A stretch of 64,000 nucleotides of DNA from positions 12,488-76,487 of the forward strand of contig JACPKU010000006.1 of the NCBI GenBank assembly GCA_016186915.1. The letters are read 5' to 3'. The notes beneath the pieces were generated by a model. The model searched no databases. It saw nothing but the letters and a program-made list of their open reading frames with translations, and was not told where the DNA came from. Numbering within the stretch: the first letter of the stretch is position 1; every line of letters begins with the position of its first letter. Below are positions 1 through 64,000 of this stretch, one piece after another. Position numbers and translations under genes: made by a program. The DNA is from Candidatus Doudnabacteria bacterium (GTDB lineage Bacteria > Patescibacteriota > Doudnabacteria > UBA920 > O2-02-FULL-48-8).

Positions 1-2
1 AA

Positions 3-452
3 ATGTCAGTCTCAGGCGCCATCGCCTGGTTGGTTAAGTGGTTTTTGTTGATTGCTATTTTCTTAGCAGCAACAGACATCTTGGGCTTAGATCAAATTTC
101 TGAATTCTTAAATGCTGTGTTGGCTTACATTCCTAACGTTGTAGCCGCAGCAGCCATCCTATTGGTTGGTACCTTGGTTGCCGGTTTTCTCGCTCGTTTG
201 GTCCGCCACAGTGTCCAAGCAGCAGGCTTAAGTTCAGCTGATCTTTTGGGTTCAGTTACTCAGTGGTCAGTGATGATTTTTACCATACTTGCTACTTTGG
301 ATCAGTTGAAAGTCGCACAATCGTTCGTGCAGACTTTATTCACTGGCATAATTGCCATGTTGGCAATTGGCGGCGGATTGGCATTTGGTATGGGAGGCAG
401 AGAGCATGCTTCTAAGGTTCTTGATAGAATAGAAAAAGACATCAAGTCATAA
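3..452 (+). CDS. Membrane protein, 5'-partial (multi-TM; resembles small conserved-TM-helix / mechanosensitive-channel-like proteins)
   Basis: ORF open to the window edge; several hydrophobic helices with a GxxxG-rich C-terminal half; ends at a strong bidirectional terminator. Confidence 0.5.
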   Translation: MSVSGAIAWLVKWFLLIAIFLAATDILGLDQISEFLNAVLAYIPNVVAAAAILLVGTLVAGFLARLVRHSVQAAGLSSADLLGSVTQWSVMIFTILATLDQLKVAQSFVQTLFTGIIAMLAIGGGLAFGMGGREHASKVLDRIEKDIKS

Positions 453-480
453 ATAGTTCCTTAAAATAGTTTCCATTTCC

Positions 481-530
481 GACGCCCCGACTTTACGTCG
501 GAGGTCGGAATCCCGACCAAAGCGTCGGGA
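481..530. repeat. Alternating CCGAC/GTCGG pentamers forming 3 overlapping alternative hairpins
   Basis: gacgcc-CCGAC-tttac-GTCGG-ag-GTCGG-aatc-CCGAC-caaagc-GTCGG-gac read directly from the sequence. Confidence 0.5.
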
Positions 531-537
531 CAAAAAT

Positions 538-570
538 ACCCCCACACCAGCCAGGTGTGGGGGTTTAATA
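538..570. terminator. Bidirectional intrinsic terminator between convergent genes
   Basis: 10-bp perfect stem cccccacacc / ggtgtggggg with loop agcca; A-run upstream gives a T-run on the minus strand, TTT downstream on the plus strand. Confidence 0.75.
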
Positions 571-579
571 TATTCAAAA

Positions 580-1056
580 TTATTTGACCGTCAATTTGTC
601 TTCTTTGCTTCCGAAAAATTGAACAATCAGGGTTGTCGCTTGAGTTTGAACTATGGCAATGCCCATCTCGGCGTAATCGGACGAAAGGATGTTATCACGA
701 TGTGTTTCAGAAGCCATCCAGCTTTGCTCTAGCTCGACAGGATTGCTAAATCCCTGGGCCAGATTTTCACCAGCATAAGTATAGTTGTATCCCAAGCTTT
801 TGAACCAATGCCAAGGTTTCGTACCGCTTGGACTGGTATGTGAAAAATAATTATACTCGAGCATGTCATAGGCTTTTGCCGAGGCCGCCAGGTTTAACGA
901 AGGACTTAGTTTTACAGGATTAAGGCCACGTTCCGCCCGATCAGCGTTGACGAGGTCAAGAATTTTTTCGGCAGAGAGCGGAGTATTATTAGCGCTGGCA
1001 TTCAAAGCAAATACAACAACAAACAGTAAAAGTCCAAGTCTAATTTTAGATTTCAT
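580..1056 (-). CDS. Secreted CAP/SCP (PR-1-like, YkwD-type) domain protein
   Basis: N-terminal signal peptide; CAP-domain signature stretches (YNYFSH..GENLA..SETHRDNIL). Confidence 0.7.
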   Translation of the reverse strand: MKSKIRLGLLLFVVVFALNASANNTPLSAEKILDLVNADRAERGLNPVKLSPSLNLAASAKAYDMLEYNYFSHTSPSGTKPWHWFKSLGYNYTYAGENLAQGFSNPVELEQSWMASETHRDNILSSDYAEMGIAIVQTQATTLIVQFFGSKEDKLTVK

Positions 1057-1073
1057 TTTGATTTTAATAGGCG

Positions 1074-1112
1074 ATCCGAATTATCCGAATTAACATCCGA
1101 ATTATCCGAAAC
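1074..1112. repeat. 4 tandem copies of ATCCGAA(TT/AC) immediately upstream of the CAP gene start
   Basis: atccgaatt atccgaattaac atccgaatt atccgaaacc; lies in the promoter/5'-UTR of the minus-strand gene. Confidence 0.6.
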
Positions 1113-1315
1113 CAAATATTCATGGCGCTCGGATGTGTTCTTATGATTTAGAATCGCTTTTTTATTTTTGTTTCTTCAGACGAACCCTAACTTATTCATA
1201 TTATAGCAGAAAAATCGTATTTTGTAAAGGAAAAACCGACTAATTTTACACAAAAATACTTTATTGGCATAATACTAAGGCGACTATTTGATAAATAAAT
1301 AACAGAGGGGAAAAA

Positions 1316-2395
1316 ATGTTTAACAGCGAATACACCGTACAAGACCCCAAAAGAGGGAAGCGCAATATACTAATATTAATTTTTGTTTTGTTCGGCATTG
1401 TTATCTTGATTGCCGCGGTCTATTTTTTTACTAAAGTAAATCTGCCCGGCAGTTCCTCCGATGTTCCAGTTGAGTTCACGGTGGAGCAGGGCGACAGCAC
1501 TAGAGAAGTGGCTCAGCAGCTTGATCAACAAGGTATTATTAACAGTCCGTGGGTTTTTGTGGTTAACGCGATCGTGAATAGCGCTGGAGGCAGAATTCAG
1601 GCAGGGGAATATATTTTGAATACAAATATGAGTATTGCTCAAATACTGGATGTTTTAACCGCCGGCAAAGTTGTAAGAGACGAGTTGACTGTGAGAGCGG
1701 TTGAAGGGTGGACCAACAAGCAAGTTGGGGAGTACCTTGAAGAAAACGAAATTTTTAGCCAATCAGAGTTTAATCAGGCCTTATTAAGTTCTGATCTGGA
1801 ATTTAAGTTTTCCGAAGGCAAAAAGTTTGATTACCAAGGTTTCCTTTTTCCCGATACCTATCAAATCAGCAGGAAAGCGCCGGCACAAGATTTAGTCGCC
1901 AAGATGCTTAATAATTTTGAAGCAAAAGTTTCAGACGATCTGCTGGCTGGTTTATCAAACAGCGGCCGTTCTTTGGCAGACGCCGTCATTCTGGCCTCAA
2001 TTATTGAAAAAGAAGTCGGTCGAAACAAAGACAAAATAACTGAGCAAGATCAAAAAGATATGGAGCAGGAACGTAAACTAGTGGCGAGTGTTTTTTATAA
2101 TCGTTTGAGTATAGGTATGCCGTTGGAATCAGATGCCACTGTAAATTACATAACAGGAAAATCTGATCGACAGGTGAGCCTTGCTGACACGAAGCTTGAT
2201 TCTCCCTACAATACCTACCGCGTCAGGGGATTGCCGCCGGCCCCAATTGGAAATCCCGGCTTGGATTCCATTATCGCCGCGATCAAGCCCGCTGATTCGG
2301 ATTACTTTTTTTTCATAAATAAAACAGATGGAGAGGCAGTGTTTGCGAAAACCCTAGCGGAGCATAATGAGAATCGCGCAAAATACTTAGATTAA
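1316..2395 (+). CDS. mltG: Endolytic murein transglycosylase MltG (YceG family)
   Basis: N-terminal TM, then YceG signatures (LFPDTYQI, LESDATVNYITGK, YNTYRVRGLPPAPIGNPG); SD-like cagagggg before the ATG. Confidence 0.85.
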   Translation: MFNSEYTVQDPKRGKRNILILIFVLFGIVILIAAVYFFTKVNLPGSSSDVPVEFTVEQGDSTREVAQQLDQQGIINSPWVFVVNAIVNSAGGRIQAGEYILNTNMSIAQILDVLTAGKVVRDELTVRAVEGWTNKQVGEYLEENEIFSQSEFNQALLSSDLEFKFSEGKKFDYQGFLFPDTYQISRKAPAQDLVAKMLNNFEAKVSDDLLAGLSNSGRSLADAVILASIIEKEVGRNKDKITEQDQKDMEQERKLVASVFYNRLSIGMPLESDATVNYITGKSDRQVSLADTKLDSPYNTYRVRGLPPAPIGNPGLDSIIAAIKPADSDYFFFINKTDGEAVFAKTLAEHNENRAKYLD

Positions 2396-2496
2396 TTCAA
2401 AAGTCAGAAGTCAAAATGCAAAATGAAAAGGTAAAATTAAAAAAGAACTTGATTTTTGATCTTTGATTTTTGGGTTGTTTATGAAAAACCAGGTTC

Positions 2497-2525
2497 TTGA
2501 CTGAAAGCCTAAAACCATATATACT
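2497..2525 (+). promoter_or_regulatory. Sigma70-type promoter TTGACT-17-TATACT for the rplJ-rplL operon
   Basis: -35 at 2497-2502 and -10 at 2520-2525 with exactly 17-nt spacing. Confidence 0.6.
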
Positions 2526-2559
2526 GGTTAAGAATTAAACAAGCCAAAGACCGTAGACG

Positions 2560-2692
2560 GCTAAAACGCCTTAAAAAACACAAGTCTACGCAGGAAAATG
2601 AGATCCTGAAATGAATTCAGGATTGCAAAACAGCGCAATGCTGAACTTGATTCAGCATCTCAAAATTCCGGCCTTTGGATCCGGGTTTTTTT
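2560..2692 (+). promoter_or_regulatory. Putative ribosomal protein L10 leader / attenuator (3 stem-loops plus terminator-like hairpin with U7)
   Basis: Hairpins cgtagac..gtctacg, atcctgaa..ttcaggat and atgctgaa..ttcagcat, then ccgg..ccgg followed by TTTTTTT (2686-2692) about 30 nt before the rplJ ATG. Confidence 0.45.
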
Positions 2693-2723
2693 ATTCTAAA
2701 TTCAAAATTCTATATTCTAAACT

Positions 2724-3245
2724 ATGGCGATTACACGTAAGCAAAAAGAAGAATCATTGAGAGAAGTGACCGAGGATTTAAAAAATGCCCGGGGAGTTGT
2801 GTTTGCGGAATATGCCGGACTGAGCGTTAAAGACATGGATAAGGTGCGCAAAGATTTGAGAAAAGAGAATGTAAAGTTCAAAGTTTTGAAAGTGACTCTT
2901 TTGAAAAAAGCGATGAATAGTCTGAATATGGATCTGGGCAAGTTTGCATATGCCGGACCTTTGGCCGTGGCGGTTTCAAAAGAAGAAGAAACCACACCGG
3001 CGCGCGTGATCAAGGGCTTGATGAAAAATTTCCCAACTTTAAAAATTGACGGCGGAATTTTTAATAACGAGATAGTCGCCCGGGACGTGGTTTTGCAGCT
3101 GGCCGCCCTGCCCAGCAAAGACCAACTGCTGGGACAACTGCTCTCGGTGATTGCGGGTCCGGCAAGAGGATTGGTTACCGTGCTTTCTGGAAATACCAGG
3201 GACTTGCTGCAAGTATTAAATGCAATCGGTGAAAGTAAGAAATAA
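2724..3245 (+). CDS. rplJ: 50S ribosomal protein L10
   Basis: MAITRKQKEE..VVFAEYAGLSVKDM..LRKENVKFKVLK typical uL10; upstream of rplL. Confidence 0.95.
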   Translation: MAITRKQKEESLREVTEDLKNARGVVFAEYAGLSVKDMDKVRKDLRKENVKFKVLKVTLLKKAMNSLNMDLGKFAYAGPLAVAVSKEEETTPARVIKGLMKNFPTLKIDGGIFNNEIVARDVVLQLAALPSKDQLLGQLLSVIAGPARGLVTVLSGNTRDLLQVLNAIGESKK

Positions 3246-3303
3246 TTTTCAATTTTCAAATTGATAATTACCCAAAAGGTCGATTATAGAAAGGAATAAA
3301 TTT

Positions 3304-3711
3304 ATGTCTGAAGAAGTAAAACAAGTTGCGGTTCCTGAAAAGTTTCAAAGTTTAGTGGGGGAGATTGAGAAACTTTCAGTGCTGGAACTTTCAGAGCTCG
3401 TCAAGGTTTTGGAAGAAAAGTTTGGTGTGTCCGCCGCGGCTCCAGTCGCAGTCGCCGCTGGACCTGCCGCGGCAGGAGATGGCGAAGGAGCTGAGGAAAA
3501 ATCTGAATTTACAGTTGAACTTACCGAGGCCGGCGCTAGCAAAATCAACGTGATTAAAGTCATCCGAGAAGTTATGGGAGTGGGTCTGAAGGAAGCAAAA
3601 GATTTAGTGGACGCCGCTCCAAAGATGGTCAAAGAGAACGTAGCGAAGGCCGAAGCAGAAGAGTTGAAGAAGAAGCTAGAAGAAGCGGGAGCGAAGGTGA
3701 GTTTGAAATAA
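3304..3711 (+). CDS. rplL: 50S ribosomal protein L7/L12
   Basis: N-terminal dimerisation helix, Ala/Pro hinge, C-terminal domain [24 protein letters not shown]..; good RBS gaaagga. Confidence 0.95.
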
Positions 3712-4230
3712 CGCTCGTGCAGCCGGCAAAACTACCGGCAGTAAAAGTCTGCTGACTTTTCTGCCTACTCGCTCGCGCCGAAGCAACTGCGCGGGTTAGT
3801 TTTGCAGCTGCACATCACGCTTCTTCCAGGGGATAGGGAGAGGAAAGGCGGGAGAAGAAGCGGGAGCGAAGGTAACATTGAAATAAGTCACTCGGCATAG
3901 GTTACAAATTTAACGGCTGTCAAACTCTGCTGAGTTTGCAGCCTGGAACGTCAGACGTTCCCTGCGTCCTCGGACCGTCGTCCTGCGGAAGCTAAATTTG
4001 CAACTATGCCTCGCGTCCCGTTCTTCCAGTGAAAAAGAAACGGATAGTGAGAGGAAGCGGGAGCGAAAGTTAGTTTGAAATAATTTAAAAACAGACGCTT
4101 GTTCGACACGCGGTAAATTTGACTGGACGTCAAATTTACCGGATTGTCTCACAAGGTCTGTTTTTAATTTGCTTCTGCTTTGGGGAAGAAATAGAAGGCA
4201 AGGAAAGCGGGCTGGACAAAGGGCTGATTT
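3679..4230 (+). repeat. Three tandem degenerate copies of the rplL 3' end (33 nt each: 3679-3711 genuine, 3854-3886, 4051-4083) separated by hairpin-rich ~140-165-nt spacers, plus a weaker fourth copy ~4170-4228
   Basis: Direct alignment of gaagaagcgggagcgaaggtgagtttgaaataa with copies 2 and 3 (29/33 identical each); copies 2 and 3 also share an upstream ttcttccag..gagaggaa segment; perfect hairpins at 3945-3961 and 4111-4141. Confidence 0.8.
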
Positions 4231-4329
4231 TCTGCTATAATAATTATAACGATACTATATGGGCTAGCCAAAAATGGACAAGTTAGCCAATATGGCGTGA
4301 GCGAAACCAAAAATAAAATAAAAAGAAAA

Positions 4330-4420
4330 GCGATACGAATATTGCGAATTCACACACGAAAGATGCGAATCTTTGCCTGATTCGTGTCATTCGCATGTTA
4401 TATTCGTAGTTTCGCATCGC
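4330..4420 (+). promoter_or_regulatory. Operator-like inverted repeats built from TGCGAAT/ATTCGCA and GATGCG/CGCATC upstream of the HTH gene
   Basis: gatacgaatattgcgaat..gatgcgaatctttgcctgattcgtgtcattcgcatg..tcgcatcgc read from the sequence. Confidence 0.4.
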
Positions 4421-4431
4421 TGACACAAAAG

Positions 4432-4668
4432 ATGGCAGAGGAGTTTTCTGGCAATAAATTGCTGACTTTGAAAGAAGCAGCAGCGCTTTCTCCGTACAGC
4501 GCGGAGTATTTAAATTTGCTTGCGAGAAAAAAGAAGATTAAGGCGCGCAAGATCGGCCGTGACTGGTTAATTACCAAGACCGATCTTTTTGATTACCTTA
4601 AAAAACAGCACAGTGAAAGCAGGAACAGGGTGTTGCAGCTAAGTAAGTACATAGGATTACTTTTATGA
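4432..4668 (+). CDS. Helix-turn-helix DNA-binding protein, excisionase/MerR-like (HTH_17) family
   Basis: LLTLKEAAALSPYSAEYLNLLARKKKIKARKIGRDWLITKTDLFDYL matches the excisionase-family HTH pattern; start chosen at MAEEF (the upstream ATG at 4384 lies inside the palindromic region). Confidence 0.55.
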   Translation: MAEEFSGNKLLTLKEAAALSPYSAEYLNLLARKKKIKARKIGRDWLITKTDLFDYLKKQHSESRNRVLQLSKYIGLLL

Positions 4669-5114
4669 AAAGCATGGAAGAAGATCTGCAAAATTTAAGC
4701 GGCTTCCACGCGGCAGCGGTCGTGATGATAGCGATTGGCATCGGGCTGATAGCCGCAATGCTATTTTTAGCCCTGCCTTCTGATCAACAACTAGCAGTCA
4801 AACAGTCTTTAATTGTTTTCGACGCTCATGAGTCTTTTGGTAAGCAGGTGGAAAGTTTAAGATTCGTATTTGAGATACAGCAAAAATATAATGAAGAATT
4901 TTATCTGGCCTCCACCCAAGTTCTTAGTTTCCCGGATGAAGCGTCCAGAGTAAGTGTGGCGCTGATAAAGTCTTTCGAATCGTTCGCTTTTTTCTCTGAC
5001 GTTTTCGTGGCCAACCAAAACCAAACTCGAATGGCGCAAAGTACCCAGACCAACCTCAGCGGTCAGATTCTTGGCGCATTTATTGAGAGGAGTCTTAACG
5101 CAGTTAGTCAGTAG
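4665..5114 (+). CDS. Small membrane-anchored hypothetical protein (N-terminus weakly prepilin-like; contains one IVFDAHESF motif)
   Basis: GF-HAAAVVMIAIGIGLIAA hydrophobic segment; ATGA overlap with the upstream gene; shares the FDxxxS/Q motif with the next gene. Confidence 0.5.
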   Translation: MKSMEEDLQNLSGFHAAAVVMIAIGIGLIAAMLFLALPSDQQLAVKQSLIVFDAHESFGKQVESLRFVFEIQQKYNEEFYLASTQVLSFPDEASRVSVALIKSFESFAFFSDVFVANQNQTRMAQSTQTNLSGQILGAFIERSLNAVSQ

Positions 5115-5116
5115 TT

Positions 5117-5953
5117 ATGCAAGACCAAAGAGCAACCAAACAGGATATCCACCACCATGAACTAGTAATACTTTTATCGCTAGCCGTGTTTAGCTTATCT
5201 TTTATCTCCACGGTTATGAGCTTCAAATACTCAAATGAGATAAAAAAAGCCGCAGTAATTTTTGACGCTTCAAGTCAATTAACGGACGATAAATATCAGG
5301 TACCAATTAGAGCTGTAAATCTCTTTTATAGTCTTGCCAGTATCGAAGCTGAAAAATTACTCAACGCCGAAGAAAGTTTCCAAGAAACGCAAGGCCTGAT
5401 CCTTAATATGTCAAAAGAATTTGCGGCCGCCGCAGACATCTTTGACGGCTCGTCCCAGTTTGCTGATGCCTATGAATTGACCGGTGCTTTTTCTAGCCGG
5501 TATATAGCCGCTCTAGATATCTTTGATGGTTCAGATCAGATAACAGATATTAGTAAACGTATAACCGGAAATATAACCCCGGCCCTGTCTCTGTTTGATG
5601 CTTCAGATCAGATAACAGGAATCAGATCCTATCATACAGTCATGTATGATAGTGCGGTGGCAGTCCTAGATCTGTTTGACGCCACCACTTTGTCATCGCG
5701 TCAGATTGCCACACCTCCTTCGGAGGTTCGCAATGGCGCACCAGGCCAAGTCGCGGGGGAGGAAATTAACTGGGAAACCCCGACGCAGACTTCGCCTGGT
5801 GCGGAGCAGGCAGAAGAGATTGCTCCTTCCTCCGCTGAAGCTACGGAGGGCGAGTCGTCGGCTTTGGAGGAACCAGAAGCTCCTCGCAATGGTGAGGTGA
5901 TTTCTGAACCAGGGCCACAAATAGAACAGCCGGCAATAGAGCCGGAGGAGTAA
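5117..5953 (+). CDS. Membrane-anchored repeat protein with five ~20-aa (I/L)FD(A/G)(S/T)xQ(I/L/F) repeats and an acidic Pro/Glu-rich tail
   Basis: VIFDASSQL, DIFDGSSQF, DIFDGSDQI, SLFDASDQI, DLFDATTLS read from the translation; N-terminal TM. Confidence 0.55.
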   Translation: MQDQRATKQDIHHHELVILLSLAVFSLSFISTVMSFKYSNEIKKAAVIFDASSQLTDDKYQVPIRAVNLFYSLASIEAEKLLNAEESFQETQGLILNMSKEFAAAADIFDGSSQFADAYELTGAFSSRYIAALDIFDGSDQITDISKRITGNITPALSLFDASDQITGIRSYHTVMYDSAVAVLDLFDATTLSSRQIATPPSEVRNGAPGQVAGEEINWETPTQTSPGAEQAEEIAPSSAEATEGESSALEEPEAPRNGEVISEPGPQIEQPAIEPEE

Positions 5954-6026
5954 ATGTGGTACGTAGATGACGCCCGTTTGTCGGTAAATTCAATATAACA
6001 AAAACAATTCTCCACTAAATAATTCA

Positions 6027-6680
6027 ATGTTTCATCGTCGAGCCACACAACTTTTTTACGGGATTTCAAGCTTAGTGATTTCAGTCGCTGTGTTTTTAGT
6101 CTTGCCATTCGGGTTTGGCGAGCTGCAGGAGTTTAAAAAGGACATAAGGAATCAATTTACGCAAGCCTTTATCCAAACAATAGGGGATCAGCCGTTTGTG
6201 GCTGACCACGTGAGTCTAGTCTGGTCTAGTATAAATAATTTCTATAATCAAGCAACAGACAGCACTCTGGCCTTGCTTGCGCCGGGTGGCAGCGAAGACG
6301 ATTTGATGAGGATTGCGTGGGGAGTGAGGGATCGATTTGCGGCGATTGTCCGTGATTTGGAATATGCGAGGACAGGCCGCTTCGACAGGCTCAGGACAGG
6401 AAGAGTGGCCGGAGAAAACAGCGATCCCCGCCTTCGTCAAGACTTCGGCGGGCAGGCGAATCTAACGAATATACATCCGAATGATCCGAAATTTATGACT
6501 GAAGAGCCTTTGAGGAATATTGTCCCGGAAAGCCTTTTGATCGATGATCAGCCGCGCAACAATGATTTTCCGTGGGTGACACTGCAAGACAATATCACTG
6601 GTCAATTTTATTGCGTGGCGATTTATGACGAGGAGGTAAATAAATATCTTGGGCCATGTAAGTTGGATTTAGGGGAATAA
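6027..6680 (+). CDS. Membrane-anchored hypothetical protein (FYNQATDSTLAL motif shared with the downstream paralogue)
   Basis: N-terminal TM; motif NNFYNQATDSTLALL compared with DEFYNAATDEATALF in the 6783 gene. Confidence 0.5.
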   Translation: MFHRRATQLFYGISSLVISVAVFLVLPFGFGELQEFKKDIRNQFTQAFIQTIGDQPFVADHVSLVWSSINNFYNQATDSTLALLAPGGSEDDLMRIAWGVRDRFAAIVRDLEYARTGRFDRLRTGRVAGENSDPRLRQDFGGQANLTNIHPNDPKFMTEEPLRNIVPESLLIDDQPRNNDFPWVTLQDNITGQFYCVAIYDEEVNKYLGPCKLDLGE

Positions 6681-6686
6681 ACCAAA

Positions 6687-6710
6687 AACCGCCTTTCGGC
6701 GGTTATGGTT
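6687..6710. terminator. Hairpin aaccgcc-tttc-ggcggtt after the 6027 gene (T-run is better on the minus strand)
   Basis: Perfect 7-bp stem; weak U-tract on the plus strand. Confidence 0.4.
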
Positions 6711-6782
6711 AAACTCTAACATAATGTTTTCAGTCGGGATTGTCATCTAAGAATATAGTAACAGAACAGAATAATTATAGCA

Positions 6783-7190
6783 ATGCCAAAAAGAAAAATA
6801 AAAAAGAATAGTTCTCGCAGGCACACGACGAGGAAGCCAAAACATTACCCAGTATATTATCTGGCGGCACTGGTGATTGCTTTTCTGCTTTTGGAAATCG
6901 CGTTGCTTGGCAGTGCCAGGATCAAAGATTGGCAGGAGAGTTTTGGGATTCTGGATGTATCTGAGCAATACGAAGACTTGGTAGATGATTTAAGCTTTAC
7001 TTTTAGTCCGATGGCGCAGGCGGTTTCAGCGGTTGATGAATTTTATAACGCAGCCACTGATGAGGCGACGGCTCTTTTCGACGCCACAGATAGTATCTAC
7101 GAAAATATGAAAGTTTACGAAAATACGAAAAAGTTTGCCCTCAGTGTTTTTAGTAACAGATCCGGCAGTGTAGCAGGAGCAAAAGAATAG
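6783..7190 (+). CDS. Small basic membrane-anchored protein, paralogue of the 5117/6027 family
   Basis: Lys/Arg-rich N-terminus, then TM, then EFYNAATDEATALFDATDSIYE combining both family motifs. Confidence 0.45.
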   Translation: MPKRKIKKNSSRRHTTRKPKHYPVYYLAALVIAFLLLEIALLGSARIKDWQESFGILDVSEQYEDLVDDLSFTFSPMAQAVSAVDEFYNAATDEATALFDATDSIYENMKVYENTKKFALSVFSNRSGSVAGAKE

Positions 7191-7229
7191 GTCGGATAAG
7201 TAAATATATGACCTATAATATTTATATAA

Positions 7230-10200
7230 ATGCTCAATAAAAAACAAACCAAGTTTATTACTAAAGGGTTTAAGATTCTAACCGGTGCAATATTCGTCCT
7301 GGCGGTTTTTGGATCTCTGGTTTCTCCGCAAGCTGCATCTTCAACCACTCTAACCATCCAAGGCGATCATTTTTTGTTAAACGGCCAGGCCAAGTTTTTG
7401 GTCTTGGCTGCTTATTTTGACGGCTTGGACGCGCCCAATGTGGGCGCGGATTTGGATTACCTCAAGTCCAAAGGAATTGACGGCGTGCGCGTGTTTCCAA
7501 ACTGGTGGGACACCACGACGCCGTTGATTTTTGGCAATACTTTAATGAACACGGACGGCAGTTTGGACGCGGGCAGATTAAATGATTTACGGAGTATCAT
7601 CAGCGCTGCCGACAGTCGAGGGATGGTAGTGGATGTGAGTTTTGCCCGCGAGACCGTGGATGGGCCGTGCAATACAGGTGGTAGAAATATGATGTGTGAA
7701 AATGAATACAAAAATGGTGTGGTCGCCACAGTGCAACAGTTGAGCAGTTACAGCAACGTGCTTTATGATTTGCAAAACGAATTTGACGGTGGCATTACGA
7801 ATTTATCCTCCAGTCACGTCTCGGATTTGAAAAATCGAGTGAGAGCCGCGGATTCGAGTGCGACGATTTCCGCCTCCACTGGCTCATATCCTGGCGCGGG
7901 CAGCGCGGCGGCAGGTTATACGAACCAATACGGGTTTGACTTTACCAATGTGCACAGCACGCACCTGACCAGCGCTTCTGGCGTGGCGGGCATGATCTCG
8001 CCGGCCCGTTCGGCAGGCAAGCCGGTTTATCTCGGCGAACCTTATCATTCCACTTTTATTTCCGGCGGCCAGGCGACGGCCTCCGAATTGTTAAATTTTG
8101 CCACGGAAACCAAAAGAACCGGAGCCGCGGCGTTTGTTTATCACACTCGCGCCGGCTTTATTCTGGACGGCTCGAGTTTCCAGGGGAATATGACCGCGGT
8201 GGAAACCAGCTTTCTTAACTCTCTCGCGAATTCTTTAAGTCAAACCACTTGGGGAGTCAATTTAATCAGCCCGCCGCCTCCACCGCCGCCTCCTGGTACT
8301 GATCCGACACCAAGCCCAACGGGTCGCGTAATTAGTTCGCTGAGCCCCACCACGGTTCAGCCGGGAGACACGATGACCATTGATGGTGTCAATCTTGACA
8401 GCACGGTTCAGATTTTCAACAGCAGCAATCTGAGAAGCACTTATGTTGGCCAGATCAATGCGTCTGAAACCCAGGTTACTTGGCTGATCCCTGCGGATTT
8501 AGCCAATGGTTCGTATAGGCTGCGGGTCGGGCCAAACCTGACTGATTATTCGAATTTAATGCCTTTCACAATCACAGGCAGCACTGTGCCACCACCGCCG
8601 CCTCCACCTCCACCACCACCGCCCATAGATTACAGTCCAGAGATACCAGATTGGGTTGACTGCAGCGCCATTCCGGAAGATCTGACCCTGTTATCAGAAT
8701 GGAATTTTTGGTGCGGGATTACGCCCCAGCCGCCACCACCGCCACCACCAGGCCAGGACCCAAGCAATCCTTTGAGCTTGCCCGGAAGTGGAGCTTATGG
8801 CATGAGTATGGCTTACAATCCGACTAACAATACTTTTTTGTATGTCAGCACTGAAGGAATCGGCACCCCGCCCAATGTCCAATCCCGGCTAATCGGCGCC
8901 ATTTTGGACGCTGACGACCTGGCTGTGATCGGTGGTAGTTTTCGGGTTGACCAAGGGGATGAATTCGCGGCCTCGCCCCAAGTGGTCTACAATCCTGACC
9001 AAGACCAGTTTTTGGTAGTGTGGGAGGATTCGCGCGCCGGCAATAACCGCCGGCACATTTACGGCCGGCTGTTTGGAGCAGACGGCAGTCCCTTGGGCAA
9101 TGACTTTGTGATTGTTGACTTGTTTGACGCGTTTTTGAACGATTTGATTTATGATGACGGCAATAAAAAATACGTGGTGCTGTTTGAAGCAGGCGAGCCG
9201 ATGTTTCGAACCGTGGATGCTTCCGGCAATTTAGGCCCCATAGTCAAAGTCGTACCGCAATTAACAGAGTACCAAGGACAAGGCAATTTTACTTACAATT
9301 CTAATTTGAATGAGTATTGGACCGTGTATGTGGCAGGAGTCAGCGGTTCTGACACGCAAGAGGAAGACGACCGGATAATGCTGATGAGGACTGACGCTAC
9401 CACGTTACAGCCTGTCGGTCAGCCAGTTCAATTAAGCGCCACCAGGCCAGCCAGAAACGGTTTTGCCGAACCAAAAATCGCGTATAGCAAGTATGACGGC
9501 GCGGCCATGACGGTTTGGCTGGAACGCGGCCGGCCTGGTGAGGGCGCAGGAGTCTATGGCCGGACAGTGTATGATGATTTAAGTTTATCAGGGGAATTTC
9601 CAGTGATTACGCCTGTTACTTCTCCCTACTCTGACCAATACGGCGCCCCGCAGCTTAATTACAATCCTTACACCGGCTTGTTTTCAGTCAGCACGCTGGA
9701 TAATAACGGCGGGACCATGCTGACGGAACTGCTGGTTGACGGGACTGTTTTAGGAGAAGATCAGGTAATCGGACCTACTGGGTCGCTGGGCAATTTCAAT
9801 CCGAACAGCTATGTTGGTCCGCAAGGGACGATTGTGGCAGCCTCCACGGATTTCGCCTCCACCAGTGCGACGATGAACCGAAGTCTGTTTGCCAACTTAG
9901 GCCCGGAAAGCCAGGGCGGGAGCGGCACGGTTTATCCGCCGGGAACCCCGCCAACTCCCGTGGACACCACGGTTTTGGGCAAACTGATCAGCCAGATTTA
10001 TCTCTGGTCGCTGGGAGTCTCGGCTTTGCTGGCCATGTTGATGATGGTGCTTGGCGGATATCTGGTTATGACTGCGGCGGGTAATGCTGAGCAATCTAGC
10101 AAAGGCAAAGAATTCATCTGGTCCGCAATAATTGGCATGGGGTTGTTGTTTGCTTCTTACCTAATATTAAACACAATCAACCCGGATCTGGTCAACTTTG

Positions 10201-10232
10201 ATCTGACCTCGATTAATCGGTTGGACGGGTAG
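7230..10232 (+). CDS. Large secreted multidomain surface protein: GH5-like (clan GH-A) TIM-barrel domain, polyproline linkers, IPT/TIG-like domain, C-terminal 2-TM VirB2/TrbC-type (T4SS-pilin-like) anchor
   Basis: Signal peptide; LYDLQNEFDG (NEx catalytic-acid motif of clan GH-A); runs of 8-12 Pro; C-terminal LWSLGVSALLAMLMMVLGGYLVMTAAGNAEQSSKGKEFIWSAIIGMGLLFASYLILNTINP two-helix module typical of T4SS-pilin-like tails in CPR surface proteins. Confidence 0.7.
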   Translation: MLNKKQTKFITKGFKILTGAIFVLAVFGSLVSPQAASSTTLTIQGDHFLLNGQAKFLVLAAYFDGLDAPNVGADLDYLKSKGIDGVRVFPNWWDTTTPLIFGNTLMNTDGSLDAGRLNDLRSIISAADSRGMVVDVSFARETVDGPCNTGGRNMMCENEYKNGVVATVQQLSSYSNVLYDLQNEFDGGITNLSSSHVSDLKNRVRAADSSATISASTGSYPGAGSAAAGYTNQYGFDFTNVHSTHLTSASGVAGMISPARSAGKPVYLGEPYHSTFISGGQATASELLNFATETKRTGAAAFVYHTRAGFILDGSSFQGNMTAVETSFLNSLANSLSQTTWGVNLISPPPPPPPPGTDPTPSPTGRVISSLSPTTVQPGDTMTIDGVNLDSTVQIFNSSNLRSTYVGQINASETQVTWLIPADLANGSYRLRVGPNLTDYSNLMPFTITGSTVPPPPPPPPPPPPIDYSPEIPDWVDCSAIPEDLTLLSEWNFWCGITPQPPPPPPPGQDPSNPLSLPGSGAYGMSMAYNPTNNTFLYVSTEGIGTPPNVQSRLIGAILDADDLAVIGGSFRVDQGDEFAASPQVVYNPDQDQFLVVWEDSRAGNNRRHIYGRLFGADGSPLGNDFVIVDLFDAFLNDLIYDDGNKKYVVLFEAGEPMFRTVDASGNLGPIVKVVPQLTEYQGQGNFTYNSNLNEYWTVYVAGVSGSDTQEEDDRIMLMRTDATTLQPVGQPVQLSATRPARNGFAEPKIAYSKYDGAAMTVWLERGRPGEGAGVYGRTVYDDLSLSGEFPVITPVTSPYSDQYGAPQLNYNPYTGLFSVSTLDNNGGTMLTELLVDGTVLGEDQVIGPTGSLGNFNPNSYVGPQGTIVAASTDFASTSATMNRSLFANLGPESQGGSGTVYPPGTPPTPVDTTVLGKLISQIYLWSLGVSALLAMLMMVLGGYLVMTAAGNAEQSSKGKEFIWSAIIGMGLLFASYLILNTINPDLVNFDLTSINRLDG

Positions 10233-12125
10233 TTAATAGGTTATTTTTAAAAGCTGATTTTGATCGAGGAGATAGAGACTGCGCTCTGTTTCGTCGATAT
10301 ACATGTCAGTGAGATCAGAACTGTTCGGGAAATAGATTTGATTGACAAGTTGACCTTGTTTGTTGAAAATTATCAATCTTTGCTTGGCTGGTTCTAAAAT
10401 ATATATTTCCGTGCCGATAAAAATCCTGCTTGCTTGGGTCATTGGATCAGTCAGAACTGCAAGCTCAAATGTTTGCTCTATGCCGCGCGAGAATTTTGAA
10501 AGCCTGTCAGGAAAAAGAACATAAACATCATTATCCACGCCGACATCCACGGCGCCCGACAAATCAGCCGCAGTGGTTAGGAACGGCTGAGAGGAGGCGT
10601 TGCCCCCGGCATCAAACGCCAATCTGAAAATTTGATTGGTGTTTTTGTCAATGACGTAGACGCGGTTGGGAGGGAGAAAAGCAAGTCCCAGCAGGTTCGA
10701 CCCGGCAAAGTCCCGGACCAAATCAAACTGGTTTAAGGATTCATTGATGCGGTAGAGTTGGTTTTCACTAATTACATAGTTGCCCAAATTTTCAACGTGG
10801 GCCAAGCCTTTGATATCAGTGCTGGTTGTGTTGAGCATGAACAAACTGTCTAGATTTTCGCTGTAGGTTAGGACGGTCTGTGTGCTTGAATTGGCGAATA
10901 TAAACCCTGATCCCGCGCGCGCAAATATGTCCGGATTTTGATCAAACGCCAGGAAGATTTCCGGGCTGTCAACCGTGCTGACTCGGTTAACCTTGTTATA
11001 TAAATCCGTTAAAAGTTGGTGGTAGGCAGAAGCTTGCTTATCGTCAAGTTTTTCTAATTTCGTAAATTCTAGCTGCGCTTTGTTTAACAGTTCAAAGGCC
11101 TGATCTTGGTTATTATAGAGCAGGGAAGATTCGGTTTCATTAATTTTCTCCACCAACACATTGATTTGGTTATCTATTGCCATGGCGTGTCGGGAGTTGG
11201 CTGATCTGATTCCGGTAACGATCAGGTTAAGTGCAAGCAAGACGACAAATAAAATGAAACTGATAAAAAAGAATTTTCCTGACGTTGATAAATTACCATA
11301 TGATTTAAAACGGGGGATTTTTATCGAGACAAAAAGTCGTTTGAATCTGCTAATCAGATTTCCCGGAAATGACCAAGGTTTTTTTTCAGTTTCGGCGGCT
11401 GTCACATCTTCGGGCAAAGGAGCATAAATCTCTTCTTCTGTCCCATAAGTGACAGTCTTGCCCAAGCTTTTTCCAAAGCGGAGCATAAAAGCGGCATATC
11501 CTTCGTCAGGTTCGGCAGAGTCCTGTAAAATTTTGGAAATCTTCAGGCAAGCATCGTCTGGCGGTGTATTTGTAAGTATTTGTTTGAATAATTCAAACGA
11601 TACGTAATTAAATACGTTCGTCGTGGTTAGAATCAAATCATCGCCTTCTTTAATTTTGCCCTGCATAAAATTTTGGAATATTTTAAGAGGGTGAGTGCTG
11701 GCTTCTTCGGCAGGCAGAAGCTCAAGAAGTTCTGAGTTTCTTCCGAGCCAAGCTCCCACCTGTCCCGTATTTGTCAAATAAATCTGATCGGAATACTTAA
11801 GAGCTAGGCAGCAAGAAAATTTTCCCAGCCAGCCCCTTCGGCCCTTGTGGGCGGTATCAGCAAGCTCTTCGTTGATCTGGGCCAGCGAAGTCTCAAATAA
11901 TGCATCGGCAGTAAGTTTTTTGTTTGCCTTTAATGTTCGGAGCACAATTTCAGAAATTTTTTTTAAATCAGAGGCTTCGGTTTTTTTTTGGATTTTTTGC
12001 AGCTGCGCCAACAAGAAAACTTGTGTGGTGGCATTTAGCTTCTCATCATACAGAATTATTGAGCTTTTTTTAGCCTCAAGTCCGGATAGATAAATTTGAT
12101 TGATTTGTGTTTCTAACTTGGCCAT
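10233..12125 (-). CDS. Membrane protein with N-terminal degenerate PP2C-like phosphatase domain, central TM and large extracytoplasmic C-terminal domain
   Basis: SCCLALKYSDQIYLTNTGQVGAWL and GDDLILTTTNVF resemble PP2C motifs, but the metal-binding DGHGG motif is not evident; single TM FFFISFILFVVLLALNLIV. Confidence 0.5.
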   Translation of the reverse strand: MAKLETQINQIYLSGLEAKKSSIILYDEKLNATTQVFLLAQLQKIQKKTEASDLKKISEIVLRTLKANKKLTADALFETSLAQINEELADTAHKGRRGWLGKFSCCLALKYSDQIYLTNTGQVGAWLGRNSELLELLPAEEASTHPLKIFQNFMQGKIKEGDDLILTTTNVFNYVSFELFKQILTNTPPDDACLKISKILQDSAEPDEGYAAFMLRFGKSLGKTVTYGTEEEIYAPLPEDVTAAETEKKPWSFPGNLISRFKRLFVSIKIPRFKSYGNLSTSGKFFFISFILFVVLLALNLIVTGIRSANSRHAMAIDNQINVLVEKINETESSLLYNNQDQAFELLNKAQLEFTKLEKLDDKQASAYHQLLTDLYNKVNRVSTVDSPEIFLAFDQNPDIFARAGSGFIFANSSTQTVLTYSENLDSLFMLNTTSTDIKGLAHVENLGNYVISENQLYRINESLNQFDLVRDFAGSNLLGLAFLPPNRVYVIDKNTNQIFRLAFDAGGNASSQPFLTTAADLSGAVDVGVDNDVYVLFPDRLSKFSRGIEQTFELAVLTDPMTQASRIFIGTEIYILEPAKQRLIIFNKQGQLVNQIYFPNSSDLTDMYIDETERSLYLLDQNQLLKITY

Positions 12126-12180
12126 AATCTGTTATATAATAACATATTTAAAAGGTTATTAATATGCTATACTACCTGAT

Positions 12181-12756
12181 ATGTTAGCAGAATTTCTATC
12201 ATCCAAGCAGAAAAGCAAGCTGGTCAATTTATTCCTCTCCAGTCCCAAGCGCAGTTTCTCATACACCGAATTGCGCCAGACCACCAAGTGTCCCAGCAAG
12301 CTTCTGCATCAAACAATTAAAGAGCTTACTAAGCTTGAATTTTTACTGTCGTTCCAAAAAGGCAGACATAAATTTTTTCAGATCAACAAGCACTTCGCCC
12401 TTTATCCGGAATTGATCGGTTTGATCAAGAAGCAGAAACAAATACCGAAAGATTTGCTGGTTAAGCAGGCGAGCAAGATAGGGGACTGTAAATTTGCGGC
12501 GCTTACCGGCGTGTTTGCCGGCCGGCCCAGGATGGAAACTGATGTTTTGTTCGTGGGCAAAGTCAGTCCGATGAGATTAAAAAGGTTTTTGAAATTGGCG
12601 GAGAAGTTTGCCGAGGGAGATGTGGGCTATACCATTTTTAGCTCCCAGGAGTTTGAGTATCGCAAAATTATGAATGACAGATTTATCAAAAATATCCTGG
12701 AAAACAACCCGGTGATTGTTGTGGACAAGACTAGCAAAAAAAAATCTAGAAAATAA
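12181..12756 (+). CDS. Hypothetical protein; possible winged-helix plus minimal nucleotidyltransferase (MNT-like) domain
   Basis: ALTGVFAGRPRMETDVLFVG resembles the GS-x9-13-D-x-D pol-beta-type NTase motif; N-terminal region resembles a wHTH. Confidence 0.4.
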   Translation: MLAEFLSSKQKSKLVNLFLSSPKRSFSYTELRQTTKCPSKLLHQTIKELTKLEFLLSFQKGRHKFFQINKHFALYPELIGLIKKQKQIPKDLLVKQASKIGDCKFAALTGVFAGRPRMETDVLFVGKVSPMRLKRFLKLAEKFAEGDVGYTIFSSQEFEYRKIMNDRFIKNILENNPVIVVDKTSKKKSRK

Positions 12757-12766
12757 AACTGTATTT

Positions 12767-13003
12767 ATGGACCAGATTTTTGATATTTACCAGCAATTCC
12801 TAAATTTTTTTCCAGACAACCTGCACGGGTTTGTTTCTCTTGGGTTGGCGATTTTGATCGTGCTTGCCATTTACAAAATCCTCAAAAGAAATTTTATTTT
12901 TATTATTTTATTAATCGTCTTGTTGCCGGCGTCCATTCCTATTTTATCAAACCTTTGGGAAAGCTTGGTGAATTTGTTGAAATTTCTATTGACTAAAAGC
13001 TAG
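12767..13003 (+). CDS. Small hydrophobic membrane protein (2 TM)
   Basis: ORF with two hydrophobic helices; start uncertain. Confidence 0.3.
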   Translation: MDQIFDIYQQFLNFFPDNLHGFVSLGLAILIVLAIYKILKRNFIFIILLIVLLPASIPILSNLWESLVNLLKFLLTKS

Positions 13004-13071
13004 AAATTATTTATAATGTTTAAGAAGTATTAATATCCCATCAAATTTTGGGATAAGAAAGTTGAGATAAC

Positions 13072-13176
13072 ATGCTACAAGATCCAAACATGCCAGCAGG
13101 TGGTGACGCAGCAGGCGATGGTGCAGCAGCACCTGAGGGAGGAACACCAGCTGGTGGCTCAGAAGAGTCGCAATAA
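13072..13176 (+). CDS. Candidate 34-aa acidic Gly/Ala/Pro-rich small ORF (MLQDPNMPAGGDAAGDGAAAPEGGTPAGGSEESQ)
   Basis: Not in the ORF track (too short); preceded by hairpin atccca..tgggat and a gaaag..gag RBS-like sequence; immediately followed by a very strong intrinsic terminator. Confidence 0.25.
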   Translation: MLQDPNMPAGGDAAGDGAAAPEGGTPAGGSEESQ

Positions 13177-13194
13177 AGAAAATAGTACGTTTAA

Positions 13195-13227
13195 ATCACC
13201 CCGCAAGTTTGCGGGGTGATTTTTTTG
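13195..13227 (+). terminator. Intrinsic terminator (10-bp stem atcaccccgc/gcggggtgat, loop aagttt, T6)
   Basis: Read directly from the sequence. Confidence 0.8.
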
Positions 13228-13308
13228 TTTTTGTCTTGTGTGGACAGAAAAATTTTACAGTTGACTGTTTATCCTGTTTTTGTTGTATTTAAGTGATTTT
13301 TTTAGGTT

Positions 13309-13337
13309 TTGACTCGGGGTTTAAGGAGGAATATAAT
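13309..13337 (+). promoter_or_regulatory. Consensus sigma70 promoter TTGACT-17-TATAAT of the dcw (mraZ) operon
   Basis: -35 at 13309-13314 and -10 at 13332-13337 with exactly 17-nt spacer. Confidence 0.7.
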
Positions 13338-13355
13338 TGAATAGAAATGGGTTTC

Positions 13356-13397
13356 TGTGGATAATTGTGGGGATATGTGGGAGTAAATGTGGATAAC
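13356..13397 (+). promoter_or_regulatory. MraZ operator: four direct TGTGG(A/G) repeats at 10-12-nt spacing just downstream of the promoter
   Basis: tgtggataat tgtggggata tgtgggagtaaa tgtggataac; matches the known MraZ-binding direct GTGGG-type repeat arrangement upstream of mraZ. Confidence 0.65.
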
Positions 13398-13412
13398 ATA
13401 AATAAAACACTA

Positions 13413-13844
13413 ATGTTTATAGGTGAACATAGTTTGAGTATGGACGTGAAGGGACGAATAGCAGTACCAGTTAAGTTCCGGCCAATGCTGAATAATGGCA
13501 TAGTGATTACCCGAGGGCTTGATAAAAGCTTGTTTGTGTACACCAAGCCAGAGTGGGGAAAGTTAGCGGAAAAATTGTCACAGCTGCCTTTAGCCACAGC
13601 CAACTCCCGAGCATTTGCCAGATTGATGTTGGCAGGCGCTTGGGATGCGGAAATGGACAAGCAAGGGCGGGTTATTATCCCTGATTATCTCCGCAAGTTT
13701 GCCTCACTTGCCAAAAAAGTAATAATGGCAGGCCTCTATAACCGGATTGAGATTTGGGACCAGGAAGCATGGGAAGCCTACAAATTAGGAACCGAGCGTG
13801 AAAGCACGGCAATAGCCGAAGCCTTGGGTGAATTGGGCGTCTGA
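13413..13844 (+). CDS. mraZ: Transcriptional regulator MraZ
   Basis: MFIGEHSLSMDVKGRIAVPVKFR..; duplicated MraZ half-domains; first gene of the dcw cluster; start set at the MFIGEH methionine rather than the extended track ORF. Confidence 0.9.
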   Translation: MFIGEHSLSMDVKGRIAVPVKFRPMLNNGIVITRGLDKSLFVYTKPEWGKLAEKLSQLPLATANSRAFARLMLAGAWDAEMDKQGRVIIPDYLRKFASLAKKVIMAGLYNRIEIWDQEAWEAYKLGTERESTAIAEALGELGV

Positions 13845-14776
13845 TGTATCATATCCCGGTATTATTGGATGAAGTGGTTAAGCAAATTTTGGCAACCAGT
13901 CCTGGGAACGTGGTTGACGGGACAGTTGGAGGAGGCGGTTACCTAAAAGCGGTTCTTGATAAAAATAAGCAGGCGAAAGTTTTGGGGATTGATCTGGATC
14001 AGGATGCTTTGCACAAACTCGAACAAGAGCTTGCCCAAAGCAATTTGAACCAGAGAGCAGAGTTGGTGCATGGCAATTATTCTGACCTTAAAGAAATTGT
14101 CAGAAAGTTCGGTTTTACTCCTGTCCGCGCCGTAGTGTTGGATTTAGGATTTTCTTCTCTGCAGCTTGACGATCCACAGCGAGGATTCAGTTTCCAGTCA
14201 ACCGGGCCCCTGGACATGCGATTTGACCGATTCCAGAAACTCACTGCTGAGCTGGTGGTTAACAACTACCCCCAAAGACAGTTAGAAGAGATTTTTAGAA
14301 TTTACGGGGAAGAGAAATTTGCGCGGGCAATCGCCAAGCAAATTGTAAGGGTTCGCGAAATACAAAAGATACAGACCACGGCTCAACTATCTGAGAACAT
14401 TCAGCAAGCCCTACCCGCAAGAATCCGGCATAAGTCCTCTGACAGCGCCCGAAGAATATTCCAGGCAATCAGGATTGAGGTGAATAAAGAACTGGATAAT
14501 CTGAGAAAATTTTTGACTGCTGCGGTTGAAATTTTAGATCCGGGGGGCCGGATACTGATAGTTTCGTTTCACTCTTTGGAAGATCGGATAGTCAAGGAGT
14601 TTTTTAAGAAGGGGGCCCAAGCGTGTACCTGTCCCCCAGAGTTTCCGGAATGTGTTTGCGGCAAAAGAGCCGAGCTTAAAATAATCACTAAAAAACCGAT
14701 TAGAGCGGACCAATCAGAGATTGAGAAAAATCCCCGAAGCCGGCCAGCGAAGTTGAGGGTAGCGGAAAAAATTTAG
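13844..14776 (+). CDS. rsmH: 16S rRNA (cytosine1402-N4)-methyltransferase RsmH (MraW)
   Basis: IPVLLDEV..DGTVGGGGY..; 4-nt ATGA overlap with the mraZ stop. Confidence 0.9.
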   Translation: MYHIPVLLDEVVKQILATSPGNVVDGTVGGGGYLKAVLDKNKQAKVLGIDLDQDALHKLEQELAQSNLNQRAELVHGNYSDLKEIVRKFGFTPVRAVVLDLGFSSLQLDDPQRGFSFQSTGPLDMRFDRFQKLTAELVVNNYPQRQLEEIFRIYGEEKFARAIAKQIVRVREIQKIQTTAQLSENIQQALPARIRHKSSDSARRIFQAIRIEVNKELDNLRKFLTAAVEILDPGGRILIVSFHSLEDRIVKEFFKKGAQACTCPPEFPECVCGKRAELKIITKKPIRADQSEIEKNPRSRPAKLRVAEKI

Positions 14777-14878
14777 CCCGTTAGAAATTTGATAGACCAA
14801 AATTAATCTATAAATATTAAAAATTAGCTCGGAAGTATTTAACGATGTCGCATTATTATTCACTCTGCGTTAGTTATT
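14777..14878. repeat. 13-bp long-range inverted repeat (gcccgttagaaat .. atttctaacgggc) enclosing ~76 nt between rsmH and the ftsL-like gene
   Basis: Read directly; could form a long stem-loop in the rsmH-ftsL intercistronic RNA. Confidence 0.5.
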
Positions 14879-14902
14879 TCTAACGGGCTGTAGGCGGCAA
14901 GA

Positions 14903-15238
14903 ATGTTCAATTTGGCTGCGGTAATCCCGCAAATTACAACAAAACAAAAACCAAAAACTAATATTTCTGTGCTGTATTTGAACTCAGCGATTTTAGTTTT
15001 TATTGTGGTTCTGGGGCTGGCTTATTTGATTCAGCTTAATGCGCTCTCAACCAAGGGGTATGAGATAAGACAACAGCAGGAGGCAATCTCCGGGCTTTCA
15101 ACCGAATACAAACATCTGGAGATGCAAGTTTCAAACATGCAATCAATCAATAGAATTAAGCAGGAAGCGGCCAAATTAAATTTTGTCCCGACTTCGGGTG
15201 TTACTTATATCAATGTTTCTGATTTTGTGTTAAAATAG
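14903..15238 (+). CDS. FtsL-like cell-division membrane protein
   Basis: Small bitopic protein (single TM, coiled-coil-like remainder) in the canonical position between rsmH and ftsI. Confidence 0.6.
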   Translation: MFNLAAVIPQITTKQKPKTNISVLYLNSAILVFIVVLGLAYLIQLNALSTKGYEIRQQQEAISGLSTEYKHLEMQVSNMQSINRIKQEAAKLNFVPTSGVTYINVSDFVLK

Positions 15239-15244
15239 AAAACC

Positions 15245-16984
15245 ATGAATGTCGTTACCAATGGAAAAGAGTTATCAAATTCTTATAACCTAAGAATTTT
15301 TTTGTTATTAAGCTTCCTGACAGCCTTTATCGGGTTGGTGGTTCTGCGTTTGTTTAACCTGCAGGTTATAAATCATGATTATTATCAGGCAATTGCCAGC
15401 GGGCAGCACAGTTTTGAACAAACCATCTTGCCGAATCGCGGAGACATTTATCTCAATTCGATCAAGGAAAATCCATTATTGGTTGCAACTAATATTGATA
15501 AAAATTTAATTTATGCCTCTCCAAAAGAGATCAATGATCCTATCAACACAGCAAGCAAACTTGCTCCTTTGCTGGAACTGACAAGCCAAGAAATCATTAA
15601 TCGTTTTGCGCAAGGAAATCCGAACTATGTAGTTTTGCAAAAACAGGTGAGTGACGAGCAGGCGGACCAAATTGCGGGACTGGGATTGATAGGCATTCAC
15701 TCTGAGCCGGAAGTAGTTCGCTTCTATCCGGAAAATAATTTGGCCAGTCATGTTTTGGGATTTTTAGGCTTTCAAGCGGACAGACGAGTTGGGCAATACG
15801 GAGTTGAAGGGCGCTTCGATCAGGTTTTGTCCGGAGCGGCCGGCATTGAGGGGATAGAAAGCGACCTGGCCGGAAGATGGATCACTTTAGGGAGCAGAAA
15901 TTTCCAACCGGCAGAGAATGGGGACGATATTTATTTGACGATCGATCCTGCCATTCAGTTAAAAGCGCAGGAAGTATTGAAATCCACGGTAGAACAGCAC
16001 GGAGCCGATCGGGGAAGCGTGGTAGTGATAAATCCAAAGACCGGTGCGATTTTAAGCTTGGCGGTGTATCCTGACTTTGATCCGAATGCCTATAATTTAG
16101 TGGATGACATTGGCGTTTACAGCAATGCTGTTTTGGCCGCCGACTACGAACCCGGCTCGGTGTTTAAGCCGATCACAATGGCGGCCGCACTTAACGAAGG
16201 CGTAGTCACGCCGGAAACGACCTATGAAGATACGGGGGCTGTGGAGCTGGATGAGTTTACAATTAGAAACTCGGACGGTGAGGCCCATGGAATTCAAACC
16301 ATGAACGAAGTTTTGGAAAAATCCTTGAATACCGGCGCCGTATTTGTCGAGCAGCAGCTAGGGCACAAAAAATTTAAAAAATATGTGGAGGAGTTTGGAT
16401 TCGGACAGTTGTGGGGGGTGGATCTGCCGGGCGAAGTTTTGGGCAACATTAACAACCTCAATAAGAAAGGTGAAGTGTTTTTTGGCACTGCCTCATACGG
16501 CCAAGGCATTACGGTTACTCCTTTACAGCTGATCGCGGCTTATACTGCGATAGCAAATGGCGGCAAGCTTATGAAGCCGTATATTGTGGATCGCATGGTT
16601 CATCCTGATGAAACTGTGGAGCAGACTTTCCCCGAGCAGGTGCGAGAGGTGATTAGCCCTAAAACCGCGGCTACGGTTTCAGCCATGATGGTCAACGTGG
16701 TTGAGAACGGACACGGCAAAAGAGCGGCGGTCCCGGGATACTACATCGCGGGGAAAACCGGCACAGCGCAGGTGGCTTATCAGGACCGGATCGGGTATGA
16801 TCCCAGCAAAACCATTGGATCATTCGTCGGATTCGGCCCGGTTGACAATCCCAAATTTTTAATGCTGGTGAGGATTGATAATCCGAAAGACGTGAAGTTT
16901 GCGGAGTCTACTGCTGCTCCGGCATTTGGCGAAATTGCCAGTTTTATCCTTAATTATTTGCAAATCCCTCCGCCTCGCGATTAA
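15245..16984 (+). CDS. ftsI: Peptidoglycan D,D-transpeptidase FtsI/PBP2-like (class B PBP)
   Basis: SVFKP (SxxK), SLN (SxN) and KTGTA (KTG) motifs in the correct order; N-terminal TM. Confidence 0.85.
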   Translation: MNVVTNGKELSNSYNLRIFLLLSFLTAFIGLVVLRLFNLQVINHDYYQAIASGQHSFEQTILPNRGDIYLNSIKENPLLVATNIDKNLIYASPKEINDPINTASKLAPLLELTSQEIINRFAQGNPNYVVLQKQVSDEQADQIAGLGLIGIHSEPEVVRFYPENNLASHVLGFLGFQADRRVGQYGVEGRFDQVLSGAAGIEGIESDLAGRWITLGSRNFQPAENGDDIYLTIDPAIQLKAQEVLKSTVEQHGADRGSVVVINPKTGAILSLAVYPDFDPNAYNLVDDIGVYSNAVLAADYEPGSVFKPITMAAALNEGVVTPETTYEDTGAVELDEFTIRNSDGEAHGIQTMNEVLEKSLNTGAVFVEQQLGHKKFKKYVEEFGFGQLWGVDLPGEVLGNINNLNKKGEVFFGTASYGQGITVTPLQLIAAYTAIANGGKLMKPYIVDRMVHPDETVEQTFPEQVREVISPKTAATVSAMMVNVVENGHGKRAAVPGYYIAGKTGTAQVAYQDRIGYDPSKTIGSFVGFGPVDNPKFLMLVRIDNPKDVKFAESTAAPAFGEIASFILNYLQIPPPRD

Positions 16985-16994
16985 ATTTGAATTT

Positions 16995-18260
16995 ATGCAG
17001 AAGCTTCTAACTGTTGTTTTAAAAATTCTGGCTCAGTTGACCCTGATCAGATTTCAGCCGAAGATCGTTGGGGTTACCGGCAGTGTGGGCAAAACCTCCG
17101 CTAAAGAAGCGATCTTTTGTGTGCTGAGTAAAAAATACAGAGTGAGGGCCAGTCTGGAAAATTACAACAACGAGATCGGGGTGCCGTTGTCAATTTTGGG
17201 TGAGAAATCAGCGGAACATAATATTCTAATCTGGCTTTGGGTAATCTTCAAAGGAATTTTGAAATTGATTTATTCTAAGTATCCGGAGATTTTAGTGCTG
17301 GAGATGGCAGTGGACAGGCCAGGAGACATGGGTTATTTGGTCAAGATAGTCAGAAAATTGGATTTGGCGGTGATTACTAATGTTGGCATAAGTCATTTAG
17401 AATTTTTTTCAAATCCTGCGGCATTAATGCGCGAAAAGCTTGGAATTTTGCAAGGATTAGGGGAGGACGGAAAAGTGATTGTTAATTCCGACGATTCTGC
17501 TCTTTTAGAAAACATTGACCGGACAAAATATAGAGTTGTTGGATTTGGATTTAAAGATAACTCTCTGATTAAAGCTTCGGATTTCCAGTTGATAAAAAAA
17601 GATGGTTTCTGGGGAGTGAATTTTAAGATTCACTACCAAGGAACCGTGGTTCCGGTTTTTATACCTAATACTTTGGGACGTCCTGCGATTTATTCAGCGC
17701 TTGCTGCCAGCGCAGTGGCTTTGGATTTTGGATTAAACTTAGTAGACGTGTCCAGCTCTCTTCAAAAATTTGTCTCTCCAGCAGGGAGGCTTAAGTTGAT
17801 TGCCGGGATCAAACATACGCAGATTTTGGACGATTCATACAATGCCTCTCCTGATTCGACGATTGTCGCACTGGAAGCTTTGAATTTGATGGCTCAAGGA
17901 AGAAAGGTGGCGGTCTTGGGAAGCATGACCGAGCTGGGGAAAGAATCTGAACGAGGCCATAAAGAGGTTGCCGCCAAGCTAATGGAGTTTGGGGCTACTC
18001 TGGTTTTTTTGATCGGAAGCGAAGCCAGGATAATTGAATCAGAGTTGAGGCAAAGAAAATTTGCCGGGCAGGTACGTTGGTTTGCGACCTCAGATGAGGC
18101 GAGGCTGGAAGTGCAGAAGCAAATATTGCCGGCAGACACGATTTTAGTGAAAGGCTCCCAGGCTGTACGGGTTGAGAAAGTGGTCAAAGAAATCATGGCC
18201 GAGCCTCTAAAGGCAAAAAAACTTTTGGTCAGGCAGTCAGAAAGTTGGAAGGATAAATAA
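16995..18260 (+). CDS. murF: UDP-N-acetylmuramoyl-tripeptide--D-alanyl-D-alanine ligase MurF
   Basis: KIVGVTGSVGKTSAKE P-loop and YNNEIGVPLSIL; the track ORF is extended upstream into ftsI, start set at MQKLL (16995). Confidence 0.85.
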   Translation: MQKLLTVVLKILAQLTLIRFQPKIVGVTGSVGKTSAKEAIFCVLSKKYRVRASLENYNNEIGVPLSILGEKSAEHNILIWLWVIFKGILKLIYSKYPEILVLEMAVDRPGDMGYLVKIVRKLDLAVITNVGISHLEFFSNPAALMREKLGILQGLGEDGKVIVNSDDSALLENIDRTKYRVVGFGFKDNSLIKASDFQLIKKDGFWGVNFKIHYQGTVVPVFIPNTLGRPAIYSALAASAVALDFGLNLVDVSSSLQKFVSPAGRLKLIAGIKHTQILDDSYNASPDSTIVALEALNLMAQGRKVAVLGSMTELGKESERGHKEVAAKLMEFGATLVFLIGSEARIIESELRQRKFAGQVRWFATSDEARLEVQKQILPADTILVKGSQAVRVEKVVKEIMAEPLKAKKLLVRQSESWKDK

Positions 18261-18290
18261 AAAAACTCGGTCGCAGGACCGAGTTTTTTT
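18261..18290. terminator. Bidirectional intrinsic terminator aaaaa-ctcggtc-gcag-gaccgag-ttttttt
   Basis: Perfect 7-bp stem flanked by A5 and T7; serves murF (+) and the DUF360 gene (-). Confidence 0.8.
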
Positions 18291-18291
18291 A

Positions 18292-18639
18292 TTATACGCT
18301 GTGGTATCTTGGTCTTGATTGTTTGTGCACCCATGAATTAGTGATAGATAGTATGATGCTGAAAAGCAGGGCCCACCAGAAATTTCCAACACTAAACCCC
18401 GGCACAATCGCACTTGCCAGCATTACGAGGACCGCGTTGATAACCAGAGTAAACAGTCCGAGCGTAAAGACATTAATCGGCAAGGTAAAAAGAACAATGA
18501 TCGGTTTGAGGAAAGAATTGATTAACCCCAAAACCAGCGCCGCGACCACTGCGGCAAAAAATCCATCGACCACGATTCCGGGAAGGATGTAAGCGAGGGC
18601 GAGGATGATGACCGCAGTAATAAGCCATTTTATTAACAT
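18292..18639 (-). CDS. DUF360 / phage-holin-4_2-like small membrane protein
   Basis: Four hydrophobic helices (MLIKWLITAVIILALAYILPGIVVDGFFAAVVAALVLGLINSF..); the track ORF extension to 18783 runs across the tRNA gene and is rejected. Confidence 0.6.
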   Translation of the reverse strand: MLIKWLITAVIILALAYILPGIVVDGFFAAVVAALVLGLINSFLKPIIVLFTLPINVFTLGLFTLVINAVLVMLASAIVPGFSVGNFWWALLFSIILSITNSWVHKQSRPRYHSV

Positions 18640-18722
18640 AGTGTTTGTTTTAATTATTGCTTTAATATTATAGCAGTCTTTAAAAATAAGCAAAAAGTCT
18701 ATATAAGGTATAGAAATTTTTC

Positions 18723-18797
18723 TGGTGACCCATAAGGGAGTCGAACCCTTGTTCCGACGTTGAGAACGTCGTGTCCTAACCACTAGACGAATGGGCC
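18723..18797 (-). tRNA. tRNA-Glu (anticodon CUC) with genomically encoded CCA
   Basis: Minus-strand read GGCCCATTCGTCTAGTGGTTAGGACACGACGTTCTCAACGTCGGAACAAGGGTTCGACTCCCTTATGGGTCACCA folds as a cloverleaf (7-bp acceptor stem with one GU, anticodon stem CGACG/CGTCG, loop TTCTCAA). Confidence 0.8.
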
Positions 18798-18844
18798 AAA
18801 TGCAGCAATATTATAACTTTGTTTGCTTTTATTTTCAAGTTGTT

Positions 18845-18855
18845 TATGGTATAAT
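18845..18855 (+). promoter_or_regulatory. Extended -10 promoter element TATGGTATAAT upstream of the GH1 gene
   Basis: The same 11-mer recurs upstream of the exonuclease gene (29903-29913) and the S8 protease gene (46811-46821). Confidence 0.5.
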
Positions 18856-18872
18856 TAGTTTACTAAGCTTTC

Positions 18873-20105
18873 ATGGAAGAAACCAAAACAGCCCAAAAAA
18901 CCCGCCTAACCTTTCCGAAGGGTTTTTTGTTAGGGGCGGCGGCCGCGGCGCATCAAGTGGAAGGAAATAATACCAAAAATGACTGGTGGCGAGCGGAAGA
19001 GGAAGGGAAACTTAAGGCCAAGTCCGGGTTGGCCTGTGACCATTACAACCGTTATGAGGAAGATTTCCAGATAGCCAAAAAATTGGGACTCAACGCGCTG
19101 CGCATCTCCATTGAATGGAGCAGGATTGAGCCTCAGGAAGGGAAATGGAACAGCAAAGAGATAGAACATTACCGAACTGTTTTGCAAAAAATGAAAGACC
19201 TTGGGTTAACTAGGATGGTAACGCTTTTTCATTTTACGCTGCCTGTGTGGGTGGCGGATAGCGGGGGGTTTGAAAACCAAAAAGGAGTAGAAGCGTTCGC
19301 CAGGTTTGCCTGGTTTGTGGCCGAGAATTTGGGAAATGAGATAGATCTTTGGTGCACGATTAATGAACCTGGGGTTTATACTGCCATGGGTTATAGAAAG
19401 GGACTGTGGCCGCCTTTTAAAAAAAGCACCGTTCCCATGATTAGCGTTTATCTGAATCTTATCAAAGCTCATAAGTCTGCCTATCACGCCATTAAGGAAG
19501 TTATTCCAGAAGCACAAGTCGGGATTGCAAAAAATAATCCTTACAACGAGCCTTTTTATCGCAATCACTGGCTTGATCGACTGCTGACGAGGGTCGTGAC
19601 GTATATTGGTAACCATTATTTTTTGGATCGGATACAAAACGAGTGCGAGTTCATCGGCCTAAACTACTATTTTTATCATCAGTTGAGATTCCACCACAAA
19701 CACGGCGGCGTGGACATGAATCGCAATAGACATGAAGAGTATCGCCACGACCATACCGAATTTGTCCGTTCTGATTTGGGCTGGCGATTGTTTCCGGAAG
19801 GACTGTACCATCTGCTCAAGGATTTAAAAAAATATAGTAAACCAATTTATATCACTGAAAACGGACTGGCTGATGCGAAAGATGCCCATAGATACAATTA
19901 CATCAGCGAAGCGTTGAGTGCCACCAAACACGCCATTGACGAAGGCGTGGACGTTCGCGGATATTTTTATTGGTCTTTGACCGACAACTTTGAATGGCAC
20001 GAAGGATTTTGGCCGCGATTCGGGCTGGTGGAGATTGATTACGAAACGCAAAAAAGAACTGTTCGGGACAGCGCCAAGATTTTTAAGGAAATAAAAATCG
20101 AATGA
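18873..20105 (+). CDS. Beta-glucosidase, glycoside hydrolase family 1
   Basis: GH1 signatures: N-terminal FLLGAAAAAHQVEG, catalytic acid TINEP, nucleophile ITENG, WSLTDNFEW. Confidence 0.9.
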   Translation: MEETKTAQKTRLTFPKGFLLGAAAAAHQVEGNNTKNDWWRAEEEGKLKAKSGLACDHYNRYEEDFQIAKKLGLNALRISIEWSRIEPQEGKWNSKEIEHYRTVLQKMKDLGLTRMVTLFHFTLPVWVADSGGFENQKGVEAFARFAWFVAENLGNEIDLWCTINEPGVYTAMGYRKGLWPPFKKSTVPMISVYLNLIKAHKSAYHAIKEVIPEAQVGIAKNNPYNEPFYRNHWLDRLLTRVVTYIGNHYFLDRIQNECEFIGLNYYFYHQLRFHHKHGGVDMNRNRHEEYRHDHTEFVRSDLGWRLFPEGLYHLLKDLKKYSKPIYITENGLADAKDAHRYNYISEALSATKHAIDEGVDVRGYFYWSLTDNFEWHEGFWPRFGLVEIDYETQKRTVRDSAKIFKEIKIE

Positions 20106-20995
20106 GTTTATACATTACAATCGCGATCAGTGCGTATTTGCTGTTTGCTTTTAACGGCATAGCAGACAAGTTTCTGCTGACTAAGGCGGTGAAGCATCCT
20201 GTAACTTACGCGTTTTATTCAAGCGCCGGTTCGGTTTTGATTCTGGCGCTCGCGCCTTTTTTCTTGGAAGCCATATCCTGGTCAACTTTTTATATCGCCA
20301 TAGTTGCTGGGGCTTGTTTTTCTTTTGCTCTTTATTTTCTGTACGATGCGACGCAAGACACTTCTATTTCCAGGATCTTGCCAATCGAAGGGGGACTGGT
20401 GCCGGTGTTTACACTTGTTCTCTCTTATCTTTTGCTCGCTGAAAGACTAAACAATACCCAGTTGTCAGCTTTTTTCTTTTTAGTTATGGGCGCGATCATG
20501 ATTTCTTTCAGACATGAGCGTGACGGTTGGCACATTACGGCTTTGAAAAATGCCACCATCGCCGCAGTTTTATTCGCGCTGTCTTTCGTTTTAACCAAAT
20601 ATGTTTATCTTGAAACAAGTTTTCTGTCTGGGTTGGTTTGGACGCGAATGGGCTTGGTGGTAGGCGCCTTAAGCTTTTTGCTTATTAAGCAGTTCAGAAA
20701 AGTTATTTTTGCCGCGCCAGAGAAGACCAGCGGCCAGAACAAGTTGATTTTTTACGGCGCCCGTGTTTCGGGGGGGCTTGGCGGGTTTTTGCAAAATTAC
20801 GCGATTTCTTTGGGCAGTGTAACCATCGTCAATGCCCTGCAGGGCACGCAGTTTGTCTTTTTGCTTATCATGACCAGCATTTTATCAATTTATTTTCCCC
20901 AAATAATCAAAGAGAAAATCAGCAGACTTATTTTGCTGATTAAAATCGTGGCAATGCTACTGATCACTTTTGGGCTTACAGTGTTGACCGTATGA
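20102..20995 (+). CDS. EamA/DMT-superfamily transporter (10 TM)
   Basis: Two 5-TM repeat halves; ATGA overlap with the upstream gene. Confidence 0.7.
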   Translation: MSLYITIAISAYLLFAFNGIADKFLLTKAVKHPVTYAFYSSAGSVLILALAPFFLEAISWSTFYIAIVAGACFSFALYFLYDATQDTSISRILPIEGGLVPVFTLVLSYLLLAERLNNTQLSAFFFLVMGAIMISFRHERDGWHITALKNATIAAVLFALSFVLTKYVYLETSFLSGLVWTRMGLVVGALSFLLIKQFRKVIFAAPEKTSGQNKLIFYGARVSGGLGGFLQNYAISLGSVTIVNALQGTQFVFLLIMTSILSIYFPQIIKEKISRLILLIKIVAMLLITFGLTVLTV

Positions 20996-21996
20996 AGAAG
21001 AGGATCTTGGAAATATTTGTTGGAACACTAGTATTATTTTTTTTAATGCTGGTTTTCTTTTATTCTCAGCACGTATCAGCGCCTCAAGAAGAAGCGGAGT
21101 GGGGTATCAGTTTTTCGCACAGCCATGCCGAATATTTGGGCTTTGATTGGCGGACTATGTATCTGGACATGCTTAATGACCTGAAACCCAAGAAATTGCG
21201 GCTAATGACATATTGGGATGCTTTGGAACCTGAAAAAGGAGTTTACGATTTTCAGGCAGTAGACGAGATGCTGATTGAAGCGGAAAAACAAAACATAGAC
21301 GTGATTTTGGTGGTTGGTCGCAAACAGCCGCGCTGGCCAGAATGTCATAATCCAGCATGGTTCGATGGCTATTCTTCTGAAGAGCAGGACCAGGAACAAC
21401 TCAAGTTTGTTAAGGTGTCAGTTGAGCATTTCAAACAGTTCAAGGCCATAAAAATCTGGCAAGTGGAAAATGAAGCCTTGTTTAACTTTGGTGAGGGCTG
21501 TACCAATACGCCTAAATTGGTGCTGCAACAGGAAATGGGGATTGTCAGAGCTTTGGACAACAGGCCTATTATGGTAACAGATAGCGGCGAGCTAGGGCGA
21601 TGGGTGCCAGTTGCCAAAACTGCGAAGCCGGATATTTTTGGCACCACGATGTATCGCACCATATATAACGAATACACCGGCTATCTTAAATATCCTCTAC
21701 CTCCTGGGTTTTTCAAAATCAAATCAGGGATCTTGCGAACTCTTACTCCGATTACAGACATTCGGGGCGTGGAGCTGCAGGCTGAGCCTTGGTTTAAAGA
21801 CCCAATCGAAGCAACAGACCTGGAGACTCAAATGACCCTGATGAATCCGAAGATCTTTGCGGACAATATTGAGTATGCAAAGAAGACAGGCTTGAAAGAA
21901 CATTATCTTTGGGGCGTGGAGTGGTGGTATTGGTTGGCGCACAAGCAGGGGGATTGGGGAATGTGGCAGACAGCTAAAGAATTATTGGTTAACTAG
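20992..21996 (+). CDS. Membrane-anchored clan GH-A glycoside hydrolase (GH5-like; family uncertain)
   Basis: N-terminal TM; QVENEAL (NEx acid/base motif) and TIM-barrel-like periodicity; ATGA overlap with the DMT gene. Confidence 0.6.
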   Translation: MKKRILEIFVGTLVLFFLMLVFFYSQHVSAPQEEAEWGISFSHSHAEYLGFDWRTMYLDMLNDLKPKKLRLMTYWDALEPEKGVYDFQAVDEMLIEAEKQNIDVILVVGRKQPRWPECHNPAWFDGYSSEEQDQEQLKFVKVSVEHFKQFKAIKIWQVENEALFNFGEGCTNTPKLVLQQEMGIVRALDNRPIMVTDSGELGRWVPVAKTAKPDIFGTTMYRTIYNEYTGYLKYPLPPGFFKIKSGILRTLTPITDIRGVELQAEPWFKDPIEATDLETQMTLMNPKIFADNIEYAKKTGLKEHYLWGVEWWYWLAHKQGDWGMWQTAKELLVN

Positions 21997-22270
21997 TCCT
22001 GCATGTTGTTTTGTCGAGCAATCGATTTGCCCAGAAACGTAGAGAAAAGGGAGAAGGTCGGGTGTCTTCTCGAGATACTGGAGATAAAAGAATATACCGT
22101 AACGTAAAATGCGCGGCCGCGAAAAAGACGTGCAGGGAGTTTTTAAGGGTTTTGAGTTTTTTTGATTTGTGTTGGACAATTCGGCGGGGTTGACAAAGAT
22201 TGTTAATTGATATAAGATAATAGTCCTCTCAAAACATGCTTGAAATAAAGGTAGAAAGGAGAAAACTAAA

Positions 22271-22453
22271 ATGCCAAAACATTTGTTGGTTATTTATGAG
22301 ATTGCTCTGAAAGCCGCTCGTGTTACAAACAAAAAAACCTATCGCGAGTTTGAACGATGGGTAAGAAGGGTAATTAACGAGTGCAAAGACGCGGCCGTGG
22401 AGCGAGTGGCCAGAATCCATTTAATCAGGCTGCAGCAACAATTTAGTATGTAA
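22271..22453 (+). CDS. Small hypothetical protein (60 aa)
   Basis: Strong RBS aaaggagaaaac-N5-ATG, TTGACA-like -35 upstream, followed immediately by a terminator. Confidence 0.35.
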   Translation: MPKHLLVIYEIALKAARVTNKKTYREFERWVRRVINECKDAAVERVARIHLIRLQQQFSM

Positions 22454-22490
22454 CAAAACGCCCCGTGATGAGCGGGGCGTTTTGTTACAA
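22451..22490. terminator. Bidirectional intrinsic terminator aacgccccg-tgatgag-cggggcgtt
   Basis: 9-bp GC-rich stem flanked by A/T runs on both strands; sits between the small ORF (+) and scpB (-). Confidence 0.75.
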
Positions 22491-23021
22491 CCTTTTTTCC
22501 GGCAGATGAATGTCGCGAGTTAACTCTTCAAAGTCAGGCAATTCCTTCATATCTTTAATTCCCAGATGCTGCATAAACTCGAGTGTGGTTTTGTAAAGCT
22601 GCATTCTTCGGTCTTTCTCAGAAGCAGTCTTTTCAATCAACCCTCGGATCAGCAGCTGCCTTAGGATGTATTGCGAATTAACGCCGCGGATATTTTCTAT
22701 CTCCGCTTTGGATACCGGTTGTCGATAAAGAACGATCGCTAAAGTTTCAAGGGACGCCTCAGTCAGTTTTTCTCGCAGCTCCAAAGAAAGAAATCTTTTG
22801 ATCTGGGAGCTGTTGTCCGGATTAGATGCTAGTTGGAGTTTGTCATTATGGGCAAGCAAAATAATCCCGGAATTTTGATTTTCCCGCGTAAGCTCGGAGA
22901 TGGCCAGTTTAGTAGTTTCCACGTCGACGTCCAGGCTTTTGCTGAGTTCTTTGACAGATATCGGCTTAGAAGCAACAAATAGAATTGATTGGATTTGGGA
23001 TTTGAGCTGCGGAAGATCCAT
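22485..23021 (-). CDS. scpB: Segregation and condensation protein B
   Basis: Tandem winged-helix ScpB pattern (IQSILFVASKPISVKELSKSL .. LETLAIVLYRQPVSKAEIENIRGV). Confidence 0.85.
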   Translation of the reverse strand: MDLPQLKSQIQSILFVASKPISVKELSKSLDVDVETTKLAISELTRENQNSGIILLAHNDKLQLASNPDNSSQIKRFLSLELREKLTEASLETLAIVLYRQPVSKAEIENIRGVNSQYILRQLLIRGLIEKTASEKDRRMQLYKTTLEFMQHLGIKDMKELPDFEELTRDIHLPEKRL

Positions 23022-23026
23022 AGTAA

Positions 23027-23725
23027 CTATATTTTTTTAATGATAATGTCTGCAAACGCGTCATTTTGTTCAACCGTTAGGATCCTTTGTTTGATCAGTT
23101 CAAGGAGGGCGAGGAAGGTTACAATCACTTCTGTTTTGTCGCCGGAATTTTTTATCAATCCAGACAGAGATAATTCAAGTTTTTCTGAAATGAGCTCTTG
23201 GATATGATCTATTTTTTCAGAAATAGAAACAACTTCCGCCAGCGCTTCTCGTGGAAGACGGACAATTTGTTTTAGTTCCTCGGCAAGAACATGTAGCTTT
23301 TGAGCGAGCTTATCCGCAGTGGCGTCAGGATCAGGGACAAAAGTTATTTTGTCAGCAAATTCTATTTCTCGAATCCAGGACTGTCGTCTTTTCAGTTCTA
23401 GTTTGCGCAAAAAACTGGCAGCCTCTTTATATTTTTTATAAACTAAGAGCTGTTCGGTTAAATCAAACGCTTCTTCCTCTTCTTCTCTCTCCAGTTCAAG
23501 CGAGGGGAGCAGGGCCTTGGATTTGATGACCAAGAGCTTAGCGGCAATCACCAAAAAATCCGCCAGACTGAGCGGGTTTTTATTCTGTAAGTTTTTTATA
23601 TATTCCAAAAACTGTTCAGTTACGTTGGCCAGTGAGACCGTGGTAATGTCCAGCTCCTGGTTTTCGATCAACTGTAGCAAAAGATCCAGAGGACCCTCGA
23701 ATTGTTGGAGCTTTACTTGAACCAT
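23027..23725 (-). CDS. scpA: Segregation and condensation protein A
   Basis: FEGPLDLLLQLIENQELDITTVSLANVTEQFLEYI; immediately upstream of scpB. Confidence 0.85.
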   Translation of the reverse strand: MVQVKLQQFEGPLDLLLQLIENQELDITTVSLANVTEQFLEYIKNLQNKNPLSLADFLVIAAKLLVIKSKALLPSLELEREEEEEAFDLTEQLLVYKKYKEAASFLRKLELKRRQSWIREIEFADKITFVPDPDATADKLAQKLHVLAEELKQIVRLPREALAEVVSISEKIDHIQELISEKLELSLSGLIKNSGDKTEVIVTFLALLELIKQRILTVEQNDAFADIIIKKI

Positions 23726-23760
23726 AGAGCGTTTAGCTGTTAGCGTTTAGCGTATAGAGG
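23726..23760. repeat. (T)AGCGT-rich repeat flanking the 3' side of the four-helix-bundle gene; imperfect inverted partner at 24112-24146
   Basis: agcgtttagctgttagcgtttagcgtataga compared with the reverse complement of aacgctctacgctgtacgctatacgc (shared GCGTATAG/AGCGT cores). Confidence 0.45.
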
Positions 23761-24108
23761 TTTTAGACTTTGTATTAAGGCGTGCAACATTTTCTGTATT
23801 TCTTCTAAAAGAAGTTCGGCCCTTAGGTAATTTATATTTTGGTATTGGCGCTTAGCGATGACAATTTGTGTTTCTAGTTCACCCGAAGAAGAATTAGCTA
23901 TTCCAAGAAATTGGATAAACTCTAAGCGATGATTGCGTTTATAGCCCTCGGCAATATTCGACGCTATTGCAACCGCTGCTCTCTGCATCTGAGAAGCTAA
24001 ACCGTATGTTTCAGATTTCGGAAATTTAGCAGTAATTTTATAAATTTCGTCCACGAGATTGATCGCTTTTTGCCAAACTGTTAAATCCTTAAACGATTTT
24101 AATTTCAT
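23740..24108 (-). CDS. Four-helix-bundle protein (23S rRNA intervening-sequence-protein family, TIGR02436-like)
   Basis: WQKAINLVDEIY..FPKSETYGLASQMQRAAVAIASNIAEG..NSSSGELETQI is the classic family signature. Confidence 0.85.
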   Translation of the reverse strand: MKLKSFKDLTVWQKAINLVDEIYKITAKFPKSETYGLASQMQRAAVAIASNIAEGYKRNHRLEFIQFLGIANSSSGELETQIVIAKRQYQNINYLRAELLLEEIQKMLHALIQSLKPLYAKR

Positions 24109-24134
24109 GATTTCTAAACGCTCTACGCTGTACG

Positions 24135-24605
24135 CTATACGCTTTTTTTAACTGAGAAATTACCGAGTATGGGATTTTCCAGCCTTAGATAATCTTTGGA
24201 GCTAATTTGCACGGATTCGGTATAGGAGCCGGCGGGGAGGATTAGTTTTTTCGCGCGGGCAAGCTTGTTGTCGAGATAAACCGGCAAGCCGTAGAGACTG
24301 CCGAACGGCGCGATTAACCCTATCTTGGTTTTTAATTTGGCCGTAATCTCTCGCTCTTTTGCCATGGAGACCTTGGCGCCGATCAGTTTGGAGAGTTTTT
24401 TGAAATCCGTGTTTTGTCCAGCTGGTAAAACAGCAAGATATAACCCCTCTTTGCTTTTAACTAGAACCGCCTTGCCCACATCGGAAAGTTTAGCATGCTG
24501 GGTTTCCGCGGCGTCGAAAGCGGTGTAGACTTTTTTGTGTGCCACTGTTTCGTACCTGATTTTGTTTTGCTTTAATAGCTTTTCAAGATTTTTTGATATG
24601 GGCAT
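24135..24605 (-). CDS. ybaK: YbaK/ProX-family aminoacyl-tRNA deacylase
   Basis: YbaK-domain pattern; start set at MPISKN. Confidence 0.7.
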   Translation of the reverse strand: MPISKNLEKLLKQNKIRYETVAHKKVYTAFDAAETQHAKLSDVGKAVLVKSKEGLYLAVLPAGQNTDFKKLSKLIGAKVSMAKEREITAKLKTKIGLIAPFGSLYGLPVYLDNKLARAKKLILPAGSYTESVQISSKDYLRLENPILGNFSVKKSV

Positions 24606-24664
24606 CGTCTTCGACTCCGCTTCGCTTCGCTCAGACAGCAATGCTGGCTGAGCTTGTCGAAGCC

Positions 24665-26101
24665 TTAGTTTATTTTTTTCTTCTTCTTAGGCACCTCTAC
24701 CTTGAGATGCAATTCTTTGAGTTGTTTTTCAGTAACTTCCGAAGGGGAGCCCATCATCGGATCGGAAACAGATCCAGCAAGTGGAAAAGCGATTACTTCA
24801 GCAATTCTTTCTTCGCTGGCTAAGATTCGAATTAATCGATCAATTCCCGGAGCAATACCGCCGTGAGGGGGAACTCCGTAAGTAAAGGCTTCCAACATGT
24901 GGCTAAATTGTTTTTTTTGTTCTGGCGTAAAGCCAATGAGTTCAAAGATTTTTTCCTGTATTTTAGGATCGTGAATCCGAATACTGCCCCCGCCGATTTC
25001 CACCCCATTGAGCACTAAGTCGTGTTGTAGCCCCCGAGCCTTACCCGGGTCGCTGACCAGCAGAGAGATGTCATCAGGATGCGGAGCGGTGAACATATGA
25101 TGAGAAGGGGCCCACTTGCTTTCCCCTGAACCGTAGAAGAAGTCTTCCTCCGATTGTTCCGTGAACAGAGGGAAGTCCAAGACCCAGCAAAAAGCCAATT
25201 CATTGGGGTCTTGTTTATTTTTTCTTAAATCCGGCTTATCACTGTCGTATTTTGTCTTGGCTTCTCTGTGGCTAATCCGAGGCCAGGGAGTTTGAGTAAT
25301 TTTTTTCTCAGGCGTTAGAGTTTGGACTAAGGCAGTGAACAGTTTTTCAATCAGCTCTAAAATGTCGTTTTGTTCGACAAACGACACCTCCAAGTCGAGT
25401 TGATAAAATTCGCCTGGGCTTCTGTCCGCTCTGGCGTCTTCGTCGCGGAAACAGGGGGCGATTTGGAAATATTTTTCCAAACCCGCGACCATTAAAAGTT
25501 GTTTGTATTGCTGGGGGGATTGAGGGAGAGCGAAAAATTTTCCCGGATAAATACGAGAAGGAACCAGATAATCCCTTGCACCTTCAGGCGTAGATTTGGT
25601 TAAAATTGGCGTTTGGACTTCGGTGAATCCGAGGTCAGTTAAGTAGTTTCTAATAAAGTGGATGACTTTGTGTCGAAGTTTAAGATTTTTCTTCATCCGC
25701 TCACTTCTCAAATCAAGATAGCGGTACTTGAGTCTTTTTTCCTCATTTACATCTTTTGTATTGTCGATTTCAAAAGGTAAGGTTTCTGATTTATTGAGTA
25801 CGGTTAATTTACTTACCTCCAATTCAATCTTGCCTGTAGGCAACTCGTTGTTGATTTGTTTTTCATTGCGCTTTTTGATGGTCCCCTCTACCGCAAGTAC
25901 ATATTCACTTCGCACCGCTTGGGCGTTTTTGTGGGCTTGTGCCGCTACTTTTGGATTGACTACCAACTGCAAGATGCCTGTCATATCGCGCAAATCAAAA
26001 AAAATCAGCTTGCCGTGGTCGCGCCTGACATTCACCCAGCCCTGCAGCAAGACTTTTTCTCCAATTTTTTGCGGCGTTTCAGAAACGTAGGTTCTTTGCA
26101 T
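24665..26101 (-). CDS. aspS: Aspartyl-tRNA synthetase (compact, archaeal/non-discriminating-type length)
   Basis: N-terminal OB fold, class II motifs FRDEDARADRSPGEFYQLDLE and GGGSIRIHDP, C-terminal GIDRLIRIL. Confidence 0.9.
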   Translation of the reverse strand: MQRTYVSETPQKIGEKVLLQGWVNVRRDHGKLIFFDLRDMTGILQLVVNPKVAAQAHKNAQAVRSEYVLAVEGTIKKRNEKQINNELPTGKIELEVSKLTVLNKSETLPFEIDNTKDVNEEKRLKYRYLDLRSERMKKNLKLRHKVIHFIRNYLTDLGFTEVQTPILTKSTPEGARDYLVPSRIYPGKFFALPQSPQQYKQLLMVAGLEKYFQIAPCFRDEDARADRSPGEFYQLDLEVSFVEQNDILELIEKLFTALVQTLTPEKKITQTPWPRISHREAKTKYDSDKPDLRKNKQDPNELAFCWVLDFPLFTEQSEEDFFYGSGESKWAPSHHMFTAPHPDDISLLVSDPGKARGLQHDLVLNGVEIGGGSIRIHDPKIQEKIFELIGFTPEQKKQFSHMLEAFTYGVPPHGGIAPGIDRLIRILASEERIAEVIAFPLAGSVSDPMMGSPSEVTEKQLKELHLKVEVPKKKKKIN

Positions 26102-26131
26102 ATACTATAAATTTACTTGGCCAGTATAACA

Positions 26132-26170
26132 TAAAAAAAGCCCGGGCGCGAGTTGTGTTACGCGTCCGGG
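26132..26170 (-). terminator. Intrinsic terminator for the purSL-purQ operon (minus strand)
   Basis: gcccgggcgcg..cgcgtccgggc stem with A7 on the plus strand giving U7 on the minus strand; marks the low-GC/high-GC boundary. Confidence 0.7.
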
Positions 26171-26202
26171 CACACTGTGTGTCCATTGATCTTTCTTGAT
26201 TC

Positions 26203-26931
26203 CTAGCGCACCGCATCCACGCCGTTGCGGAAGATGGCTAGGCCGTCATCACCTCCTCGAAGTTTGTCCACCCGGCGGTCAGGGTGGGGCATTATTCCCA
26301 TGATCAGACCTGTTGCGTCGCAGGCTGCTGCGATGTGTGAGCCGTTCGGACTGGCCGGGTACTCTTTAGTCCCTTCTTCCGTTCCGTACGTGCCGGTAAT
26401 GTGGAGCCGGTCCAAGTCGCCGACGGGTCGTCCTTCGCCGTGCGCTGTAGGGATCACGATCGGCACACCCTCCAGTCCTTTGGTCCATATGCATCGGACC
26501 TTGGGCTCGTGTAGGTATACCGTGACGTTGTACCAGTGTTCGAAGTTGGCTGACTGGTTGAAATCCAGCGCCACAGTCGGCTCTCTTGCTGGGCCTGCGC
26601 CGATGAGTCCGGCAGCGGTCAGGACCTGGAAGCCGTTGCAGATTCCCAGCATGGGAATCCTTCGTTCGAGTACACGACTCAGTTGATCGGAAAGCCGGAG
26701 TCTCAGGTCAATGGCTTGCACTCGGCCAGTGCCGAAGTGATCGCCGTGACCGAATCCGCCCGGCCAGATAATCAGATCCGCCTCATCCAGCCGGCGCCTG
26801 CCCAGGAGGCACAGCTTGAGCGGCAGGACCTCCGGTCTGGCACCGGCAAGTTCAAGGGCGCGTTGGGTTTCCAGGTGGCAGTTCGTGCCCGGAACCCAAG
26901 GGATGATCGCACGAGGCTTGTGGGTTCTCAT
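26203..26931 (-). CDS. purQ: Phosphoribosylformylglycinamidine synthase, glutaminase subunit PurQ-like (class I GATase); high-GC island
   Basis: PGTNCHLE, PGGFGHGDH, GICNGFQVL, HGEGR, NPNGS motifs; start set at MRTHKP, giving an ATGA overlap with the purL stop; local GC ~60%. Confidence 0.85.
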   Translation of the reverse strand: MRTHKPRAIIPWVPGTNCHLETQRALELAGARPEVLPLKLCLLGRRRLDEADLIIWPGGFGHGDHFGTGRVQAIDLRLRLSDQLSRVLERRIPMLGICNGFQVLTAAGLIGAGPAREPTVALDFNQSANFEHWYNVTVYLHEPKVRCIWTKGLEGVPIVIPTAHGEGRPVGDLDRLHITGTYGTEEGTKEYPASPNGSHIAAACDATGLIMGIMPHPDRRVDKLRGGDDGLAIFRNGVDAVR

Positions 26932-29786
26932 GACACTACCTCCCGGAACGTTTTTGCCCACAGCGTGCTTAGTGTTGCGATGTCGGTTGTGAACAGGCGA
27001 TCCCCCGACACGTCGATTACCTGAACGTCGGGGTTGGGCGTGACCCAGCCGATTTCGACTGCGTCGTGGCCGAGCCATTTGTAGTCATCGGTTTTGGTCG
27101 TGAACACGATGCCACACGACATCTCTCCGAAAAGCGAGAAGAGCGAGTCGAAGGGTAGGTTGAGAACAAACCCGAGCCTGGATCCGATGGCCATCTCGAA
27201 CAGTCTTCGGATTAGTCCACCCTCAACCACGGCCGAACGCGAGCCTACCACACCTTTTCGCGCCAGGCTGTGGTATTTCGAAAATCCCTTGACTGCTTGA
27301 GCGAGGTCCACGATGGGCAGTTCGTTTCCGCGTTGTCCGTAGAGATCGAACAGCACTGATCCGCCGAGGTGCTTCTGCATAAGCCCTGGGCAGAACAGAA
27401 TGATGCGTTCTCCGACGTTTCCGAACGCCTTGGGTCGTAGTAGTCGGCCATCAGCCATGCGGCCAACTGTGAGAATATCCAGTGTCAGCGGCGCGTCGAT
27501 TCGTTCTCCTGATTTCGTTACAAACGTGCCGCTTGAACTGTCTTTGCCGGTGATGATAGGAACCCCGAGTTGTTCTGATGCCGGGACATACCCTTCCTTG
27601 ACCAGCTCGATCAGGGCTCGAGCATTGGTGGGGTTGTCCAGCACCTTAGGAGTGTAGACGTTGGCACAGGCTGTGATCTGCTTTGGGTCAAACCCGGCAG
27701 CCACAAGCTTGGTGACTGCTTGCAGGAAGACAAGTCGACCCAAGCCAGCTGGCGAGACCTCGCCGTAGAACTGATTGACCGCGTTACCTACCCCAAGCGC
27801 AAATCTTTTGCCTGGAACAGGTGCGGCGGCAAACAGATCATCTGGCATGTTCTGATCTTCACCACCGAGGTAGGGGATGAATGTGTTTCCTTGGACGGTC
27901 TGGTCGAATCGGTGTGCAGCCCACGATTGGTCGGCGAGATGGAAGTGGCCGAGGTGCTGGACGACAAGGTCTATCCAGTCCTGCTCGCTTGTGGGGATTG
28001 GCGGTTGGAACGGTTTTGGCTTTGGGAGCCGATCAGCCACCTCAATGCGTGGAAGGGGACAGTCATCCGTGAGGAACTCGTATGGCAGGTCCTCTACAAT
28101 CCCTTTTTCCGAAAGGGCCGGGGTTTGGAGCCATTGACGCTGGTCGAGTTCATCGTCAAACGCCACGACGCAGCGTCCGGTGTTGGTAAACATACCGATT
28201 ACGTCTGACGGCACGTCGTATTGGTCCAGAGTGTCTAGGGCCAGATCAAGGCGGCCAGGAGGAACGGCGATAACCATCCGCTCCTGGGATTCAGATAGCC
28301 AGATTTGCCAGCAGGACAGGCCAGCTGTCTTGAGTCGCACCCAAGCCAGGTTGACCCAGATGCCGCAACTCGAACCCATCTCACCAGCAGCAGAAGCAAG
28401 TCCGGCTGCGCCGCAGTCTGTGATTGCTCGGATGCAGCCCTGGTCGCGCAGAATAGGCACTGCTTCCATGAACTTGCGCTGTTCGATTGGGGCGCCGATT
28501 TGGACATGCGCTGCGTCCACGACTGCTGTTTGGTGGGTCATGCTGTCTGAACTGACCGTGGCGCCGTGGATCCCGTCGTTGCCTGTGGGACCACCAATGA
28601 GGAAGATGAAATCCCCAGGCACAGGTGCGCCCTTTTGGGCTTTGTCCTCGGGAATGATCCCGATACTGTGCCCTAGCGCAAACCCTTTCCAGTTGCGAGG
28701 ATGCATGAGGTAGGCAGAACAGGCCATGGGGATGCCCATTGGGTTCGTATATTCGTGTGTTCCGCGGATGGCTTCTTGGATTACTCTGGCCGGGTGGAAA
28801 GCACCTTCTGGCACGTCGTTCCAGTTGGTTCTGGGATCGGTAGTGGCCATGATGGTTGTGCCGCAAACAGGCCAACCTCCGAGCCCAGTTCCGATAACGT
28901 CGCGGATCACCCCGCCGTGCTTGGTCATGATACCGCCGTAAGGGTCGCCAGCGAATGTGGGAGAGATGTGGGTCTCGCCCTTGATGATCACGGCCCAGCC
29001 GCCGAACAGCTCCATCACTCCGCCGTTGTCCACGAAACATGACAGCACCAGCGGGTGGTTGATCTTTTCGGTCGCGGCCCGAATACACGGCAGCAGCCCC
29101 AGAGCCTTGAAGGTTGTGTGGAAGCAGTGGTCAGACCAGGCCGCGGCCGGATGTTCGAGTTCGACATCAGTCAGTGCGCGTCGCAGATTTCGACTGATGT
29201 GCTGTATCGCTAGTAGTTGTGCGTCCGTGAGGTGAGTCATCTTTCGGCTCTTTGCGAGGGTTTTCAGTTCTGCTTTGTCCATGCCCGCGACTGAAAAAAA
29301 CTGGACGGGCAAAGCCTCTGCTTGAGGGATCAGGGTGTCCCATTGCGCTTCGTTGATCACCTGCACTTCTGGGTTGTACAGATGGCGTGCGGCGATTTCC
29401 CGAGCAGCGATTTCGTCCACACCGGAAAATTGATACCGGTGCGCCAAGCGAACCCAGGTAACACCTTGGACACCGACAGCCTGGAAAGCGTGGAGGGCGG
29501 TTGGCATTTCCGGGTCGGTCATTGCCCGTTTGTAAGCCACTTCGATCACTGGTCCGCGGCTTAGATCGAGACGTGAACTAGAGAACGCAGTCTCGATCAC
29601 GGGATTTGCAAAAAGAATCCCGATGCGCGCCAGGTCAGCGATGGAAAGCTCAGGGCCTTCGCAACGGATCACCACCTCAATGTTCACTGACCTGAGTGAC
29701 GGCCAGGAGGCGAGAGCCGCGGCATGCAGTCTTTTGGCGATTGGGTCGTCGACGGTCCGAGTTTTGAAGAGAGTCAAAATTGGCAT
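26928..29786 (-). CDS. purL: PurS-PurL fusion: phosphoribosylformylglycinamidine synthase synthetase subunit with N-terminal PurS-like domain; high-GC island
   Basis: N-terminal FANPVIETAF-type PurS-like module; ETHISPTFAGDPYGGIMTKHGGVIRDVIGTG matches the PurL ETHNHP..PY.GAATG.GG.IRD motif; duplicated PurM-like halves; start set at the ATG preceded by ggaga (the track start at 29798 is a TTG). Confidence 0.85.
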   Translation of the reverse strand: MPILTLFKTRTVDDPIAKRLHAAALASWPSLRSVNIEVVIRCEGPELSIADLARIGILFANPVIETAFSSSRLDLSRGPVIEVAYKRAMTDPEMPTALHAFQAVGVQGVTWVRLAHRYQFSGVDEIAAREIAARHLYNPEVQVINEAQWDTLIPQAEALPVQFFSVAGMDKAELKTLAKSRKMTHLTDAQLLAIQHISRNLRRALTDVELEHPAAAWSDHCFHTTFKALGLLPCIRAATEKINHPLVLSCFVDNGGVMELFGGWAVIIKGETHISPTFAGDPYGGIMTKHGGVIRDVIGTGLGGWPVCGTTIMATTDPRTNWNDVPEGAFHPARVIQEAIRGTHEYTNPMGIPMACSAYLMHPRNWKGFALGHSIGIIPEDKAQKGAPVPGDFIFLIGGPTGNDGIHGATVSSDSMTHQTAVVDAAHVQIGAPIEQRKFMEAVPILRDQGCIRAITDCGAAGLASAAGEMGSSCGIWVNLAWVRLKTAGLSCWQIWLSESQERMVIAVPPGRLDLALDTLDQYDVPSDVIGMFTNTGRCVVAFDDELDQRQWLQTPALSEKGIVEDLPYEFLTDDCPLPRIEVADRLPKPKPFQPPIPTSEQDWIDLVVQHLGHFHLADQSWAAHRFDQTVQGNTFIPYLGGEDQNMPDDLFAAAPVPGKRFALGVGNAVNQFYGEVSPAGLGRLVFLQAVTKLVAAGFDPKQITACANVYTPKVLDNPTNARALIELVKEGYVPASEQLGVPIITGKDSSSGTFVTKSGERIDAPLTLDILTVGRMADGRLLRPKAFGNVGERIILFCPGLMQKHLGGSVLFDLYGQRGNELPIVDLAQAVKGFSKYHSLARKGVVGSRSAVVEGGLIRRLFEMAIGSRLGFVLNLPFDSLFSLFGEMSCGIVFTTKTDDYKWLGHDAVEIGWVTPNPDVQVIDVSGDRLFTTDIATLSTLWAKTFREVVS

Positions 29787-29902
29787 CAGGTTCTCCAATA
29801 TTGAAAGAAAGATCGTTTTCCTCCTACGAACTTACAAGAACTTCAAGGACGCTCGCCCTTGACTTTCCAGTCTACCATAGTTTGATGGTTGGAGAAAATA
29901 AT

Positions 29903-29913
29903 TATGGTATAAT
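29903..29913 (+). promoter_or_regulatory. Extended -10 TATGGTATAAT promoter; the transcript is probably near-leaderless for the exonuclease gene
   Basis: -10 ends 8 nt before the ATG at 29922. Confidence 0.5.
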
Positions 29914-29921
29914 GCACGAGT

Positions 29922-30500
29922 ATGTTAAATAAAATTGTTCTCGATCTTGAAACTCAAAAATCGTTTGATGAAGTAGGCGGCAGGGACCGGAACCATATGT
30001 TGAAAGTCTCGGTGGTGGGGATTTATTCTTATTCGTTGAATAAATTTTCGACCTTCACCGAAAGTCAGTTGTTTCGCCTTGGCGAGATGCTCGCAGAGGC
30101 AGATCAGATCATTGGTTTTAACATAAAAAATTTCGATTTTCCAGTCTTACAGCCTTATCTAAGTTTTAAACTTAATAAAATTCCTCATCTCGACATCTTG
30201 GAAGAGGTGGAGAAGCTTATCGGGCACAGAGTGAAGCTGGACAACCTGGCCCAGACGACCCTGGGGACAGCCAAGAGCGGGGACGGACTGATGGCCTTAA
30301 AGCTTTTCAAACAGGGGAGGATGGAGGAGTTAAAAAAATATTGTTTGGATGATGTCAAAATCACGCGCGATTTGTACAACTACGTCCGGAAATACGGCAA
30401 ACTTATTTATAAAGATTACTTTGAAACCCGAGAAATAAAAATAAATTTTGAGGAGCCGCAAGGAAGACAGAAGGCCTCGCGTCAAGCTTCATTATTCTGA
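29922..30500 (+). CDS. RNase H-fold 3'-5' exonuclease-like protein (PolB-exonuclease-like / YprB-type)
   Basis: VLDLETQ (Exo I-like acidic motif) and IIGFNIKNFDFPVL (Exo II-like), plus YCLDDVKITRDLY. Confidence 0.5.
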   Translation: MLNKIVLDLETQKSFDEVGGRDRNHMLKVSVVGIYSYSLNKFSTFTESQLFRLGEMLAEADQIIGFNIKNFDFPVLQPYLSFKLNKIPHLDILEEVEKLIGHRVKLDNLAQTTLGTAKSGDGLMALKLFKQGRMEELKKYCLDDVKITRDLYNYVRKYGKLIYKDYFETREIKINFEEPQGRQKASRQASLF

Positions 30501-30501
30501 C

Positions 30502-31359
30502 ATGAAAAAATATATCTTTTGGTTATCAGTGTCGGTATCAGTATTGACAGGCACGGCGTTAGTTTATTTTTTCTTTGTGCCCGCGTTCGCAGGAAAGATT
30601 ATAATCTCTCCAGTTATTGATCTTGGTATTTTCACTATTCGCTGGTATGGTCTAATGATCGCTTTGGCGGTTTTGACAGGATTTTTAGTCGCCCGGAAGT
30701 ATGCTTGGAAATTCGGCATTGATGCAAGACAGTTGACTGATTTTGCTTTTTGGTTGGTGATTGTGTCGGGAATCGGGGCAAGATTATACTTTGTTATTTT
30801 CGAGTTTAATTATTTTGTTCGCAATCCTCTGGAGATTGTAGAAATCTGGCATGGCGGGATTTCGATTTATGGCGCAGTCATCTCAGGCTTCGTTTTTGCT
30901 TTTTTCTATGCAAGGCGAAAAGCATATTCTTCCTGGCAACTGATGGATCTGACCGCGCTTTCATTACCGCTGGCGCAGGCAGTCGGCCGTTTCGGTAATT
31001 TTTTCAATCAAGAAGCTTTCGGACTCCCTACGAACTTGCCCTGGAAAATGTTCGTTGGTAGAAACAACCGGCCTCTGGAGTTTGTTGACGCTGATTTTTT
31101 TCATCCTACTTTTTTGTATGAAGCAATCTGGAATGTTATTGTTTTTTTCGTTCTTTTAAAACTGGTCGGGCGGCACAAAAGCGGAGTTTTAGCCTTTGCA
31201 TATTTGATGTCCTATTCATTGGGCAGGTTTTTTATTGAAGGCATCCGGCTTGACAGCGCCCTTATTATGGGGTTTAGATCTGATCAGGTTATCGCGTTGA
31301 TTATTTTTCTTTTCGCCGGATTTATGATTTACCGCTTGTCTCGCACGCCACAACAGTAA
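30502..31359 (+). CDS. lgt: Prolipoprotein diacylglyceryl transferase
   Basis: Lgt signature GRFGNFFNQEAFG, WHGGISIYG, HPTFLYEAIWN; 7 TM. Confidence 0.9.
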   Translation: MKKYIFWLSVSVSVLTGTALVYFFFVPAFAGKIIISPVIDLGIFTIRWYGLMIALAVLTGFLVARKYAWKFGIDARQLTDFAFWLVIVSGIGARLYFVIFEFNYFVRNPLEIVEIWHGGISIYGAVISGFVFAFFYARRKAYSSWQLMDLTALSLPLAQAVGRFGNFFNQEAFGLPTNLPWKMFVGRNNRPLEFVDADFFHPTFLYEAIWNVIVFFVLLKLVGRHKSGVLAFAYLMSYSLGRFFIEGIRLDSALIMGFRSDQVIALIIFLFAGFMIYRLSRTPQQ

Positions 31360-31418
31360 TGGCGCCTAAGTGCGGGGGTTGAAAAAAGCCTGAAAAATTG
31401 CTATTCTTTTAGTCTAAT

Positions 31419-32135
31419 TTGCTTATGACCAAACACCTTTCTGCCATTTCGCTAAGTTTGCTGCTCCTTTTTGCACTAAGTGGAAGTACAGGCAGTATTT
31501 CATTACTCGCAGTATTTGTGTTAGGGCTGATTCTGATCACCTACCTTGTTAATTTTTTCAGATTAGGATTCACCTGGCCGCACCTGCTCCTCCCGACTTT
31601 TTTCTTGCTGGCCGTCGGGTTTGTGTTTACGATTATTACCACCCCGACATTGCGATTGATTTTTCTTTTGGTTGCCGCTGCCCTGTTTTATTTCTTGGAA
31701 ACAAAGCTCGGCCGCGAAAGTCATTATCTTCAAGGACTGTACTTATTTTCCATATTTGGCATCTATGCCGGACTGTTTGCTTTGCGATTTTATCTTAATC
31801 TAAATGTTTGGCTGTTGTTGCTGTTGATAATTTTGGCTACTTATTTTTTTTCCATCCAGGGATTTGCCGGATTTGATCTTTCGTCCAAACGGAATTTTAT
31901 CTTCATAATTGTTTTAGTTATTGCACAGTCAGGTCTGGGACTGACGCTTTGGCCAACCCATTTTTTGATCAACGCCGCAGTATTGTTTACGTTTTTCTAT
32001 TTATTGTGGATTTTTGCTGTTTCCGCCTTTTTGGGCAAACTGACTATGAAAAAGATCTTTTGGCAGATTGGTTTGGTAAGCGTTTTTTTGCTAATCATAT
32101 TGTCTTCAGCGGCTTGGCGCCCGCTTTTGAGTTAA
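31419..32135 (+). CDS. Polytopic membrane protein, hypothetical
   Basis: 6-7 hydrophobic helices; no recognisable motif. Confidence 0.5.
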   Translation: MLMTKHLSAISLSLLLLFALSGSTGSISLLAVFVLGLILITYLVNFFRLGFTWPHLLLPTFFLLAVGFVFTIITTPTLRLIFLLVAAALFYFLETKLGRESHYLQGLYLFSIFGIYAGLFALRFYLNLNVWLLLLLIILATYFFSIQGFAGFDLSSKRNFIFIIVLVIAQSGLGLTLWPTHFLINAAVLFTFFYLLWIFAVSAFLGKLTMKKIFWQIGLVSVFLLIILSSAAWRPLLS

Positions 32136-32139
32136 ACTC

Positions 32140-32433
32140 ATGTCTCCATCCCGAAGAATTGATTGGTCAATTTATACCCCGTTTCAGCAGAGAGTCTTTC
32201 GTGTCATTATGAAAATCCCGAAAGGCCGGGTGTTGACTTATGGCCAGGTGGCCACAAAAATGGGAAACAAAAAATGGGCCAGAGCAGTGGGACAAGCGCT
32301 GGCTAAAAACCAACACGCGCCCGCTATTCCTTGCCATAGGGTTGTGGGTTATAATAGTATGGGTGGCTACAGTGCCGAAGGAGGCGTGAAGCGCAAGGCT
32401 AAATTATTATTGAGGGAAGGACATCATGTCTAA
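32140..32433 (+). CDS. Methylated-DNA--protein-cysteine methyltransferase (Ogt/MGMT) DNA-binding/active-site domain protein
   Basis: PCHRVV active-site motif and the surrounding HTH of the MGMT C-terminal domain. Confidence 0.8.
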   Translation: MSPSRRIDWSIYTPFQQRVFRVIMKIPKGRVLTYGQVATKMGNKKWARAVGQALAKNQHAPAIPCHRVVGYNSMGGYSAEGGVKRKAKLLLREGHHV

Positions 32434-33490
32434 AAAACTTTTACTTCAGATATTAATCATTTCATTCATTGTGGGTGCTTTTGGCAGTATTTTTTTTGAT
32501 CGCGTGGTTCTCCCGCCGCTTTCTACCTTCCCGGGTCTGTCATGGTTGAGCAGGCTTCGAAGCGACACGCCAATTGTGATTACCAGAAAAGAAGAAGTCC
32601 GGCTCAACGAGGGCGTGAATTTGATAGAGTTGACTAAGCAAGCACAGGGGTTTACAGTCAGCATCTTTAATGTTTCAGAATCAAGCACCGAGCTTTTGGG
32701 AAGCGGGATTATCCTATCTTCCGACGGTTTAATTTTTACTGCCAAAGCAGTGGTCGGATCACAAAGCGAAGTTACTGTGGTGCTCAACGACGGCTCAAAT
32801 TATCCAGGCTTGGTGCGGGCGCTGGACCCAAACAGTGAGTTGGCCGTGGTGACCATTCCGACAAACAATCTTCCTATAGCGCAGTTTGAAAAAGTGGCTG
32901 ATTTGGTGGTGGCGCAAAGAGTTTTGGCGCTTGGCAAAACCACGGAGCCGTTTACTAGAAAATTCGCCTCCGGCTTTGTGACCAAAACGGTTTTCAATAA
33001 TCCTGACCCGAATAAAGTTTTTTCCTCTGATTTTTTGGGCAGCACGATTCTTACTGACGCTCCGCTGTCAAACGATTTTGCAGGAGGCCCGGTGTTTAAC
33101 CTAAACGGCCGAGTGGTGGGTATGGTGGCGGATACCGGCGGGAAAATATTAATTTCTGAAAGCTTGGATCCCGCGCTGAAGACCTATTTGGCAGAAGGCA
33201 AAATTGTCCGTCCTAAGCTCGGATTGAATTATATCAACATCACTGATAGTCTGGCGAAGCTCCTTGGTTTGAATTTTGGCGGCGCTAGAGTGGTACAGAT
33301 TCAACGGGGGGGAGCAGCGAGCCTGGCAGGCCTGAAGGTTAATGACGTGGTCGTGGAGATTGAGGGGCAATCAGTTGTGGAGAAAAACTTTGAGTTTGTT
33401 TTCAACAGCAATCTTTCCGAGAACATGAGATTTGTGATTTTGCGAGACAACGAAAGGGAAGAGATAATTGTTAATCCAGTAATTGAGTAA
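32426..33490 (+). CDS. HtrA/DegP-like trypsin-fold + PDZ protein with all three catalytic-triad positions substituted (predicted pseudo-protease)
   Basis: Aligned to the DegP motifs TNAHVV / DIALL / GNSGGP this protein reads TAKAVV / ELAVV / NDFAGGP (His to Lys, Asp to Glu, Ser to Ala); C-terminal PDZ domain intact; N-terminal TM. Confidence 0.65.
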   Translation: MSKKLLLQILIISFIVGAFGSIFFDRVVLPPLSTFPGLSWLSRLRSDTPIVITRKEEVRLNEGVNLIELTKQAQGFTVSIFNVSESSTELLGSGIILSSDGLIFTAKAVVGSQSEVTVVLNDGSNYPGLVRALDPNSELAVVTIPTNNLPIAQFEKVADLVVAQRVLALGKTTEPFTRKFASGFVTKTVFNNPDPNKVFSSDFLGSTILTDAPLSNDFAGGPVFNLNGRVVGMVADTGGKILISESLDPALKTYLAEGKIVRPKLGLNYINITDSLAKLLGLNFGGARVVQIQRGGAASLAGLKVNDVVVEIEGQSVVEKNFEFVFNSNLSENMRFVILRDNEREEIIVNPVIE

Positions 33491-33492
33491 AT

Positions 33493-33900
33493 ATGCAAGA
33501 TTGTATTTTTTGTAAAATCGTTGAAGGATCGATTCCGTCGAATAAGGTTTACGAGGACGATCAGGTCTTAGCATTTTTGGATATCCGGCCAGTGAGTAAG
33601 GGGCACACCTTAGTTATTCCCAAAAAACATTCTCAAGACTTGTTGGATACTGACGACGAGACGCTGCAGCACCTTCTACTGGCAGCCAAAAAAGTGTCCC
33701 GGGCCGTAGTAAAGGCCACGGGGGCTCAAGGCTTTAATCTCGGGGTGAACAATGGCAAAGATTCAGGTCAGGAAGTGATGCATTTGCATTTTCATATCAT
33801 TCCTCGATACGTCAATGACGGTCTAAGCCCGTGGCCGCACCGAGAAAGCGATCCCACCGCCCTTTCCGAGCTTGCAAAAAATATTAAGCAGGCGTTTTGA
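33493..33900 (+). CDS. HIT-family (histidine triad) nucleotide hydrolase
   Basis: CIFCKI..; HLHFHIIPR histidine-triad motif. Confidence 0.85.
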   Translation: MQDCIFCKIVEGSIPSNKVYEDDQVLAFLDIRPVSKGHTLVIPKKHSQDLLDTDDETLQHLLLAAKKVSRAVVKATGAQGFNLGVNNGKDSGQEVMHLHFHIIPRYVNDGLSPWPHRESDPTALSELAKNIKQAF

Positions 33901-33901
33901 T

Positions 33902-34909
33902 ATGAAATATCTCATCACCGGCGGAGCGGGATTTATTGGTTCGAATTTCATTCATTATCTTTTTAAAAAATATCCAGATTGCGAAGTGGTAAATTTGGAT
34001 TTGCTTACTTATGCGGGGAATCTGGACAATTTAAAAGACATAGAAAATAATCCCAACTATAGATTTGTAAAAGGTGATATTGGAGATTTGGATTTGGTTT
34101 CTAAACTTGTGCAAGGGATAGATATGATCGTAAATTTTGCCGCAGAATCGCATAATGATCGTGCAATCATGGACCCTGGTATATTTGTAAAAACAAACGT
34201 GCTTGGAACCCAAATCCTTTTAGAGGCTGCCAAAAGAGCAGGGAACAAAAGATTCCATCATATCTCGACTTGTGAAGTCTTTGGAGATTTAGAATTGAAT
34301 GAAGATAGGAAATTTTTGGAAACAGACAAATTTCAGCCAAAAACTCCTTATAATGCCTCAAAAGCTGCAGCAAACCATGAGGTCATGGCCTATTTTCATA
34401 CTTATAAATTACCAGTGACAATCAGCCACTGTTCGAATAATTACGGCCCGTACCAATTTCCAGAGAAATTGATTCCATTGTTTGTTACCAATGCTCTGGA
34501 AGATAAACCTCTGCCACTTTTCAAAAATAGCCATTATAAGAGGGAATGGATACACGTTGATGATCATTCATCAGCAGTTGATTTAATACTACAAAAAGGA
34601 AAAATTGGGCAGAGCTATAATATCGGCACTGGCGTTGAAAAATCGGTTGAAGAAATCACTGATTTACTTTTAAAAATCCTTAATAAACCCGTGAGTCTTA
34701 AAACTTATGTTTCTGATAGATTGCAACATGACAAAAGGTATGTTTTGGATAATACAAAGATAAAAGAAGAATTGGGGTGGGGTCCGCAAATCGATTTTCA
34801 GAAAGGAATGGAAGAAACTATACAATGGTATCAGGAAAATAAAGATTGGTGGCAACGATGTAAAAGTGGCTCTTATCAAGACTATTACAACAGTTATTAC
34901 AAAAAATAA
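33902..34909 (+). CDS. rfbB: dTDP-glucose 4,6-dehydratase
   Basis: MKYLITGGAGFIGSNF Rossmann motif, YNASKAAAN (YxxxK), RmlB-typical C-terminus. Confidence 0.9.
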   Translation: MKYLITGGAGFIGSNFIHYLFKKYPDCEVVNLDLLTYAGNLDNLKDIENNPNYRFVKGDIGDLDLVSKLVQGIDMIVNFAAESHNDRAIMDPGIFVKTNVLGTQILLEAAKRAGNKRFHHISTCEVFGDLELNEDRKFLETDKFQPKTPYNASKAAANHEVMAYFHTYKLPVTISHCSNNYGPYQFPEKLIPLFVTNALEDKPLPLFKNSHYKREWIHVDDHSSAVDLILQKGKIGQSYNIGTGVEKSVEEITDLLLKILNKPVSLKTYVSDRLQHDKRYVLDNTKIKEELGWGPQIDFQKGMEETIQWYQENKDWWQRCKSGSYQDYYNSYYKK

Positions 34910-34932
34910 TTTAACAAACAATAAATAATAAC

Positions 34933-34956
34933 TTATAATACTTTAACGTATTATAA
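34933..34956. promoter_or_regulatory. Perfect palindrome TTATAATAC-TTTAAC-GTATTATAA (copy 1) upstream of the yerC-like gene
   Basis: Read directly; the conserved core AATACTTTAACGTATTATAA is also at 35357-35380 and 59294-59317. Confidence 0.7.
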
Positions 34957-34957
34957 C

Positions 34958-35353
34958 TTGAACGATATGACAAAAATATCGAGGAAAAAACTTTCTGAAG
35001 ACAAAATGGGCTTGTTGATTGATCAACTTTGGCGTGGATTTGCCTCCCTCAAAGACAAAGACGAGGTTCATGAATTTTTACATGATTTATTATCTCGAAC
35101 TGAAATCCAGATGCTGGCTAAACGTTTAGAAGTAGTTCGACTGCTTAATGAAGGTTGGAAATACGAGGAAATTAAAAACCGGTTAAATATCAGTGAAGCG
35201 ACCATCTCGAAGATAAATAATTGGAAAGAGGCGTTTGGCCAAGGTTATCAGAAGGTTATAGAAAGACTTAAGCGAGAAAGTGAGAAGAGAAAAAGAAAAT
35301 TACCGGGATTTGTAAAGAGCAGTCGATCGGCTGCAGCAAGTATTTGGAGTTAA
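34958..35353 (+). CDS. TrpR-related YerC/YecD-family HTH regulator
   Basis: LSRTEIQMLAKRLEVVRLLNEGWKYEEIKNRLNISEATISKIN matches the YerC/YecD (TrpR-like) family pattern. Confidence 0.75.
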   Translation: MNDMTKISRKKLSEDKMGLLIDQLWRGFASLKDKDEVHEFLHDLLSRTEIQMLAKRLEVVRLLNEGWKYEEIKNRLNISEATISKINNWKEAFGQGYQKVIERLKRESEKRKRKLPGFVKSSRSAAASIWS

Positions 35354-35356
35354 AAC

Positions 35357-35380
35357 TTAAAATACTTTAACGTATTATAA
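35357..35380. promoter_or_regulatory. Palindrome copy 2 (TTAAAATAC-TTTAAC-GTATTATAA) downstream of yerC-like, upstream of rmlC-like
   Basis: One mismatch in the left arm relative to copy 1. Confidence 0.7.
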
Positions 35381-35400
35381 GTTAAAGTTTAATCAAATAT

Positions 35401-35853
35401 ATGGACCAGGCGCACAACAAGGTGTATAAAGAATCGGCAAAAAAAGTGGAAACGAAGGATCATAATACCAATCCTAATGGTTGGCTCTTGGAATTGTTTA
35501 AAAGCCAAGACGGCAGTAAAACAGAGGTTTATCTTTCGGCAGCGTTACCTGGGGCGTTCAAAGGATACCATTTGCATAGGGTCCGCGCAGCACGATATGT
35601 CTGTCTTAAGGGTAGGATGAAAATCATTACGTATGAGCGCGAAGGCGAGCAATGGATTCGTTCAGAAAAAATTTTAGACGCATCAGTGCCGGAAAGACTA
35701 TTCATCCCCAAAGACGTTGCCACTGGACTGGAAAACATTGGCGGCGAAGAAGCTTGGCTGATCAATTATCCTGATCCGGCTTATGATCCCTCCCTCAAAG
35801 AGGAACAGGTAGAATATACGCAAAAAGAGTTAGAGTCAGGAGTGATCAAATAG
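35401..35853 (+). CDS. Cupin-fold sugar-nucleotide epimerase/isomerase (RmlC / FdtA-like)
   Basis: Small cupin with AFKGYHLHR..; located between rmlB and rmlD. Confidence 0.55.
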   Translation: MDQAHNKVYKESAKKVETKDHNTNPNGWLLELFKSQDGSKTEVYLSAALPGAFKGYHLHRVRAARYVCLKGRMKIITYEREGEQWIRSEKILDASVPERLFIPKDVATGLENIGGEEAWLINYPDPAYDPSLKEEQVEYTQKELESGVIK

Positions 35854-35909
35854 TAATTTACGCATTGTTTGACCGATCGGTCAAGAGTTGCGAAAGATTA
35901 TATAGTAAA

Positions 35910-36752
35910 ATGCCACAAAAGATTATAATTCTTGGAAGCAAAGGAAACCTGGGCGGAAAACTTATGGAGGTTTATGCTGACTTAAGGCCCGCTGGCTGGG
36001 ATCGAGAAGAGCTGGATGTGACGGATGAGGAGCAAGTAAAGCCCAAGCTCAAAGAATTTAAACCCGATTTAGTGATCAATTGCACTGCTTATAATGATGT
36101 GGATGGCGCAGAAGAGGATCGGGCAGTGGCAGAAGCGATAAACGGGTTGGCACCTGGCTATCTCGCTGCGGTGTGCGCGGAGATGGACGCTGTTTTTGTG
36201 CATTTTAGCACTGGCCAAGTTTTTGCCGGAGACAATAGTCAGGGGTATAATGAAGACGACGTCCCAAGCCCGCTAAACACCTATGGCAGGTCTAAGCTGA
36301 TGGGGGAGATGGAAGTTGAAAAAAACACTGAAAAATATTATTTGATTCGCACCGCCTGGCTTTATGGGGCTGGCCCGTCGTCGGGCAAGAAGAAGAGTTT
36401 TGTGGATATAATGCTCGATTTGGCGAAAAAGGACAGGCCGATAAAAGGCGTAGATGATGAGTTTGGCAACCCAACCTATAGCTTGGATTTGGCGCAAGCC
36501 GTGCGTGCGATGATAGAAGAGAAAAAGCCGTTTGGAGTTTATCACCTGGTAAACGAAGGCGTGGCTTCGCGTTTGGATTGGATGAAAGAAATATTCATAA
36601 TCAAAGAAATGGAAGTGGGGATTGTGCCAGTAAGTCGTGAGGAGTTTGCAGGCAAACGGAAAGCCAAGCGCCCGCAATACGAAGTTTTGAACAACACGAA
36701 ATTTATCAAGCTTCGGCCGTGGACCGAGGCACTGAAGGAATATTTGAAATGA
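35910..36752 (+). CDS. rfbD: dTDP-4-dehydrorhamnose reductase
   Basis: KIIILGSKGNLG, YGRSKLMGE, RmlD-typical length and order; start set at MPQKIII. Confidence 0.85.
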   Translation: MPQKIIILGSKGNLGGKLMEVYADLRPAGWDREELDVTDEEQVKPKLKEFKPDLVINCTAYNDVDGAEEDRAVAEAINGLAPGYLAAVCAEMDAVFVHFSTGQVFAGDNSQGYNEDDVPSPLNTYGRSKLMGEMEVEKNTEKYYLIRTAWLYGAGPSSGKKKSFVDIMLDLAKKDRPIKGVDDEFGNPTYSLDLAQAVRAMIEEKKPFGVYHLVNEGVASRLDWMKEIFIIKEMEVGIVPVSREEFAGKRKAKRPQYEVLNNTKFIKLRPWTEALKEYLK

Positions 36753-37483
36753 AAGGTGTGATTCTCGCAGGTGGGAAGGCTACAAGATTAAGACCCTTAA
36801 CTTTCGTTACGAACAAACACTTGTTGCCAGTCTATAACAAACCGATGATCTTTTATCCGCTTGAAGCCATGGCTAAAGCTGGGATTAAAGATGTGTTAAT
36901 GATCACAGGTCCTGATCATGCCGGGCATTTTTTAAATTTGCTTCGATCCGGAGGTGAATTTGGACTGAATCTAACATATGAGATTCAAGATGAAGCAGGG
37001 GGACTGTCTCATGCAGTAAGACTTGCAGAATCGTTTGCAGATAACCAAAAACTTCTTGTGATTTTAGGGGATAATATATTTGAGCATGATTTATCCGATG
37101 CTGTAAAAGATTTTGAAAGCCAAGACAGAGGAGCAAGAATTTTTGCTAAAGAGATGGATGAAGCAGGGCAGTATGGTGTAGTTGAGATAGACAGTGAAGG
37201 CACGGTTTTATCAATTGAAGAAAAGCCAAAAAAGCCAAAAAGTAAATTGGCCCAGACAGGAATTTATATGTATGATAATCAAGTGTTTGATTTGATAAAA
37301 GAACTTAAGCCTTCCACAAGAGGCGAGCTGGAAATTACTGATTTAAATAATTTATATTTGAAACAAGGAATCTTAAGTTGTGAAGTTATGAAAGGCTGGT
37401 GGGTTGACGCGGGAACTTCTTTTGATGAATTGCTGCGCGCCAGCAATCAAGTCGCAAAACTTACAAAACAAAAAGATAAATAA
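36749..37483 (+). CDS. rfbA: Glucose-1-phosphate thymidylyltransferase-like sugar nucleotidyltransferase
   Basis: MKGVILAGGKATRLRPLT..; ATGA overlap with the rmlD stop. Confidence 0.85.
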   Translation: MKGVILAGGKATRLRPLTFVTNKHLLPVYNKPMIFYPLEAMAKAGIKDVLMITGPDHAGHFLNLLRSGGEFGLNLTYEIQDEAGGLSHAVRLAESFADNQKLLVILGDNIFEHDLSDAVKDFESQDRGARIFAKEMDEAGQYGVVEIDSEGTVLSIEEKPKKPKSKLAQTGIYMYDNQVFDLIKELKPSTRGELEITDLNNLYLKQGILSCEVMKGWWVDAGTSFDELLRASNQVAKLTKQKDK

Positions 37484-38385
37484 TGACTGAGCTTCAACAC
37501 AAAACTTTATCAACATTTATAGTAACTGCCATTTCGTTTTTGGGCTTTCAAGCCCTGGTTTTTATTGTTTCAATTTATCAACTAGGGCAATACTTTCGTG
37601 CCGCGTTTTGGATTTACGCCTTTCTGGTTTTCTGGCTGCTTTTCATTTTTGACCTGCATTTGAGAAATCGCGGTGTGTTTGCGCTGTTGAAACTCAAACA
37701 CAACGGCGTAAGGTTAGTCTGGGAAGCCTTGAAAAAGCGCGTGGAGCATGTTTTTAATTGGCATTATTTCAGCCACTTGCTAGCTTTTCTGGTTTTACCA
37801 AGCATTATTTTTTGGAGTACCGTAGCCTTAATTGCTCTCAATCCGTTTGCTGAGCAAATCAAACAAATCATTGTGGTTATGACTGTGATTAATCTTGCCG
37901 TGGCTTATTGGTATTTCACGGAGCGGTTTAGCAAAAAATTAGAAGCCCACGAACTGGGCTTGAAAGTTTTGAACCTGGTTAAGCTTTTTGCTGCGTATTT
38001 AGCGGCAGCTTCTATCTTGGGGCTCACTTGGTATTTCGGTTTTGGAGAAGGCTTTTTGCTTGCCGGCATTTTTACTTTGACTTTCTTGGTTATGTATCAA
38101 GCTTTGTTTCAGCACAAACTCCTCAAGCTTAGCTCTGAATTTTACGCTTTAGGAGTTGCTGGCGCTTGCTCTTTGGCCGGACTTTGGCTTTATAGTAATT
38201 GGGATCTGCAATACTTCAGCGGGGGAATCGTGGTGTTGGCAACCTATAATGCATTATGGGGAATATTGCACCACCACCTGGACCAGAGCTTAAACAAAAA
38301 GCTGGTGGGTGAATATTTGCTGATGTTGTTAGTGGTTTTTTCTATTCTTTTCGCCACTCATAACTTTGCCGGCAGAGTATTGTAG
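37483..38385 (+). CDS. Polytopic membrane protein, hypothetical
   Basis: 8 or more hydrophobic helices; start overlaps the rmlA stop. Confidence 0.45.
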   Translation: MTELQHKTLSTFIVTAISFLGFQALVFIVSIYQLGQYFRAAFWIYAFLVFWLLFIFDLHLRNRGVFALLKLKHNGVRLVWEALKKRVEHVFNWHYFSHLLAFLVLPSIIFWSTVALIALNPFAEQIKQIIVVMTVINLAVAYWYFTERFSKKLEAHELGLKVLNLVKLFAAYLAAASILGLTWYFGFGEGFLLAGIFTLTFLVMYQALFQHKLLKLSSEFYALGVAGACSLAGLWLYSNWDLQYFSGGIVVLATYNALWGILHHHLDQSLNKKLVGEYLLMLLVVFSILFATHNFAGRVL

Positions 38386-38410
38386 TTGGCGGGAAATCTT
38401 TTGTTTCAGG

Positions 38411-38983
38411 CTATTCAACGATGATGGGGATCGTATACGACGCCGCGGTTTGACTATCCGGCCAGTAAGGAATGAAGTCAAAAGAAGCCACCGCCTGGAA
38501 GCTAACTTCTTTTGACTCACCCGAAGGTATATTACCTGTATCAACTACAGGGCTTCTGAAATCTAATCCATGATAGGCCACGTTTTTTGTATCCACTCGG
38601 AAGACGAGGGTGACCTTCGTATCTTTGGCAACGGTGATACTTTGGGGACTGGCCTGCAGGTCATTTGCCAATAGAATCACGATTACTGGGTTTGGAGTAG
38701 AGGAAGGAGCGGGTTGTTCTTCCGCAGGCTCCAATGTCGGCGGGAGCGTATCCAGTCCCGAGTCAGATTCAGCAGGCAGGAGGACGGAAGTTTCAGGTTT
38801 ATCCGCGGGGTTCGGCTCTTCTTCTTTTCCTGTTTTATCAAGAGGCGCTGCGCCTTGTTTTGTTATGCCCGCATTTTCGGAAAGCGGCTGATTGATATTT
38901 TCCGAAGAAGGGTTCTGGACAATAAAAATGACCAGCCCGATAATAGCGATTGCAACAATGATCAAAACAATAAATTTTGCCAT
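38411..38983 (-). CDS. Membrane-anchored protein with Pro/Glu-rich linker and C-terminal beta-sandwich (cupredoxin-like, no obvious Cu ligands) domain
   Basis: N-terminal TM; ITVAKDTKVTLVFRVDTKNVAYHGLDF..SFQAVASFDFIPYWP. Confidence 0.35.
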   Translation of the reverse strand: MAKFIVLIIVAIAIIGLVIFIVQNPSSENINQPLSENAGITKQGAAPLDKTGKEEEPNPADKPETSVLLPAESDSGLDTLPPTLEPAEEQPAPSSTPNPVIVILLANDLQASPQSITVAKDTKVTLVFRVDTKNVAYHGLDFRSPVVDTGNIPSGESKEVSFQAVASFDFIPYWPDSQTAASYTIPIIVE

Positions 38984-38991
38984 GTGTTTAG

Positions 38992-39906
38992 TTAGTACAA
39001 GACAAACAGGCTCGTCACCACAATCAAAAGAAAGATAACGGTGTGCGGGGATGCGTGCATATTTATTCGTTTAATCTTGGCACGATGAATGATAATAGAA
39101 TCAATAATGAGAAACATCGCGTAAATCCCAGCCAAAATAGCTACAATTATCCGGAAGAAATTTAAAAATTGAGCCTCCCTGGAAACTGGTATTTGCAAAT
39201 CAGCCGGAGTAGTTATAGATTCTGTTTCAATTTGTTCAGTGTTACTTGCTTCCGAAGGAATGATTGGCTGTTCGATCGGTTGTTTAGTGTCTTGTTGAGC
39301 AGTTGGCGGAGACGAGGTTGGTGGCGCGGTTGCTTGTGCTATTGCAGGCGTTGGATTTTGATTGAGAAGCGTCCCGAACAGGCTGGTAATCAGAATGCTG
39401 TTGTGATTTGGTTCGAATAGTCCGAAAATGGCGGCTAGACCTTGGTCCTGAAATTTTTCATTGACGATATTTTCTCGGTGAGTTGGGCTGTTCATCCAGG
39501 CACGAACAACCGCGTCACCAGAAACAAAATCCATGGCGAGATTTTCGCCGAGTGTTAGGTATGGCCTGTAGCCTTGAACCTCAATAGTTGGCCAGACGTA
39601 ACTGCCATCTGGATTGAGATGGGCAAAATAACTTCGGTCTAACATGTCGTTTGATTTAATGCCGGCCGCAGAAACCAGGCGCTGATCACTCAAAAGGGCT
39701 GGAACAAACCTTTGCGTCCTTTCACTATTGATACTTGTCATAAGATCTTGAGCATCAATACTGGACTGAGCGTAAGTCACCGCGCTAGGCCCTAAAATTC
39801 TCAATGACCAGATAATTACCATAAAAACCGCCAAAGCAATAGGCTTGGTCAGCACTGGCTGGTAGTCATTTTCTTCGCTGGCAATTAGATAGTGTTTTAG
39901 TTTCAT
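38992..39906 (-). CDS. CAP/SCP-domain protein (second paralogue) with Thr/Pro-rich linker and C-terminal TM anchors
   Basis: SINSERTQ..SYFAH..GENLA..SPTHRENI CAP motifs. Confidence 0.7.
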   Translation of the reverse strand: MKLKHYLIASEENDYQPVLTKPIALAVFMVIIWSLRILGPSAVTYAQSSIDAQDLMTSINSERTQRFVPALLSDQRLVSAAGIKSNDMLDRSYFAHLNPDGSYVWPTIEVQGYRPYLTLGENLAMDFVSGDAVVRAWMNSPTHRENIVNEKFQDQGLAAIFGLFEPNHNSILITSLFGTLLNQNPTPAIAQATAPPTSSPPTAQQDTKQPIEQPIIPSEASNTEQIETESITTPADLQIPVSREAQFLNFFRIIVAILAGIYAMFLIIDSIIIHRAKIKRINMHASPHTVIFLLIVVTSLFVLY

Positions 39907-40014
39907 TTAGCTAGGTTATATCTATATTTTAGCGGTTTTTTTAAGCCTTGACAAATAGGGCTTGATGTGCTAAGATTGCGTGTTATAATTATATATTAAA
40001 TTCATTAAATTCAA

Positions 40015-41103
40015 ATGCAGTCATATTTATCCAATCCAATAAACACGCGTTCCCCCAAGGAAATTCATAGAATTCTCAAACTTGGCGATAATGTTGTGTT
40101 GCCTCTGCAGGCGGAACCTATGCCACGAAAGCCAAGCAAATTGATTTTGGCAGGCAGTTGGCTTTGGAGAAAAATTAAGCCGCATACTCCTAAGCTTTTT
40201 TATCCTGTGGTATTTATCGTGGCTTTTGCCTTTTTTTACACGCTATTCAATTTTTCTTCCTTGGTCAGCCAGGTGGACGCGGTGTTTAACAACCAATCGC
40301 AGGATGAAGTGATTTTGGGCGAAGATATCGGCGACTACTACGAATGGATTAGCCGCTATTACTTTGCCGTGAGCGACAAGAAGTTGCTTTCAGCCACCAA
40401 TGATATTGACGAGGACGGTCTTGCTAATTATGACGAGTTTGTTTTACAGACCAATCCCACTGTTCTTGACTCTGACAACGACGGCGTAAGCGACGGACTG
40501 GAGGTTATTAACCAAACCAACCCTTGGGGCCAAGGCAGCATGACCCAAGACCAGCTCAAATCAAGCGAGCCGCTTGATTTGATTATGATTAACAACCGAA
40601 TCAGTTTCAACATCGCAAATCATCAATCAAACGCTTCAAACAATCCGAAGATCGATTATGATTTGGAAAAACACGGCACGCTTTCAATCCCCAAACTTAA
40701 TCTGCAAGTGCCAATCGTCTGGACCAAAGATCCGGCAAGTTTCAGCGAAGACCTAAAGAATGGTGTGGTGCATTATCCAGGCACCGCGTTGCCCGGGGAG
40801 CCGGGAGTGGTATATATTGCCGGCCACTCTTCTGATTATATTTGGAACAACCATCCATATACTCGCGTCTTTGCCAAGCTGAATTTTCTAGAACCAGGCG
40901 ATGACGTCTTTGTGGATGTTACTGGAGCAGACGGACAAATTCGAAACTTTCGTTATGTGGTGACTGAAGAAAATGTATACAACCCAGACGATCAAGCACA
41001 GTTTATTGACGATTCGACCGCCAAGCTCAATCTTTCCACCTGTTGGCCGATTGGAACCCAGAGAGATAGATACGTGGTTTCTGCTGTTTTGGAAGGGATA
41101 TAA
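40015..41103 (+). CDS. Sortase-family transpeptidase with N-terminal TM and thrombospondin-type-3-like Ca-binding repeats
   Basis: Catalytic His in YIAGHS and Cys in LNLSTCWP (TLxTC-type) plus conserved R in RDRYVV; DIDEDGLANYDE..DSDNDGVSDGLE acidic DxDxDG repeats; alternative start at MPRKPS (40120). Confidence 0.8.
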   Translation: MQSYLSNPINTRSPKEIHRILKLGDNVVLPLQAEPMPRKPSKLILAGSWLWRKIKPHTPKLFYPVVFIVAFAFFYTLFNFSSLVSQVDAVFNNQSQDEVILGEDIGDYYEWISRYYFAVSDKKLLSATNDIDEDGLANYDEFVLQTNPTVLDSDNDGVSDGLEVINQTNPWGQGSMTQDQLKSSEPLDLIMINNRISFNIANHQSNASNNPKIDYDLEKHGTLSIPKLNLQVPIVWTKDPASFSEDLKNGVVHYPGTALPGEPGVVYIAGHSSDYIWNNHPYTRVFAKLNFLEPGDDVFVDVTGADGQIRNFRYVVTEENVYNPDDQAQFIDDSTAKLNLSTCWPIGTQRDRYVVSAVLEGI

Positions 41104-41202
41104 CCTTGACAATGGTGTTGACAATTGGCAAGATTTTTGCTAGCATTGTCAGTTAATAACTAAGCATTAATTAACATAAGCATTAATTAACACATTCAAT
41201 AT

Positions 41203-44200
41203 ATGAATTTCATAGCTGCCAGAAAAAATAGATATTTTATTAAAAGCAAAACCGCTAAGTTTGTCGGTTTGGGCTTCGTGTTGGCTCTAACCGTTTCTTT
41301 TATTGGATTTTCACTGGCTAACCACAACAGCGGCACTGGAATCCCGGTGGACACTGGCTGGATTGACGCTTCTAGATTTGTTGGAAGCGTGGAGTTTGAT
41401 TGTGGCCAGACCGTGGGTTCAGTCTGGGGGCAAAGAGGTGACCAATTCACGATTCCAGGACATGTTTTAAATATTCCGGAAGGTTCATATACGATTGATA
41501 TCCGCGCTCATTATGGGTTTTATGAAGCAGACCCACAAGCGCCGCAAACCAATGAAACTATGAGAGTAAGCACCTCTGTTGCTTCCAGACAAATCCCTGA
41601 TTTGAATGGCCATGGCGGATCTAGACCTGACAGAGACAACTGTGATCAGATCAACGCTAATTTTAGAATTTACACCAACATTACCCGCAGTCCGATTAAC
41701 TACCAGGACGGTGGGATTAGATTTGCCGGCTTAACCTCAGATTCGCAGAGTATCAGCATTCAGGCGGTGCGGGTGCATGGCACTTCAACTCCTCCGCCCC
41801 CGCCTCCGCCGCAGCCGTGCGTGCCAGTGGGTTTGATTATGCCGCAAAGCGGGCAGGTATTTGGGGCCAATGAGACCAACCCTGCTTTCCAGTGGCAGGG
41901 GACCAACCGGACCTTCTATATCCTGGACATTACCGAGGATCCGAACTTTTCTTGGTGGTGGAATAATGGCAGTGGCGCTGGCGGCGGTATTCAAATTACT
42001 TCTGCTAATTTTTCGGACGTCACCAATACTTTCTACTCCCAAGGGCACCCCGCTCCGGGATTGGCTCAAGCCGGCAAAACTTATTACTGGCGAGTGTTTG
42101 CTTACAATACGGACGATCCGGGCGCTGGCTGTCACTCAGTCGTGAGGTCGTTCTCTTTGCAATCAACTCCGCCGCCGCCCCCGCCTCCTCCTCAAAAAGC
42201 CCAAATTACCTTAGTCAAAGAAGTGATCAACAACAACGGTGGCAACAAGCAGCCCTCAGATTTCGCCTTACATATCGCGGGGCACACGTTAACCAGTGGC
42301 CAATCTGTCGAACTTAACCCCGGCAATTATCAAGCTACGGAAACTCAGCAAGCCGGTTATGCCTTGTTAGGTTGGCGAGGCGCTTGTGATGGTAGCGGTA
42401 GCGTAACCTTGCAAGCCGGTCAGAACGTGACTTGTGTAGTAACCAATGATGACCAAGCCCAGCCTACTGTTTCGTTGTCTTTAGTGAAAAATGTGCGAAA
42501 CGTGACCCAAGGGCAAACCACATTTGTAGATTCAGTTTCCGCCCAGCCAAACGAACAGGTAGAGTTCAGAATCCAAGTGGCGGCTTCTGGCAACACCAGC
42601 GCCCAAAACGTCGTGGTGACTGATACTCTGCCAAATAACTTTAATCTTAGTTCCGGTAGTTTAACCAACAATCTAGGCAACATGTCAGCCGGCAGCACTC
42701 AAATCATAACCTTGAGCGCTACTGCTGCCTCGGCCTTTAACTTCCCAATCGGTTCGTCCACTTGGATCAATACCGCTACAGCTACCGCCTCTAACGCCAA
42801 CACGGTTTCAGACACTGCTCACGTGGTAGTTAACCGCCAAATTACCGGTACCCCCAGCCTGACCATTGACAAAACTGTCCGAAACGTCACAGCCGGCCAA
42901 GCAATATTTAGCAATTCTGTATCAGCCAACCCGCAAGATCAAGTGGAATTCAAAGTTGTTGTGAGCAACGTCGGACAGGCCACAGCCAACAATGTGGTGG
43001 TGACTGATACTCTGCCAAATAACTTTAATCTTAGTTCTGGCAGTTTAACCAACAATCTAGGCAACATGTCAGCCGGCAGCACTCAAATCATAACCTTGAG
43101 CGCCACTGCTGCCTCTGCCTCTAACTTCCCCATCGGTTCGTCCACTTGGACCAATACTGCTACGGCTACCGCTTCTAATACCAATACGGTTTCTGATACC
43201 GCCAATGTGATTGTAGAAAGAGACGGACCACCTGGCGATGCTCAACTAAGTATCACCAAAGAAGTCAGAAACGTTACTCAAGGAGTAGCTTTCTTTTCTA
43301 AATCCGCATCAGCTCAGCCAAACGAACAAGTCGAGTTTAGAATCCGCGTTCGATCAACTGGTCAAACTACAGCCAACAATGTGAACCTGACTGATATTTT
43401 GCCAAATAACTTTGTATTGAACTTTGCCCAGACGGGCGCAGGAGTCAGCGGCTCCAACACCCAGTTTAGTTTGGGCAATATGCCGACGAACACTGAAAGA
43501 ACTCTGTCCTTGTTTGTGACTGCGGCTTCAGCCGCCAATTTCCCAATCGGCACCAGCACTCACACCAACACAGCCACTGCCACAGCCTCTAACGCCAATT
43601 CCGTCTCTGACAATGCTTCAGTCGTGATTAACCGGGACGGCGGAGGCAATGGCAACCCATTCTTAGCAATCACGAAAGAAGTAAGAAATCTCACTGACAA
43701 CACGGGCTATTCTCATTCAGTAACCGCGGATGACAGCGATCGCGTAGAGTTTAGAATTGTTGTGCGAAACACCGGCAGCTCAAACTCTACTGCTACCAAC
43801 GTTCGCGTGACGGATTTCTTGCCGGCCAACCTGGAATTTGTTGCCAGTACGTTAAGGATTGACAGCAACACGCAGTTTAGCAATAACCTGCTTGGCAATA
43901 TTTTCTTAGGCAATCTGTCTGCGAATCAGAGCAAAACTATTACCTTTGAAGCAAGGGTAAATGCCAACTTCAACAATACGCTGATAAACACTGCCACTGC
44001 TTTCTCGGACAACACCTCGCCAGTCAATGACAGCGCCAGCGTGTTCGTCTCGCGCGTGGTTGGCGGAAATATTGATCTGGTCTTGAGCAAGTCCGCGTAT
44101 AACTTAACTCAAGGACGGGACGCTACCGCGGTAACCGCGCGTGCAGGCGATCAGATTGAATACATTTTGCGCGTAGAAAATCGCGGCAACGCCACTGCCA

Positions 44201-44583
44201 CCAACTTCGTCATTGAGGACAGCATTGCGGACATTCTGGAACTGGCTGACCTGCTTAGCTATTCTGGCGCCACATTTGACTCAAGCGCTCGGGTACTTCG
44301 ATGGCCGTCTGAAAATATTGGGGCCGGGCAAACTGTAGAGAAAAGATTCTCTGTCCGGGTAAAAAGCCCTGTTCCTGGCGGCACTGATCTGGTTATGACT
44401 AATGTCTACGGCAACACGGTCAGAGTACCGGTTGGCACCCCGCCTTCTGTTCCTCCTCCCGTGTATCCTCCGTACAAAGCTCCGCCCACCGGCCCTGCCA
44501 CCACTTTCAGTTTGATCTTGGCTGGCTTGACTGTCGCGGGAGCGTTCGGGATTAAAAAAATTAAGCAAGCCTCGAGAGCATGA
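41203..44583 (+). CDS. Large cell-surface protein: N-terminal TM, two fibronectin/Ig-like modules separated by polyPro linkers, about 6 DUF11 repeat domains, C-terminal sorting-signal-like tail
   Basis: Repeated L(S/T)(L/I)xK.VRNVTQG..F..SVSAQPNEQVEFRI.V...G...A.NV.VTD.LP modules (DUF11 pattern); C-terminal KAPPTGPATT + hydrophobic + KKIKQASRA. Confidence 0.8.
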   Translation: MNFIAARKNRYFIKSKTAKFVGLGFVLALTVSFIGFSLANHNSGTGIPVDTGWIDASRFVGSVEFDCGQTVGSVWGQRGDQFTIPGHVLNIPEGSYTIDIRAHYGFYEADPQAPQTNETMRVSTSVASRQIPDLNGHGGSRPDRDNCDQINANFRIYTNITRSPINYQDGGIRFAGLTSDSQSISIQAVRVHGTSTPPPPPPPQPCVPVGLIMPQSGQVFGANETNPAFQWQGTNRTFYILDITEDPNFSWWWNNGSGAGGGIQITSANFSDVTNTFYSQGHPAPGLAQAGKTYYWRVFAYNTDDPGAGCHSVVRSFSLQSTPPPPPPPPQKAQITLVKEVINNNGGNKQPSDFALHIAGHTLTSGQSVELNPGNYQATETQQAGYALLGWRGACDGSGSVTLQAGQNVTCVVTNDDQAQPTVSLSLVKNVRNVTQGQTTFVDSVSAQPNEQVEFRIQVAASGNTSAQNVVVTDTLPNNFNLSSGSLTNNLGNMSAGSTQIITLSATAASAFNFPIGSSTWINTATATASNANTVSDTAHVVVNRQITGTPSLTIDKTVRNVTAGQAIFSNSVSANPQDQVEFKVVVSNVGQATANNVVVTDTLPNNFNLSSGSLTNNLGNMSAGSTQIITLSATAASASNFPIGSSTWTNTATATASNTNTVSDTANVIVERDGPPGDAQLSITKEVRNVTQGVAFFSKSASAQPNEQVEFRIRVRSTGQTTANNVNLTDILPNNFVLNFAQTGAGVSGSNTQFSLGNMPTNTERTLSLFVTAASAANFPIGTSTHTNTATATASNANSVSDNASVVINRDGGGNGNPFLAITKEVRNLTDNTGYSHSVTADDSDRVEFRIVVRNTGSSNSTATNVRVTDFLPANLEFVASTLRIDSNTQFSNNLLGNIFLGNLSANQSKTITFEARVNANFNNTLINTATAFSDNTSPVNDSASVFVSRVVGGNIDLVLSKSAYNLTQGRDATAVTARAGDQIEYILRVENRGNATATNFVIEDSIADILELADLLSYSGATFDSSARVLRWPSENIGAGQTVEKRFSVRVKSPVPGGTDLVMTNVYGNTVRVPVGTPPSVPPPVYPPYKAPPTGPATTFSLILAGLTVAGAFGIKKIKQASRA
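42607..43215 (+). repeat. Intragenic ~200-bp near-identical (~90%) tandem duplication inside the DUF11 gene
   Basis: gtggtgactgatactctgccaaataactttaatcttagtt..caacatgtcagccggcagcactcaaatcataaccttgagcgc occurs at ~42613 and ~42997. Confidence 0.8.
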
Positions 44584-45194
44584 ATTTGCGAACCATTCTG
44601 ATCATTGGAGTTTTGCTGGCGATTTTAGGAATCGTGTTCCTGATTGACCGCGCCAGACAGGATGATGTCAGCGACCTCTCAAACATCATCACTTCGATAA
44701 TCGCTGAAAATCAAACTCAAGGACAAGACGCAGTCGCCACCGAAGCACGAAGCCAAGATTTTATTGTCTATACCTTGACGGCTGAAAATCCGACCAAAAG
44801 AGCGGTTGAGGGTTATGAGTTTGAAGTAAACATCGCTGACATTACCGAGTTGGCAACTTTAGTAGACGCAACCGGTGCCAATTACAACTCAGACAAAAAT
44901 TCGCTCACGTGGGCGCCACTCTCCGTCCCGGCCAATGATAAGGCAGACAAACAGTTTACTGTCCGAGTGAAGGATGATTTACCGGCTGATTCAGACCTCG
45001 TGATGACTGCGCAGTTCAACAACGAAGTCAAAGTGAAAGTGAGCAATGATCGAATTGCGGGTGAGGGGATTAATATTGAGCAGAAAGACCAAACGCCGTT
45101 CGTTGCGCCTACAGTTGGTTTGCCGGCTACAATCAGTTTGTTTTTTGCCGGATTGGCGACACTCGCGTTTTCTTTGGTGAGAATTAAGGTTTAA
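44580..45194 (+). CDS. Small DUF11-like surface protein, paralogue of the C-terminal module of the 41203 protein, with the same sorting-signal-like tail
   Basis: IADITELATLVDATGANYNSDKNSLTW..QFTVRVKDD compared with IADILELADLLSYSGATFDSSARVLRW..RFSVRVKSP; tail VAPTVGLPAT + hydrophobic + RIKV; ATGA overlap with the upstream gene. Confidence 0.6.
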   Translation: MNLRTILIIGVLLAILGIVFLIDRARQDDVSDLSNIITSIIAENQTQGQDAVATEARSQDFIVYTLTAENPTKRAVEGYEFEVNIADITELATLVDATGANYNSDKNSLTWAPLSVPANDKADKQFTVRVKDDLPADSDLVMTAQFNNEVKVKVSNDRIAGEGINIEQKDQTPFVAPTVGLPATISLFFAGLATLAFSLVRIKV

Positions 45195-45206
45195 GCCGCG
45201 TCAAAC

Positions 45207-45240
45207 AAAAACCCCGCAGCCTTGCGGGGTTTTTTGTTTT
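45207..45240 (+). terminator. Intrinsic terminator aaaa-accccgca-gcct-tgcggggt-ttttt
   Basis: 8-bp GC stem plus T-run. Confidence 0.8.
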
Positions 45241-45288
45241 TGGCTATGATGGGTTTATAGAAATCAAAACAAAACCGAGCATCCGGTT

Positions 45289-46455
45289 TTGTCTTTATTT
45301 ATGAGCAAGAGAGTAATAGATTTTGAAAAGCTAGAAGAATTGCTGAAACAGCATGACGGGCAAATGCTGGTTTTTGAACATGGCGAGCCGAGATTGGTTA
45401 TTTTGGATCCCAAGCGGTACCCAAATTTGTTTTTGGACAAAGAAGTTAACCCCTCTGGACTTGAAGAGAAAGTCAGAGGGGCAAAGATTTTGGTAACCGG
45501 GGGCGCTGGTTATATCGGTTCAGTGGCGGTGGAAAATTTATTAGCGAGCGGATATGATGTGGTGGTTTTGGATAATCTAAGCAGCGGCAAGGCAAGCAAT
45601 GTTAGTTGTCCTTTGATCGTGGGGGATATCGGGGATCCCAAAACACTGGACAAGCTTTTTTCTGAACACCAGATTGACGCCGTGATGCATTTTGCGGCTT
45701 TCGTGAAAGTAGAGGAGTCAGTCAAATTTCCGGAAAAATATTTTCAAAACAATGTGGTGAACAGCCTGGCGCTTCTGAACAGCATGCTCAAACACGGGGT
45801 GAAGAAGCTGATTTTTTCTTCAAGCGCGGCTGTTTACGGCCAACCCTCTTCAATTCCGATCACTGAAAAGCATCCTTGTTTTCCCACCAATCCTTACGGC
45901 GAAAGTAAATTGATGTTTGAAAAAATAATTCAATGGTACTCAAAGGTTCACGGGATTTCCGCTGTGATTTTAAGATATTTTAATGCCGCAGGCGCTAGTA
46001 TCAGCGGTAATCTGGGGGAGATTCGCGAAGACGTGACGCATTTAATTCCTAAGGTTTTGCAAGTTGCGGCACAGCAGGAAGAAGAGTTGCGGATTTTTGG
46101 ACAGGATTACCCAACTTTTGACGGCACAGCCGTCAGGGACTACGTTCACGTGGACGATTTAGCCTTGGCGCATATTTTGGCTTTGGATAAGCTTACAAAA
46201 GACCAGGGAGTTTTCACCTACAATATTGGCACCGGCACAGGTTACTCAGTAAATCAGGTGGTGGACTGTATCATGGAACAAACAGGCAAGATGATTATGA
46301 CTGAACATGCTCCGAGAAGAGAGGGCGATCCTGCAAGTTTGGTTGCGGATGCAAGTTTGGCGTTTTCTGAGTTGGGATTTGCTGCGCAGTATTCGGACCT
46401 GCCGACAATCGTGGATACTGCCTGGAGCTGGCACAAGAAACGATTCCGGCTGTAA
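45289..46455 (+). CDS. galE: UDP-glucose 4-epimerase GalE with ~55-aa N-terminal extension (or mis-called start)
   Basis: KILVTGGAGYIGS Rossmann motif, YGESKLMFE (YxxxK), GalE-like C-terminus; the Rossmann motif begins at residue ~66 of the ORF. Confidence 0.8.
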   Translation: MSLFMSKRVIDFEKLEELLKQHDGQMLVFEHGEPRLVILDPKRYPNLFLDKEVNPSGLEEKVRGAKILVTGGAGYIGSVAVENLLASGYDVVVLDNLSSGKASNVSCPLIVGDIGDPKTLDKLFSEHQIDAVMHFAAFVKVEESVKFPEKYFQNNVVNSLALLNSMLKHGVKKLIFSSSAAVYGQPSSIPITEKHPCFPTNPYGESKLMFEKIIQWYSKVHGISAVILRYFNAAGASISGNLGEIREDVTHLIPKVLQVAAQQEEELRIFGQDYPTFDGTAVRDYVHVDDLALAHILALDKLTKDQGVFTYNIGTGTGYSVNQVVDCIMEQTGKMIMTEHAPRREGDPASLVADASLAFSELGFAAQYSDLPTIVDTAWSWHKKRFRL

Positions 46456-46482
46456 CGCACAGCTTGGAGCGAAGGAGGAACA

Positions 46483-46752
46483 ATGCAGCCCGGAGCGTTT
46501 AAAAAGGCCCGGTTGATGATCGCGTTCATGCAGCGGGAGACAGGTCGTGTTTGGGGCAGAAGGACCGACCTGGCAGAAGAGTTGGGAGACTATGAGGCAA
46601 AATTCGGCGAACCACCCTGGGCAGAGGAATTTCGCGCTGACATTGACCGCCGAGGCTGGATGCCCAGACCTTCGTCACCCGTGTTCGTGAACGATTTAGA
46701 GACAGAAACGGAAGAGCTTGTTCGGAAGATGCTCGCGGAGGATGGAAACTAG
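46483..46752 (+). CDS. Hypothetical 89-aa protein in a ~330-bp high-GC mini-cassette
   Basis: Strong SD gaaggagg-N5-ATG; GC ~56% versus ~40% flanks; own terminator follows. Confidence 0.4.
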   Translation: MQPGAFKKARLMIAFMQRETGRVWGRRTDLAEELGDYEAKFGEPPWAEEFRADIDRRGWMPRPSSPVFVNDLETETEELVRKMLAEDGN

Positions 46753-46765
46753 CCGGGTCGGTCGC

Positions 46766-46798
46766 TAGCCGCGGATTTTCCCTGTTCGCGGTTTTTTT
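46766..46798 (+). terminator. Terminator-like hairpin ccgcg-gattttccctgtt-cgcgg followed by T7
   Basis: Read directly from the sequence. Confidence 0.55.
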
Positions 46799-46810
46799 AT
46801 TTTTAATATT

Positions 46811-46821
46811 TATGGTATAAT
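46811..46821 (+). promoter_or_regulatory. Extended -10 TATGGTATAAT promoter for the S8 protease gene
   Basis: Third copy of this 11-mer in the window. Confidence 0.5.
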
Positions 46822-46934
46822 TCGAACACTGTGATTTCTGAACTGAAATAAACTCCCTGATTATTATAGGAAATTAACACAGAGTAACAATCTAAGTATT
46901 GGCGCGTCTTGTTTTTTGTCAACCAAACACAGAA

Positions 46935-48935
46935 ATGTTAATCAATTTGAAAACAAAGCTCTTATCTTTGGTCGTTATTTTGCTGGTTTTTTTATTTGCA
47001 GGAACCTTTGAGCATAACGCAACCAGCGTAAAGATAATTTTTGCGCTGAAGGAGGGGGTGGAGGTACAAGACATTGTTGTTGATTACCAACTTTTAGACA
47101 ATCAACTGCTTTTTGCTGCCAGCAAAGGATTAGCGCCAACATTTACCGCCGCAGTTAAATCCGGATTGTTGGGCAAATTAAACAGCGATAAGCGGCTGTT
47201 ATACGCTGAAGCGGACACGAAAGTTTTAGCCAGCAAGATCACGACCAATGACAGTTTTTTCACGACTGACGACAATAACCAAAACAGCCAGTGGTATCTG
47301 CCGAAGATAAAAATTCCTGACGCCTGGGAGTTTTCCAAGGGCAGTAGCTCGGTTAAAGTGGCAATAGTTGATACGGGGATTCACGCTTCTCACATTGAAC
47401 TCAATGACGGACGGGTGATTGGTGGATATAACTCGATTACCAAAGAAACGATTTTGCCCCAGGCCAGCTCTGACGACAACGGTCATGGTACCGCGGTGGC
47501 GGGCATCATCGGTGCGATTCCGAATAATGGACGAGGACTGAGCGGGATTAACTGGAACATCAGCCTTATGCCGATCAAGGCTTTAGATGCGGCAGGCAAC
47601 GGCTTCATCTCTTCAGTGGCTTCTGGGATTGTGAGGGCCGTTGATGAGGGCGCGGATATTATTAATCTAAGTTTGGGTGGACCCGGTTTTGGCGCTGATG
47701 CCACGCTGAACAGCGCGGTAAAATACGCATTCGACCGAGGCGTTCTGGTGGTGGCGGCGGCCGGAAACGATCTGGCAGAATTTGGCTCGAATCTGGACAT
47801 CAACCCCGTGTATCCAATTTGTTCTGATTTGGGACAGAACATGGTTTTAGGTGTAGCAGCCACGGATGTTACAGATCAAAAAGCTGATTTTTCCAACTTT
47901 GGCATTAACTGCGTGGATTTGTCCGCCCCAGGAAAAAGGATTTTGACCACGGCTTTTATTCCATCTGACCCGGCAAATAATATTTTGATTTACGGCTCGG
48001 GAACTTCCTTGGCCACCCCGCTGGTTTCCGGAGTCGCCGCGCTTTTGAAAGCCAAAAATCCCACTCTCACCAACATTCAGCTAAGAGATATCCTGATAAA
48101 GTCTGTGGATGATATTAGCAATCTTAACAAGACTAATTGTTTAGGCACCTCTTGCAATGGCTTTTTGGGTTCAGGGCGCCTGAATGCTCTCAAGGCTTTA
48201 ACGCCCACGCCGTTTTCGGACGGAGACTTGATTAGAGAGTCCGGAACGAACCGCATATTTCTTTTAACAGACGGCACAAAACATTATGTCTCACAGTTTG
48301 TGTTTGACCAAAAAGGGTTTAGCCTGGCCAATGTGGTAAACGAAACCAGTGGCCAGCTGAGCACCTATACCGAGGGAGCGCCGCTGTTGCCGGTTGAGGG
48401 AACCCTGATTAAGGCCGAGAATAATCCCACCGTTTACATTATCCATGAGAATGTTAAACGCGCTTTAACTTTCTTAGTATTTAATTCCAGAAAGTTTAGC
48501 TTTGCTGATGTCCGCTCCCTGCCCAGCCCGGATGTGGCTTTGTTTCCTGAAGGAGACTGGTTTTGGCCGCCGGACGGCACTATGGTCCTGGTTTCTAGTG
48601 ATCCAACAGTCTATGTAATGGATCAGGAAGTGAGAAGGCCGGTTACATTTTTGGTTTTCAATTTGCGCAAACTTTCATTTGCCAATGTCGTGACAGTCAG
48701 CCCTGACGAACTGACGCATATTCCAGTCCCCGAAGATTCATACTGGCTGGCGCCGCCGGAAGGAACTTTAGTTAAGTCTGTCTCGGACCCGACAGTTTAT
48801 ACTATTGAAAACGCGAGCAGGCGAGGATTAACTGGGGTTGCTTTTACTAACCGAGGGTTGAGCTTCGGGGCAATTCACGTTCTCCCGCAAGCGGAATTGG
48901 AAGTAATTAAACCAGGAGATCCAATCATTGAATAA
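46935..48935 (+). CDS. Secreted subtilisin-like serine protease (S8) with three C-terminal ~55-aa repeats
   Basis: Catalytic triad in VAIVDTGI (Asp), HGTAVAGII (His), GTSLATPLVSGVAAL (Ser); signal peptide from the ATG at 46935 (track start 46899 is a TTG). Confidence 0.85.
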   Translation: MLINLKTKLLSLVVILLVFLFAGTFEHNATSVKIIFALKEGVEVQDIVVDYQLLDNQLLFAASKGLAPTFTAAVKSGLLGKLNSDKRLLYAEADTKVLASKITTNDSFFTTDDNNQNSQWYLPKIKIPDAWEFSKGSSSVKVAIVDTGIHASHIELNDGRVIGGYNSITKETILPQASSDDNGHGTAVAGIIGAIPNNGRGLSGINWNISLMPIKALDAAGNGFISSVASGIVRAVDEGADIINLSLGGPGFGADATLNSAVKYAFDRGVLVVAAAGNDLAEFGSNLDINPVYPICSDLGQNMVLGVAATDVTDQKADFSNFGINCVDLSAPGKRILTTAFIPSDPANNILIYGSGTSLATPLVSGVAALLKAKNPTLTNIQLRDILIKSVDDISNLNKTNCLGTSCNGFLGSGRLNALKALTPTPFSDGDLIRESGTNRIFLLTDGTKHYVSQFVFDQKGFSLANVVNETSGQLSTYTEGAPLLPVEGTLIKAENNPTVYIIHENVKRALTFLVFNSRKFSFADVRSLPSPDVALFPEGDWFWPPDGTMVLVSSDPTVYVMDQEVRRPVTFLVFNLRKLSFANVVTVSPDELTHIPVPEDSYWLAPPEGTLVKSVSDPTVYTIENASRRGLTGVAFTNRGLSFGAIHVLPQAELEVIKPGDPIIE

Positions 48936-50652
48936 AATTTTTCAAATATCAAATAACAAATATCAAATAACAATCATCGTTCTAGTCCTAGCGTTAATGA
49001 TAGGTCCGCTGACGGTGTTTGCGCAAAGTGCAATTGATCCTGCTTTCAATCCCGGACTTTTGATTACTGATACGGCTTTTTCTGATAAAGGCACCTTTGG
49101 TTCCGCTGAAGGAATCCAACAGTTTTTTGAACAACGTGGCTCTGTCTTGGCCCGCACGGACCAAAGCTTTTTACTGAAACTGAAAGAGCCGGACTATGCG
49201 ACCAAGGAAGCCTTGGAGGACCCCAACCCACAGTTAGGCAGATTGAGGTCAGCAGCCGAATTAATCTACGACGCGACGCAAAAGCACGGCTTGAATCCGC
49301 AAGTTATCTTGGTACTGCTGCAGAAAGAACAGAGTCTCGTAGACGGCAATTTTACCAGCGATGATCGATTGCAAAGAGCTTTGGATCGAGCACTAGGCTT
49401 TGGGTGCCCGGACAATGGCGGGTGCGGTGACATATTTTTAAGTTTCTACCGTCAGCTGTTTGGATCATTTGATTCGCAAGGAAGCCGGTGGCTTGGCGCT
49501 GCTGCGTCTTTGATGCGTTCATTTGAGACGGCGGGCGGGAGAGGTCCGAGAGTTGATTCTGCAAACCAAGTTTTTGGCAGCCCGACCGTCCGAACTTCGC
49601 AGGTCGGGGATACCATAGTTTTGGACAACACGACAGGCGGATATAGCGGAGTTCAGCCAACCCAGAGTGTTACCATTGGCAACAAGGCTACCGCCGCACT
49701 TTATCGCTACACACCGCATGTGTTTAACGGGAATTATAATTTTTGGCGATTTTACAGCAAGTGGTTTAAGTATCCGAACGGCACAGTGATTCAATTAAGC
49801 GGCGAAGCGGTGCGATACGTAATTGATAATGGAACCAAAAGATTATTTTCTGACTTCGTGGCGGTTCAGCGAAAGTTGAAAACCGACACAGTCGTAACTT
49901 TGTCTCAGTCAGAGTTCAGCGAGTATTTGACAGAGAAGCCGCTGCCTCCTTTGGAAGATACTTTGCTCAAGGGCGAGGCGGATGCCACGGTGTTTGTTGT
50001 TAAAGTTAACAAAAAGCGGCCGATCTCTGGAGCTGTATTTTCGCAGCGCGGTCTGTCATTTGCCAAGGTGGTGAGTTTGCCGCAAGCGGAAGTTGATGGC
50101 TATGAATTGGGGGCGCACTTGCCGCCCAAAGACGGCACGCTGATTATCGCTGAATCTGACCCAACAGTTTATTTGATTGAGAACGGCGTGAAACGGCCGA
50201 TTACCGGTGATGTATTTACGGCACGCAAGTTTTCTTTCAAGAATTTAATGCGGCTTACTGATCCGGAATTGGCCAGTCTTCCTACCGGCGATTTTGTACG
50301 GCCTCCTGACAGTACCGCACTCCAGCTCAAAGGCGATACGGGAATTTATTGGTTCAAGGACGGGCAGAAACGATTTGTCTCTGCATTTGTTTACAAACAG
50401 CGCGGTGTTAATGCTTTCCCGCATATCATTATTGGGTCAGAAGAATTTGAGCAGGTTCCGACGGCCACGCCTTTTCCGCCCCGCGATGGCACAGTGATCA
50501 AGGGTGATGTAAGCACCGCAATTTATAGGATTGAGAACGGTGTAAAAAGAATGTTTACGGCAGCATCTTATGCCGTTGCCAGACACCCCGTGGCCACGGT
50601 CCTGCCGCAAGCCGAAGTCGACAGTTTTGCCGAAGGTGCCGTGATCGAATAA
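48928..50652 (+). CDS. Secreted hypothetical protein with N-terminal unknown domain and 4-5 copies of the same ~55-aa repeat found in the S8 protease
   Basis: Repeat consensus G(T)L(I/V)K..SDPTVY.IENGVKR.I....F..R.(L/F)SF..V..L...E; apparent TTG start overlapping the S8 stop with a good signal peptide. Confidence 0.55.
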   Translation: MNKIFQISNNKYQITIIVLVLALMIGPLTVFAQSAIDPAFNPGLLITDTAFSDKGTFGSAEGIQQFFEQRGSVLARTDQSFLLKLKEPDYATKEALEDPNPQLGRLRSAAELIYDATQKHGLNPQVILVLLQKEQSLVDGNFTSDDRLQRALDRALGFGCPDNGGCGDIFLSFYRQLFGSFDSQGSRWLGAAASLMRSFETAGGRGPRVDSANQVFGSPTVRTSQVGDTIVLDNTTGGYSGVQPTQSVTIGNKATAALYRYTPHVFNGNYNFWRFYSKWFKYPNGTVIQLSGEAVRYVIDNGTKRLFSDFVAVQRKLKTDTVVTLSQSEFSEYLTEKPLPPLEDTLLKGEADATVFVVKVNKKRPISGAVFSQRGLSFAKVVSLPQAEVDGYELGAHLPPKDGTLIIAESDPTVYLIENGVKRPITGDVFTARKFSFKNLMRLTDPELASLPTGDFVRPPDSTALQLKGDTGIYWFKDGQKRFVSAFVYKQRGVNAFPHIIIGSEEFEQVPTATPFPPRDGTVIKGDVSTAIYRIENGVKRMFTAASYAVARHPVATVLPQAEVDSFAEGAVIE

Positions 50653-50678
50653 ACAGAGAACGAGAATCAAACGTAACA

Positions 50679-50692
50679 TTCACGATCGTGAA
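50679..50692. promoter_or_regulatory. Perfect 14-bp palindrome TTCACGATCGTGAA (copy 1) 15 nt upstream of the PaaX-like gene
   Basis: Extended 27-nt match ttcacgatcgtgaaaaag(g/a)cgttag shared with copy 2 at 51324-51350. Confidence 0.7.
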
Positions 50693-50706
50693 AAAGGCGT
50701 TAGATC

Positions 50707-51267
50707 ATGAAAGCGAGCACAAAAAGGAAAATCAAAAAGAAAAGCCTCCAGCTCACCAAACAAATATTGGTAACTTTAGCAACAGCTCCGAAAGCTCTTT
50801 TTGATATTTTTATAGATAGCAGTCCTTATACCAGACGTTTGTTTGCTGACCGTGAAATTACTCGGAGTCAATTGCAACGCGCAATACAGGATTTAAAAAG
50901 GCAGCGCTTAATTAAGATGAGGGAATATAAGCAAAAACTGATTTATGAGCTAACTGACCTGGGAAGAGCGCAAATGCTTCGGTGGAATTACAAATTTCGC
51001 CCTAAGCAAGAGAGACGAGATGGCTTAGGCACCATCGTGATATTTGACATCCCTGAAACTAAACGGCAGGCGCGTGATTTCTTGCGGCGTTTTTTAAAAG
51101 AGAATCAATTCACTCAGTTGCAGAAAAGTGTGTTTATTGGACGGTTTTGGCTACTGGCAGAGTTTTATGATTTATTGACTGAACTTCGAATAGTAGAACA
51201 TGTATCAGTGTTGGAAGGACGAATTCCACATACGACTGCTAATAATCGTTTTAGAAACCGTTCCTAA
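50707..51267 (+). CDS. PaaX-like small transcriptional regulator (winged-helix N-terminal domain + Cas2-fold middle domain)
   Basis: LIYELTDLGRAQMLRW (wHTH) followed by GTIVIFDIPETKRQARDFLRRFLKENQFTQLQKSVFIG (Cas2-like beta-alpha-beta pattern seen in the PaaX central domain). Confidence 0.55.
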   Translation: MKASTKRKIKKKSLQLTKQILVTLATAPKALFDIFIDSSPYTRRLFADREITRSQLQRAIQDLKRQRLIKMREYKQKLIYELTDLGRAQMLRWNYKFRPKQERRDGLGTIVIFDIPETKRQARDFLRRFLKENQFTQLQKSVFIGRFWLLAEFYDLLTELRIVEHVSVLEGRIPHTTANNRFRNRS

Positions 51268-51317
51268 ATTATTAATTGTGGTGTAATGGTAAATAACCGT
51301 AAACTTAATTTTCTAGC

Positions 51318-51350
51318 GTATAATTCACGATCGTGAAAAAGACGTTAGGG
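51318..51350 (+). promoter_or_regulatory. -10 box TATAAT fused to palindrome TTCACGATCGTGAA (copy 2): repressor-type operator overlapping the promoter of the purM-like gene
   Basis: tagcgTATAATTCACGATCGTGAAaaagacgttag read directly. Confidence 0.65.
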
Positions 51351-51463
51351 AGGGAAGCAAGAAAAACTGCATTTGCATAAGGTCTTCAGTATTGATATTC
51401 TGATATATCAAGTCAGGACTTGAAGTTTTGGTGTTTCGTGGACAATTCAGAGGGGAGGATTCT

Positions 51464-52615
51464 ATGCGTCAGAGCGAGTATGCTCAAGCCGGAGTCGATT
51501 ACACGCAGATCCAAGGGTTCAAGGACGCAATGGTCGAAGTGGGGAAGAAAACTCTGGCTTTCCCAAATCGGCGAGGCGTCTACGTCGAGCAAGACGTCAT
51601 GCACAGCCACGGGGTGGTTTACTACTACCACGGGCCGGCGAGGACTCATCGTTGGGCGAAGACCCAGGAAGGCCTTGGCAACAAGAACTGGATCGCCGAA
51701 TGGATGTACCAGTTCAGTGGAACGGGTCGGACCTACTACGAAGGTATCGGGATCGACACTGCCCGCATGGCAGTCAACGACAACATCGCTCAGGGCGCGA
51801 TGCCTGCCGTGTACACCGACGAGGTCGCGGCCGGTCCAAGCAGTTGGTTTTCAGACCGGCGTCGAGCGGCGGATTTGGCGAACGGGTTCTTTCGTGCATG
51901 TGAAGAGGATGGGATGGCTCTCGGAGCAGGCGAATCGCCAGCGCTCAAGTACCTCATCAACGCGCTGCCGCCGGTTACCAGTGCACCGTCCCTGAGTGGG
52001 TCGGTTACGGGGATCATTGCGCCAGCAAGTCGGCTGATCACCGGCAAGAAGCTGCGAGCTGGGGACAAGATCATCGGCGTGCCTTCGAGCGGTCTTCAGG
52101 CGAACGGAATTTCGCTCGTGATCCGTCGAACCATGGGCGACCCGTCAGCCGGCATCCCTCCATTGAAGGACGGGTTCCTCACCAAGTTGCCGAACGGCAA
52201 CACTCTTGGAGAGGAAGCGTTGATCCCGACGCGGTCATACGTGGCGTTCGTTGAAGCGCTTCAGGAAGCTGATGTGGAGATTCACGCACTACTTCCTGGG
52301 ACAGGGGATGGCGTCGCGAAGCTGGCGTTCGACAAGCGTCCGTTCACTTACCGCGTACACACCTGGACGCCGAACATTCCGCTTTTGTTCTTGTTCATGC
52401 GGGAGTTGGGCGTTTCCCTGGAAGATTGTCTCAAGACTTTCAACTGGGGGATCGGCCTCTACGCGTTCGTGCCGCCTAACGAAGTTGACCATGTGATCCA
52501 GATCGGGAGGGACATAGGGGACGAGGTCCTGGAGGTCGGGGTGGTCGAGCAGGGTGAACGCATGACCATCTTCGGGCCAGCGAACGATCTTAAGCTCCCA
52601 CCCCCAGGGGAGTAG
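51464..52615 (+). CDS. purM: Phosphoribosylformylglycinamidine cyclo-ligase (AIR synthetase) PurM homologue with a ~45-aa insertion; high-GC island
   Basis: EYAQAGVDY (PurM SYKDAGVDI), GIGIDTARMAVNDNIAQGAMP, PSSGLQANGISLVIRR (PurM GSSGPHSNGYSLVRK), ALIPTRSYV (LLAPTRIYV), KTFNWGIGLYAFVP; SD ggggagg-N6-ATG; GC ~60%. Confidence 0.8.
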   Translation: MRQSEYAQAGVDYTQIQGFKDAMVEVGKKTLAFPNRRGVYVEQDVMHSHGVVYYYHGPARTHRWAKTQEGLGNKNWIAEWMYQFSGTGRTYYEGIGIDTARMAVNDNIAQGAMPAVYTDEVAAGPSSWFSDRRRAADLANGFFRACEEDGMALGAGESPALKYLINALPPVTSAPSLSGSVTGIIAPASRLITGKKLRAGDKIIGVPSSGLQANGISLVIRRTMGDPSAGIPPLKDGFLTKLPNGNTLGEEALIPTRSYVAFVEALQEADVEIHALLPGTGDGVAKLAFDKRPFTYRVHTWTPNIPLLFLFMRELGVSLEDCLKTFNWGIGLYAFVPPNEVDHVIQIGRDIGDEVLEVGVVEQGERMTIFGPANDLKLPPPGE

Positions 52616-52641
52616 CGGGGATGCTATTGTCCGGATCTGTT

Positions 52642-52679
52642 GCCGCTTTCGTGAGGGAATGAAAGCGGCTTATTTTTTT
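52642..52679 (+). terminator. Intrinsic terminator gccgctttc..gaaagcggc followed by a T-run
   Basis: 9-bp stem then ttattttttt; marks the end of the high-GC island. Confidence 0.75.
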
Positions 52680-52696
52680 GCTATAATGGGATTACC

Positions 52697-54220
52697 ATGA
52701 CCTATGATTTGAAACAGCGTGGGGGGAAGCTGATTTTGCTGACTGCCATCATCGCTTCTGGCATGGCGTTTTTGGATGGCACAGTGGTGAATATCGCCCT
52801 GCCTGTGATTCAGGAAAGCTTTGGCGCGAGTTTGGGGCAATTAGCCTGGATCGTGAACGCGTTTGCCTTGACTCTCGCGTCCTTTTTGTTGATCAGCGGA
52901 GCGCTGGCTGATCGTTTGGGGCGCAAGAAAATGTTTTTGTTTGGGATCGTGTTGTTCACGCTGTCCTCTTTGTGGTGCGCTTTGGCGCGGGATGCCACCA
53001 TGTTGATTATCGCGCGCGCTGTGCAGGGTTTGGGCGCGGCCATCATGATCCCAGGCAGCCTGACTATTATTAATTTATCTTTTGAGTCCAGCACCCGCGG
53101 CAAGGCCATTGGACTTTGGTCCGGCCTTTCCGGAGGGATTGCGGCGCTGGGCCCCTTCTTGGGCGGCGCTTTGGTGCAGAGTTTTGGCTGGCCGTCGATT
53201 TTTCTTATCAATTTACCACTCGGGGTGATCGCGTTTTTAGTGGGCTGGTGGGTGATTGCAGAAAGCAAAGCGGAGCAGGAGGGCAAGATTGACTGGTGGG
53301 GCGTGATCTTGTTAGTGCTGGGATTAACCGGTTTATCTTACGGCTTGATGCAAGCGCCGGCTCGAGGCTTTAGCCACCCGTTTATTCTGGCAGGTTTAAT
53401 TGGCGGAGCAGTATTGTTGGTTGCGTTTATCCTCCTCGAACTAAGAATCGCGAATGCCATCATGCCGTTGCATATTTTCAAAAATCGGCTGGTCGCGGGC
53501 GCCAATTTGGTCACCCTGTTTCTGTATTTCGCCCTCTATGGCACGATTTTCTTTTTGCCCTTAATTTTTCAACAAGCCCAGGGGTATACGCCGCTGCAGG
53601 CGGGGTTGGCGTTATTGCCCTCAATTTTGATTATTACGTTTCTTTCAGGTCCCGCAGGTGGCTTGGCAGACAAAATTGGACCCAGAAAGCAAATGATTTT
53701 TGGGCCCCTGACCGTGGCCATCGGTTTTGCGTCTTTGATCTGGCCCAATGTTGGGACGAATTACTGGACTGGTTATTTTCCGGGATTGGCATTGTTCGGT
53801 TTAGGCATGGCATTTGTGATCGCGCCCTTAACCAAGTCAGCGCTGTCGGTGGAAGAACGTTTCTCAGGTGCGGCTTCTGGCGTGAATAACGCGGTTTCCA
53901 GAATCGCGGCTTTACTCGCAGTGGCGATTCTGGGCATCGTGGCGTTGGGATTGTTTGGAGACAATTTAGCGGAAAAATTAAAACAAACCTCGCTTCACGA
54001 AGCGCAAAGACAGGAAATCAAAAACCAAGCGGACAAGCTTGGTGGCATAGAGATTCCAGAAACTTTTAATCAGGTCGAAGCCTCGGAAGCCGCAAGAGTG
54101 ATAGATGAAGCATTCGTCTTCAGCTTCAGATGGATCGCCGGAATTAACGCGCTCTTAGCGTTTTTGAGTGCCTTGGTTTCAGTTTGGTTGATACGTCCGA
54201 AAGTCAAGCCAGTTATTTAG
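52697..54220 (+). CDS. MFS transporter, DHA2 (EmrB/QacA-type, 14 TM) drug:H+ antiporter family
   Basis: MFS motif A-like LADRLGRKKMF, 14 predicted helices; TATAAT 9 nt upstream of the ATG. Confidence 0.85.
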   Translation: MTYDLKQRGGKLILLTAIIASGMAFLDGTVVNIALPVIQESFGASLGQLAWIVNAFALTLASFLLISGALADRLGRKKMFLFGIVLFTLSSLWCALARDATMLIIARAVQGLGAAIMIPGSLTIINLSFESSTRGKAIGLWSGLSGGIAALGPFLGGALVQSFGWPSIFLINLPLGVIAFLVGWWVIAESKAEQEGKIDWWGVILLVLGLTGLSYGLMQAPARGFSHPFILAGLIGGAVLLVAFILLELRIANAIMPLHIFKNRLVAGANLVTLFLYFALYGTIFFLPLIFQQAQGYTPLQAGLALLPSILIITFLSGPAGGLADKIGPRKQMIFGPLTVAIGFASLIWPNVGTNYWTGYFPGLALFGLGMAFVIAPLTKSALSVEERFSGAASGVNNAVSRIAALLAVAILGIVALGLFGDNLAEKLKQTSLHEAQRQEIKNQADKLGGIEIPETFNQVEASEAARVIDEAFVFSFRWIAGINALLAFLSALVSVWLIRPKVKPVI

Positions 54221-55279
54221 CTCCGACTGTGTAGAAACATAGCCGGCGATATCGGTGCTAACACCTTTCCTAATTCCCAAATGCAGGTGTTTGCGTTCGT
54301 CGTCGGTTTCTGTGCTAAATCCGTTTCCTAAGACAGCAATTTGTTCTCCCGGCAAAATATAATTGCCGGGATTTTTCGTCACAGAAGAAAGCCGGACGTG
54401 TCCATACAATATAGTCACATTTTGCCCTTCAATTTCGCAATCTTGAATGATTAAGCCGCCATAACCAGAAGTAGAGCGTTTTTGCCTGAGACTGCCACCG
54501 CAGATCGCATAGACTGCCACATCCGTGTTTTCTTCACCCGGCAAGATTTCATAATCCACAGCATTGTGAAAGCCGGTAAATTTTTCCGGGCTGACTGGGG
54601 AGTTGCCGGGTTCCACGTAAAGGCCAAAGGGTTTTTTCGTCACTCTTTCATTCGCCCGGTCAATCGGCTGCTTGAGGCCTGCTTGGTCATTGTGAAAAGC
54701 CAAACTATCCAGAAAATTTTCAAATTCATTTTCAGAATATTCGGGGTTGTGTGCAAACACGTAAAAAGTAGTAGGGGAATTTTGAGAGAAACGAATGTCT
54801 GTGAGTTTGTGTTGTTCATTTCGCCACGAAGGCTGGGAAGGAAAATTTGCCACCCCTGGTTTTTTCCTGATTTCGTATTCGACAGCGGCGTGTCCGTGAA
54901 TTTCGGTTTCATTCCTTTGTAAAATATCCACGGTAGTAAGCGTCAGAAATTGGCTGGCTTCAAAGTAACGAATAAAAATCCGCGAGCGTTCCCGCAGGTC
55001 GCCATCGCCGTCTTTTTCGTAAAGATTGAGGCTTTCTATTTCCGGCACGTATTCCACAGCCAAATCTTCAGAAATTTCTGCAGAGAATCGGAATTTGGGA
55101 TTAAAGCCGGCAAACTCCATGCGGTTGACATCTGCCTCAGTTTGTGGCGAATCGGATGCTTGATTATTCAAGGGTTGATTTGAGAGCCGCGAGTCACTGG
55201 ATCTATTGCTAAACACGATTATCCCAATGATTATAAGCAATCCCGCCAATCCCCATCCAATATATTTATAGTTATTCAT
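54179..55279 (-). CDS. Membrane-anchored M23-family (LytM-like) metallopeptidase
   Basis: HNAVDY (HxxxD) and HLHLGI (HxH) zinc-ligand motifs; N-terminal TM; 3' end overlaps the convergent MFS gene by ~40 nt. Confidence 0.8.
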   Translation of the reverse strand: MNNYKYIGWGLAGLLIIIGIIVFSNRSSDSRLSNQPLNNQASDSPQTEADVNRMEFAGFNPKFRFSAEISEDLAVEYVPEIESLNLYEKDGDGDLRERSRIFIRYFEASQFLTLTTVDILQRNETEIHGHAAVEYEIRKKPGVANFPSQPSWRNEQHKLTDIRFSQNSPTTFYVFAHNPEYSENEFENFLDSLAFHNDQAGLKQPIDRANERVTKKPFGLYVEPGNSPVSPEKFTGFHNAVDYEILPGEENTDVAVYAICGGSLRQKRSTSGYGGLIIQDCEIEGQNVTILYGHVRLSSVTKNPGNYILPGEQIAVLGNGFSTETDDERKHLHLGIRKGVSTDIAGYVSTQSELNNWLDFRTYQPN

Positions 55280-55329
55280 ATCCTTATTAAACTTTTAAAT
55301 AAAAGAAAAATCAAGTATACTAATTAACG

Positions 55330-56781
55330 ATGTTGCAAATTGGCCGGAACATTTTTAGTCTAGTGTTTAGTCGGGTAATTGCCGGGATTATCCTGTTTTT
55401 AATTTATGCCCAACTGGCGCAGTATTTGGGACCGGTGAAGGCCGGGCAATACGGCCTCTTGGCAGGATTCATCACGGTGTTTAGCATATTCGTGGATTTG
55501 GGCATGTCCCAGCTGGTGATCAAAAAAATCAGCGAGGACAGGGCGCGTGCCTCAAAAATACTAGCCAATTATTTTAGTATACAGTTTTTGTTGGGGGTAG
55601 GGTTTATGCTGATTATGGCTGGATATATTTTCACCACGGACTATCCGCAGATCGTGAAAAATGCCTTGTATATCACCAGCGTGGCTCTACTTCTTTCGTC
55701 CATGAGTTTGCCGTTTCGTTCAGTGATCAACGCTTTTCAGAAATTAACCATCATCGCCCAAGTTAATTTTGTCAATTCAGTGATCAACGGCGGCATGATG
55801 ATTTTGGCCATTTATTTCCGCACCGACATTTTTTTTCTGGCTTTTATTAGTATCGCTGTCAGCGTATTTGATTTGCTGATCTATGGAATAGTCACGCACA
55901 AAAAATTTACGCCTTTCCGGATAGAATTTGATAAATCATTCGTCAAACAACTTTTTATCTGGACCTTCCCTTTTACCTTGCTGACTTTTTTCAGCATTTA
56001 CAACCGGATTGACGCGCTCATGCTCCCGCAGCTGCGGGATTTTCGTGAGACTGGTTATTATGCGGCGGCTTACAAGTTTTGGGATGTGCTGGCTTTTTTC
56101 CCGGCGGTGATCGCGATCTCGCTTTATCCTTTTTTTGCGGAAGCTTTGAGCCGCAATCTTAGAGATCAAGCAAAAAAGGGATTGGAAACCTATACGCGTT
56201 ACATGATTGCGATTGCTCTGCCATTGGCAGCCGGTGCTTTTTTAGTCTCGGGTGAACTTATAAATATTTTTTACGGTGCAGATTTTGCTCCAGCGGCCCC
56301 TGCCATGTGGATCTTGATTGCTGCGGTGGCAGTGCTGTTTATTTATACGCCTGTTAACAGCATGATTATTTCCCAAGAGACCAAGGCTGCTACCAAGATA
56401 ACCGGATTTACTTTGCTGTTTAACTTTACGACCAACTTGATTTTCATCCCGATCTTTGGGTTTGTGGCCGCGGCTGTAACCACAGTGGCCAGCGAGTTGA
56501 TCCAGCTGTTTGGGTATACTTGGGTGATAAAGCGGCGGGTGGTGCAGTTTCAATTTTTTAGACATTTCATAAAACCGATTGCTGCAGTGGTCGTGATGGC
56601 TGGGGCAGTTGTTTATCTGAAACCTTTGCTCCAGCTTTGGCTTGTGATTGGGTTGGCAGGAGTGATTTATGCGATGGCGTTATACTTGCTTAAATTTTTT
56701 AACCGAGAAGACTGGGAGCTGTTTAAGGCCGCAGTGAACGTCCGCAAACAAGTGGATACAGAAAGGGATGTGATCACATGA
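55330..56781 (+). CDS. Polysaccharide biosynthesis protein / Wzx-like flippase (MOP superfamily)
   Basis: 12-14 TM with MOP-flippase-like N-terminal pattern. Confidence 0.7.
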   Translation: MLQIGRNIFSLVFSRVIAGIILFLIYAQLAQYLGPVKAGQYGLLAGFITVFSIFVDLGMSQLVIKKISEDRARASKILANYFSIQFLLGVGFMLIMAGYIFTTDYPQIVKNALYITSVALLLSSMSLPFRSVINAFQKLTIIAQVNFVNSVINGGMMILAIYFRTDIFFLAFISIAVSVFDLLIYGIVTHKKFTPFRIEFDKSFVKQLFIWTFPFTLLTFFSIYNRIDALMLPQLRDFRETGYYAAAYKFWDVLAFFPAVIAISLYPFFAEALSRNLRDQAKKGLETYTRYMIAIALPLAAGAFLVSGELINIFYGADFAPAAPAMWILIAAVAVLFIYTPVNSMIISQETKAATKITGFTLLFNFTTNLIFIPIFGFVAAAVTTVASELIQLFGYTWVIKRRVVQFQFFRHFIKPIAAVVVMAGAVVYLKPLLQLWLVIGLAGVIYAMALYLLKFFNREDWELFKAAVNVRKQVDTERDVIT

Positions 56782-57923
56782 CTATAGGGTTAGAAGCAGA
56801 ACGAGCAAATTTGCCGAATCCAACAGGAGTGGAGGTTTATGCGGCCCAGTTGATAAAACATTTGGCAAAACTGGATCAGCGAAATCAGTATGTTTTATAC
56901 TTCCGCACCAAACCGCAGGATTGGTTTTACAAACTGCCTTCGAATTTTAGGATTAAGGTAATGCCGTTTCCAAAGTTTTGGACCCAGCTGCGTTTGTCTT
57001 GGGAAATGATTTGGCATCCAGTGGACGTGCTGGTGATTCTGGCTTCTGCTCTGCCTTTCATCCATCCAAAAAATTCAATTTTTACCGCCCACGACATTGC
57101 CTACGAATTTTTTCCAGAGGCGTTTACCCCGTTTATGCGCAATTATTTAATTTGGTCTACGCGATTCGCCGCCCGTCATGCGGCAAAAATTATCGCGGTA
57201 TCGGATTCCACAAAGCATGATTTGGTTAAGCGGTATCAGGTGTCACCAGAGAATGTGAAAACCATTCATCTTGCCGTAGATCACAGCCAGCTTAAGCCCC
57301 TTGCAGAAGGTGAGGTAAAAGCCGTTTTAGATAAGTTTGGTCTGGAATATAAAAAATATATATTATTTATTGGCACCTTGCAGCCAAGAAAAAATATCAA
57401 ACGATTAGTCGACGCCTATATTCAGTTGAAAAAAGAAAAGGGGATTGAGGAAAAGCTGGTTATAGCCGGCGGGAAAGGCTGGTTGTTCGAGCCGATTTTG
57501 AAAAAAATCAATCAGGCGGGAATGCAAGAAGAGATTAAATTTTTAGGCTACATCGAAGAAGCAGACAAATGCGCTTTATACAACGGTGCCGTAGCTTTGA
57601 CCTTGCCCGCTTTGTATGAAGGCTTTGGCCTGCCGCCACTTGAGGCCATGGCTTGCGGCGTGTCGGTGGTGGTGTCGAATGTTTCTTCTTTGCCGGAAGT
57701 GGTGGGCGAGGCGGGTGTTATGGTTGATCCGAATTCCACGGATTCGATAGCACAGGGGCTGTTTAAGATTTTGTCGGATAAAAATCTCCAAAAGGAATTG
57801 GGTGAGAAAGGCATTGCAAGAGCAAGGCAGTTTACCTGGGCGGAGACCGCAAGGAAGACACTGGCTTTGCTTGAAAGCTTAAATACCCCTGACCATCCCC
57901 GAGTCGAGGATTTAGGTAAGTAA
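56778..57923 (+). CDS. Glycosyltransferase family 4
   Basis: GT4 C-terminal signature ALYNGAVALTLPALYEGFGLPPLEAMACGVSVVVSN; ATGA overlap with the wzx-like gene. Confidence 0.85.
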   Translation: MTIGLEAERANLPNPTGVEVYAAQLIKHLAKLDQRNQYVLYFRTKPQDWFYKLPSNFRIKVMPFPKFWTQLRLSWEMIWHPVDVLVILASALPFIHPKNSIFTAHDIAYEFFPEAFTPFMRNYLIWSTRFAARHAAKIIAVSDSTKHDLVKRYQVSPENVKTIHLAVDHSQLKPLAEGEVKAVLDKFGLEYKKYILFIGTLQPRKNIKRLVDAYIQLKKEKGIEEKLVIAGGKGWLFEPILKKINQAGMQEEIKFLGYIEEADKCALYNGAVALTLPALYEGFGLPPLEAMACGVSVVVSNVSSLPEVVGEAGVMVDPNSTDSIAQGLFKILSDKNLQKELGEKGIARARQFTWAETARKTLALLESLNTPDHPRVEDLGK

Positions 57924-57995
57924 TCGGGGATCTTTGCGAGCTTAGTAAGATCCCCGCTCAGCTCAAAGAATTCTTAGCGGGGATGGGAATGCAAT
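57924..57995 (+). promoter_or_regulatory. Two mutually exclusive hairpins (cggggatctt..aagatccccg and atccccgct..agcggggat) between the GT4 and wzy-like genes
   Basis: Both stems share the gatccccg segment, so only one can form at a time. Confidence 0.45.
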
Positions 57996-59267
57996 ATGCT
58001 TTTATTTATCTTCTTCACAATTTTAGCTCTCGCATTTTTCTACCTTTTCATCCGCGGGCCGTACAAACAAAGCCCGTTGTGGCTTATGCTCTCTGCCTGG
58101 ATGATCGGTTTGGGCGTGCCGCAATTGCATTTATCCCGCCTCGAAAAAGATTGGTATCCGGAATATTGGGGCTTGGTTTTGATTTCCTTGTTAAGTTTTA
58201 GCTTGGGATTCTTTGTTTTTTATTACATTTGGGAACATTGGCCAATTTGGAACAAAGTAAAGTTTTTGGTGAAAGACACTGTTTCAGTTAAGAATTTGCG
58301 CATAGTTATTTATGTTCTGTTTGCCGTTTCGCTGGTTGCGCTTTATTTGTTTTATGTTAGGGCCGGTAATTTTCCGCTTTTGGCCGAAGATACCGACGTG
58401 TTTCGATTCGAAGCCGATGAGCAAGTGCCGGGACTGATCAACTACACCGCCCAGTTTGCCCGCTTGTTTATCCCTTTGTCTTTTTTCTTGTTTTTCTTTG
58501 AAGGTTTTGGCTGGCGTAAACACTGGGATTTGGTTCTGCTTTCCCTGTTAGGGACAATAGCGCTCATCTTATTTGCCTCGCGCACCCAGATATTTTTTAT
58601 AGACCTTTGGGTTATGGCCTTGTATTTGTTTATGCGAAGGCCTAACTGGAAACAAGCCTTAAAGTTTTATCCCGTGTTTTTGCTAATTTCAATTCTGGTT
58701 TTAGCAGCCGTGCCGTTGTATCGGCAATACAAAAGCTATGGCACCACAGATTACTTGGCAGGTGTTACTGCCATAGACTCGTCTGGGTATAACCCTTTTA
58801 AAAAAGCCTTGCTGCCGATTTATGTAGGAGTATCATTTAACCAGCAAGCGCTTTTGCATGCGCACGAATACTATGAAACGCACCCGATCCAAAATGGACG
58901 AGTGACCTTGGATCCGTTTACCAACATTTTAGGTTTGGATAAGCTTAAATCAGATTTTGACCTTTGCCAAATCTTTAAGTGTTGGTGGAACACGGGCACT
59001 TATCTGTTCCCGTTTGTGCAGGATTTCGGCGCCAAGGCTTTTTATTTCATTCCATTTTTGATGGCCGGTATCCTGACTTTACTTTGGCGTTATTGGATAG
59101 ACGTGAAAAATTTTCTCTCTCACAATCTTTATGCTTATGCCGTATTTTTTATGGTGATGACGATTTATCTCTCCTTCACCGTCCGCGCCGAAATGTATTT
59201 GGACTTGTTTTTATTGCTTGCAATTTATTTATTCGTCAGTAAAACACATTCATACAGTCGTGTATGA
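57996..59267 (+). CDS. Polytopic membrane protein, possibly O-antigen/oligosaccharide polymerase (Wzy-like)
   Basis: 10 or more TM with a large periplasmic loop; located in the polysaccharide cluster. Confidence 0.45.
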   Translation: MLLFIFFTILALAFFYLFIRGPYKQSPLWLMLSAWMIGLGVPQLHLSRLEKDWYPEYWGLVLISLLSFSLGFFVFYYIWEHWPIWNKVKFLVKDTVSVKNLRIVIYVLFAVSLVALYLFYVRAGNFPLLAEDTDVFRFEADEQVPGLINYTAQFARLFIPLSFFLFFFEGFGWRKHWDLVLLSLLGTIALILFASRTQIFFIDLWVMALYLFMRRPNWKQALKFYPVFLLISILVLAAVPLYRQYKSYGTTDYLAGVTAIDSSGYNPFKKALLPIYVGVSFNQQALLHAHEYYETHPIQNGRVTLDPFTNILGLDKLKSDFDLCQIFKCWWNTGTYLFPFVQDFGAKAFYFIPFLMAGILTLLWRYWIDVKNFLSHNLYAYAVFFMVMTIYLSFTVRAEMYLDLFLLLAIYLFVSKTHSYSRV

Positions 59268-59293
59268 ATGTGTGACATATCACAAAATAAAAG

Positions 59294-59317
59294 GTAAAAT
59301 ACTTTAACGTATTATAA
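59294..59317. promoter_or_regulatory. Palindrome copy 3 (TAAAATAC-TTTAAC-GTATTATAA) upstream of the small basic protein + GT2 genes
   Basis: Core AATACTTTAACGTATTATAAG is identical to copy 2. Confidence 0.7.
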
Positions 59318-59319
59318 GT

Positions 59320-59541
59320 ATGCGCAAACTTAATTCCAAATTAAATCGTAAACAACAAAGAGAAAAGCTGCTTCAGAAGATGCTTTTCCTGATTCGGAAA
59401 AGTCCGGGGATTAGGCCGTCTAAACTTAATCGGCTTTTGAAGCTTGCTCATTCGGCGAGTTTTCGAAAGACATTAATTAAGCGTGGACTGATTATAAAAC
59501 GTAAAAAGGGTCCGGCGGTTTATTATTATGCACAAAGTTAG
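59320..59541 (+). CDS. Small basic (Lys/Arg-rich) hypothetical protein, possible winged-helix DNA-binding protein
   Basis: 73 aa with predicted pI above 10; overlaps the GT2 start by 14 nt. Confidence 0.4.
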   Translation: MRKLNSKLNRKQQREKLLQKMLFLIRKSPGIRPSKLNRLLKLAHSASFRKTLIKRGLIIKRKKGPAVYYYAQS

Positions 59542-60652
59542 CGTCATTGTAGTAATTTATAACGCGAAGAAATATATCAGACCGGTGTTTGAGGCGGTTT
59601 TGGCGCAGACCCATAAAGACCTGGAATTGATTGCGGTAATCAACGGCAACGATGATGGATCAAAAGAAATGATTGAGAAAAACTATTCCGCCTTCGCTAA
59701 AGCTTCGGCGGACAAGCCTCAAGTGAAAATCATTGATCCCGGGCGAAACACTTGGTTTGCGGAAGGGAATAATTTGGGGATTAAAGCATCAATTGGGGAA
59801 TTTGTTCAGTTGGTCAATCAAGATTTGATTTTAGAACCAGATTACATAGAAAAGCTTTTAAGGTCTTTTTTGGATCCACAAGTTGGGGCGGCTACTGGCA
59901 AGTTGTTGCGCTATGATTTTTCCGCCTACGCGCAAGGCTTCGGCGGATCCGCCGTAGCTTTAAGCGAAGGTGGAGAAAAAAACCAAAAGACAAACATCAT
60001 TGATTCCACGGGCGTGGTGATGTCAGCTTCCGGACGCGCTCGTGACCGCGGGCAGAATCAGGTTGATCAAAATCAGTTTCAGGCTGGGGAAGTGTTTGGC
60101 GTGTCGGGTGCAGGGCCGATGTATAGGAGAAGTGCATTGGAAAGCGTAAAATGGTGCGAGCCTTCGACTTTGCTTCGCTTGCTCAGGAAACGTCTGATGT
60201 TTCAGGCAACAAACAATTTGACCCCTGAGCCTGTCGAAGGGTCAAATTATTGTGAATACTTTGATCAGGATTTTGTGGCGTATTGGGAAGATGTGGATTT
60301 GTCGTGGCGGCTCAACCGCGCAGGGTTTAAAAACGTTTACGTGCCGGGCGCTGTGGCTTATCACGGCAGGACAGCAGGGCAGTCAAAAGGCGGGTACTGG
60401 CATTTTTGGCATTTTATTAAGCACCACTCTAAACTCTCAACTCAAATCCGCCGACTGAACTACAAAAACCACATACTTATGTACATTAAAAACGCGCCTT
60501 TCATTTTTCATCCCGCATTTTTGTTGCGTGAGATAGTGATGCTTGGATATATTTTTTTATTTGAAATCTCCACTTTGAAAATTTTCCCGGAACTAATTAG
60601 GCAAATACCGCGAGCACTGAGGAAGAGAGCACAAAAGTCATCCCAAACTTGA
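59528..60652 (+). CDS. Glycosyltransferase family 2
   Basis: VSVIVVIYNAKKYI..; DxD-type region and GT2 fold pattern. Confidence 0.8.
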   Translation: MHKVSVIVVIYNAKKYIRPVFEAVLAQTHKDLELIAVINGNDDGSKEMIEKNYSAFAKASADKPQVKIIDPGRNTWFAEGNNLGIKASIGEFVQLVNQDLILEPDYIEKLLRSFLDPQVGAATGKLLRYDFSAYAQGFGGSAVALSEGGEKNQKTNIIDSTGVVMSASGRARDRGQNQVDQNQFQAGEVFGVSGAGPMYRRSALESVKWCEPSTLLRLLRKRLMFQATNNLTPEPVEGSNYCEYFDQDFVAYWEDVDLSWRLNRAGFKNVYVPGAVAYHGRTAGQSKGGYWHFWHFIKHHSKLSTQIRRLNYKNHILMYIKNAPFIFHPAFLLREIVMLGYIFLFEISTLKIFPELIRQIPRALRKRAQKSSQT

Positions 60653-60668
60653 TTTGGGATCCAGGGGT

Positions 60669-60959
60669 ATGAATTTCTATTATATTTATATTTTAGCAAG
60701 CAAGCGAAACGGAACATTGTATATCGGCGTGACTTCAGACTTAGTAAAGCGAGTATATGAGCATAAAAATAATTTCGTGCAAGGGTTTACAGAAAGATAT
60801 AATGTTCACACTCTGGTTTATTTTGAAGTGGTCGAAGATGCAGAAAGCGCAATAAAAAGGGAGAAGCAGTTAAAGACTTGGAAACGAAAATGGAAACTCG
60901 AACTGATTGAAACGAACAATCCTGATTGGCGCGATTTATACGAGGAAATAATCAAATAA
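60669..60959 (+). CDS. GIY-YIG nuclease-superfamily small protein
   Basis: FYYIYILASKRNGTLYIGVTSDLVKRVYEHKNN matches the GIY-YIG core. Confidence 0.8.
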   Translation: MNFYYIYILASKRNGTLYIGVTSDLVKRVYEHKNNFVQGFTERYNVHTLVYFEVVEDAESAIKREKQLKTWKRKWKLELIETNNPDWRDLYEEIIK

Positions 60960-60992
60960 CTGGATTCCAGCTTTTGCTGGAATGACAAATTT

Positions 60993-61844
60993 ATGGATTT
61001 ATCGATTATTATTGTTAGTTATAACACCAAAGATCTTTTAAGAAGGTGTCTTAGAACATGTTTTGGATCAGCCACTAATTTTAGGTTTGAGGTATTTGTT
61101 TCAGACAATGGATCAACTGACGGCAGCGTTGAATTGATAAAGCAAGAATTTCCGCAGGTCAAGCTTGTGGAAAACAACGCCAACTTGGGATTTTCCAAAG
61201 GCAACAATGTAGCGCTTAAACAAGCGCAAGGGCGATACTCATTATTATTGAATTCAGATACTGAAGTAAACTCTGATACCTTTGATTTGTCCATCAAATA
61301 TATGGATCAAAATCCTGCAGTTGGAGCTTTGAGCTGTAAAATTTTGCTTCCGGACGGAAGCTTGGATAAATCAGCAAGAAGAAGATTCCCCAATCCCACA
61401 AACTCCTTCTTCAGACTCTTTGGGCTAAGAAAGTTTAGTGATTACAACATCACGGCCGGGATAGACGAGGAAGTTGAGATTGATTCTGGCGTAGGCGCGT
61501 ATTTAATGGTCAGAAAAGAAGCGATAGCGCAGGTGGGTTATCTGGATGAAGAGTTTTTTATGTACGGCGAAGATTTGGACTGGTGCTGGCGGATCAAAGA
61601 AGCAGGCTTTAAGATTATGTATTATCCTAAGGCCTCTATTTTGCATCTGAAATCAGCATCATCCAAAAGCCTCCCCTTTACCGTGATCAAATGGGCACAC
61701 CAAGCCATGAAAATTTTTTATCGCAAGCATTATGCGCAAAAAAATAACTGGTTATTCAACCAGTTGGTGTATTTGGGGATCAACTTACGCATGTTGTTGG
61801 TGCTTGCTATGAATTTATTTAGAAACAAAAAGTCGGTTCATTAA
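60993..61844 (+). CDS. Glycosyltransferase family 2
   Basis: LSIIIVSYNTKDLLRRCL..DNGSTDGS..; GT2-A fold signature. Confidence 0.85.
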   Translation: MDLSIIIVSYNTKDLLRRCLRTCFGSATNFRFEVFVSDNGSTDGSVELIKQEFPQVKLVENNANLGFSKGNNVALKQAQGRYSLLLNSDTEVNSDTFDLSIKYMDQNPAVGALSCKILLPDGSLDKSARRRFPNPTNSFFRLFGLRKFSDYNITAGIDEEVEIDSGVGAYLMVRKEAIAQVGYLDEEFFMYGEDLDWCWRIKEAGFKIMYYPKASILHLKSASSKSLPFTVIKWAHQAMKIFYRKHYAQKNNWLFNQLVYLGINLRMLLVLAMNLFRNKKSVH

Positions 61845-62476
61845 ACTTCTAAGTCTTGACCGGCCTTTAGGGGGACAAACTTTGTTCCGGTTTCAGGAAG
61901 AAATTTTTCTGGCAGAAAATGGAAAGGGCCATAATAAGACAACATCCCGTCGTGGATAGGCAGAGCTATTTTAGATTTGATTGCTTTCGCGTAGTCCAGA
62001 CTCTGTCCTATTGTTGCCCAAGGAGCACCTACTGGCATAGCAAGTATCTCTACTGGCTTAGGTGGCAGGGTCAATGAATCACCGCAGTGGAAGAAGCGGT
62101 GATTAATATAAAATCCGGTGTTAAGTACCATTTCGATGCCAGGATAGATCGGTGCATGATCTGAATCAAAGCCCTCCACTATGATGCTACCTAGTATCAT
62201 AGTGGTGCCGTTTTTTAAAATTTCATAATCAATTCCGGCTTTCTCCAAATCTTTTCCAGATCTGAGATTAGCAATTATCCTTGCGTTCGGGTTGTTTTTC
62301 AGAATAGTTTTGATTGAATCAGGATCCATGTGATCGGGGTGGACATGAGTAATTAAAACCGCATCTAAATTTTTTTCTTTGTTTTGATCGGTGGTAACAT
62401 TGCCCGGATCAATCAGGATTTTCGATCCAGCATCTTCGATTACTAAACAAGAATGTCCAATTTTATGTATCTTCAT
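61841..62476 (-). CDS. MBL-fold metallo-hydrolase
   Basis: LITHVHPDHMD (HxHxDH) motif. Confidence 0.8.
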   Translation of the reverse strand: MKIHKIGHSCLVIEDAGSKILIDPGNVTTDQNKEKNLDAVLITHVHPDHMDPDSIKTILKNNPNARIIANLRSGKDLEKAGIDYEILKNGTTMILGSIIVEGFDSDHAPIYPGIEMVLNTGFYINHRFFHCGDSLTLPPKPVEILAMPVGAPWATIGQSLDYAKAIKSKIALPIHDGMLSYYGPFHFLPEKFLPETGTKFVPLKAGQDLEV

Positions 62477-62667
62477 ACCTGCAGTTTAACATGAAAGTAA
62501 GATTATGGTAAAATTAGCTTACGCCAGGTAGTAGAAATTTGATAGTTGTCCCGCTTTGCGGGGCAACTACAAGATTCAAGAGATGAATCTGGTTTCTATT
62601 TTCTGACACAAGCTGCGCACCAAAAACATAAAAATTGTTATCATTAATCAAATTTTCACTACCTGGC

Positions 62668-63912
62668 ATGACAGAAAAAGAAGAGCCAAAGATTAGCCCA
62701 GAAACCCGATCTTCGAACCCCAAACTATTTACCCAGGTGATAGTGGTGATTTTGATCGCCGTCTTTTTTGGGTTTGGATATTATCTTGGCAATGGCCAAA
62801 TCAAAGTCAGTTCCGACGGAATAGAAATTGATCGCGGCAGGGGGCCGTCCTTGAGCGCTGACTACAGTCTGCTTTGGGATACCTTGGATTTGCTCAACAG
62901 CCGGTTTTATAATAAGCCCTTGGATCAGAAAGAATTGATGTATGGCGCTGTCAAAGGACTGGTCAAAGCGGCCGGCGATCCTTACACTGTTTTTTTTGAT
63001 CCAGAAGAGTCGAAGTTTTTTGCAGATGGCCTGAGTGGCACGTTTGAAGGAATTGGGGCGGAAATCGGGATTAAGAATGATCAACTGGTTATAATTGCTC
63101 CTTTAGACAATACTCCCGCATCCAGAGCCGGGCTTCAGGCTGGTGACATTATTTTGGCCATTGACGGGGAATCGTCTGCGAGCATGAGCGTTGACCAGGC
63201 GGCTTCTTTGATTCGAGGAGTGAAGGGGACAGAAGTAGTTTTGGCAGTTCTGAAAGAAGGAGAGAGAAACCCGGTTGACATTACTATTCTCCGCGACAAG
63301 ATTGTGGTGAAGAGCCTGGAGTTTGAAACAAGACAGCTCGGTGACAAAAAAATTGCGCTGATTAAAATCAGCAGATTCAGTGAAGACACCAAGGGACTGT
63401 TCGATCGGTTGGTGGATCGGATTTTGACCGAAGGATTTGATGGAATCATTTTGGATCTGAGAAACAACCCCGGGGGATATTTGGAAACCTCGATTGATCT
63501 GGCTTCCAACTGGGTGGATATCGGAGAAGTGGTGGTTAAGGAAGTTAATCACGAGAATGAAATTCAGGAATACGATTCAACCATAATTCCAAGATTGAAA
63601 GGTACAAAGACCGTGGTGCTGGTAAATGAAGGCTCGGCTTCAGCTTCGGAAATTCTAGCCGGGGCCTTGCAGGATTACGGTTTGGCGACTTTGGTCGGCG
63701 AGACGACTTTTGGCAAAGGATCAGTGCAGGAGTTGAGCGAACTGAAAGGCGATTCGACTTTGAAAATTACAGTCGCGCACTGGCAGACACCTGCGGGCCG
63801 CGATATTGATAAAAACGGACTTCAGCCAGATATTGTGGTGGAGACCACGAAGGAAGATTTTGAGAGTGACCGAGATCCGCAGCTGGATCGGGCATTGGAA
63901 TTGTTTCAGTAA
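62668..63912 (+). CDS. ctpA: Carboxyl-terminal processing protease (S41, CtpA/Prc-like) with PDZ domain
   Basis: PDZ (AGLQAGDIILAIDGE), ILDLRNNPGG, GSASASEILAGAL (catalytic Ser), TFGKGSVQ (Lys); N-terminal TM; an alternative TTG start exists at 62635. Confidence 0.85.
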   Translation: MTEKEEPKISPETRSSNPKLFTQVIVVILIAVFFGFGYYLGNGQIKVSSDGIEIDRGRGPSLSADYSLLWDTLDLLNSRFYNKPLDQKELMYGAVKGLVKAAGDPYTVFFDPEESKFFADGLSGTFEGIGAEIGIKNDQLVIIAPLDNTPASRAGLQAGDIILAIDGESSASMSVDQAASLIRGVKGTEVVLAVLKEGERNPVDITILRDKIVVKSLEFETRQLGDKKIALIKISRFSEDTKGLFDRLVDRILTEGFDGIILDLRNNPGGYLETSIDLASNWVDIGEVVVKEVNHENEIQEYDSTIIPRLKGTKTVVLVNEGSASASEILAGALQDYGLATLVGETTFGKGSVQELSELKGDSTLKITVAHWQTPAGRDIDKNGLQPDIVVETTKEDFESDRDPQLDRALELFQ

Positions 63913-63914
63913 TC

Positions 63915-64000
63915 ATGAAATCTGCAGAGCTTAGGGAAAAATATTTGAAATTTTTTGTCGAACGGGGACACAAGATAATTCCCTCGGTTTCGCTCGTCCC
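63915..64000 (+). CDS. alaS: Alanyl-tRNA synthetase, 5' fragment (continues beyond the window)
   Basis: MKSAELREKYLKFFVERGHKIIPSVSLV is the canonical AlaRS N-terminus. Confidence 0.7.
   Translation, partial: MKSAELREKYLKFFVERGHKIIPSVSLV

What the first reader, a model, noticed from the sequence alone, without database searches (positions are those of the whole stretch)
26132..29800. High-GC (~58-60%) island encoding a PurS-PurL fusion plus PurQ (FGAM synthase) in an otherwise ~40% GC genome
GC content jumps sharply exactly at the operon boundaries: a terminator at 26132-26170 on one side and the low-GC promoter region 29799-29921 on the other. The island holds one translationally coupled operon (ATGA overlap) for the glutaminase PurQ and a PurL whose N-terminus carries a PurS-like domain (..ANPVIETAF). 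The spurious antisense ORFs that fill this stretch in the ORF track are another symptom of the high GC. No other purine-biosynthesis genes lie within 25 kb on either side, and reduced-genome CPR-like bacteria usually lack de novo purine synthesis. This is a strong candidate for recent horizontal acquisition, for example from a high-GC host such as an actinobacterium. The island uses host-like AT-rich promoter sequence, which suggests domestication rather than contamination.
Basis: partly seen in the sequence, partly recalled or inferred. Interest (0 to 1): 0.75.

Follow-up and report, generated by a model that had tools for sequence, protein, structure and literature searches.

The report
Horizontally acquired FGAM synthase operon
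A small-genome Candidatus Doudnabacteria bacterium has a two-gene purine-synthesis operon (FGAM synthase) inserted between two housekeeping genes; it was most likely acquired from another, GC-richer bacterium of the same radiation rather than from an actinobacterium, which makes it a clear but fairly ordinary case of gene transfer.

Summary
The GC island is real. It measures 57.9% GC against 44.8% for the rest of the window, with sharp edges at a terminator and at the upstream intergenic region. It holds one ATGA-coupled operon. The first gene is a 952-aa PurL with two N-terminal PurS-like repeats, structurally a large PurL lacking its glutaminase domain. The second is a 242-aa PurQ.

Horizontal acquisition is well supported. 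In two related Doudnabacteria the flanking exonuclease and aspS genes are adjacent, about 70 nt apart, and a third relative carries a different insert at the same site. Synonymous-site GC stays far above expectation after correcting for amino-acid content (z = 8.7 and 5.6). Four independent assemblies reproduce both junctions at 100% identity, so a chimera is effectively excluded.

The nearest homologues (53-59% identity) are from Patescibacteria, where this family sits inside full pur operons, so nothing points to an actinobacterial donor. A second GC-rich islet 21.6 kb away encodes a Patescibacteria-type PurM, so the operon is not the only pur locus nearby.

Comparable GC-discordant pur islets occur in four other Patescibacteria loci, which hints at repeated transfer within the radiation. 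The enzyme architecture and the phenomenon are both known. Interest is moderate to low.

The parts
26134..29866 (-). Inserted segment (about 3.73 kb). It contains a 5' leader, purSL, purQ and an intrinsic terminator, bounded by the two copies of the 13-nt repeat.
   Evidence: The GC profile is. Relatives L091 and L093 have exo and aspS about 70 nt apart with nothing between them. The junction alignment is A2.
26928..29786 (-). purSL: FGAM synthetase subunit, 952 aa. It has two N-terminal PurS-like repeats (about residues 1-78 and 79-170), a linker, and a duplicated AIRS/AIRS_C synthetase core.
   Evidence: Pfam and NCBIfam hits are. hhalign of repeat 1 against repeat 2 gives probability 91.6%, E = 8e-7. 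The AF2 model has pLDDT 87.5. Foldseek TMq is 0.86-0.90 to large PurL (1T3T, 6JTA, human 9NB3) against 0.52-0.66 to small PurL.
26203..26931 (-). purQ: glutaminase subunit, 242 aa, translationally coupled to purSL by an ATGA overlap at 26928-26931.
   Evidence: GATase_5 scores 132.9 bits and TIGR01737 126.7 bits. Cys98 and His216 are conserved; the third triad position is Asp218 where five relatives have Glu.
26133..26171 (-). Intrinsic terminator after purQ: GC-rich hairpin followed by U7.
   Evidence: Sequence. Fold energy is -19.7 kcal/mol, z = -2.85.
29867..29879 (-). Left copy of a 13-nt imperfect direct repeat, TATGGTAGACTGG. It is an extended -10-like element that continues the ancestral exo-aspS spacer.
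   Evidence: Alignment A2 and sequence. It matches the right copy at 11 of 13 positions. By my own estimate this is only marginally above chance.
26121..26133 (-). Right copy of the repeat, TATGTTATACTGG. It is the -10-like element directly upstream of the aspS 5' leader and overlaps the terminator U-run.
   Evidence: Alignment A2. It is homologous to L091 TATGATATAATGC and L092 TGTGTTATAATAT upstream of aspS.
29901..29928 (-). Sigma-70-like promoter TTAACA-16-CATAAT, lying in host-derived spacer upstream of purSL.
   Evidence: The promoter scan scores it 10 of 12. The same TTAACA...CATTATA sequence is present in the empty site of L093.
29843..29862 (-). Hairpin in the purSL 5' leader. It lies inside the insert and its function is unknown.
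   Evidence: No Rfam family matches at E <= 1.
51464..52615 (+). Second GC-rich islet: purM (Patescibacteria-type AIR synthetase, 383 aa) with its own terminator at about 52642-52680.
   Evidence: GC is 0.59 and GC3 0.71, z = 8.6. TIGR00878 scores 134.7 bits over the full length. The best solved structure is PurM 9JZY. Orthologues sit inside pur clusters in L004 and L099.
24665..26101 (-). aspS (host flank), syntenic with relatives.
   Evidence: NF001750 scores 647.6 bits. Relatives are 75-81% identical.
29922..30500 (+). DnaQ/RNase_H_2-like exonuclease (host flank), divergent from aspS in relatives.
   Evidence: Pfam hit. Synteny with L091-L093 is shown.

Best explanation
The island is a 3.7-kb, two-gene FGAM synthase operon that was inserted into the short spacer between the divergent exonuclease and aspS genes of a Candidatus Doudnabacteria genome. 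The first gene, purSL, encodes a PurS-PurS-PurL fusion, in effect a large PurL without its glutaminase domain. The second gene is purQ.

The source was most likely another Patescibacteria lineage of roughly 55-60% GC that carries these genes natively. The source was not an actinobacterium.

The operon now sits behind host-derived promoter sequence and ends in its own terminator, just upstream of a retained -10-like element for aspS.

The inferred function is step 4 of de novo purine synthesis. PurQ hydrolyses glutamine, ammonia is channelled to PurSL, and PurSL uses ATP to convert FGAR to FGAM. The separately located, equally GC-rich purM then converts FGAM to AIR.

What is shown: the composition, the insertion relative to kin, the domain and fold architecture, and the family's pur-operon context in other genomes. 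What is inferred: enzymatic activity, which promoter is used, donor identity, timing, and whether the rest of the pathway exists in this genome.
For: Composition:
- The island is 57.9% GC against 44.8% for the rest of the window, with sharp edges.
- GC3 is 0.634 (purSL) and 0.674 (purQ) against 0.50 expected from host codon usage on the same amino-acid sequences, z = 8.7 and 5.6. The island also has the top dinucleotide-signature distance.

Empty site:
- L091 and L093 come from genomes whose AspRS is 79% and 75% identical to the window's. L093's AspRS is named Candidatus Doudnabacteria.
- Both keep the order Lgt-exo<>aspS-ybaK-scpA-scpB-...-GH-EamA-GH1, with exo and aspS about 70 nt apart.
- L092 (named Candidatus Doudnabacteria) has a different insert at the same site: a sigma factor, an 83-aa ORF and a PIN-domain gene.
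- The window keeps the same synteny on both sides of the island.

Junctions:
- Positions 29867-29921 align with the ancestral spacer.
- Both ends carry the 13-nt -10-like repeat.

Assembly:
- Logan assemblies of four different runs are 100% identical over 5.5-8.9 kb, and each spans both junctions.

Family and function:
- The best homologues are Patescibacteria at 53-59% identity.
- In an NJ tree the window protein is sister to the P0004/P0006/P0007 group in 95 of 100 bootstraps, inside a clade that includes a Doudnabacteria sequence.
- The gene pair lies in purH-purB-purM-purSL-purQ-purE-purC (L001, Doudnabacteria), in purN-purD<>purSL-purQ-purM (L004), in purD-purM-x-purSL-purQ (L089), and in purSL-purQ-x-purK-purE-purM-purC-purB (L099).
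- The fold matches large PurL over the whole chain.
- All 105 columns that are invariant in the 30-sequence alignment include the window sequence. These cover the DHCxH motif.
- A native-composition donor type exists: L099, a Paceibacterota locus at 55% GC with a pur operon at 53-60% GC.
Against: - No close donor is sampled. The maximum identity is 59% at protein level and about 72% at DNA level in the conserved core. Direction and recency therefore rest on composition and synteny alone.
- No integrase, transposase or tRNA flanks the island. The 13-nt repeat has 2 mismatches, is itself promoter-like, and could be convergent.
- purSL is GC-richer than its surroundings in every locus examined (+0.6 to +10.6 points), so part of the contrast is intrinsic to the gene.
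- Both proteins score far below the NCBIfam equivalog cut-offs: 292 against 648 and 126.7 against 177.8.
- PurQ has Asp in place of the triad Glu.
- Only steps 4 and 5 of the pathway are visible in the 64-kb window; tblastn finds no purD, purN, purE, purC, purB or purH.
Confidence: 0.8

Rival explanations
1. The operon is ancestral at this site. It was precisely deleted in the related Doudnabacteria, and its high GC reflects amino-acid composition and codon selection on a conserved enzyme rather than foreign origin.
For: - purSL is always somewhat GC-richer than neighbouring DNA in 16 loci.
- Amino-acid composition alone explains about 6 of the 12 excess GC points.
- In high-GC Patescibacteria locus L090, purSL-purQ lies only about 3.5 kb from ybaK-aspS-scpAB, which hints at an old linkage.
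Against: - GC3 remains 13-17 points above the host-codon expectation, z = 5.6-8.7.
- Three relatives lack the operon, and two of them have a compact 70-nt spacer homologous to the window's junction sequence. This would require several clean deletions.
- In L003 the pur genes deviate in the opposite direction, with GC3 below the host (z = -7.7). In L098 and L099 they match the host. There is therefore no universal GC-raising selection.
Confidence: 0.08
2. The donor was a high-GC non-CPR bacterium, for example an actinobacterium.
For: - The island's GC of 58-61% fits many non-CPR phyla.
- The PurSL architecture also occurs at 29-47% identity in Planctomycetota, Omnitrophota, Chloroflexota, Acidobacteria and other phyla.
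Against: - All of the closest named homologues (49-56% identity) are Patescibacteria or Doudnabacteria, apart from one 4.3-kb contig labelled Anaerolinea sp. (P0018, 51%).
- Among the genome-collection loci labelled with a phylum, non-CPR matches reach at most 41% identity, and two unclassified 'uncultured bacterium' or 'bacterium' groups reach 44-47%. No actinobacterial sequence appears among the 120 listed proteins or the 80 genome loci.
- The NJ tree nests the window protein inside the Patescibacteria clade with 95/100 support for its sister group.
- The co-located purM is 65-78% identical to a family named only from Patescibacteria lineages, apart from one 7.6-kb contig labelled Acetobacteraceae (P0137).
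Confidence: 0.04
3. The island is an assembly chimera or binning contaminant.
For: There is an abrupt composition change at both ends, and the genome is a MAG.
Against: - Both junctions lie inside one 420-kb contig, with Doudnabacteria synteny on both sides.
- Four independent Logan assemblies (SRR12113430, SRR12113420, SRR12113385, SRR12113383) reproduce both junctions at 100% identity.
- The breakpoints fall exactly in an intergenic spacer, and the insert carries a complete operon with a leader and a terminator.
Confidence: 0.02
4. The gene pair is a divergent paralogue that no longer works, or never worked, in purine synthesis. It could be an amidotransferase for another substrate, or a decaying remnant in a genome lacking the rest of the pathway.
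For: - Scores are far below the equivalog cut-offs.
- PurQ has Glu replaced by Asp in the triad.
- P0001 is only 56% identical to its nearest full-length relative yet groups by NJ with more distant sequences, which suggests an unequal rate.
- No purD, purN, purE, purC, purB or purH is present in the 64-kb window.
Against: - The low scores are a property of the whole family, and that family sits in complete pur operons elsewhere.
- All family-invariant residues are retained.
- The ORFs are intact, translationally coupled, and have a Shine-Dalgarno sequence and a terminator.
- purM, the next step in the pathway, is present and intact in the same window.
- Asp is a conservative replacement at the triad acid position.
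Confidence: 0.1

Closest known systems
Large PurL (single-chain FGAR amidotransferase; Salmonella StPurL 1T3T, human PFAS 9NB3)
   Same: The N-terminal PurS-dimer-like domain, the linker and the pseudo-dimeric AIRS/AIRS_C synthetase core are all present. Foldseek TMq is 0.86-0.90 across essentially the whole 952-aa model. The NCBIfam large-PurL model NF003672 aligns residues 84-946 to profile positions 75-985.
   Different: The C-terminal glutaminase domain is missing and is supplied by a separate, translationally coupled PurQ. Sequence identity is only about 21-22%. The score is far below the equivalog cut-off (199.7 against 783).
Three-protein FGAR-AT complex: PurS2 + small PurL + PurQ (Thermotoga maritima 3D54; Bacillus)
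   Same: The glutaminase PurQ is a separate protein. The closest solved chain by sequence is small PurL of Thermus (3VIU, 134.7 bits). [quoted passage not shown]
   Different: Here the two PurS units are fused in tandem to the N-terminus of PurL (hhalign repeat-to-repeat probability 91.6%). No stand-alone purS is needed. Small PurL covers only TMq 0.52-0.66 of the model.
'PurSL' subunit annotation (JGI/KEGG-style name)
   Same: JGI already names homologues 'phosphoribosylformylglycinamidine synthase subunit PurSL' (P0011). Proteins of about 940-990 aa with this architecture occur in Patescibacteria, Planctomycetota, Omnitrophota, Chloroflexota, Poribacteria and Acidobacteria.
   Different: Nothing architectural. 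The window copy is simply a divergent member, at most 59% identical to any sampled relative. I found no paper in the held library that describes the form.
Compositionally atypical genomic islets acquired by HGT in CPR genomes (for example the cyo operons reported in soil Doudnabacteria and Saccharibacteria, PMC8407418)
   Same: A metabolic operon that is patchily distributed among CPR relatives and is inferred to be laterally acquired.
   Different: In this case the likely donor pool lies inside the CPR rather than in Proteobacteria or Chlamydiae. The cargo is a biosynthetic step of a pathway that CPR bacteria are usually said to lack.

Membership tests
FGAM synthase (FGAR amidotransferase, EC 6.3.5.3), synthetase subunit | Duplicated PurM-superfamily (AIRS + AIRS_C) core with an FGAR-AT linker | tested here: met
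   AIRS_C scores 99 bits, AIRS 34.5 and FGAR-AT_linker 31.0, all above Pfam cut-offs. The fold matches PurL structures at E = 1e-58.
FGAM synthase (FGAR amidotransferase, EC 6.3.5.3), synthetase subunit | PurS or PurS-like N-terminal module (two PurS units per PurL) | tested here: met
   NCBIfam PurS model NF005019 hits residues 81-142 at E = 2.3e-5. Two internal repeats align to each other with hhalign probability 91.6%. The AF2 model shows two beta-alpha-beta-alpha-beta units at residues 3-68 and 80-144. The whole-chain match to large PurL includes its N-domain.
FGAM synthase (FGAR amidotransferase, EC 6.3.5.3), synthetase subunit | Score at or above the curated equivalog cut-off for PurL (NF002290, TIGR01736, NF003672) | tested here: not met
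   Scores are 292 against 648, 288 against 526 and 200 against 783. The models were built for the small and large PurL forms, so this reflects subfamily divergence. Members of the same family in pur operons are named 'hypothetical protein' or only 'AIR synthase-related' by NCBI.
FGAM synthase (FGAR amidotransferase, EC 6.3.5.3), synthetase subunit | Genomic association with other de novo purine genes | tested here: met
   Orthologues lie in pur operons in L001, L004, L089 and L099. In the window itself only purM is present, 21.6 kb away.
FGAM synthase (FGAR amidotransferase, EC 6.3.5.3), synthetase subunit | ATP- and glutamine-dependent conversion of FGAR to FGAM | not testable with these tools
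   This needs an enzyme assay or purL complementation.
PurQ (class I glutamine amidotransferase subunit of FGAM synthase) | GATase_5 fold with a Cys-His-Glu catalytic triad | tested here: inconclusive
   GATase_5 scores 132.9 bits. Cys98 (GICNGFQ) and His216 are invariant. The acid is Asp218 (HPD) where five relatives have Glu (HPE or HQE). TIGR01737 scores 126.7 against a cut-off of 177.8.
Horizontally acquired genomic islet | Composition deviating from the host beyond what amino-acid content explains | tested here: met
   GC3 z-scores are 8.7 and 5.6, and the dinucleotide distance is the highest in the window.
Horizontally acquired genomic islet | Absence from the orthologous site in related genomes | tested here: met
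   L091 and L093 have empty sites, and L092 has a different insert.
Horizontally acquired genomic islet | Gene phylogeny incongruent with organismal phylogeny | tested here: inconclusive
   In the NJ tree the window's PurSL is sister to P0004/P0006/P0007, whose taxonomy is unknown, and not to the Doudnabacteria P0012 sequence. No species tree or taxon labels are available for most sequences.
Horizontally acquired genomic islet | Mobility signatures (integrase, transposase, tRNA target, flanking repeats) | tested here: inconclusive
   No mobility gene or tRNA is adjacent. The only signature is a 13-nt imperfect direct repeat (11 of 13 identical) that is also promoter-like. The repeat finder shows no longer flanking repeat.

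The most novel reading that the evidence does not exclude
De novo purine modules (purSL-purQ, purM, purD/purN) circulate horizontally within the Candidate Phyla Radiation as small, promoter-less or self-terminated islets. On this reading, supposedly host-dependent lineages repeatedly gain, and perhaps lose, the capacity to make AIR or purines.

The supporting pattern is as follows. GC-discordant pur islets are seen in the window in two separate places. They are also seen in four other Patescibacteria loci: L089, L004 and L005 are GC-rich in hosts of about 39-47% GC, and L003 is GC-poor in its host at synonymous sites (GC3 0.49 against an expected 0.61). Pur genes match the host fully in L098 and L099 and largely in L001 and L090. 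L099 is a candidate donor type at 55% GC.

The Patescibacteria-type PurM family being 65-78% identical across named Patescibacteria lineages fits recent spread, although it equally fits strong purifying selection.
Probability: 0.4. Interest if true: 0.5.

Novelty: new member of a known kind. Interest (0 to 1): 0.33.

Why it matters
CPR/Patescibacteria are generally described as lacking complete de novo nucleotide synthesis and as depending on hosts (PMC8407418). This locus is a clean, well-bounded example of a Doudnabacteria lineage gaining steps 4 and 5 of purine synthesis. It has an empty-site control and independent assembly support. The genes came from within the radiation rather than from a free-living high-GC phylum.

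This matters in three modest ways:
- It cautions against inferring donors from GC content alone.
- It shows that pur capacity is patchy and mobile among close CPR relatives.
- It documents that the fused PurS-PurS-PurL plus PurQ architecture, intermediate between the textbook three-protein and single-chain forms, is the standard Patescibacteria form, while current equivalog models fail to name it.

It does not reveal a new enzyme, a new mechanism or a new kind of element.

Tried and rejected
- **Riboswitch or leader RNA upstream of purSL or purM.** The Rfam gathering scan of the window finds only tRNA-Glu. Permissive scans of 29750-29960 and 51240-51500 find nothing at E <= 1.
- **Phage or AMG origin.** The IMG/VR scan gave one distant hit at 29% identity (L088), which I did not pursue.
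- **Systematic collection of close relatives from genome contigs and metagenome contigs.**
  - The metagenome scan returned one partial locus, L087.
  - The cross-genome GC comparison therefore rests on about 10 CPR loci fetched by exact-protein look-ups.
- **Flanking repeats, IS ends or an integrase.** The repeat finder shows only short chance-level families inside the island.
- **Other pur genes in the window.** tblastn with purH, purB, purE and purC (L001), purD and purN (L004, L089) and PurS (L005) finds none.
- **L087 as the closest donor-like genome.** Its AIRS gene is not an orthologue of the window's purM and its flanks are compositionally mixed.
- **Literature on 'PurSL'.** Nothing relevant is in the held library.
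- **Whole-genome pur inventory of the MAG.** This cannot be done with the available tools.

Full report
**Observation**

The window averages 45.5% GC. The segment from the purQ stop region to the purSL start is 57.9%, and the remainder is 44.8%. In 200-nt windows GC holds at 54-64.5% between about 26200 and 29800. It drops to 37-48.5% within about 200 nt on either side.

Two minus-strand genes fill the segment. A 952-aa ORF runs 26928-29786 and a 242-aa ORF runs 26203-26931. They share an ATGA stop/start overlap.

Downstream lies a GC-rich hairpin followed by U7 at 26133-26171. It folds at -19.7 kcal/mol, z = -2.85. Ten antisense ORFs of at least 80 aa inside the island are the usual by-product of high GC.

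**Identity of the genes**

The large protein carries AIRS_C, AIRS and the FGAR-AT linker. It also has a sub-threshold PurS match at residues 81-142 (Pfam). NCBIfam PurS model NF005019 hits the same stretch at E = 2.3e-5. The small protein is a GATase_5/PurQ protein.

A profile comparison of residues 1-78 against residues 79-170 gives 91.6% probability and E = 8e-7. The N-terminus therefore contains two PurS-like repeats.

An AlphaFold model built on 30 homologues has pLDDT 87.5 and pTM 0.88. It shows two beta-alpha-beta-alpha-beta units ahead of the linker. The model superposes on Salmonella and human large PurL with query-normalised TM 0.86-0.90. On small PurL it reaches only 0.52-0.66.

Two PurS units are known to be equivalent to the N-domain of large PurL (PMC3815217). 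The protein is therefore a large PurL without its glutaminase domain, and the glutaminase is encoded separately as PurQ.

Both proteins fall far below NCBI's equivalog cut-offs: 292 against 648, and 126.7 against 177.8. This is a property of the whole subfamily.

PurQ keeps the nucleophile Cys98 and His216. It has Asp218 where five relatives have the triad Glu.

**Who has this family**

The exact protein is recorded as a hypothetical protein of Candidatus Doudnabacteria (HYW51_01645) on a 420-kb contig. The next-best sequences are 48-56% identical proteins of about 950 aa. Those with names are from the Patescibacteria group or Doudnabacteria, apart from one short contig labelled Anaerolinea sp.. 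One partial metagenome hit reaches 59%.

The pair sits inside purine clusters in other genomes:
- purH-purB-purM-purSL-purQ-purE-purC in another Doudnabacteria genome (L001).
- purN-purD<>purSL-purQ-purM in L004.
- purD-purM-x-purSL-purQ in L089.
- purSL-purQ-x-purK-purE-purM-purC-purB in a Paceibacterota genome (L099).

The family is therefore the regular FGAM synthase of Patescibacteria. More distant versions at 29-47% identity with the same length occur in Planctomycetota, Omnitrophota, Chloroflexota, Poribacteria and Acidobacteria. JGI already labels some members 'subunit PurSL'. No actinobacterial sequence appears anywhere near the top.

In a neighbour-joining tree the window protein is sister to P0004/P0006/P0007 in 95 of 100 bootstraps. 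P0006 is the L004 protein. This group lies inside the Patescibacteria clade.

**Is it an insertion?**

The AspRS next to the island has relatives at 75-81% identity. Two of those with names (P0245, P0260) are Doudnabacteria MAGs.

In two relatives (L091, L093) the gene order is Lgt-exonuclease<>aspS-ybaK-scpA-scpB-...-GH-EamA-GH1. This is identical to the window. In both, the exonuclease and aspS are divergent neighbours about 70 nt apart. In a third relative (L092) the same spacer holds a sigma factor, an 83-aa ORF and a PIN-domain gene.

Aligning the junctions shows two things:
- Window positions 29867-29921 are the ancestral spacer. This stretch includes a TTAACA-16-CATAAT promoter-like site.
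- A 13-nt extended -10-like element occurs at both ends of the insert: TATGGTAGACTGG at 29879-29867 and TATGTTATACTGG at 26133-26121.

The right-hand copy continues into a 5' leader homologous to that of aspS in L091. The insert is thus about 26134-29866. The operon appears to have landed just downstream of the aspS promoter. It is now read from host-derived sequence, and aspS keeps a -10-like copy immediately after the purQ terminator.

The repeat is short, imperfect and promoter-like. By my own estimate it is only marginally above chance, so it is suggestive rather than proof of a target duplication.

**Composition beyond amino acids**

I held each protein sequence fixed and drew codons from the usage of the other 55 ORFs. 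Under this model purSL would be 50.7% GC. About half of its 12-point excess is therefore amino-acid composition.

Observed GC3 is 0.634 against an expected 0.499 (z = 8.7). For purQ it is 0.674 against 0.502 (z = 5.6). The island also has the largest dinucleotide-signature distance in the window.

**Chimera test**

Logan assemblies of four separate sequencing runs contain the same Lgt-exo<>purSL-purQ-aspS arrangement. They are 100% identical to the window over 5.5-8.9 kb spanning both junctions.

**A second islet**

A tblastn search with pur proteins from L001 found a PurM homologue at 51464-52615. Its properties are:
- 58.8-59.2% GC with GC3 0.70-0.71. The GC3 z-score is 8.6, so it ranks among the top three outliers together with purSL and purQ.
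- An AT-rich upstream region and a strong terminator.
- A full-length match to TIGR00878 below the cut-off (134.7 against 236), and full-length alignment to solved PurM structures.

It belongs to a family that is 65-78% identical across named Patescibacteria lineages. Members of that family sit between purE and purC in L099 and after purQ in L004.

The claim of no pur genes within 25 kb is therefore wrong. Both pur loci in the window are compositionally foreign in the same direction. Both have the L004 cluster among their nearest relatives. No other pur gene is in the window.

**Wider pattern**

The same codon-corrected test on other Patescibacteria loci and per-gene GC/GC3 for L098 and L099 give the following:

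| Locus | Pur genes | Host flanks | Result |
|---|---|---|---|
| L089 | purD-purM-x-purSL-purQ, 54-55.5% GC | about 39% GC | GC-rich islet, z 3-7 |
| L004 | purD/N/SL/Q/M | 43-47% GC | GC-rich islet, z 3.7-8.8 |
| L005 | PurS-x-purM | 42-45% GC | GC-rich islet, z 1.8-4.6 |
| L003 | purSL GC3 0.494 against expected 0.609 | higher GC3 than the pur genes | opposite deviation, z = -7.7 |
| L001 | 53-57% GC | 46-54% GC | largely native-like (purSL and purQ z 0.3-0.9; purH, purM, purC z 2.9-3.4) |
| L090 | purSL 70%, purQ 69% GC | 65% GC | near native (purSL z 5.6, purQ z 1.3) |
| L098 | purM 40% GC | 37% GC | native-like (per-gene GC only) |
| L099 | 52.5-60.6% GC | 55% GC | native-like (per-gene GC only) |

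This argues against a universal selective cause of high GC. It is compatible with repeated transfer of pur modules among CPR lineages, with L099-like genomes as plausible sources. The sample is small, and it was chosen by similarity to the window's genes.

**Mechanism (inferred)**

PurQ generates ammonia from glutamine. The PurS-PurS N-domain and linker couple it to the synthetase core. The core uses ATP to amidate FGAR to FGAM, and PurM then cyclises FGAM to AIR.

All 105 invariant columns of the 30-sequence family alignment are retained in the window protein, including the DHCxH motif. Activity, the true transcription start, and the presence of the other pathway steps in this genome are untested.

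**Verdict**

This is a real, cleanly bounded, horizontally acquired FGAM synthase operon in a Doudnabacteria genome. The donor is most likely within Patescibacteria. The enzyme architecture is known and widespread. The donor guess and the claim that the operon is the only pur locus nearby do not.

Noticed in passing
window 51464-52615 (+), terminator about 52642-52680: A second GC-rich islet (59% GC, GC3 0.71, z = 8.6) encodes a PurM of a Patescibacteria-wide subfamily. The subfamily is 65-78% identical across Paceibacterota, Saccharimonadales, Berkelbacteria, Nealsonbacteria, Moranbacteria and Kaiserbacteria. It scores below the TIGR00878 cut-off (134.7 against 236) and is named only 'AIR synthase-related' or 'hypothetical protein' by NCBI. 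It lies inside pur operons in L004 and L099. The adjacent DHA2/EmrB-type MFS transporter (52697-54220) is also mildly GC-rich (GC3 z = 4.2).
   Followed up: partly
L089 6092-13626; L004 4182-11131; L005 1238-3144; L003 10001-13566: Pur gene blocks in other Patescibacteria are also compositionally discordant with their hosts. They are GC-rich in L089, L004 and L005, and GC3-poor in L003. They match the host in L098 and L099 and largely in L001 and L090. This suggests repeated HGT of pur modules within the CPR.
   Followed up: partly
L092 8222-9985 (same exo-aspS spacer in a related Doudnabacteria): A different insert (sigma-70 family factor, an 83-aa ORF and a PIN_3 toxin-like gene) occupies exactly the spacer where the window has purSL-purQ. 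The spacer looks like a recurrent integration spot.
   Followed up: no
window 26206-26931, PurQ residue 218: The catalytic-triad acid is Asp (HPD) in the window protein but Glu (HPE or HQE) in all five relatives aligned.
   Followed up: partly
window 23740-24108 (-): A low-GC (36.6%) gene for a 23S rRNA-intervening-sequence / bAvd-like four-helix protein sits between ybaK and scpA. These two genes are adjacent in relatives L091-L093, so this is another small lineage-specific insertion. bAvd-like proteins can accompany diversity-generating retroelements, but no reverse transcriptase was seen nearby.
   Followed up: no
window 33872-34909 and 36719-37483 (+): The rmlB-like dehydratase and rmlA-like nucleotidyltransferase in the dTDP-rhamnose cluster are strong low-GC outliers (35% and 39% GC; GC3 z = -5.7 and -5.8). 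Their neighbours are host-like. This may be xenologous replacement.
   Followed up: no
window 50707-51267 (+): A 186-aa protein matches the PaaX central Cas2-like domain and, weakly, Cas2. It lies directly upstream of the purM islet. A paralogue (PaaX_M, 155 aa) occurs in relative L091. No CRISPR array or other cas genes were seen.
   Followed up: no
window 7230-10232 (+) and 41203-44583 (+): Two very large, mildly GC-rich putative surface proteins. One is 1000 aa with a cellulase-like region and a C-terminal T4SS-pilin-like segment. The other is 1126 aa with DUF11, DUF7619 and SpaA-like repeats.
   Followed up: no
L005 1238-2020 and L006 2729-3511: In one Patescibacteria lineage a stand-alone PurS (97 aa) and an unannotated 154-aa ORF with no Pfam hit directly precede the Patescibacteria-type purM, with overlapping stop and start codons. 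All three are GC-rich relative to the flanking dnaA-dnaN-recF region.
   Followed up: no
L090 10001-19993: In a 65%-GC Patescibacteria genome purSL-purQ lies about 3.5 kb from the ybaK-aspS-asnS-scpAB cluster, in inverted orientation relative to the window. This could be chance or an old linkage of these loci.
   Followed up: no

What the first reader, a model, noticed from the sequence alone, without database searches (positions are those of the whole stretch)
26132..52690. Three separate high-GC inserts in 64 kb, two of them carrying consecutive purine-biosynthesis steps
Taken together, island 1 (purS-purL, purQ), the ~330-bp cassette at 46470-46800 (89-aa hypothetical with a perfect SD) and island 2 (purM) are the only GC-rich segments in the window. 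Each is bounded by terminators and AT-rich native promoters. A scattered, piecemeal gain of FGAR-to-FGAM-to-AIR enzymes is an unusual pattern. If the organism is an episymbiont, it may be acquiring host-derived nucleotide-metabolism genes.
Basis: inference. Interest (0 to 1): 0.6.

Follow-up and report, generated by a model that had tools for sequence, protein, structure and literature searches.

The report
Laterally acquired purine genes, CPR genome
Two short GC-rich stretches in this Candidatus Doudnabacteria genome carry intact genes for two consecutive purine-synthesis steps, most likely acquired from other, GC-richer CPR bacteria rather than from a host; the third GC-rich stretch is an unrelated, old, lineage-specific small gene.

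Summary
In a 45.5% GC window from a Ca. Doudnabacteria MAG, purQ, a purS-purL fusion, purM and an 89-aa ORF are the four most GC3-rich of 62 ORFs (z +2.8 to +4.3). Independent assemblies span all junctions, so this is not a chimera.

- **Pur genes:** they are intact. The PurL catalytic histidines and the PurQ cysteine are present, and purSL and purQ overlap by ATGA. They are divergent CPR-type enzymes that score below the NCBIfam equivalog cut-offs.
- **Donor:** the nearest relatives are all Patescibacteria (PurSL 50-56%, PurM 77-78% identity), not a plausible host. Related genomes hold these genes in real pur operons.
- **Shared foreign signature:** both islands share one dinucleotide and codon signature that is foreign to the genome. 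In 55 of 59 other genomes PurM matches its host's GC, so the high GC is not intrinsic to the family. One GC-richer CPR donor type is likely. One versus two events is unresolved.
- **89-aa ORF:** it is an orphan gene, conserved in synteny and GC-rich in a diverged relative. It is not a recent insert and has no link to purines.

No mobility genes, tRNA or flanking repeats were found. Whether the rest of the pathway exists in this genome could not be tested. This is an ordinary kind of event with some open oddities.

The parts
26928..29786 (-). purSL: fusion of an N-terminal PurS-like domain, linker and FGAM-synthetase (PurL) domain, 952 aa. Start ATG at 29786, preceded by GGAGAA.
   Evidence: Pfam AIRS_C, AIRS, FGAR-AT_linker, and PurS just below cut-off. 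NCBIfam PurL and large-PurL models align over residues 88-953 but score 292 against a cut-off of 648. PDB best hits are PurL chains. Equivalents of T. maritima His32 and His72 are conserved (H220, H273). The protein keeps all ~150 invariant columns of 35 clade members. GC .571, GC3 .634.
26203..26931 (-). purQ: glutaminase subunit, 242 aa. Its ATG overlaps the purSL stop codon (ATGA), which indicates translational coupling.
   Evidence: Pfam GATase_5. Best PDB match is T. maritima PurQ 3D54_D. The nucleophile motif GICNGFQ is present. The triad motif reads HPD instead of HPE. GC .609, GC3 .675.
26130..26170 (-). Intrinsic-terminator hairpin plus U7, directly after purQ and before the AspRS gene.
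   Evidence: Fold of window:26118-26205:- gives GCCCGG.CGCG...CGCG.CCGGGC followed by UUUUUUU.
29787..29921 (.). AT-rich divergent spacer between purSL (-) and the exonuclease gene (+). It holds a promoter-like site for purSL.
   Evidence: TTAACA-16-CATAAT on the - strand at 29928-29901. GC .37-.41. No Rfam match even at E<=1.
51464..52615 (+). purM: AIR synthetase of the 'KNWIAEW' subtype, 383 aa, with Shine-Dalgarno sequence GGGGAGGA.
   Evidence: Pfam AIRS + AIRS_C. TIGR00878 aligns end to end at 134.5 bits, against a cut-off of 236. All PDB hits are PurM. It keeps all 90+ invariant columns of 35 family members. The same subtype is the only PurM in the complete operon of L013. GC .591, GC3 .708.
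51312..51348 (+). Native promoter/operator in front of purM: TATAAT (51319-51324) overlapped by the perfect palindrome TTCACGATCGTGAA (51324-51337).
   Evidence: A 37-nt repeat, 86% identical to 50667-50703. The palindrome occurs exactly twice in the window, against 0.19 expected at <=2 mismatches. GC .31-.37, i.e. native composition. No Rfam match.
50667..51267 (+). First copy of the operator (palindrome at 50679-50692) plus the PaaX_M/Cas2-like regulator gene 50707-51267. Native. Inferred regulator of itself and of purM.
   Evidence: Pfam PaaX_M. Repeat. The relative L088 has a different but equivalently placed palindrome pair around its ortholog.
52642..52680 (+). Intrinsic terminator after purM.
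   Evidence: 11-bp stem plus T-run.
46483..46752 (+). 89-aa orphan ORF with Shine-Dalgarno sequence AAGGAGG. GC-rich, but old, syntenic and unrelated to the pur genes. Terminator at 46767-46793.
   Evidence: Only one other cluster is known (P0362, 48-55% identity by method). It lies on L088 in the same order: Epimerase - ORF - S8 - h558 - PaaX_M. The substitution pattern is codon-like, with pN .35 < pS .83. GC3 is .62 here and .60 in L088. No Pfam, NCBIfam or Rfam hit. AF2 model pLDDT 56, four helices.
52697..54220 (+). DHA2/EmrB-type MFS efflux gene next to purM. It is NOT part of the island (native codon usage).
   Evidence: TIGR00711 277 bits. RSCU r = .64 to native genes and about 0 to the pur genes. 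delta* 94 to background.

Best explanation
The window comes from a Candidatus Doudnabacteria (CPR/Patescibacteria) genome of about 45% GC. It carries two small, gene-sized islets of foreign composition. Islet 1 is purSL-purQ: FGAM synthetase in a split 'large-PurL' layout, with the PurS-like domain, linker and synthetase in one chain and the glutaminase in a second, translationally coupled chain. Islet 2 is purM alone (AIR synthetase).

Both were most likely acquired laterally from a GC-richer (roughly 55-60% GC) member of the CPR, not from a host. The acquisition was either one purSL-purQ-purM cluster later split by rearrangement, or two events from similar donors. Both islets now sit behind native AT-rich promoters. 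purM sits behind a promoter overlapped by the operator-like palindrome of the neighbouring PaaX-like regulator.

Inferred mechanism: PurQ hydrolyses glutamine. PurSL uses the ammonia and ATP to convert FGAR to FGAM. PurM uses ATP to close the ring to AIR.

Shown: composition, gene integrity, conserved catalytic residues, the affiliations of the homologues, operon contexts in relatives, and the reality of the junctions.
Inferred: enzymatic activity, direction and timing of transfer, and regulation by the PaaX-like protein.

The 89-aa GC-rich ORF is a separate, lineage-specific protein gene of unknown role that predates the split from the nearest sampled relative.
For: Composition:
- The pur genes are the top three of 62 ORFs in GC3 (z +3.0 to +4.3).
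- Dinucleotide distance to the genome is 159 and 165, against native maxima of 106 and 172 (95th percentile 122). The two islets are only 61 from each other.
- RSCU r is about 0 to native genes.39-.68 among the pur genes, and .24-.62 to pur genes of other CPR.
- GC at codon positions 1+2 of purM (.534) is also shifted, compared with PurM genes native to low-GC genomes (.486). GC3 lies on the family-wide GC12/GC3 line (residual z -0.8), so there is little amelioration.
- The amino-acid GARP/FYMINK ratio of PurM is at the 96th percentile of 120 homologues.

High GC is not intrinsic to the family:
- In 59 other loci the PurM GC3 z-score has a median of +0.2. Only 4 loci exceed +2.
- The gene ranges from GC3 .25 to .98, tracking its host.

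Donor type:
- The best PurSL hits are Patescibacteria and Doudnabacteria at 50-56% identity. The best PurM hits are at 77-78%.
- GC-matched hosts of this PurSL type exist: L184 at 56% GC, L183 at 66%, L085 at 51%.
- L001 is among the closest relatives for both PurM (77%) and PurSL (53%), and has the genes adjacent.

Mobility:
- The four members of the window's PurM clade sit in four different contexts. One is inserted between secY and adk.
- L087 has a purSL-purQ-purM trio at GC .55-.565 inside a .40-.45 background.
- None of 80 AspRS relatives has pur genes beside AspRS.

Function:
- Domains and PDB matches.
- His32 and His72 equivalents are conserved, as are the invariant columns.
- Relatives hold these genes in pur operons: L013 complete, L085 with seven genes, L001 with purD and purN.

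Not an artefact: independent assemblies span all junctions.
Against: - No donor is close. The best PurSL hit is 56% identical, so the donor lineage is unsampled, or the transfer is old and the composition has been kept.
- Synonymous sites are near saturation among the four PurM clade members (pS .67-.74), yet all four are GC-rich in low-GC hosts.
- The neighbouring 89-aa ORF shows that GC-rich codons can persist in this lineage through saturated divergence without recent transfer.
- In the GC-rich Patescibacteria locus L183, purSL-purQ lies 0.6 kb from an S11-ScpB-ScpA-YbaK-AspRS block (S11 peptidase gene, then ScpB). This is the same neighbourhood as in the window and could mean old linkage.
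- No integrase, transposase, tRNA or flanking direct repeat marks either islet.
- All three proteins score below the NCBIfam equivalog cut-offs. PurQ has Asp in place of the triad Glu.
- The first three and last five steps of the pathway were not found in the window. A search seeded with the PurD of L001 returned no protein of this MAG in its top 120 hits. A substrate supply for the enzymes is therefore not demonstrated.
Confidence: 0.65

Rival explanations
1. The pur genes were inherited vertically within this CPR lineage. Their GC-rich composition is actively maintained by gene-specific selection on codons or mRNA, or by a local mutational or repair bias. It is not a relic of transfer.
For: The 89-aa ORF keeps GC3 at about .6 in two genomes whose synonymous sites are saturated. 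So maintained GC-richness does occur here. The PurM clade members are about 22% diverged with pS .67-.74, and all are GC-rich in low-GC hosts. The purSL-purQ linkage to the ScpAB-YbaK-AspRS block also occurs in L183.
Against: In 55 of 59 other genomes PurM composition equals host composition, including low-GC CPR (L031, L038, L074, L076, L079). The four clade members lie in four unrelated contexts, one of which interrupts the secY-adk junction. Non-synonymous positions and the dinucleotide signature are also foreign. Highly expressed native genes (L10, L7/L12) are not GC3-rich. The other Doudnabacteria (L085) has a different PurM type, only 34% identical.
Confidence: 0.15
2. The islets are host-derived. 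An episymbiont captured nucleotide-metabolism genes from its non-CPR bacterial host.
For: GC-rich composition in a low-GC episymbiont-type genome. There is a precedent for transfer from other bacteria into Doudnabacteria: the cyo operon (PMC8407418). The KNWIAEW PurM subtype also exists in Aminicenantes/Acidobacteriota and others at 62-66% identity.
Against: Every named hit among the closest homologues is Patescibacteria/CPR, apart from one 4-kb contig labelled Anaerolinea. In the PurM tree the window gene is nested among CPR sequences, and the non-CPR sequences form a separate clade. The PurSL type occurs in composition-matched CPR genomes (L183, L184, L085).
Confidence: 0.03
3. purSL-purQ-purM is a self-sufficient module that works without the rest of the de novo pathway. 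It might convert an imported or host-supplied formylglycinamide-type intermediate to AIR, or act on another amide substrate. It would circulate among CPR genomes as a cassette.
For: No other pur gene lies within +/-10 kb of the trio in L087 or L184, of the pair in L002 or L183, or in this 64-kb window. The L001 PurD-seeded search returned no protein of this MAG. CPR commonly lack complete nucleotide synthesis (PMC8407418). All three proteins are divergent from the canonical equivalogs.
Against: The same gene types sit in multi-step pur operons in L001, L013 and L085. The catalytic residues of canonical FGAR-AT are kept. Complete IMP synthesis is reported for several CPR classes (PMC9166423). 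No transporter for such intermediates is known (my knowledge).
Confidence: 0.12
4. Assembly or binning chimera: GC-rich fragments of another organism were joined into a Doudnabacteria contig.
For: Sharp GC steps at the gene borders, in a MAG-derived sequence.
Against: Contigs from at least five separate sequencing runs, assembled independently, cross every junction with identical gene order (L096-L098, L179-L182, L090-L095). The spacers carry native promoter and operator sequence.
Confidence: 0.01

Closest known systems
FGAM synthetase complex: small PurL + PurQ + PurS (Thermotoga maritima 3D54, Bacillus subtilis), and single-chain large PurL (Salmonella 1T3T)
   Same: Same domains and order as large PurL: PurS-like N-domain, linker, duplicated PurM-fold synthetase, then glutaminase. 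The catalytic His32 and His72 equivalents and the PurQ Cys nucleophile are kept. Best PDB matches are PurL and PurQ.
   Different: It is split between the synthetase and the glutaminase rather than between PurS and PurL. This is the 'PurSL' layout that JGI annotation already names. It scores at less than half of the equivalog cut-offs. The motif reads ETHISP instead of ESHNHP. PurQ has HPD instead of HPE.
PurM, AIR synthetase (E. coli 1CLI; 9JZY series)
   Same: AIRS + AIRS_C fold, with an end-to-end alignment to TIGR00878. It is the only PurM in complete pur operons of relatives.
   Different: A distinct, very conserved subtype: 62-69% identity across CPR, Aminicenantes, Aerophobetes and others. 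Its motif is QEGLGNKNWIAEW in place of DGVGTK. It scores 134 bits against a cut-off of 236 and is usually annotated 'AIR synthase-related' or 'hypothetical'.
Compositionally atypical, laterally acquired metabolic genes (the Lawrence-Ochman type of evidence), for example the cyo operon acquired by Doudnabacteria (PMC8407418)
   Same: A sharp GC, codon and dinucleotide anomaly confined to the genes. Patchy distribution and variable context among relatives (for the precedent).
   Different: The donor appears to be another CPR bacterium, not a non-CPR bacterium. The islets are single genes or gene pairs with no mobility genes, att-like repeats or tRNA.
Purine operons of other CPR: L013 (purL-Q-F-N-D-gmk-E-C-B-M, purH) and Doudnabacteria L085 (purH-B-M-SL-Q-E-C)
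   Same: The same gene families. L085 shares the PurSL type (53% identity).
   Different: In the window only steps 4 and 5 are present, at two sites 21.7 kb apart. The PurM subtype differs from that of L085 (34% identity).

Membership tests
FGAM synthetase, PurL/PurSL subunit | PurM-superfamily AIRS and AIRS_C domains plus the FGAR-AT linker | tested here: met
   Pfam AIRS_C 98.9 bits, AIRS 34.5, FGAR-AT_linker 31.0, all above the gathering scores.
FGAM synthetase, PurL/PurSL subunit | Catalytic histidines (T. maritima His32 in SEHC, His72 in ESHNHP). The role of these residues is recalled from the literature; the H72A mutant chain 2HRU is visible in the alignment. | tested here: met
   The window has WSDHC (H220) and GETHISP (H273), aligned to H32 and H72 of 2HS0. 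Both are invariant in 35 clade members.
FGAM synthetase, PurL/PurSL subunit | Reaches the curated equivalog score (NCBIfam NF002290 / TIGR01736) | tested here: not met
   292 and 288 bits, against cut-offs of 648 and 526. It is a divergent clade, so orthology rests on context and residues.
FGAM synthetase, PurL/PurSL subunit | PurS module present (free or fused) | tested here: inconclusive
   Pfam PurS scores 20.5 bits, against a gathering score of 22.2, at residues 85-146. The large-PurL model aligns from its position 75. JGI names homologues 'PurSL'.
FGAM synthetase, PurQ glutaminase subunit | Class-I amidotransferase fold with a Cys-His-Glu triad, encoded next to purL | tested here: inconclusive
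   GATase_5 at 131.9 bits. GICNGFQ cysteine and HP histidine are present. The acid residue is Asp (HPD), whereas 4 relatives and T. maritima have Glu. The gene has an ATGA overlap with purSL. It scores below the equivalog cut-off (126 against 178).
PurM (AIR synthetase) | AIRS + AIRS_C domains and a full-length alignment to PurM | tested here: met
   Pfam 28.7 and 33.2 bits, above the gathering scores. TIGR00878 aligned 2-331 of 332. All 19 PDB hits are PurM.
PurM (AIR synthetase) | Reaches the TIGR00878 equivalog cut-off | tested here: not met
   134.5 bits, against a cut-off of 236.35.
PurM (AIR synthetase) | Occupies the PurM slot of a complete pur operon in relatives | tested here: met
   L013: purL-purQ-purF-purN-purD-gmk-purE-purC-purB-[this subtype]-purH, with no other PurM. 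L001 has it directly after purQ.
FGAM synthetase / PurM | Catalytic activity on FGAR / FGAM | not testable with these tools
   Needs complementation or an enzyme assay.
Classical genomic island / mobile element | Integrase or transposase, tRNA or att-type flanking repeats | tested here: not met
   The only tRNA is tRNA-Glu at 18723-18797. No flanking direct or inverted repeats beyond chance. The neighbouring genes are housekeeping genes.
Laterally acquired gene (compositional criterion) | Codon, GC and dinucleotide signature outside the native distribution, and not a property of the gene family | tested here: met
   for the window. for the family-wide control.
Host-derived gene of an episymbiont | Closest homologues in a non-CPR lineage | tested here: not met
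   The closest hits and tree neighbours are CPR.

The most novel reading that the evidence does not exclude
purSL-purQ-purM is a portable, GC-rich 'FGAR-to-AIR' cassette that moves among CPR genomes. It has been seen as a trio island in L087, as a trio in L184, split in this window, and as PurM(+PurS) dropped between secY and adk in L089. In the novel reading it functions in genomes that lack the remaining eight steps. That would imply an unrecognised supply of a formylglycinamide-type precursor from the host, or a new use of AIR. A related reading is that some force keeps certain genes GC-rich in these low-GC genomes over saturated divergence, as the 89-aa ORF shows.
Probability: 0.12. Interest if true: 0.6.

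Novelty: new member of a known kind. Interest (0 to 1): 0.3.

Why it matters
If the reading is right, this is one more documented case that CPR bacteria exchange core biosynthetic genes among themselves. It also shows that gene-sized compositional islets can flag such events in MAGs without being assembly artefacts.

It has two practical consequences.
1. The CPR-type PurSL, PurQ and the 'KNWIAEW' PurM fall below the curated equivalog thresholds and are deposited as 'hypothetical' or 'AIR synthase-related'. Pathway-completeness surveys that conclude CPR lack purine synthesis may therefore under-count these steps.
2. Stand-alone FGAR-to-AIR modules recur in several CPR genomes. This gives a concrete, testable question about what these episymbionts import from their hosts.

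Tried and rejected
- **Structured RNA instead of the 89-aa ORF.** Rfam gave no hit. The alignment with L088 shows a codon-like substitution pattern, 3-nt indels and pN < pS. Rejected.
- **Riboswitch or leader upstream of purSL or purM.** No Rfam match at E<=1.
- **Phage vector.** The PurM profile found no relative in IMG/VR.
- **Empty-site test for island 1.** I used 80 JGI loci holding AspRS relatives. The downstream synteny (YbaK-ScpA-ScpB) is kept in some, but the upstream synteny is lost, because the relatives are too distant (at most 67% identity). The result is only a weak negative: none has pur genes there.
- **Empty-site hint for island 2.** The L088 contig ends 171 nt after PaaX_M. 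Its last 58 nt resemble the start of the window's flippase gene at 55330 (60% identity, ATGTTGCA) more than the purM leader. This is too short to count.
- **Search for the rest of the pathway in this MAG.** I used the PurD of L001 as bait. No HYW51 protein appeared in the top 120 hits. This is inconclusive.
- **MFS efflux gene as part of island 2.** Rejected on codon usage.
- **h189 proteins next to PurM in L083 and L089 as a linked new component.** They are not homologous to each other.
- **Structure of the 89-aa protein.** pLDDT 56, which is too low for a fold search.
- **Literature.** I found no paper describing this pattern. I found only general statements on CPR nucleotide auxotrophy and on complete IMP synthesis in some classes.

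Full report
**Origin of the window**

The PurM-like and PurSL-like proteins are identical to HYW51_01760 and HYW51_01645 of a 'Candidatus Doudnabacteria bacterium' MAG. They lie on a 420,227-bp contig. The 89-aa ORF is HYW51_01740. The surrounding genes are typical CPR housekeeping and envelope genes:
- AspRS, YbaK, ScpA/ScpB, an exonuclease, Lgt and HtrA
- rhamnose-synthesis genes
- a sortase with a large DUF11 surface protein
- an S8 peptidase and a PaaX_M/Cas2-like regulator
- an MFS efflux pump, an M23 peptidase and a flippase

**Observation**

Window GC is 0.455. Among 62 ORFs, the four with the highest GC3 are:

| ORF | GC3 | z |
|---|---|---|
| purM | .708 | +4.3 |
| purQ | .675 | +3.7 |
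| purSL | .634 | +3.0 |
| 89-aa ORF | .622 | +2.8 |

The other 58 ORFs average GC3 .463 +/- .057. The GC steps coincide with the gene borders.

The Karlin dinucleotide distance of island 1 to the rest of the window is 159, against a mean of 52 and a maximum of 106 for native chunks of equal size. For purM it is 165, against a mean of 76 and a 95th percentile of 122. Synonymous codon usage of the pur genes is uncorrelated with native genes (r about 0).

Terminator hairpins with T-runs follow purQ, the 89-aa ORF and purM. Two large surface-protein genes and the MFS gene reach GC .50-.52, but with native codon usage.

Contigs assembled independently from at least five sequencing runs cross every junction. 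The islets are therefore not an assembly chimera.

**What the genes are**

*purSL.* The 952-aa protein has AIRS, AIRS_C and FGAR-AT-linker domains and a marginal PurS match. It aligns to the large-PurL model from that model's position 75 up to the start of the glutaminase domain. The glutaminase is supplied by the next gene, purQ, whose ATG overlaps the purSL stop codon. This is the 'PurSL + PurQ' layout already named in JGI annotations. The equivalents of the T. maritima catalytic His32 and His72 are present and invariant in the clade.

*purQ.* It has the GICNGFQ cysteine, but HPD where relatives have HPE.

*purM.* It aligns end to end with TIGR00878 and with solved PurM structures.

All three score well below the NCBIfam equivalog cut-offs: 292 against 648, 126 against 178, and 134 against 236. 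Their assignment therefore rests on domains, residues and context.

The context evidence is good:
- L013 has a complete operon purL-purQ-purF-purN-purD-gmk-purE-purC-purB-purM with purH, and this PurM subtype is its only PurM.
- L001 has purD and purN next to purSL-purQ-purM.
- Another Doudnabacteria (L085) has purH-purB-purM-purSL-purQ-purE-purC.

No riboswitch or other Rfam family lies in or before the islets.

**Where they came from**

*Closest homologues.* The closest PurSL homologues (50-56% identity) are Patescibacteria and Doudnabacteria MAGs. The closest PurM homologues (77-78%) are four metagenomic sequences.

*Distribution of the PurM subtype.* A scan of one genome per GTDB species shows that this PurM subtype (motif KNWIAEW) occurs in many CPR groups. 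It also occurs in Aminicenantes/Acidobacteriota, Aerophobetes and others, at 62-69% identity. In a neighbour-joining tree the window sequence groups with L001, L083 and L089. Berkelbacteria is sister to this group, all inside the CPR part of the tree. The non-CPR sequences form their own clade.

*Family-wide GC control.* Across that family, the gene's GC tracks its host from GC3 .25 to .98. In 59 loci with enough background, the PurM GC3 z-score has a median of +0.2, and only four loci exceed +2. High GC is therefore not a family property, and the window is a true outlier.

*Depth of the shift.* The shift also affects non-synonymous positions (GC12 .534 against .486 for low-GC natives). It shows little amelioration. 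It is visible in amino-acid composition too.

*Shared signature.* Islands 1 and 2 resemble each other (delta* 61). They also resemble the pur genes of L083, L089, L085 and L001 (67-99), but not their own genome.

*Possible donor pool.* Composition-matched hosts of this PurSL type exist among GC-richer Patescibacteria: L184 at 56%, L183 at 66% and L085 at about 51% GC.

*Signs of mobility.* The four members of the window's PurM clade occupy four unrelated contexts. One is inserted between secY and adk of the ribosomal-protein operon. L087 shows a purSL-purQ-purM trio as a GC .55-.565 island in a .40-.45 background.

*Conclusion.* Together this supports lateral acquisition from a GC-richer CPR donor type, not from a host. 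Whether there was one event or two is open. L001 carries both gene types adjacent and is among the nearest relatives for both. The other Doudnabacteria, however, has a different PurM type (34% identity).

**Caveats**

- No near-identical donor exists in 5.8 billion proteins.
- Synonymous sites among the PurM clade members are near saturation (pS .67-.74), yet all of them are GC-rich in low-GC hosts.
- No mobility genes, tRNA or flanking repeats mark the islets.
- In L183, purSL-purQ lies 0.6 kb from an S11-ScpB-ScpA-YbaK-AspRS block (S11 peptidase gene, then ScpB), the same neighbourhood as in the window. None of 80 closer AspRS relatives shows this.

I therefore keep a 0.15 rival of vertical descent with maintained composition.

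**The third segment**

The 89-aa ORF is not part of the same story.
- It has only one other cluster among 1.8 billion representatives.
- That homologue lies in the same gene order (Epimerase - ORF - S8 - h558 - PaaX_M) on L088. L088 comes from a relative whose flanking orthologues are 64-84% identical and whose synonymous sites are saturated.
- The substitution pattern is that of a coding sequence: 3-nt indels and pN .35 < pS .83.
- It is GC-rich in both genomes: GC3 .62 and .60, against neighbours at about .46 here and .32-.44 in L088.

It is thus an old, lineage-specific small protein. The AF2 model is of low confidence and shows four helices. Its persistent GC-richness is unexplained.

**Regulatory detail**

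A 37-nt repeat containing the perfect palindrome TTCACGATCGTGAA occurs twice. One copy lies in front of the PaaX_M/Cas2-like regulator gene. The other lies in front of purM, where it overlaps a TATAAT box. L088 has a different palindrome pair at the equivalent positions. This suggests an operator that co-evolves with the regulator. I infer that purM is read from, and possibly controlled by, native signals.

**Pathway completeness**

No other pur gene lies in the window. A search seeded with the PurD of L001 returned no protein of this MAG. Stand-alone purSL-purQ(-purM) modules recur in L002, L087, L183 and L184.

The literature reports both general nucleotide auxotrophy in CPR and complete IMP synthesis in some classes (PMC8407418; PMC9166423). 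The 'module without a pathway' reading remains possible but untested.

**Verdict**

The compositional observation is real and statistically strong. The underlying event is of an ordinary kind: lateral gain of known enzymes, here from within the CPR. The host-donor idea and the inclusion of the 89-aa ORF are not supported.

Noticed in passing
window 50667-50703 and 51312-51348 (palindrome at 50679-50692 and 51324-51337); L088 7374-7400 and 7975-8005: A 37-nt repeat with the perfect palindrome TTCACGATCGTGAA flanks the PaaX_M/Cas2-like regulator gene. The relative L088 has a different palindrome (GCGCGRCCGCGCG) at the equivalent two positions, as if operator and regulator co-evolved. Two-mismatch copies lie at 24962 and at 29938; the latter is 152 nt upstream of the purSL start.
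   Followed up: partly
window 46483-46752; L088 3070-3318: The orphan 89-aa gene keeps GC3 at about .6 in two genomes whose synonymous sites are saturated and whose neighbouring genes have GC3 .32-.47. No explanation was found.
   Followed up: partly
L089 2914-5098: PurM, a 189-aa ORF and PurS are inserted between secY and adk of the ribosomal-protein operon of another CPR genome. PurM has GC .588, against flanks of .45-.52.
   Followed up: partly
L087 10001-14915; L184 8687-13572: purSL-purQ-purM (or purM-purSL-purQ) trios stand alone, with no other pur gene within 10 kb. In L087 the trio is a GC island (.55-.565 against .40-.45). In L184 it matches the host.
   Followed up: partly
L183 10001-18694: In a 66% GC Patescibacteria genome, purSL-purQ lies 0.6 kb from an S11-ScpB-ScpA-YbaK-AspRS block (S11 peptidase gene, then ScpB). 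This is the same neighbourhood as in the window, but at the opposite end of the block.
   Followed up: partly
window 33872-34909, 34958-35353, 36719-37483: Low-GC outliers: an rmlB-like gene, a Trp-repressor-like gene and an rmlA-like gene, with GC3 .31-.36 (z down to -2.7). They lie within the rhamnose-synthesis cluster and may be a separate acquisition from a low-GC donor.
   Followed up: no
window 26203-26931: PurQ has His-Pro-Asp where four relatives and T. maritima PurQ have the His-Pro-Glu triad motif.
   Followed up: partly
window 51464-52615 and loci L003-L082: The 'KNWIAEW' PurM subtype is 62-69% identical across CPR, Aminicenantes, Aerophobetes and others. It scores below the TIGR00878 cut-off and is mostly deposited as 'hypothetical' or 'AIR synthase-related'. 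This is an annotation gap that can make purine pathways look incomplete.
   Followed up: partly
window 23740-24108 and 60654-60959: A 23S-rRNA-intervening-sequence/bAvd-like four-helix protein gene sits between YbaK and ScpA, and there is a GIY-YIG gene. Both are low-GC small genes of the kind often associated with mobile or selfish elements.
   Followed up: no
window 40015-44583 and 7230-10232: A sortase gene is followed by a 1126-aa DUF11/SpaA-like surface protein. Separately, a 1000-aa protein combines a GH5-like domain with a C-terminal T4SS-pilin-like domain. Both large genes are mildly GC-rich (.50-.52) but have native codon usage.
   Followed up: no
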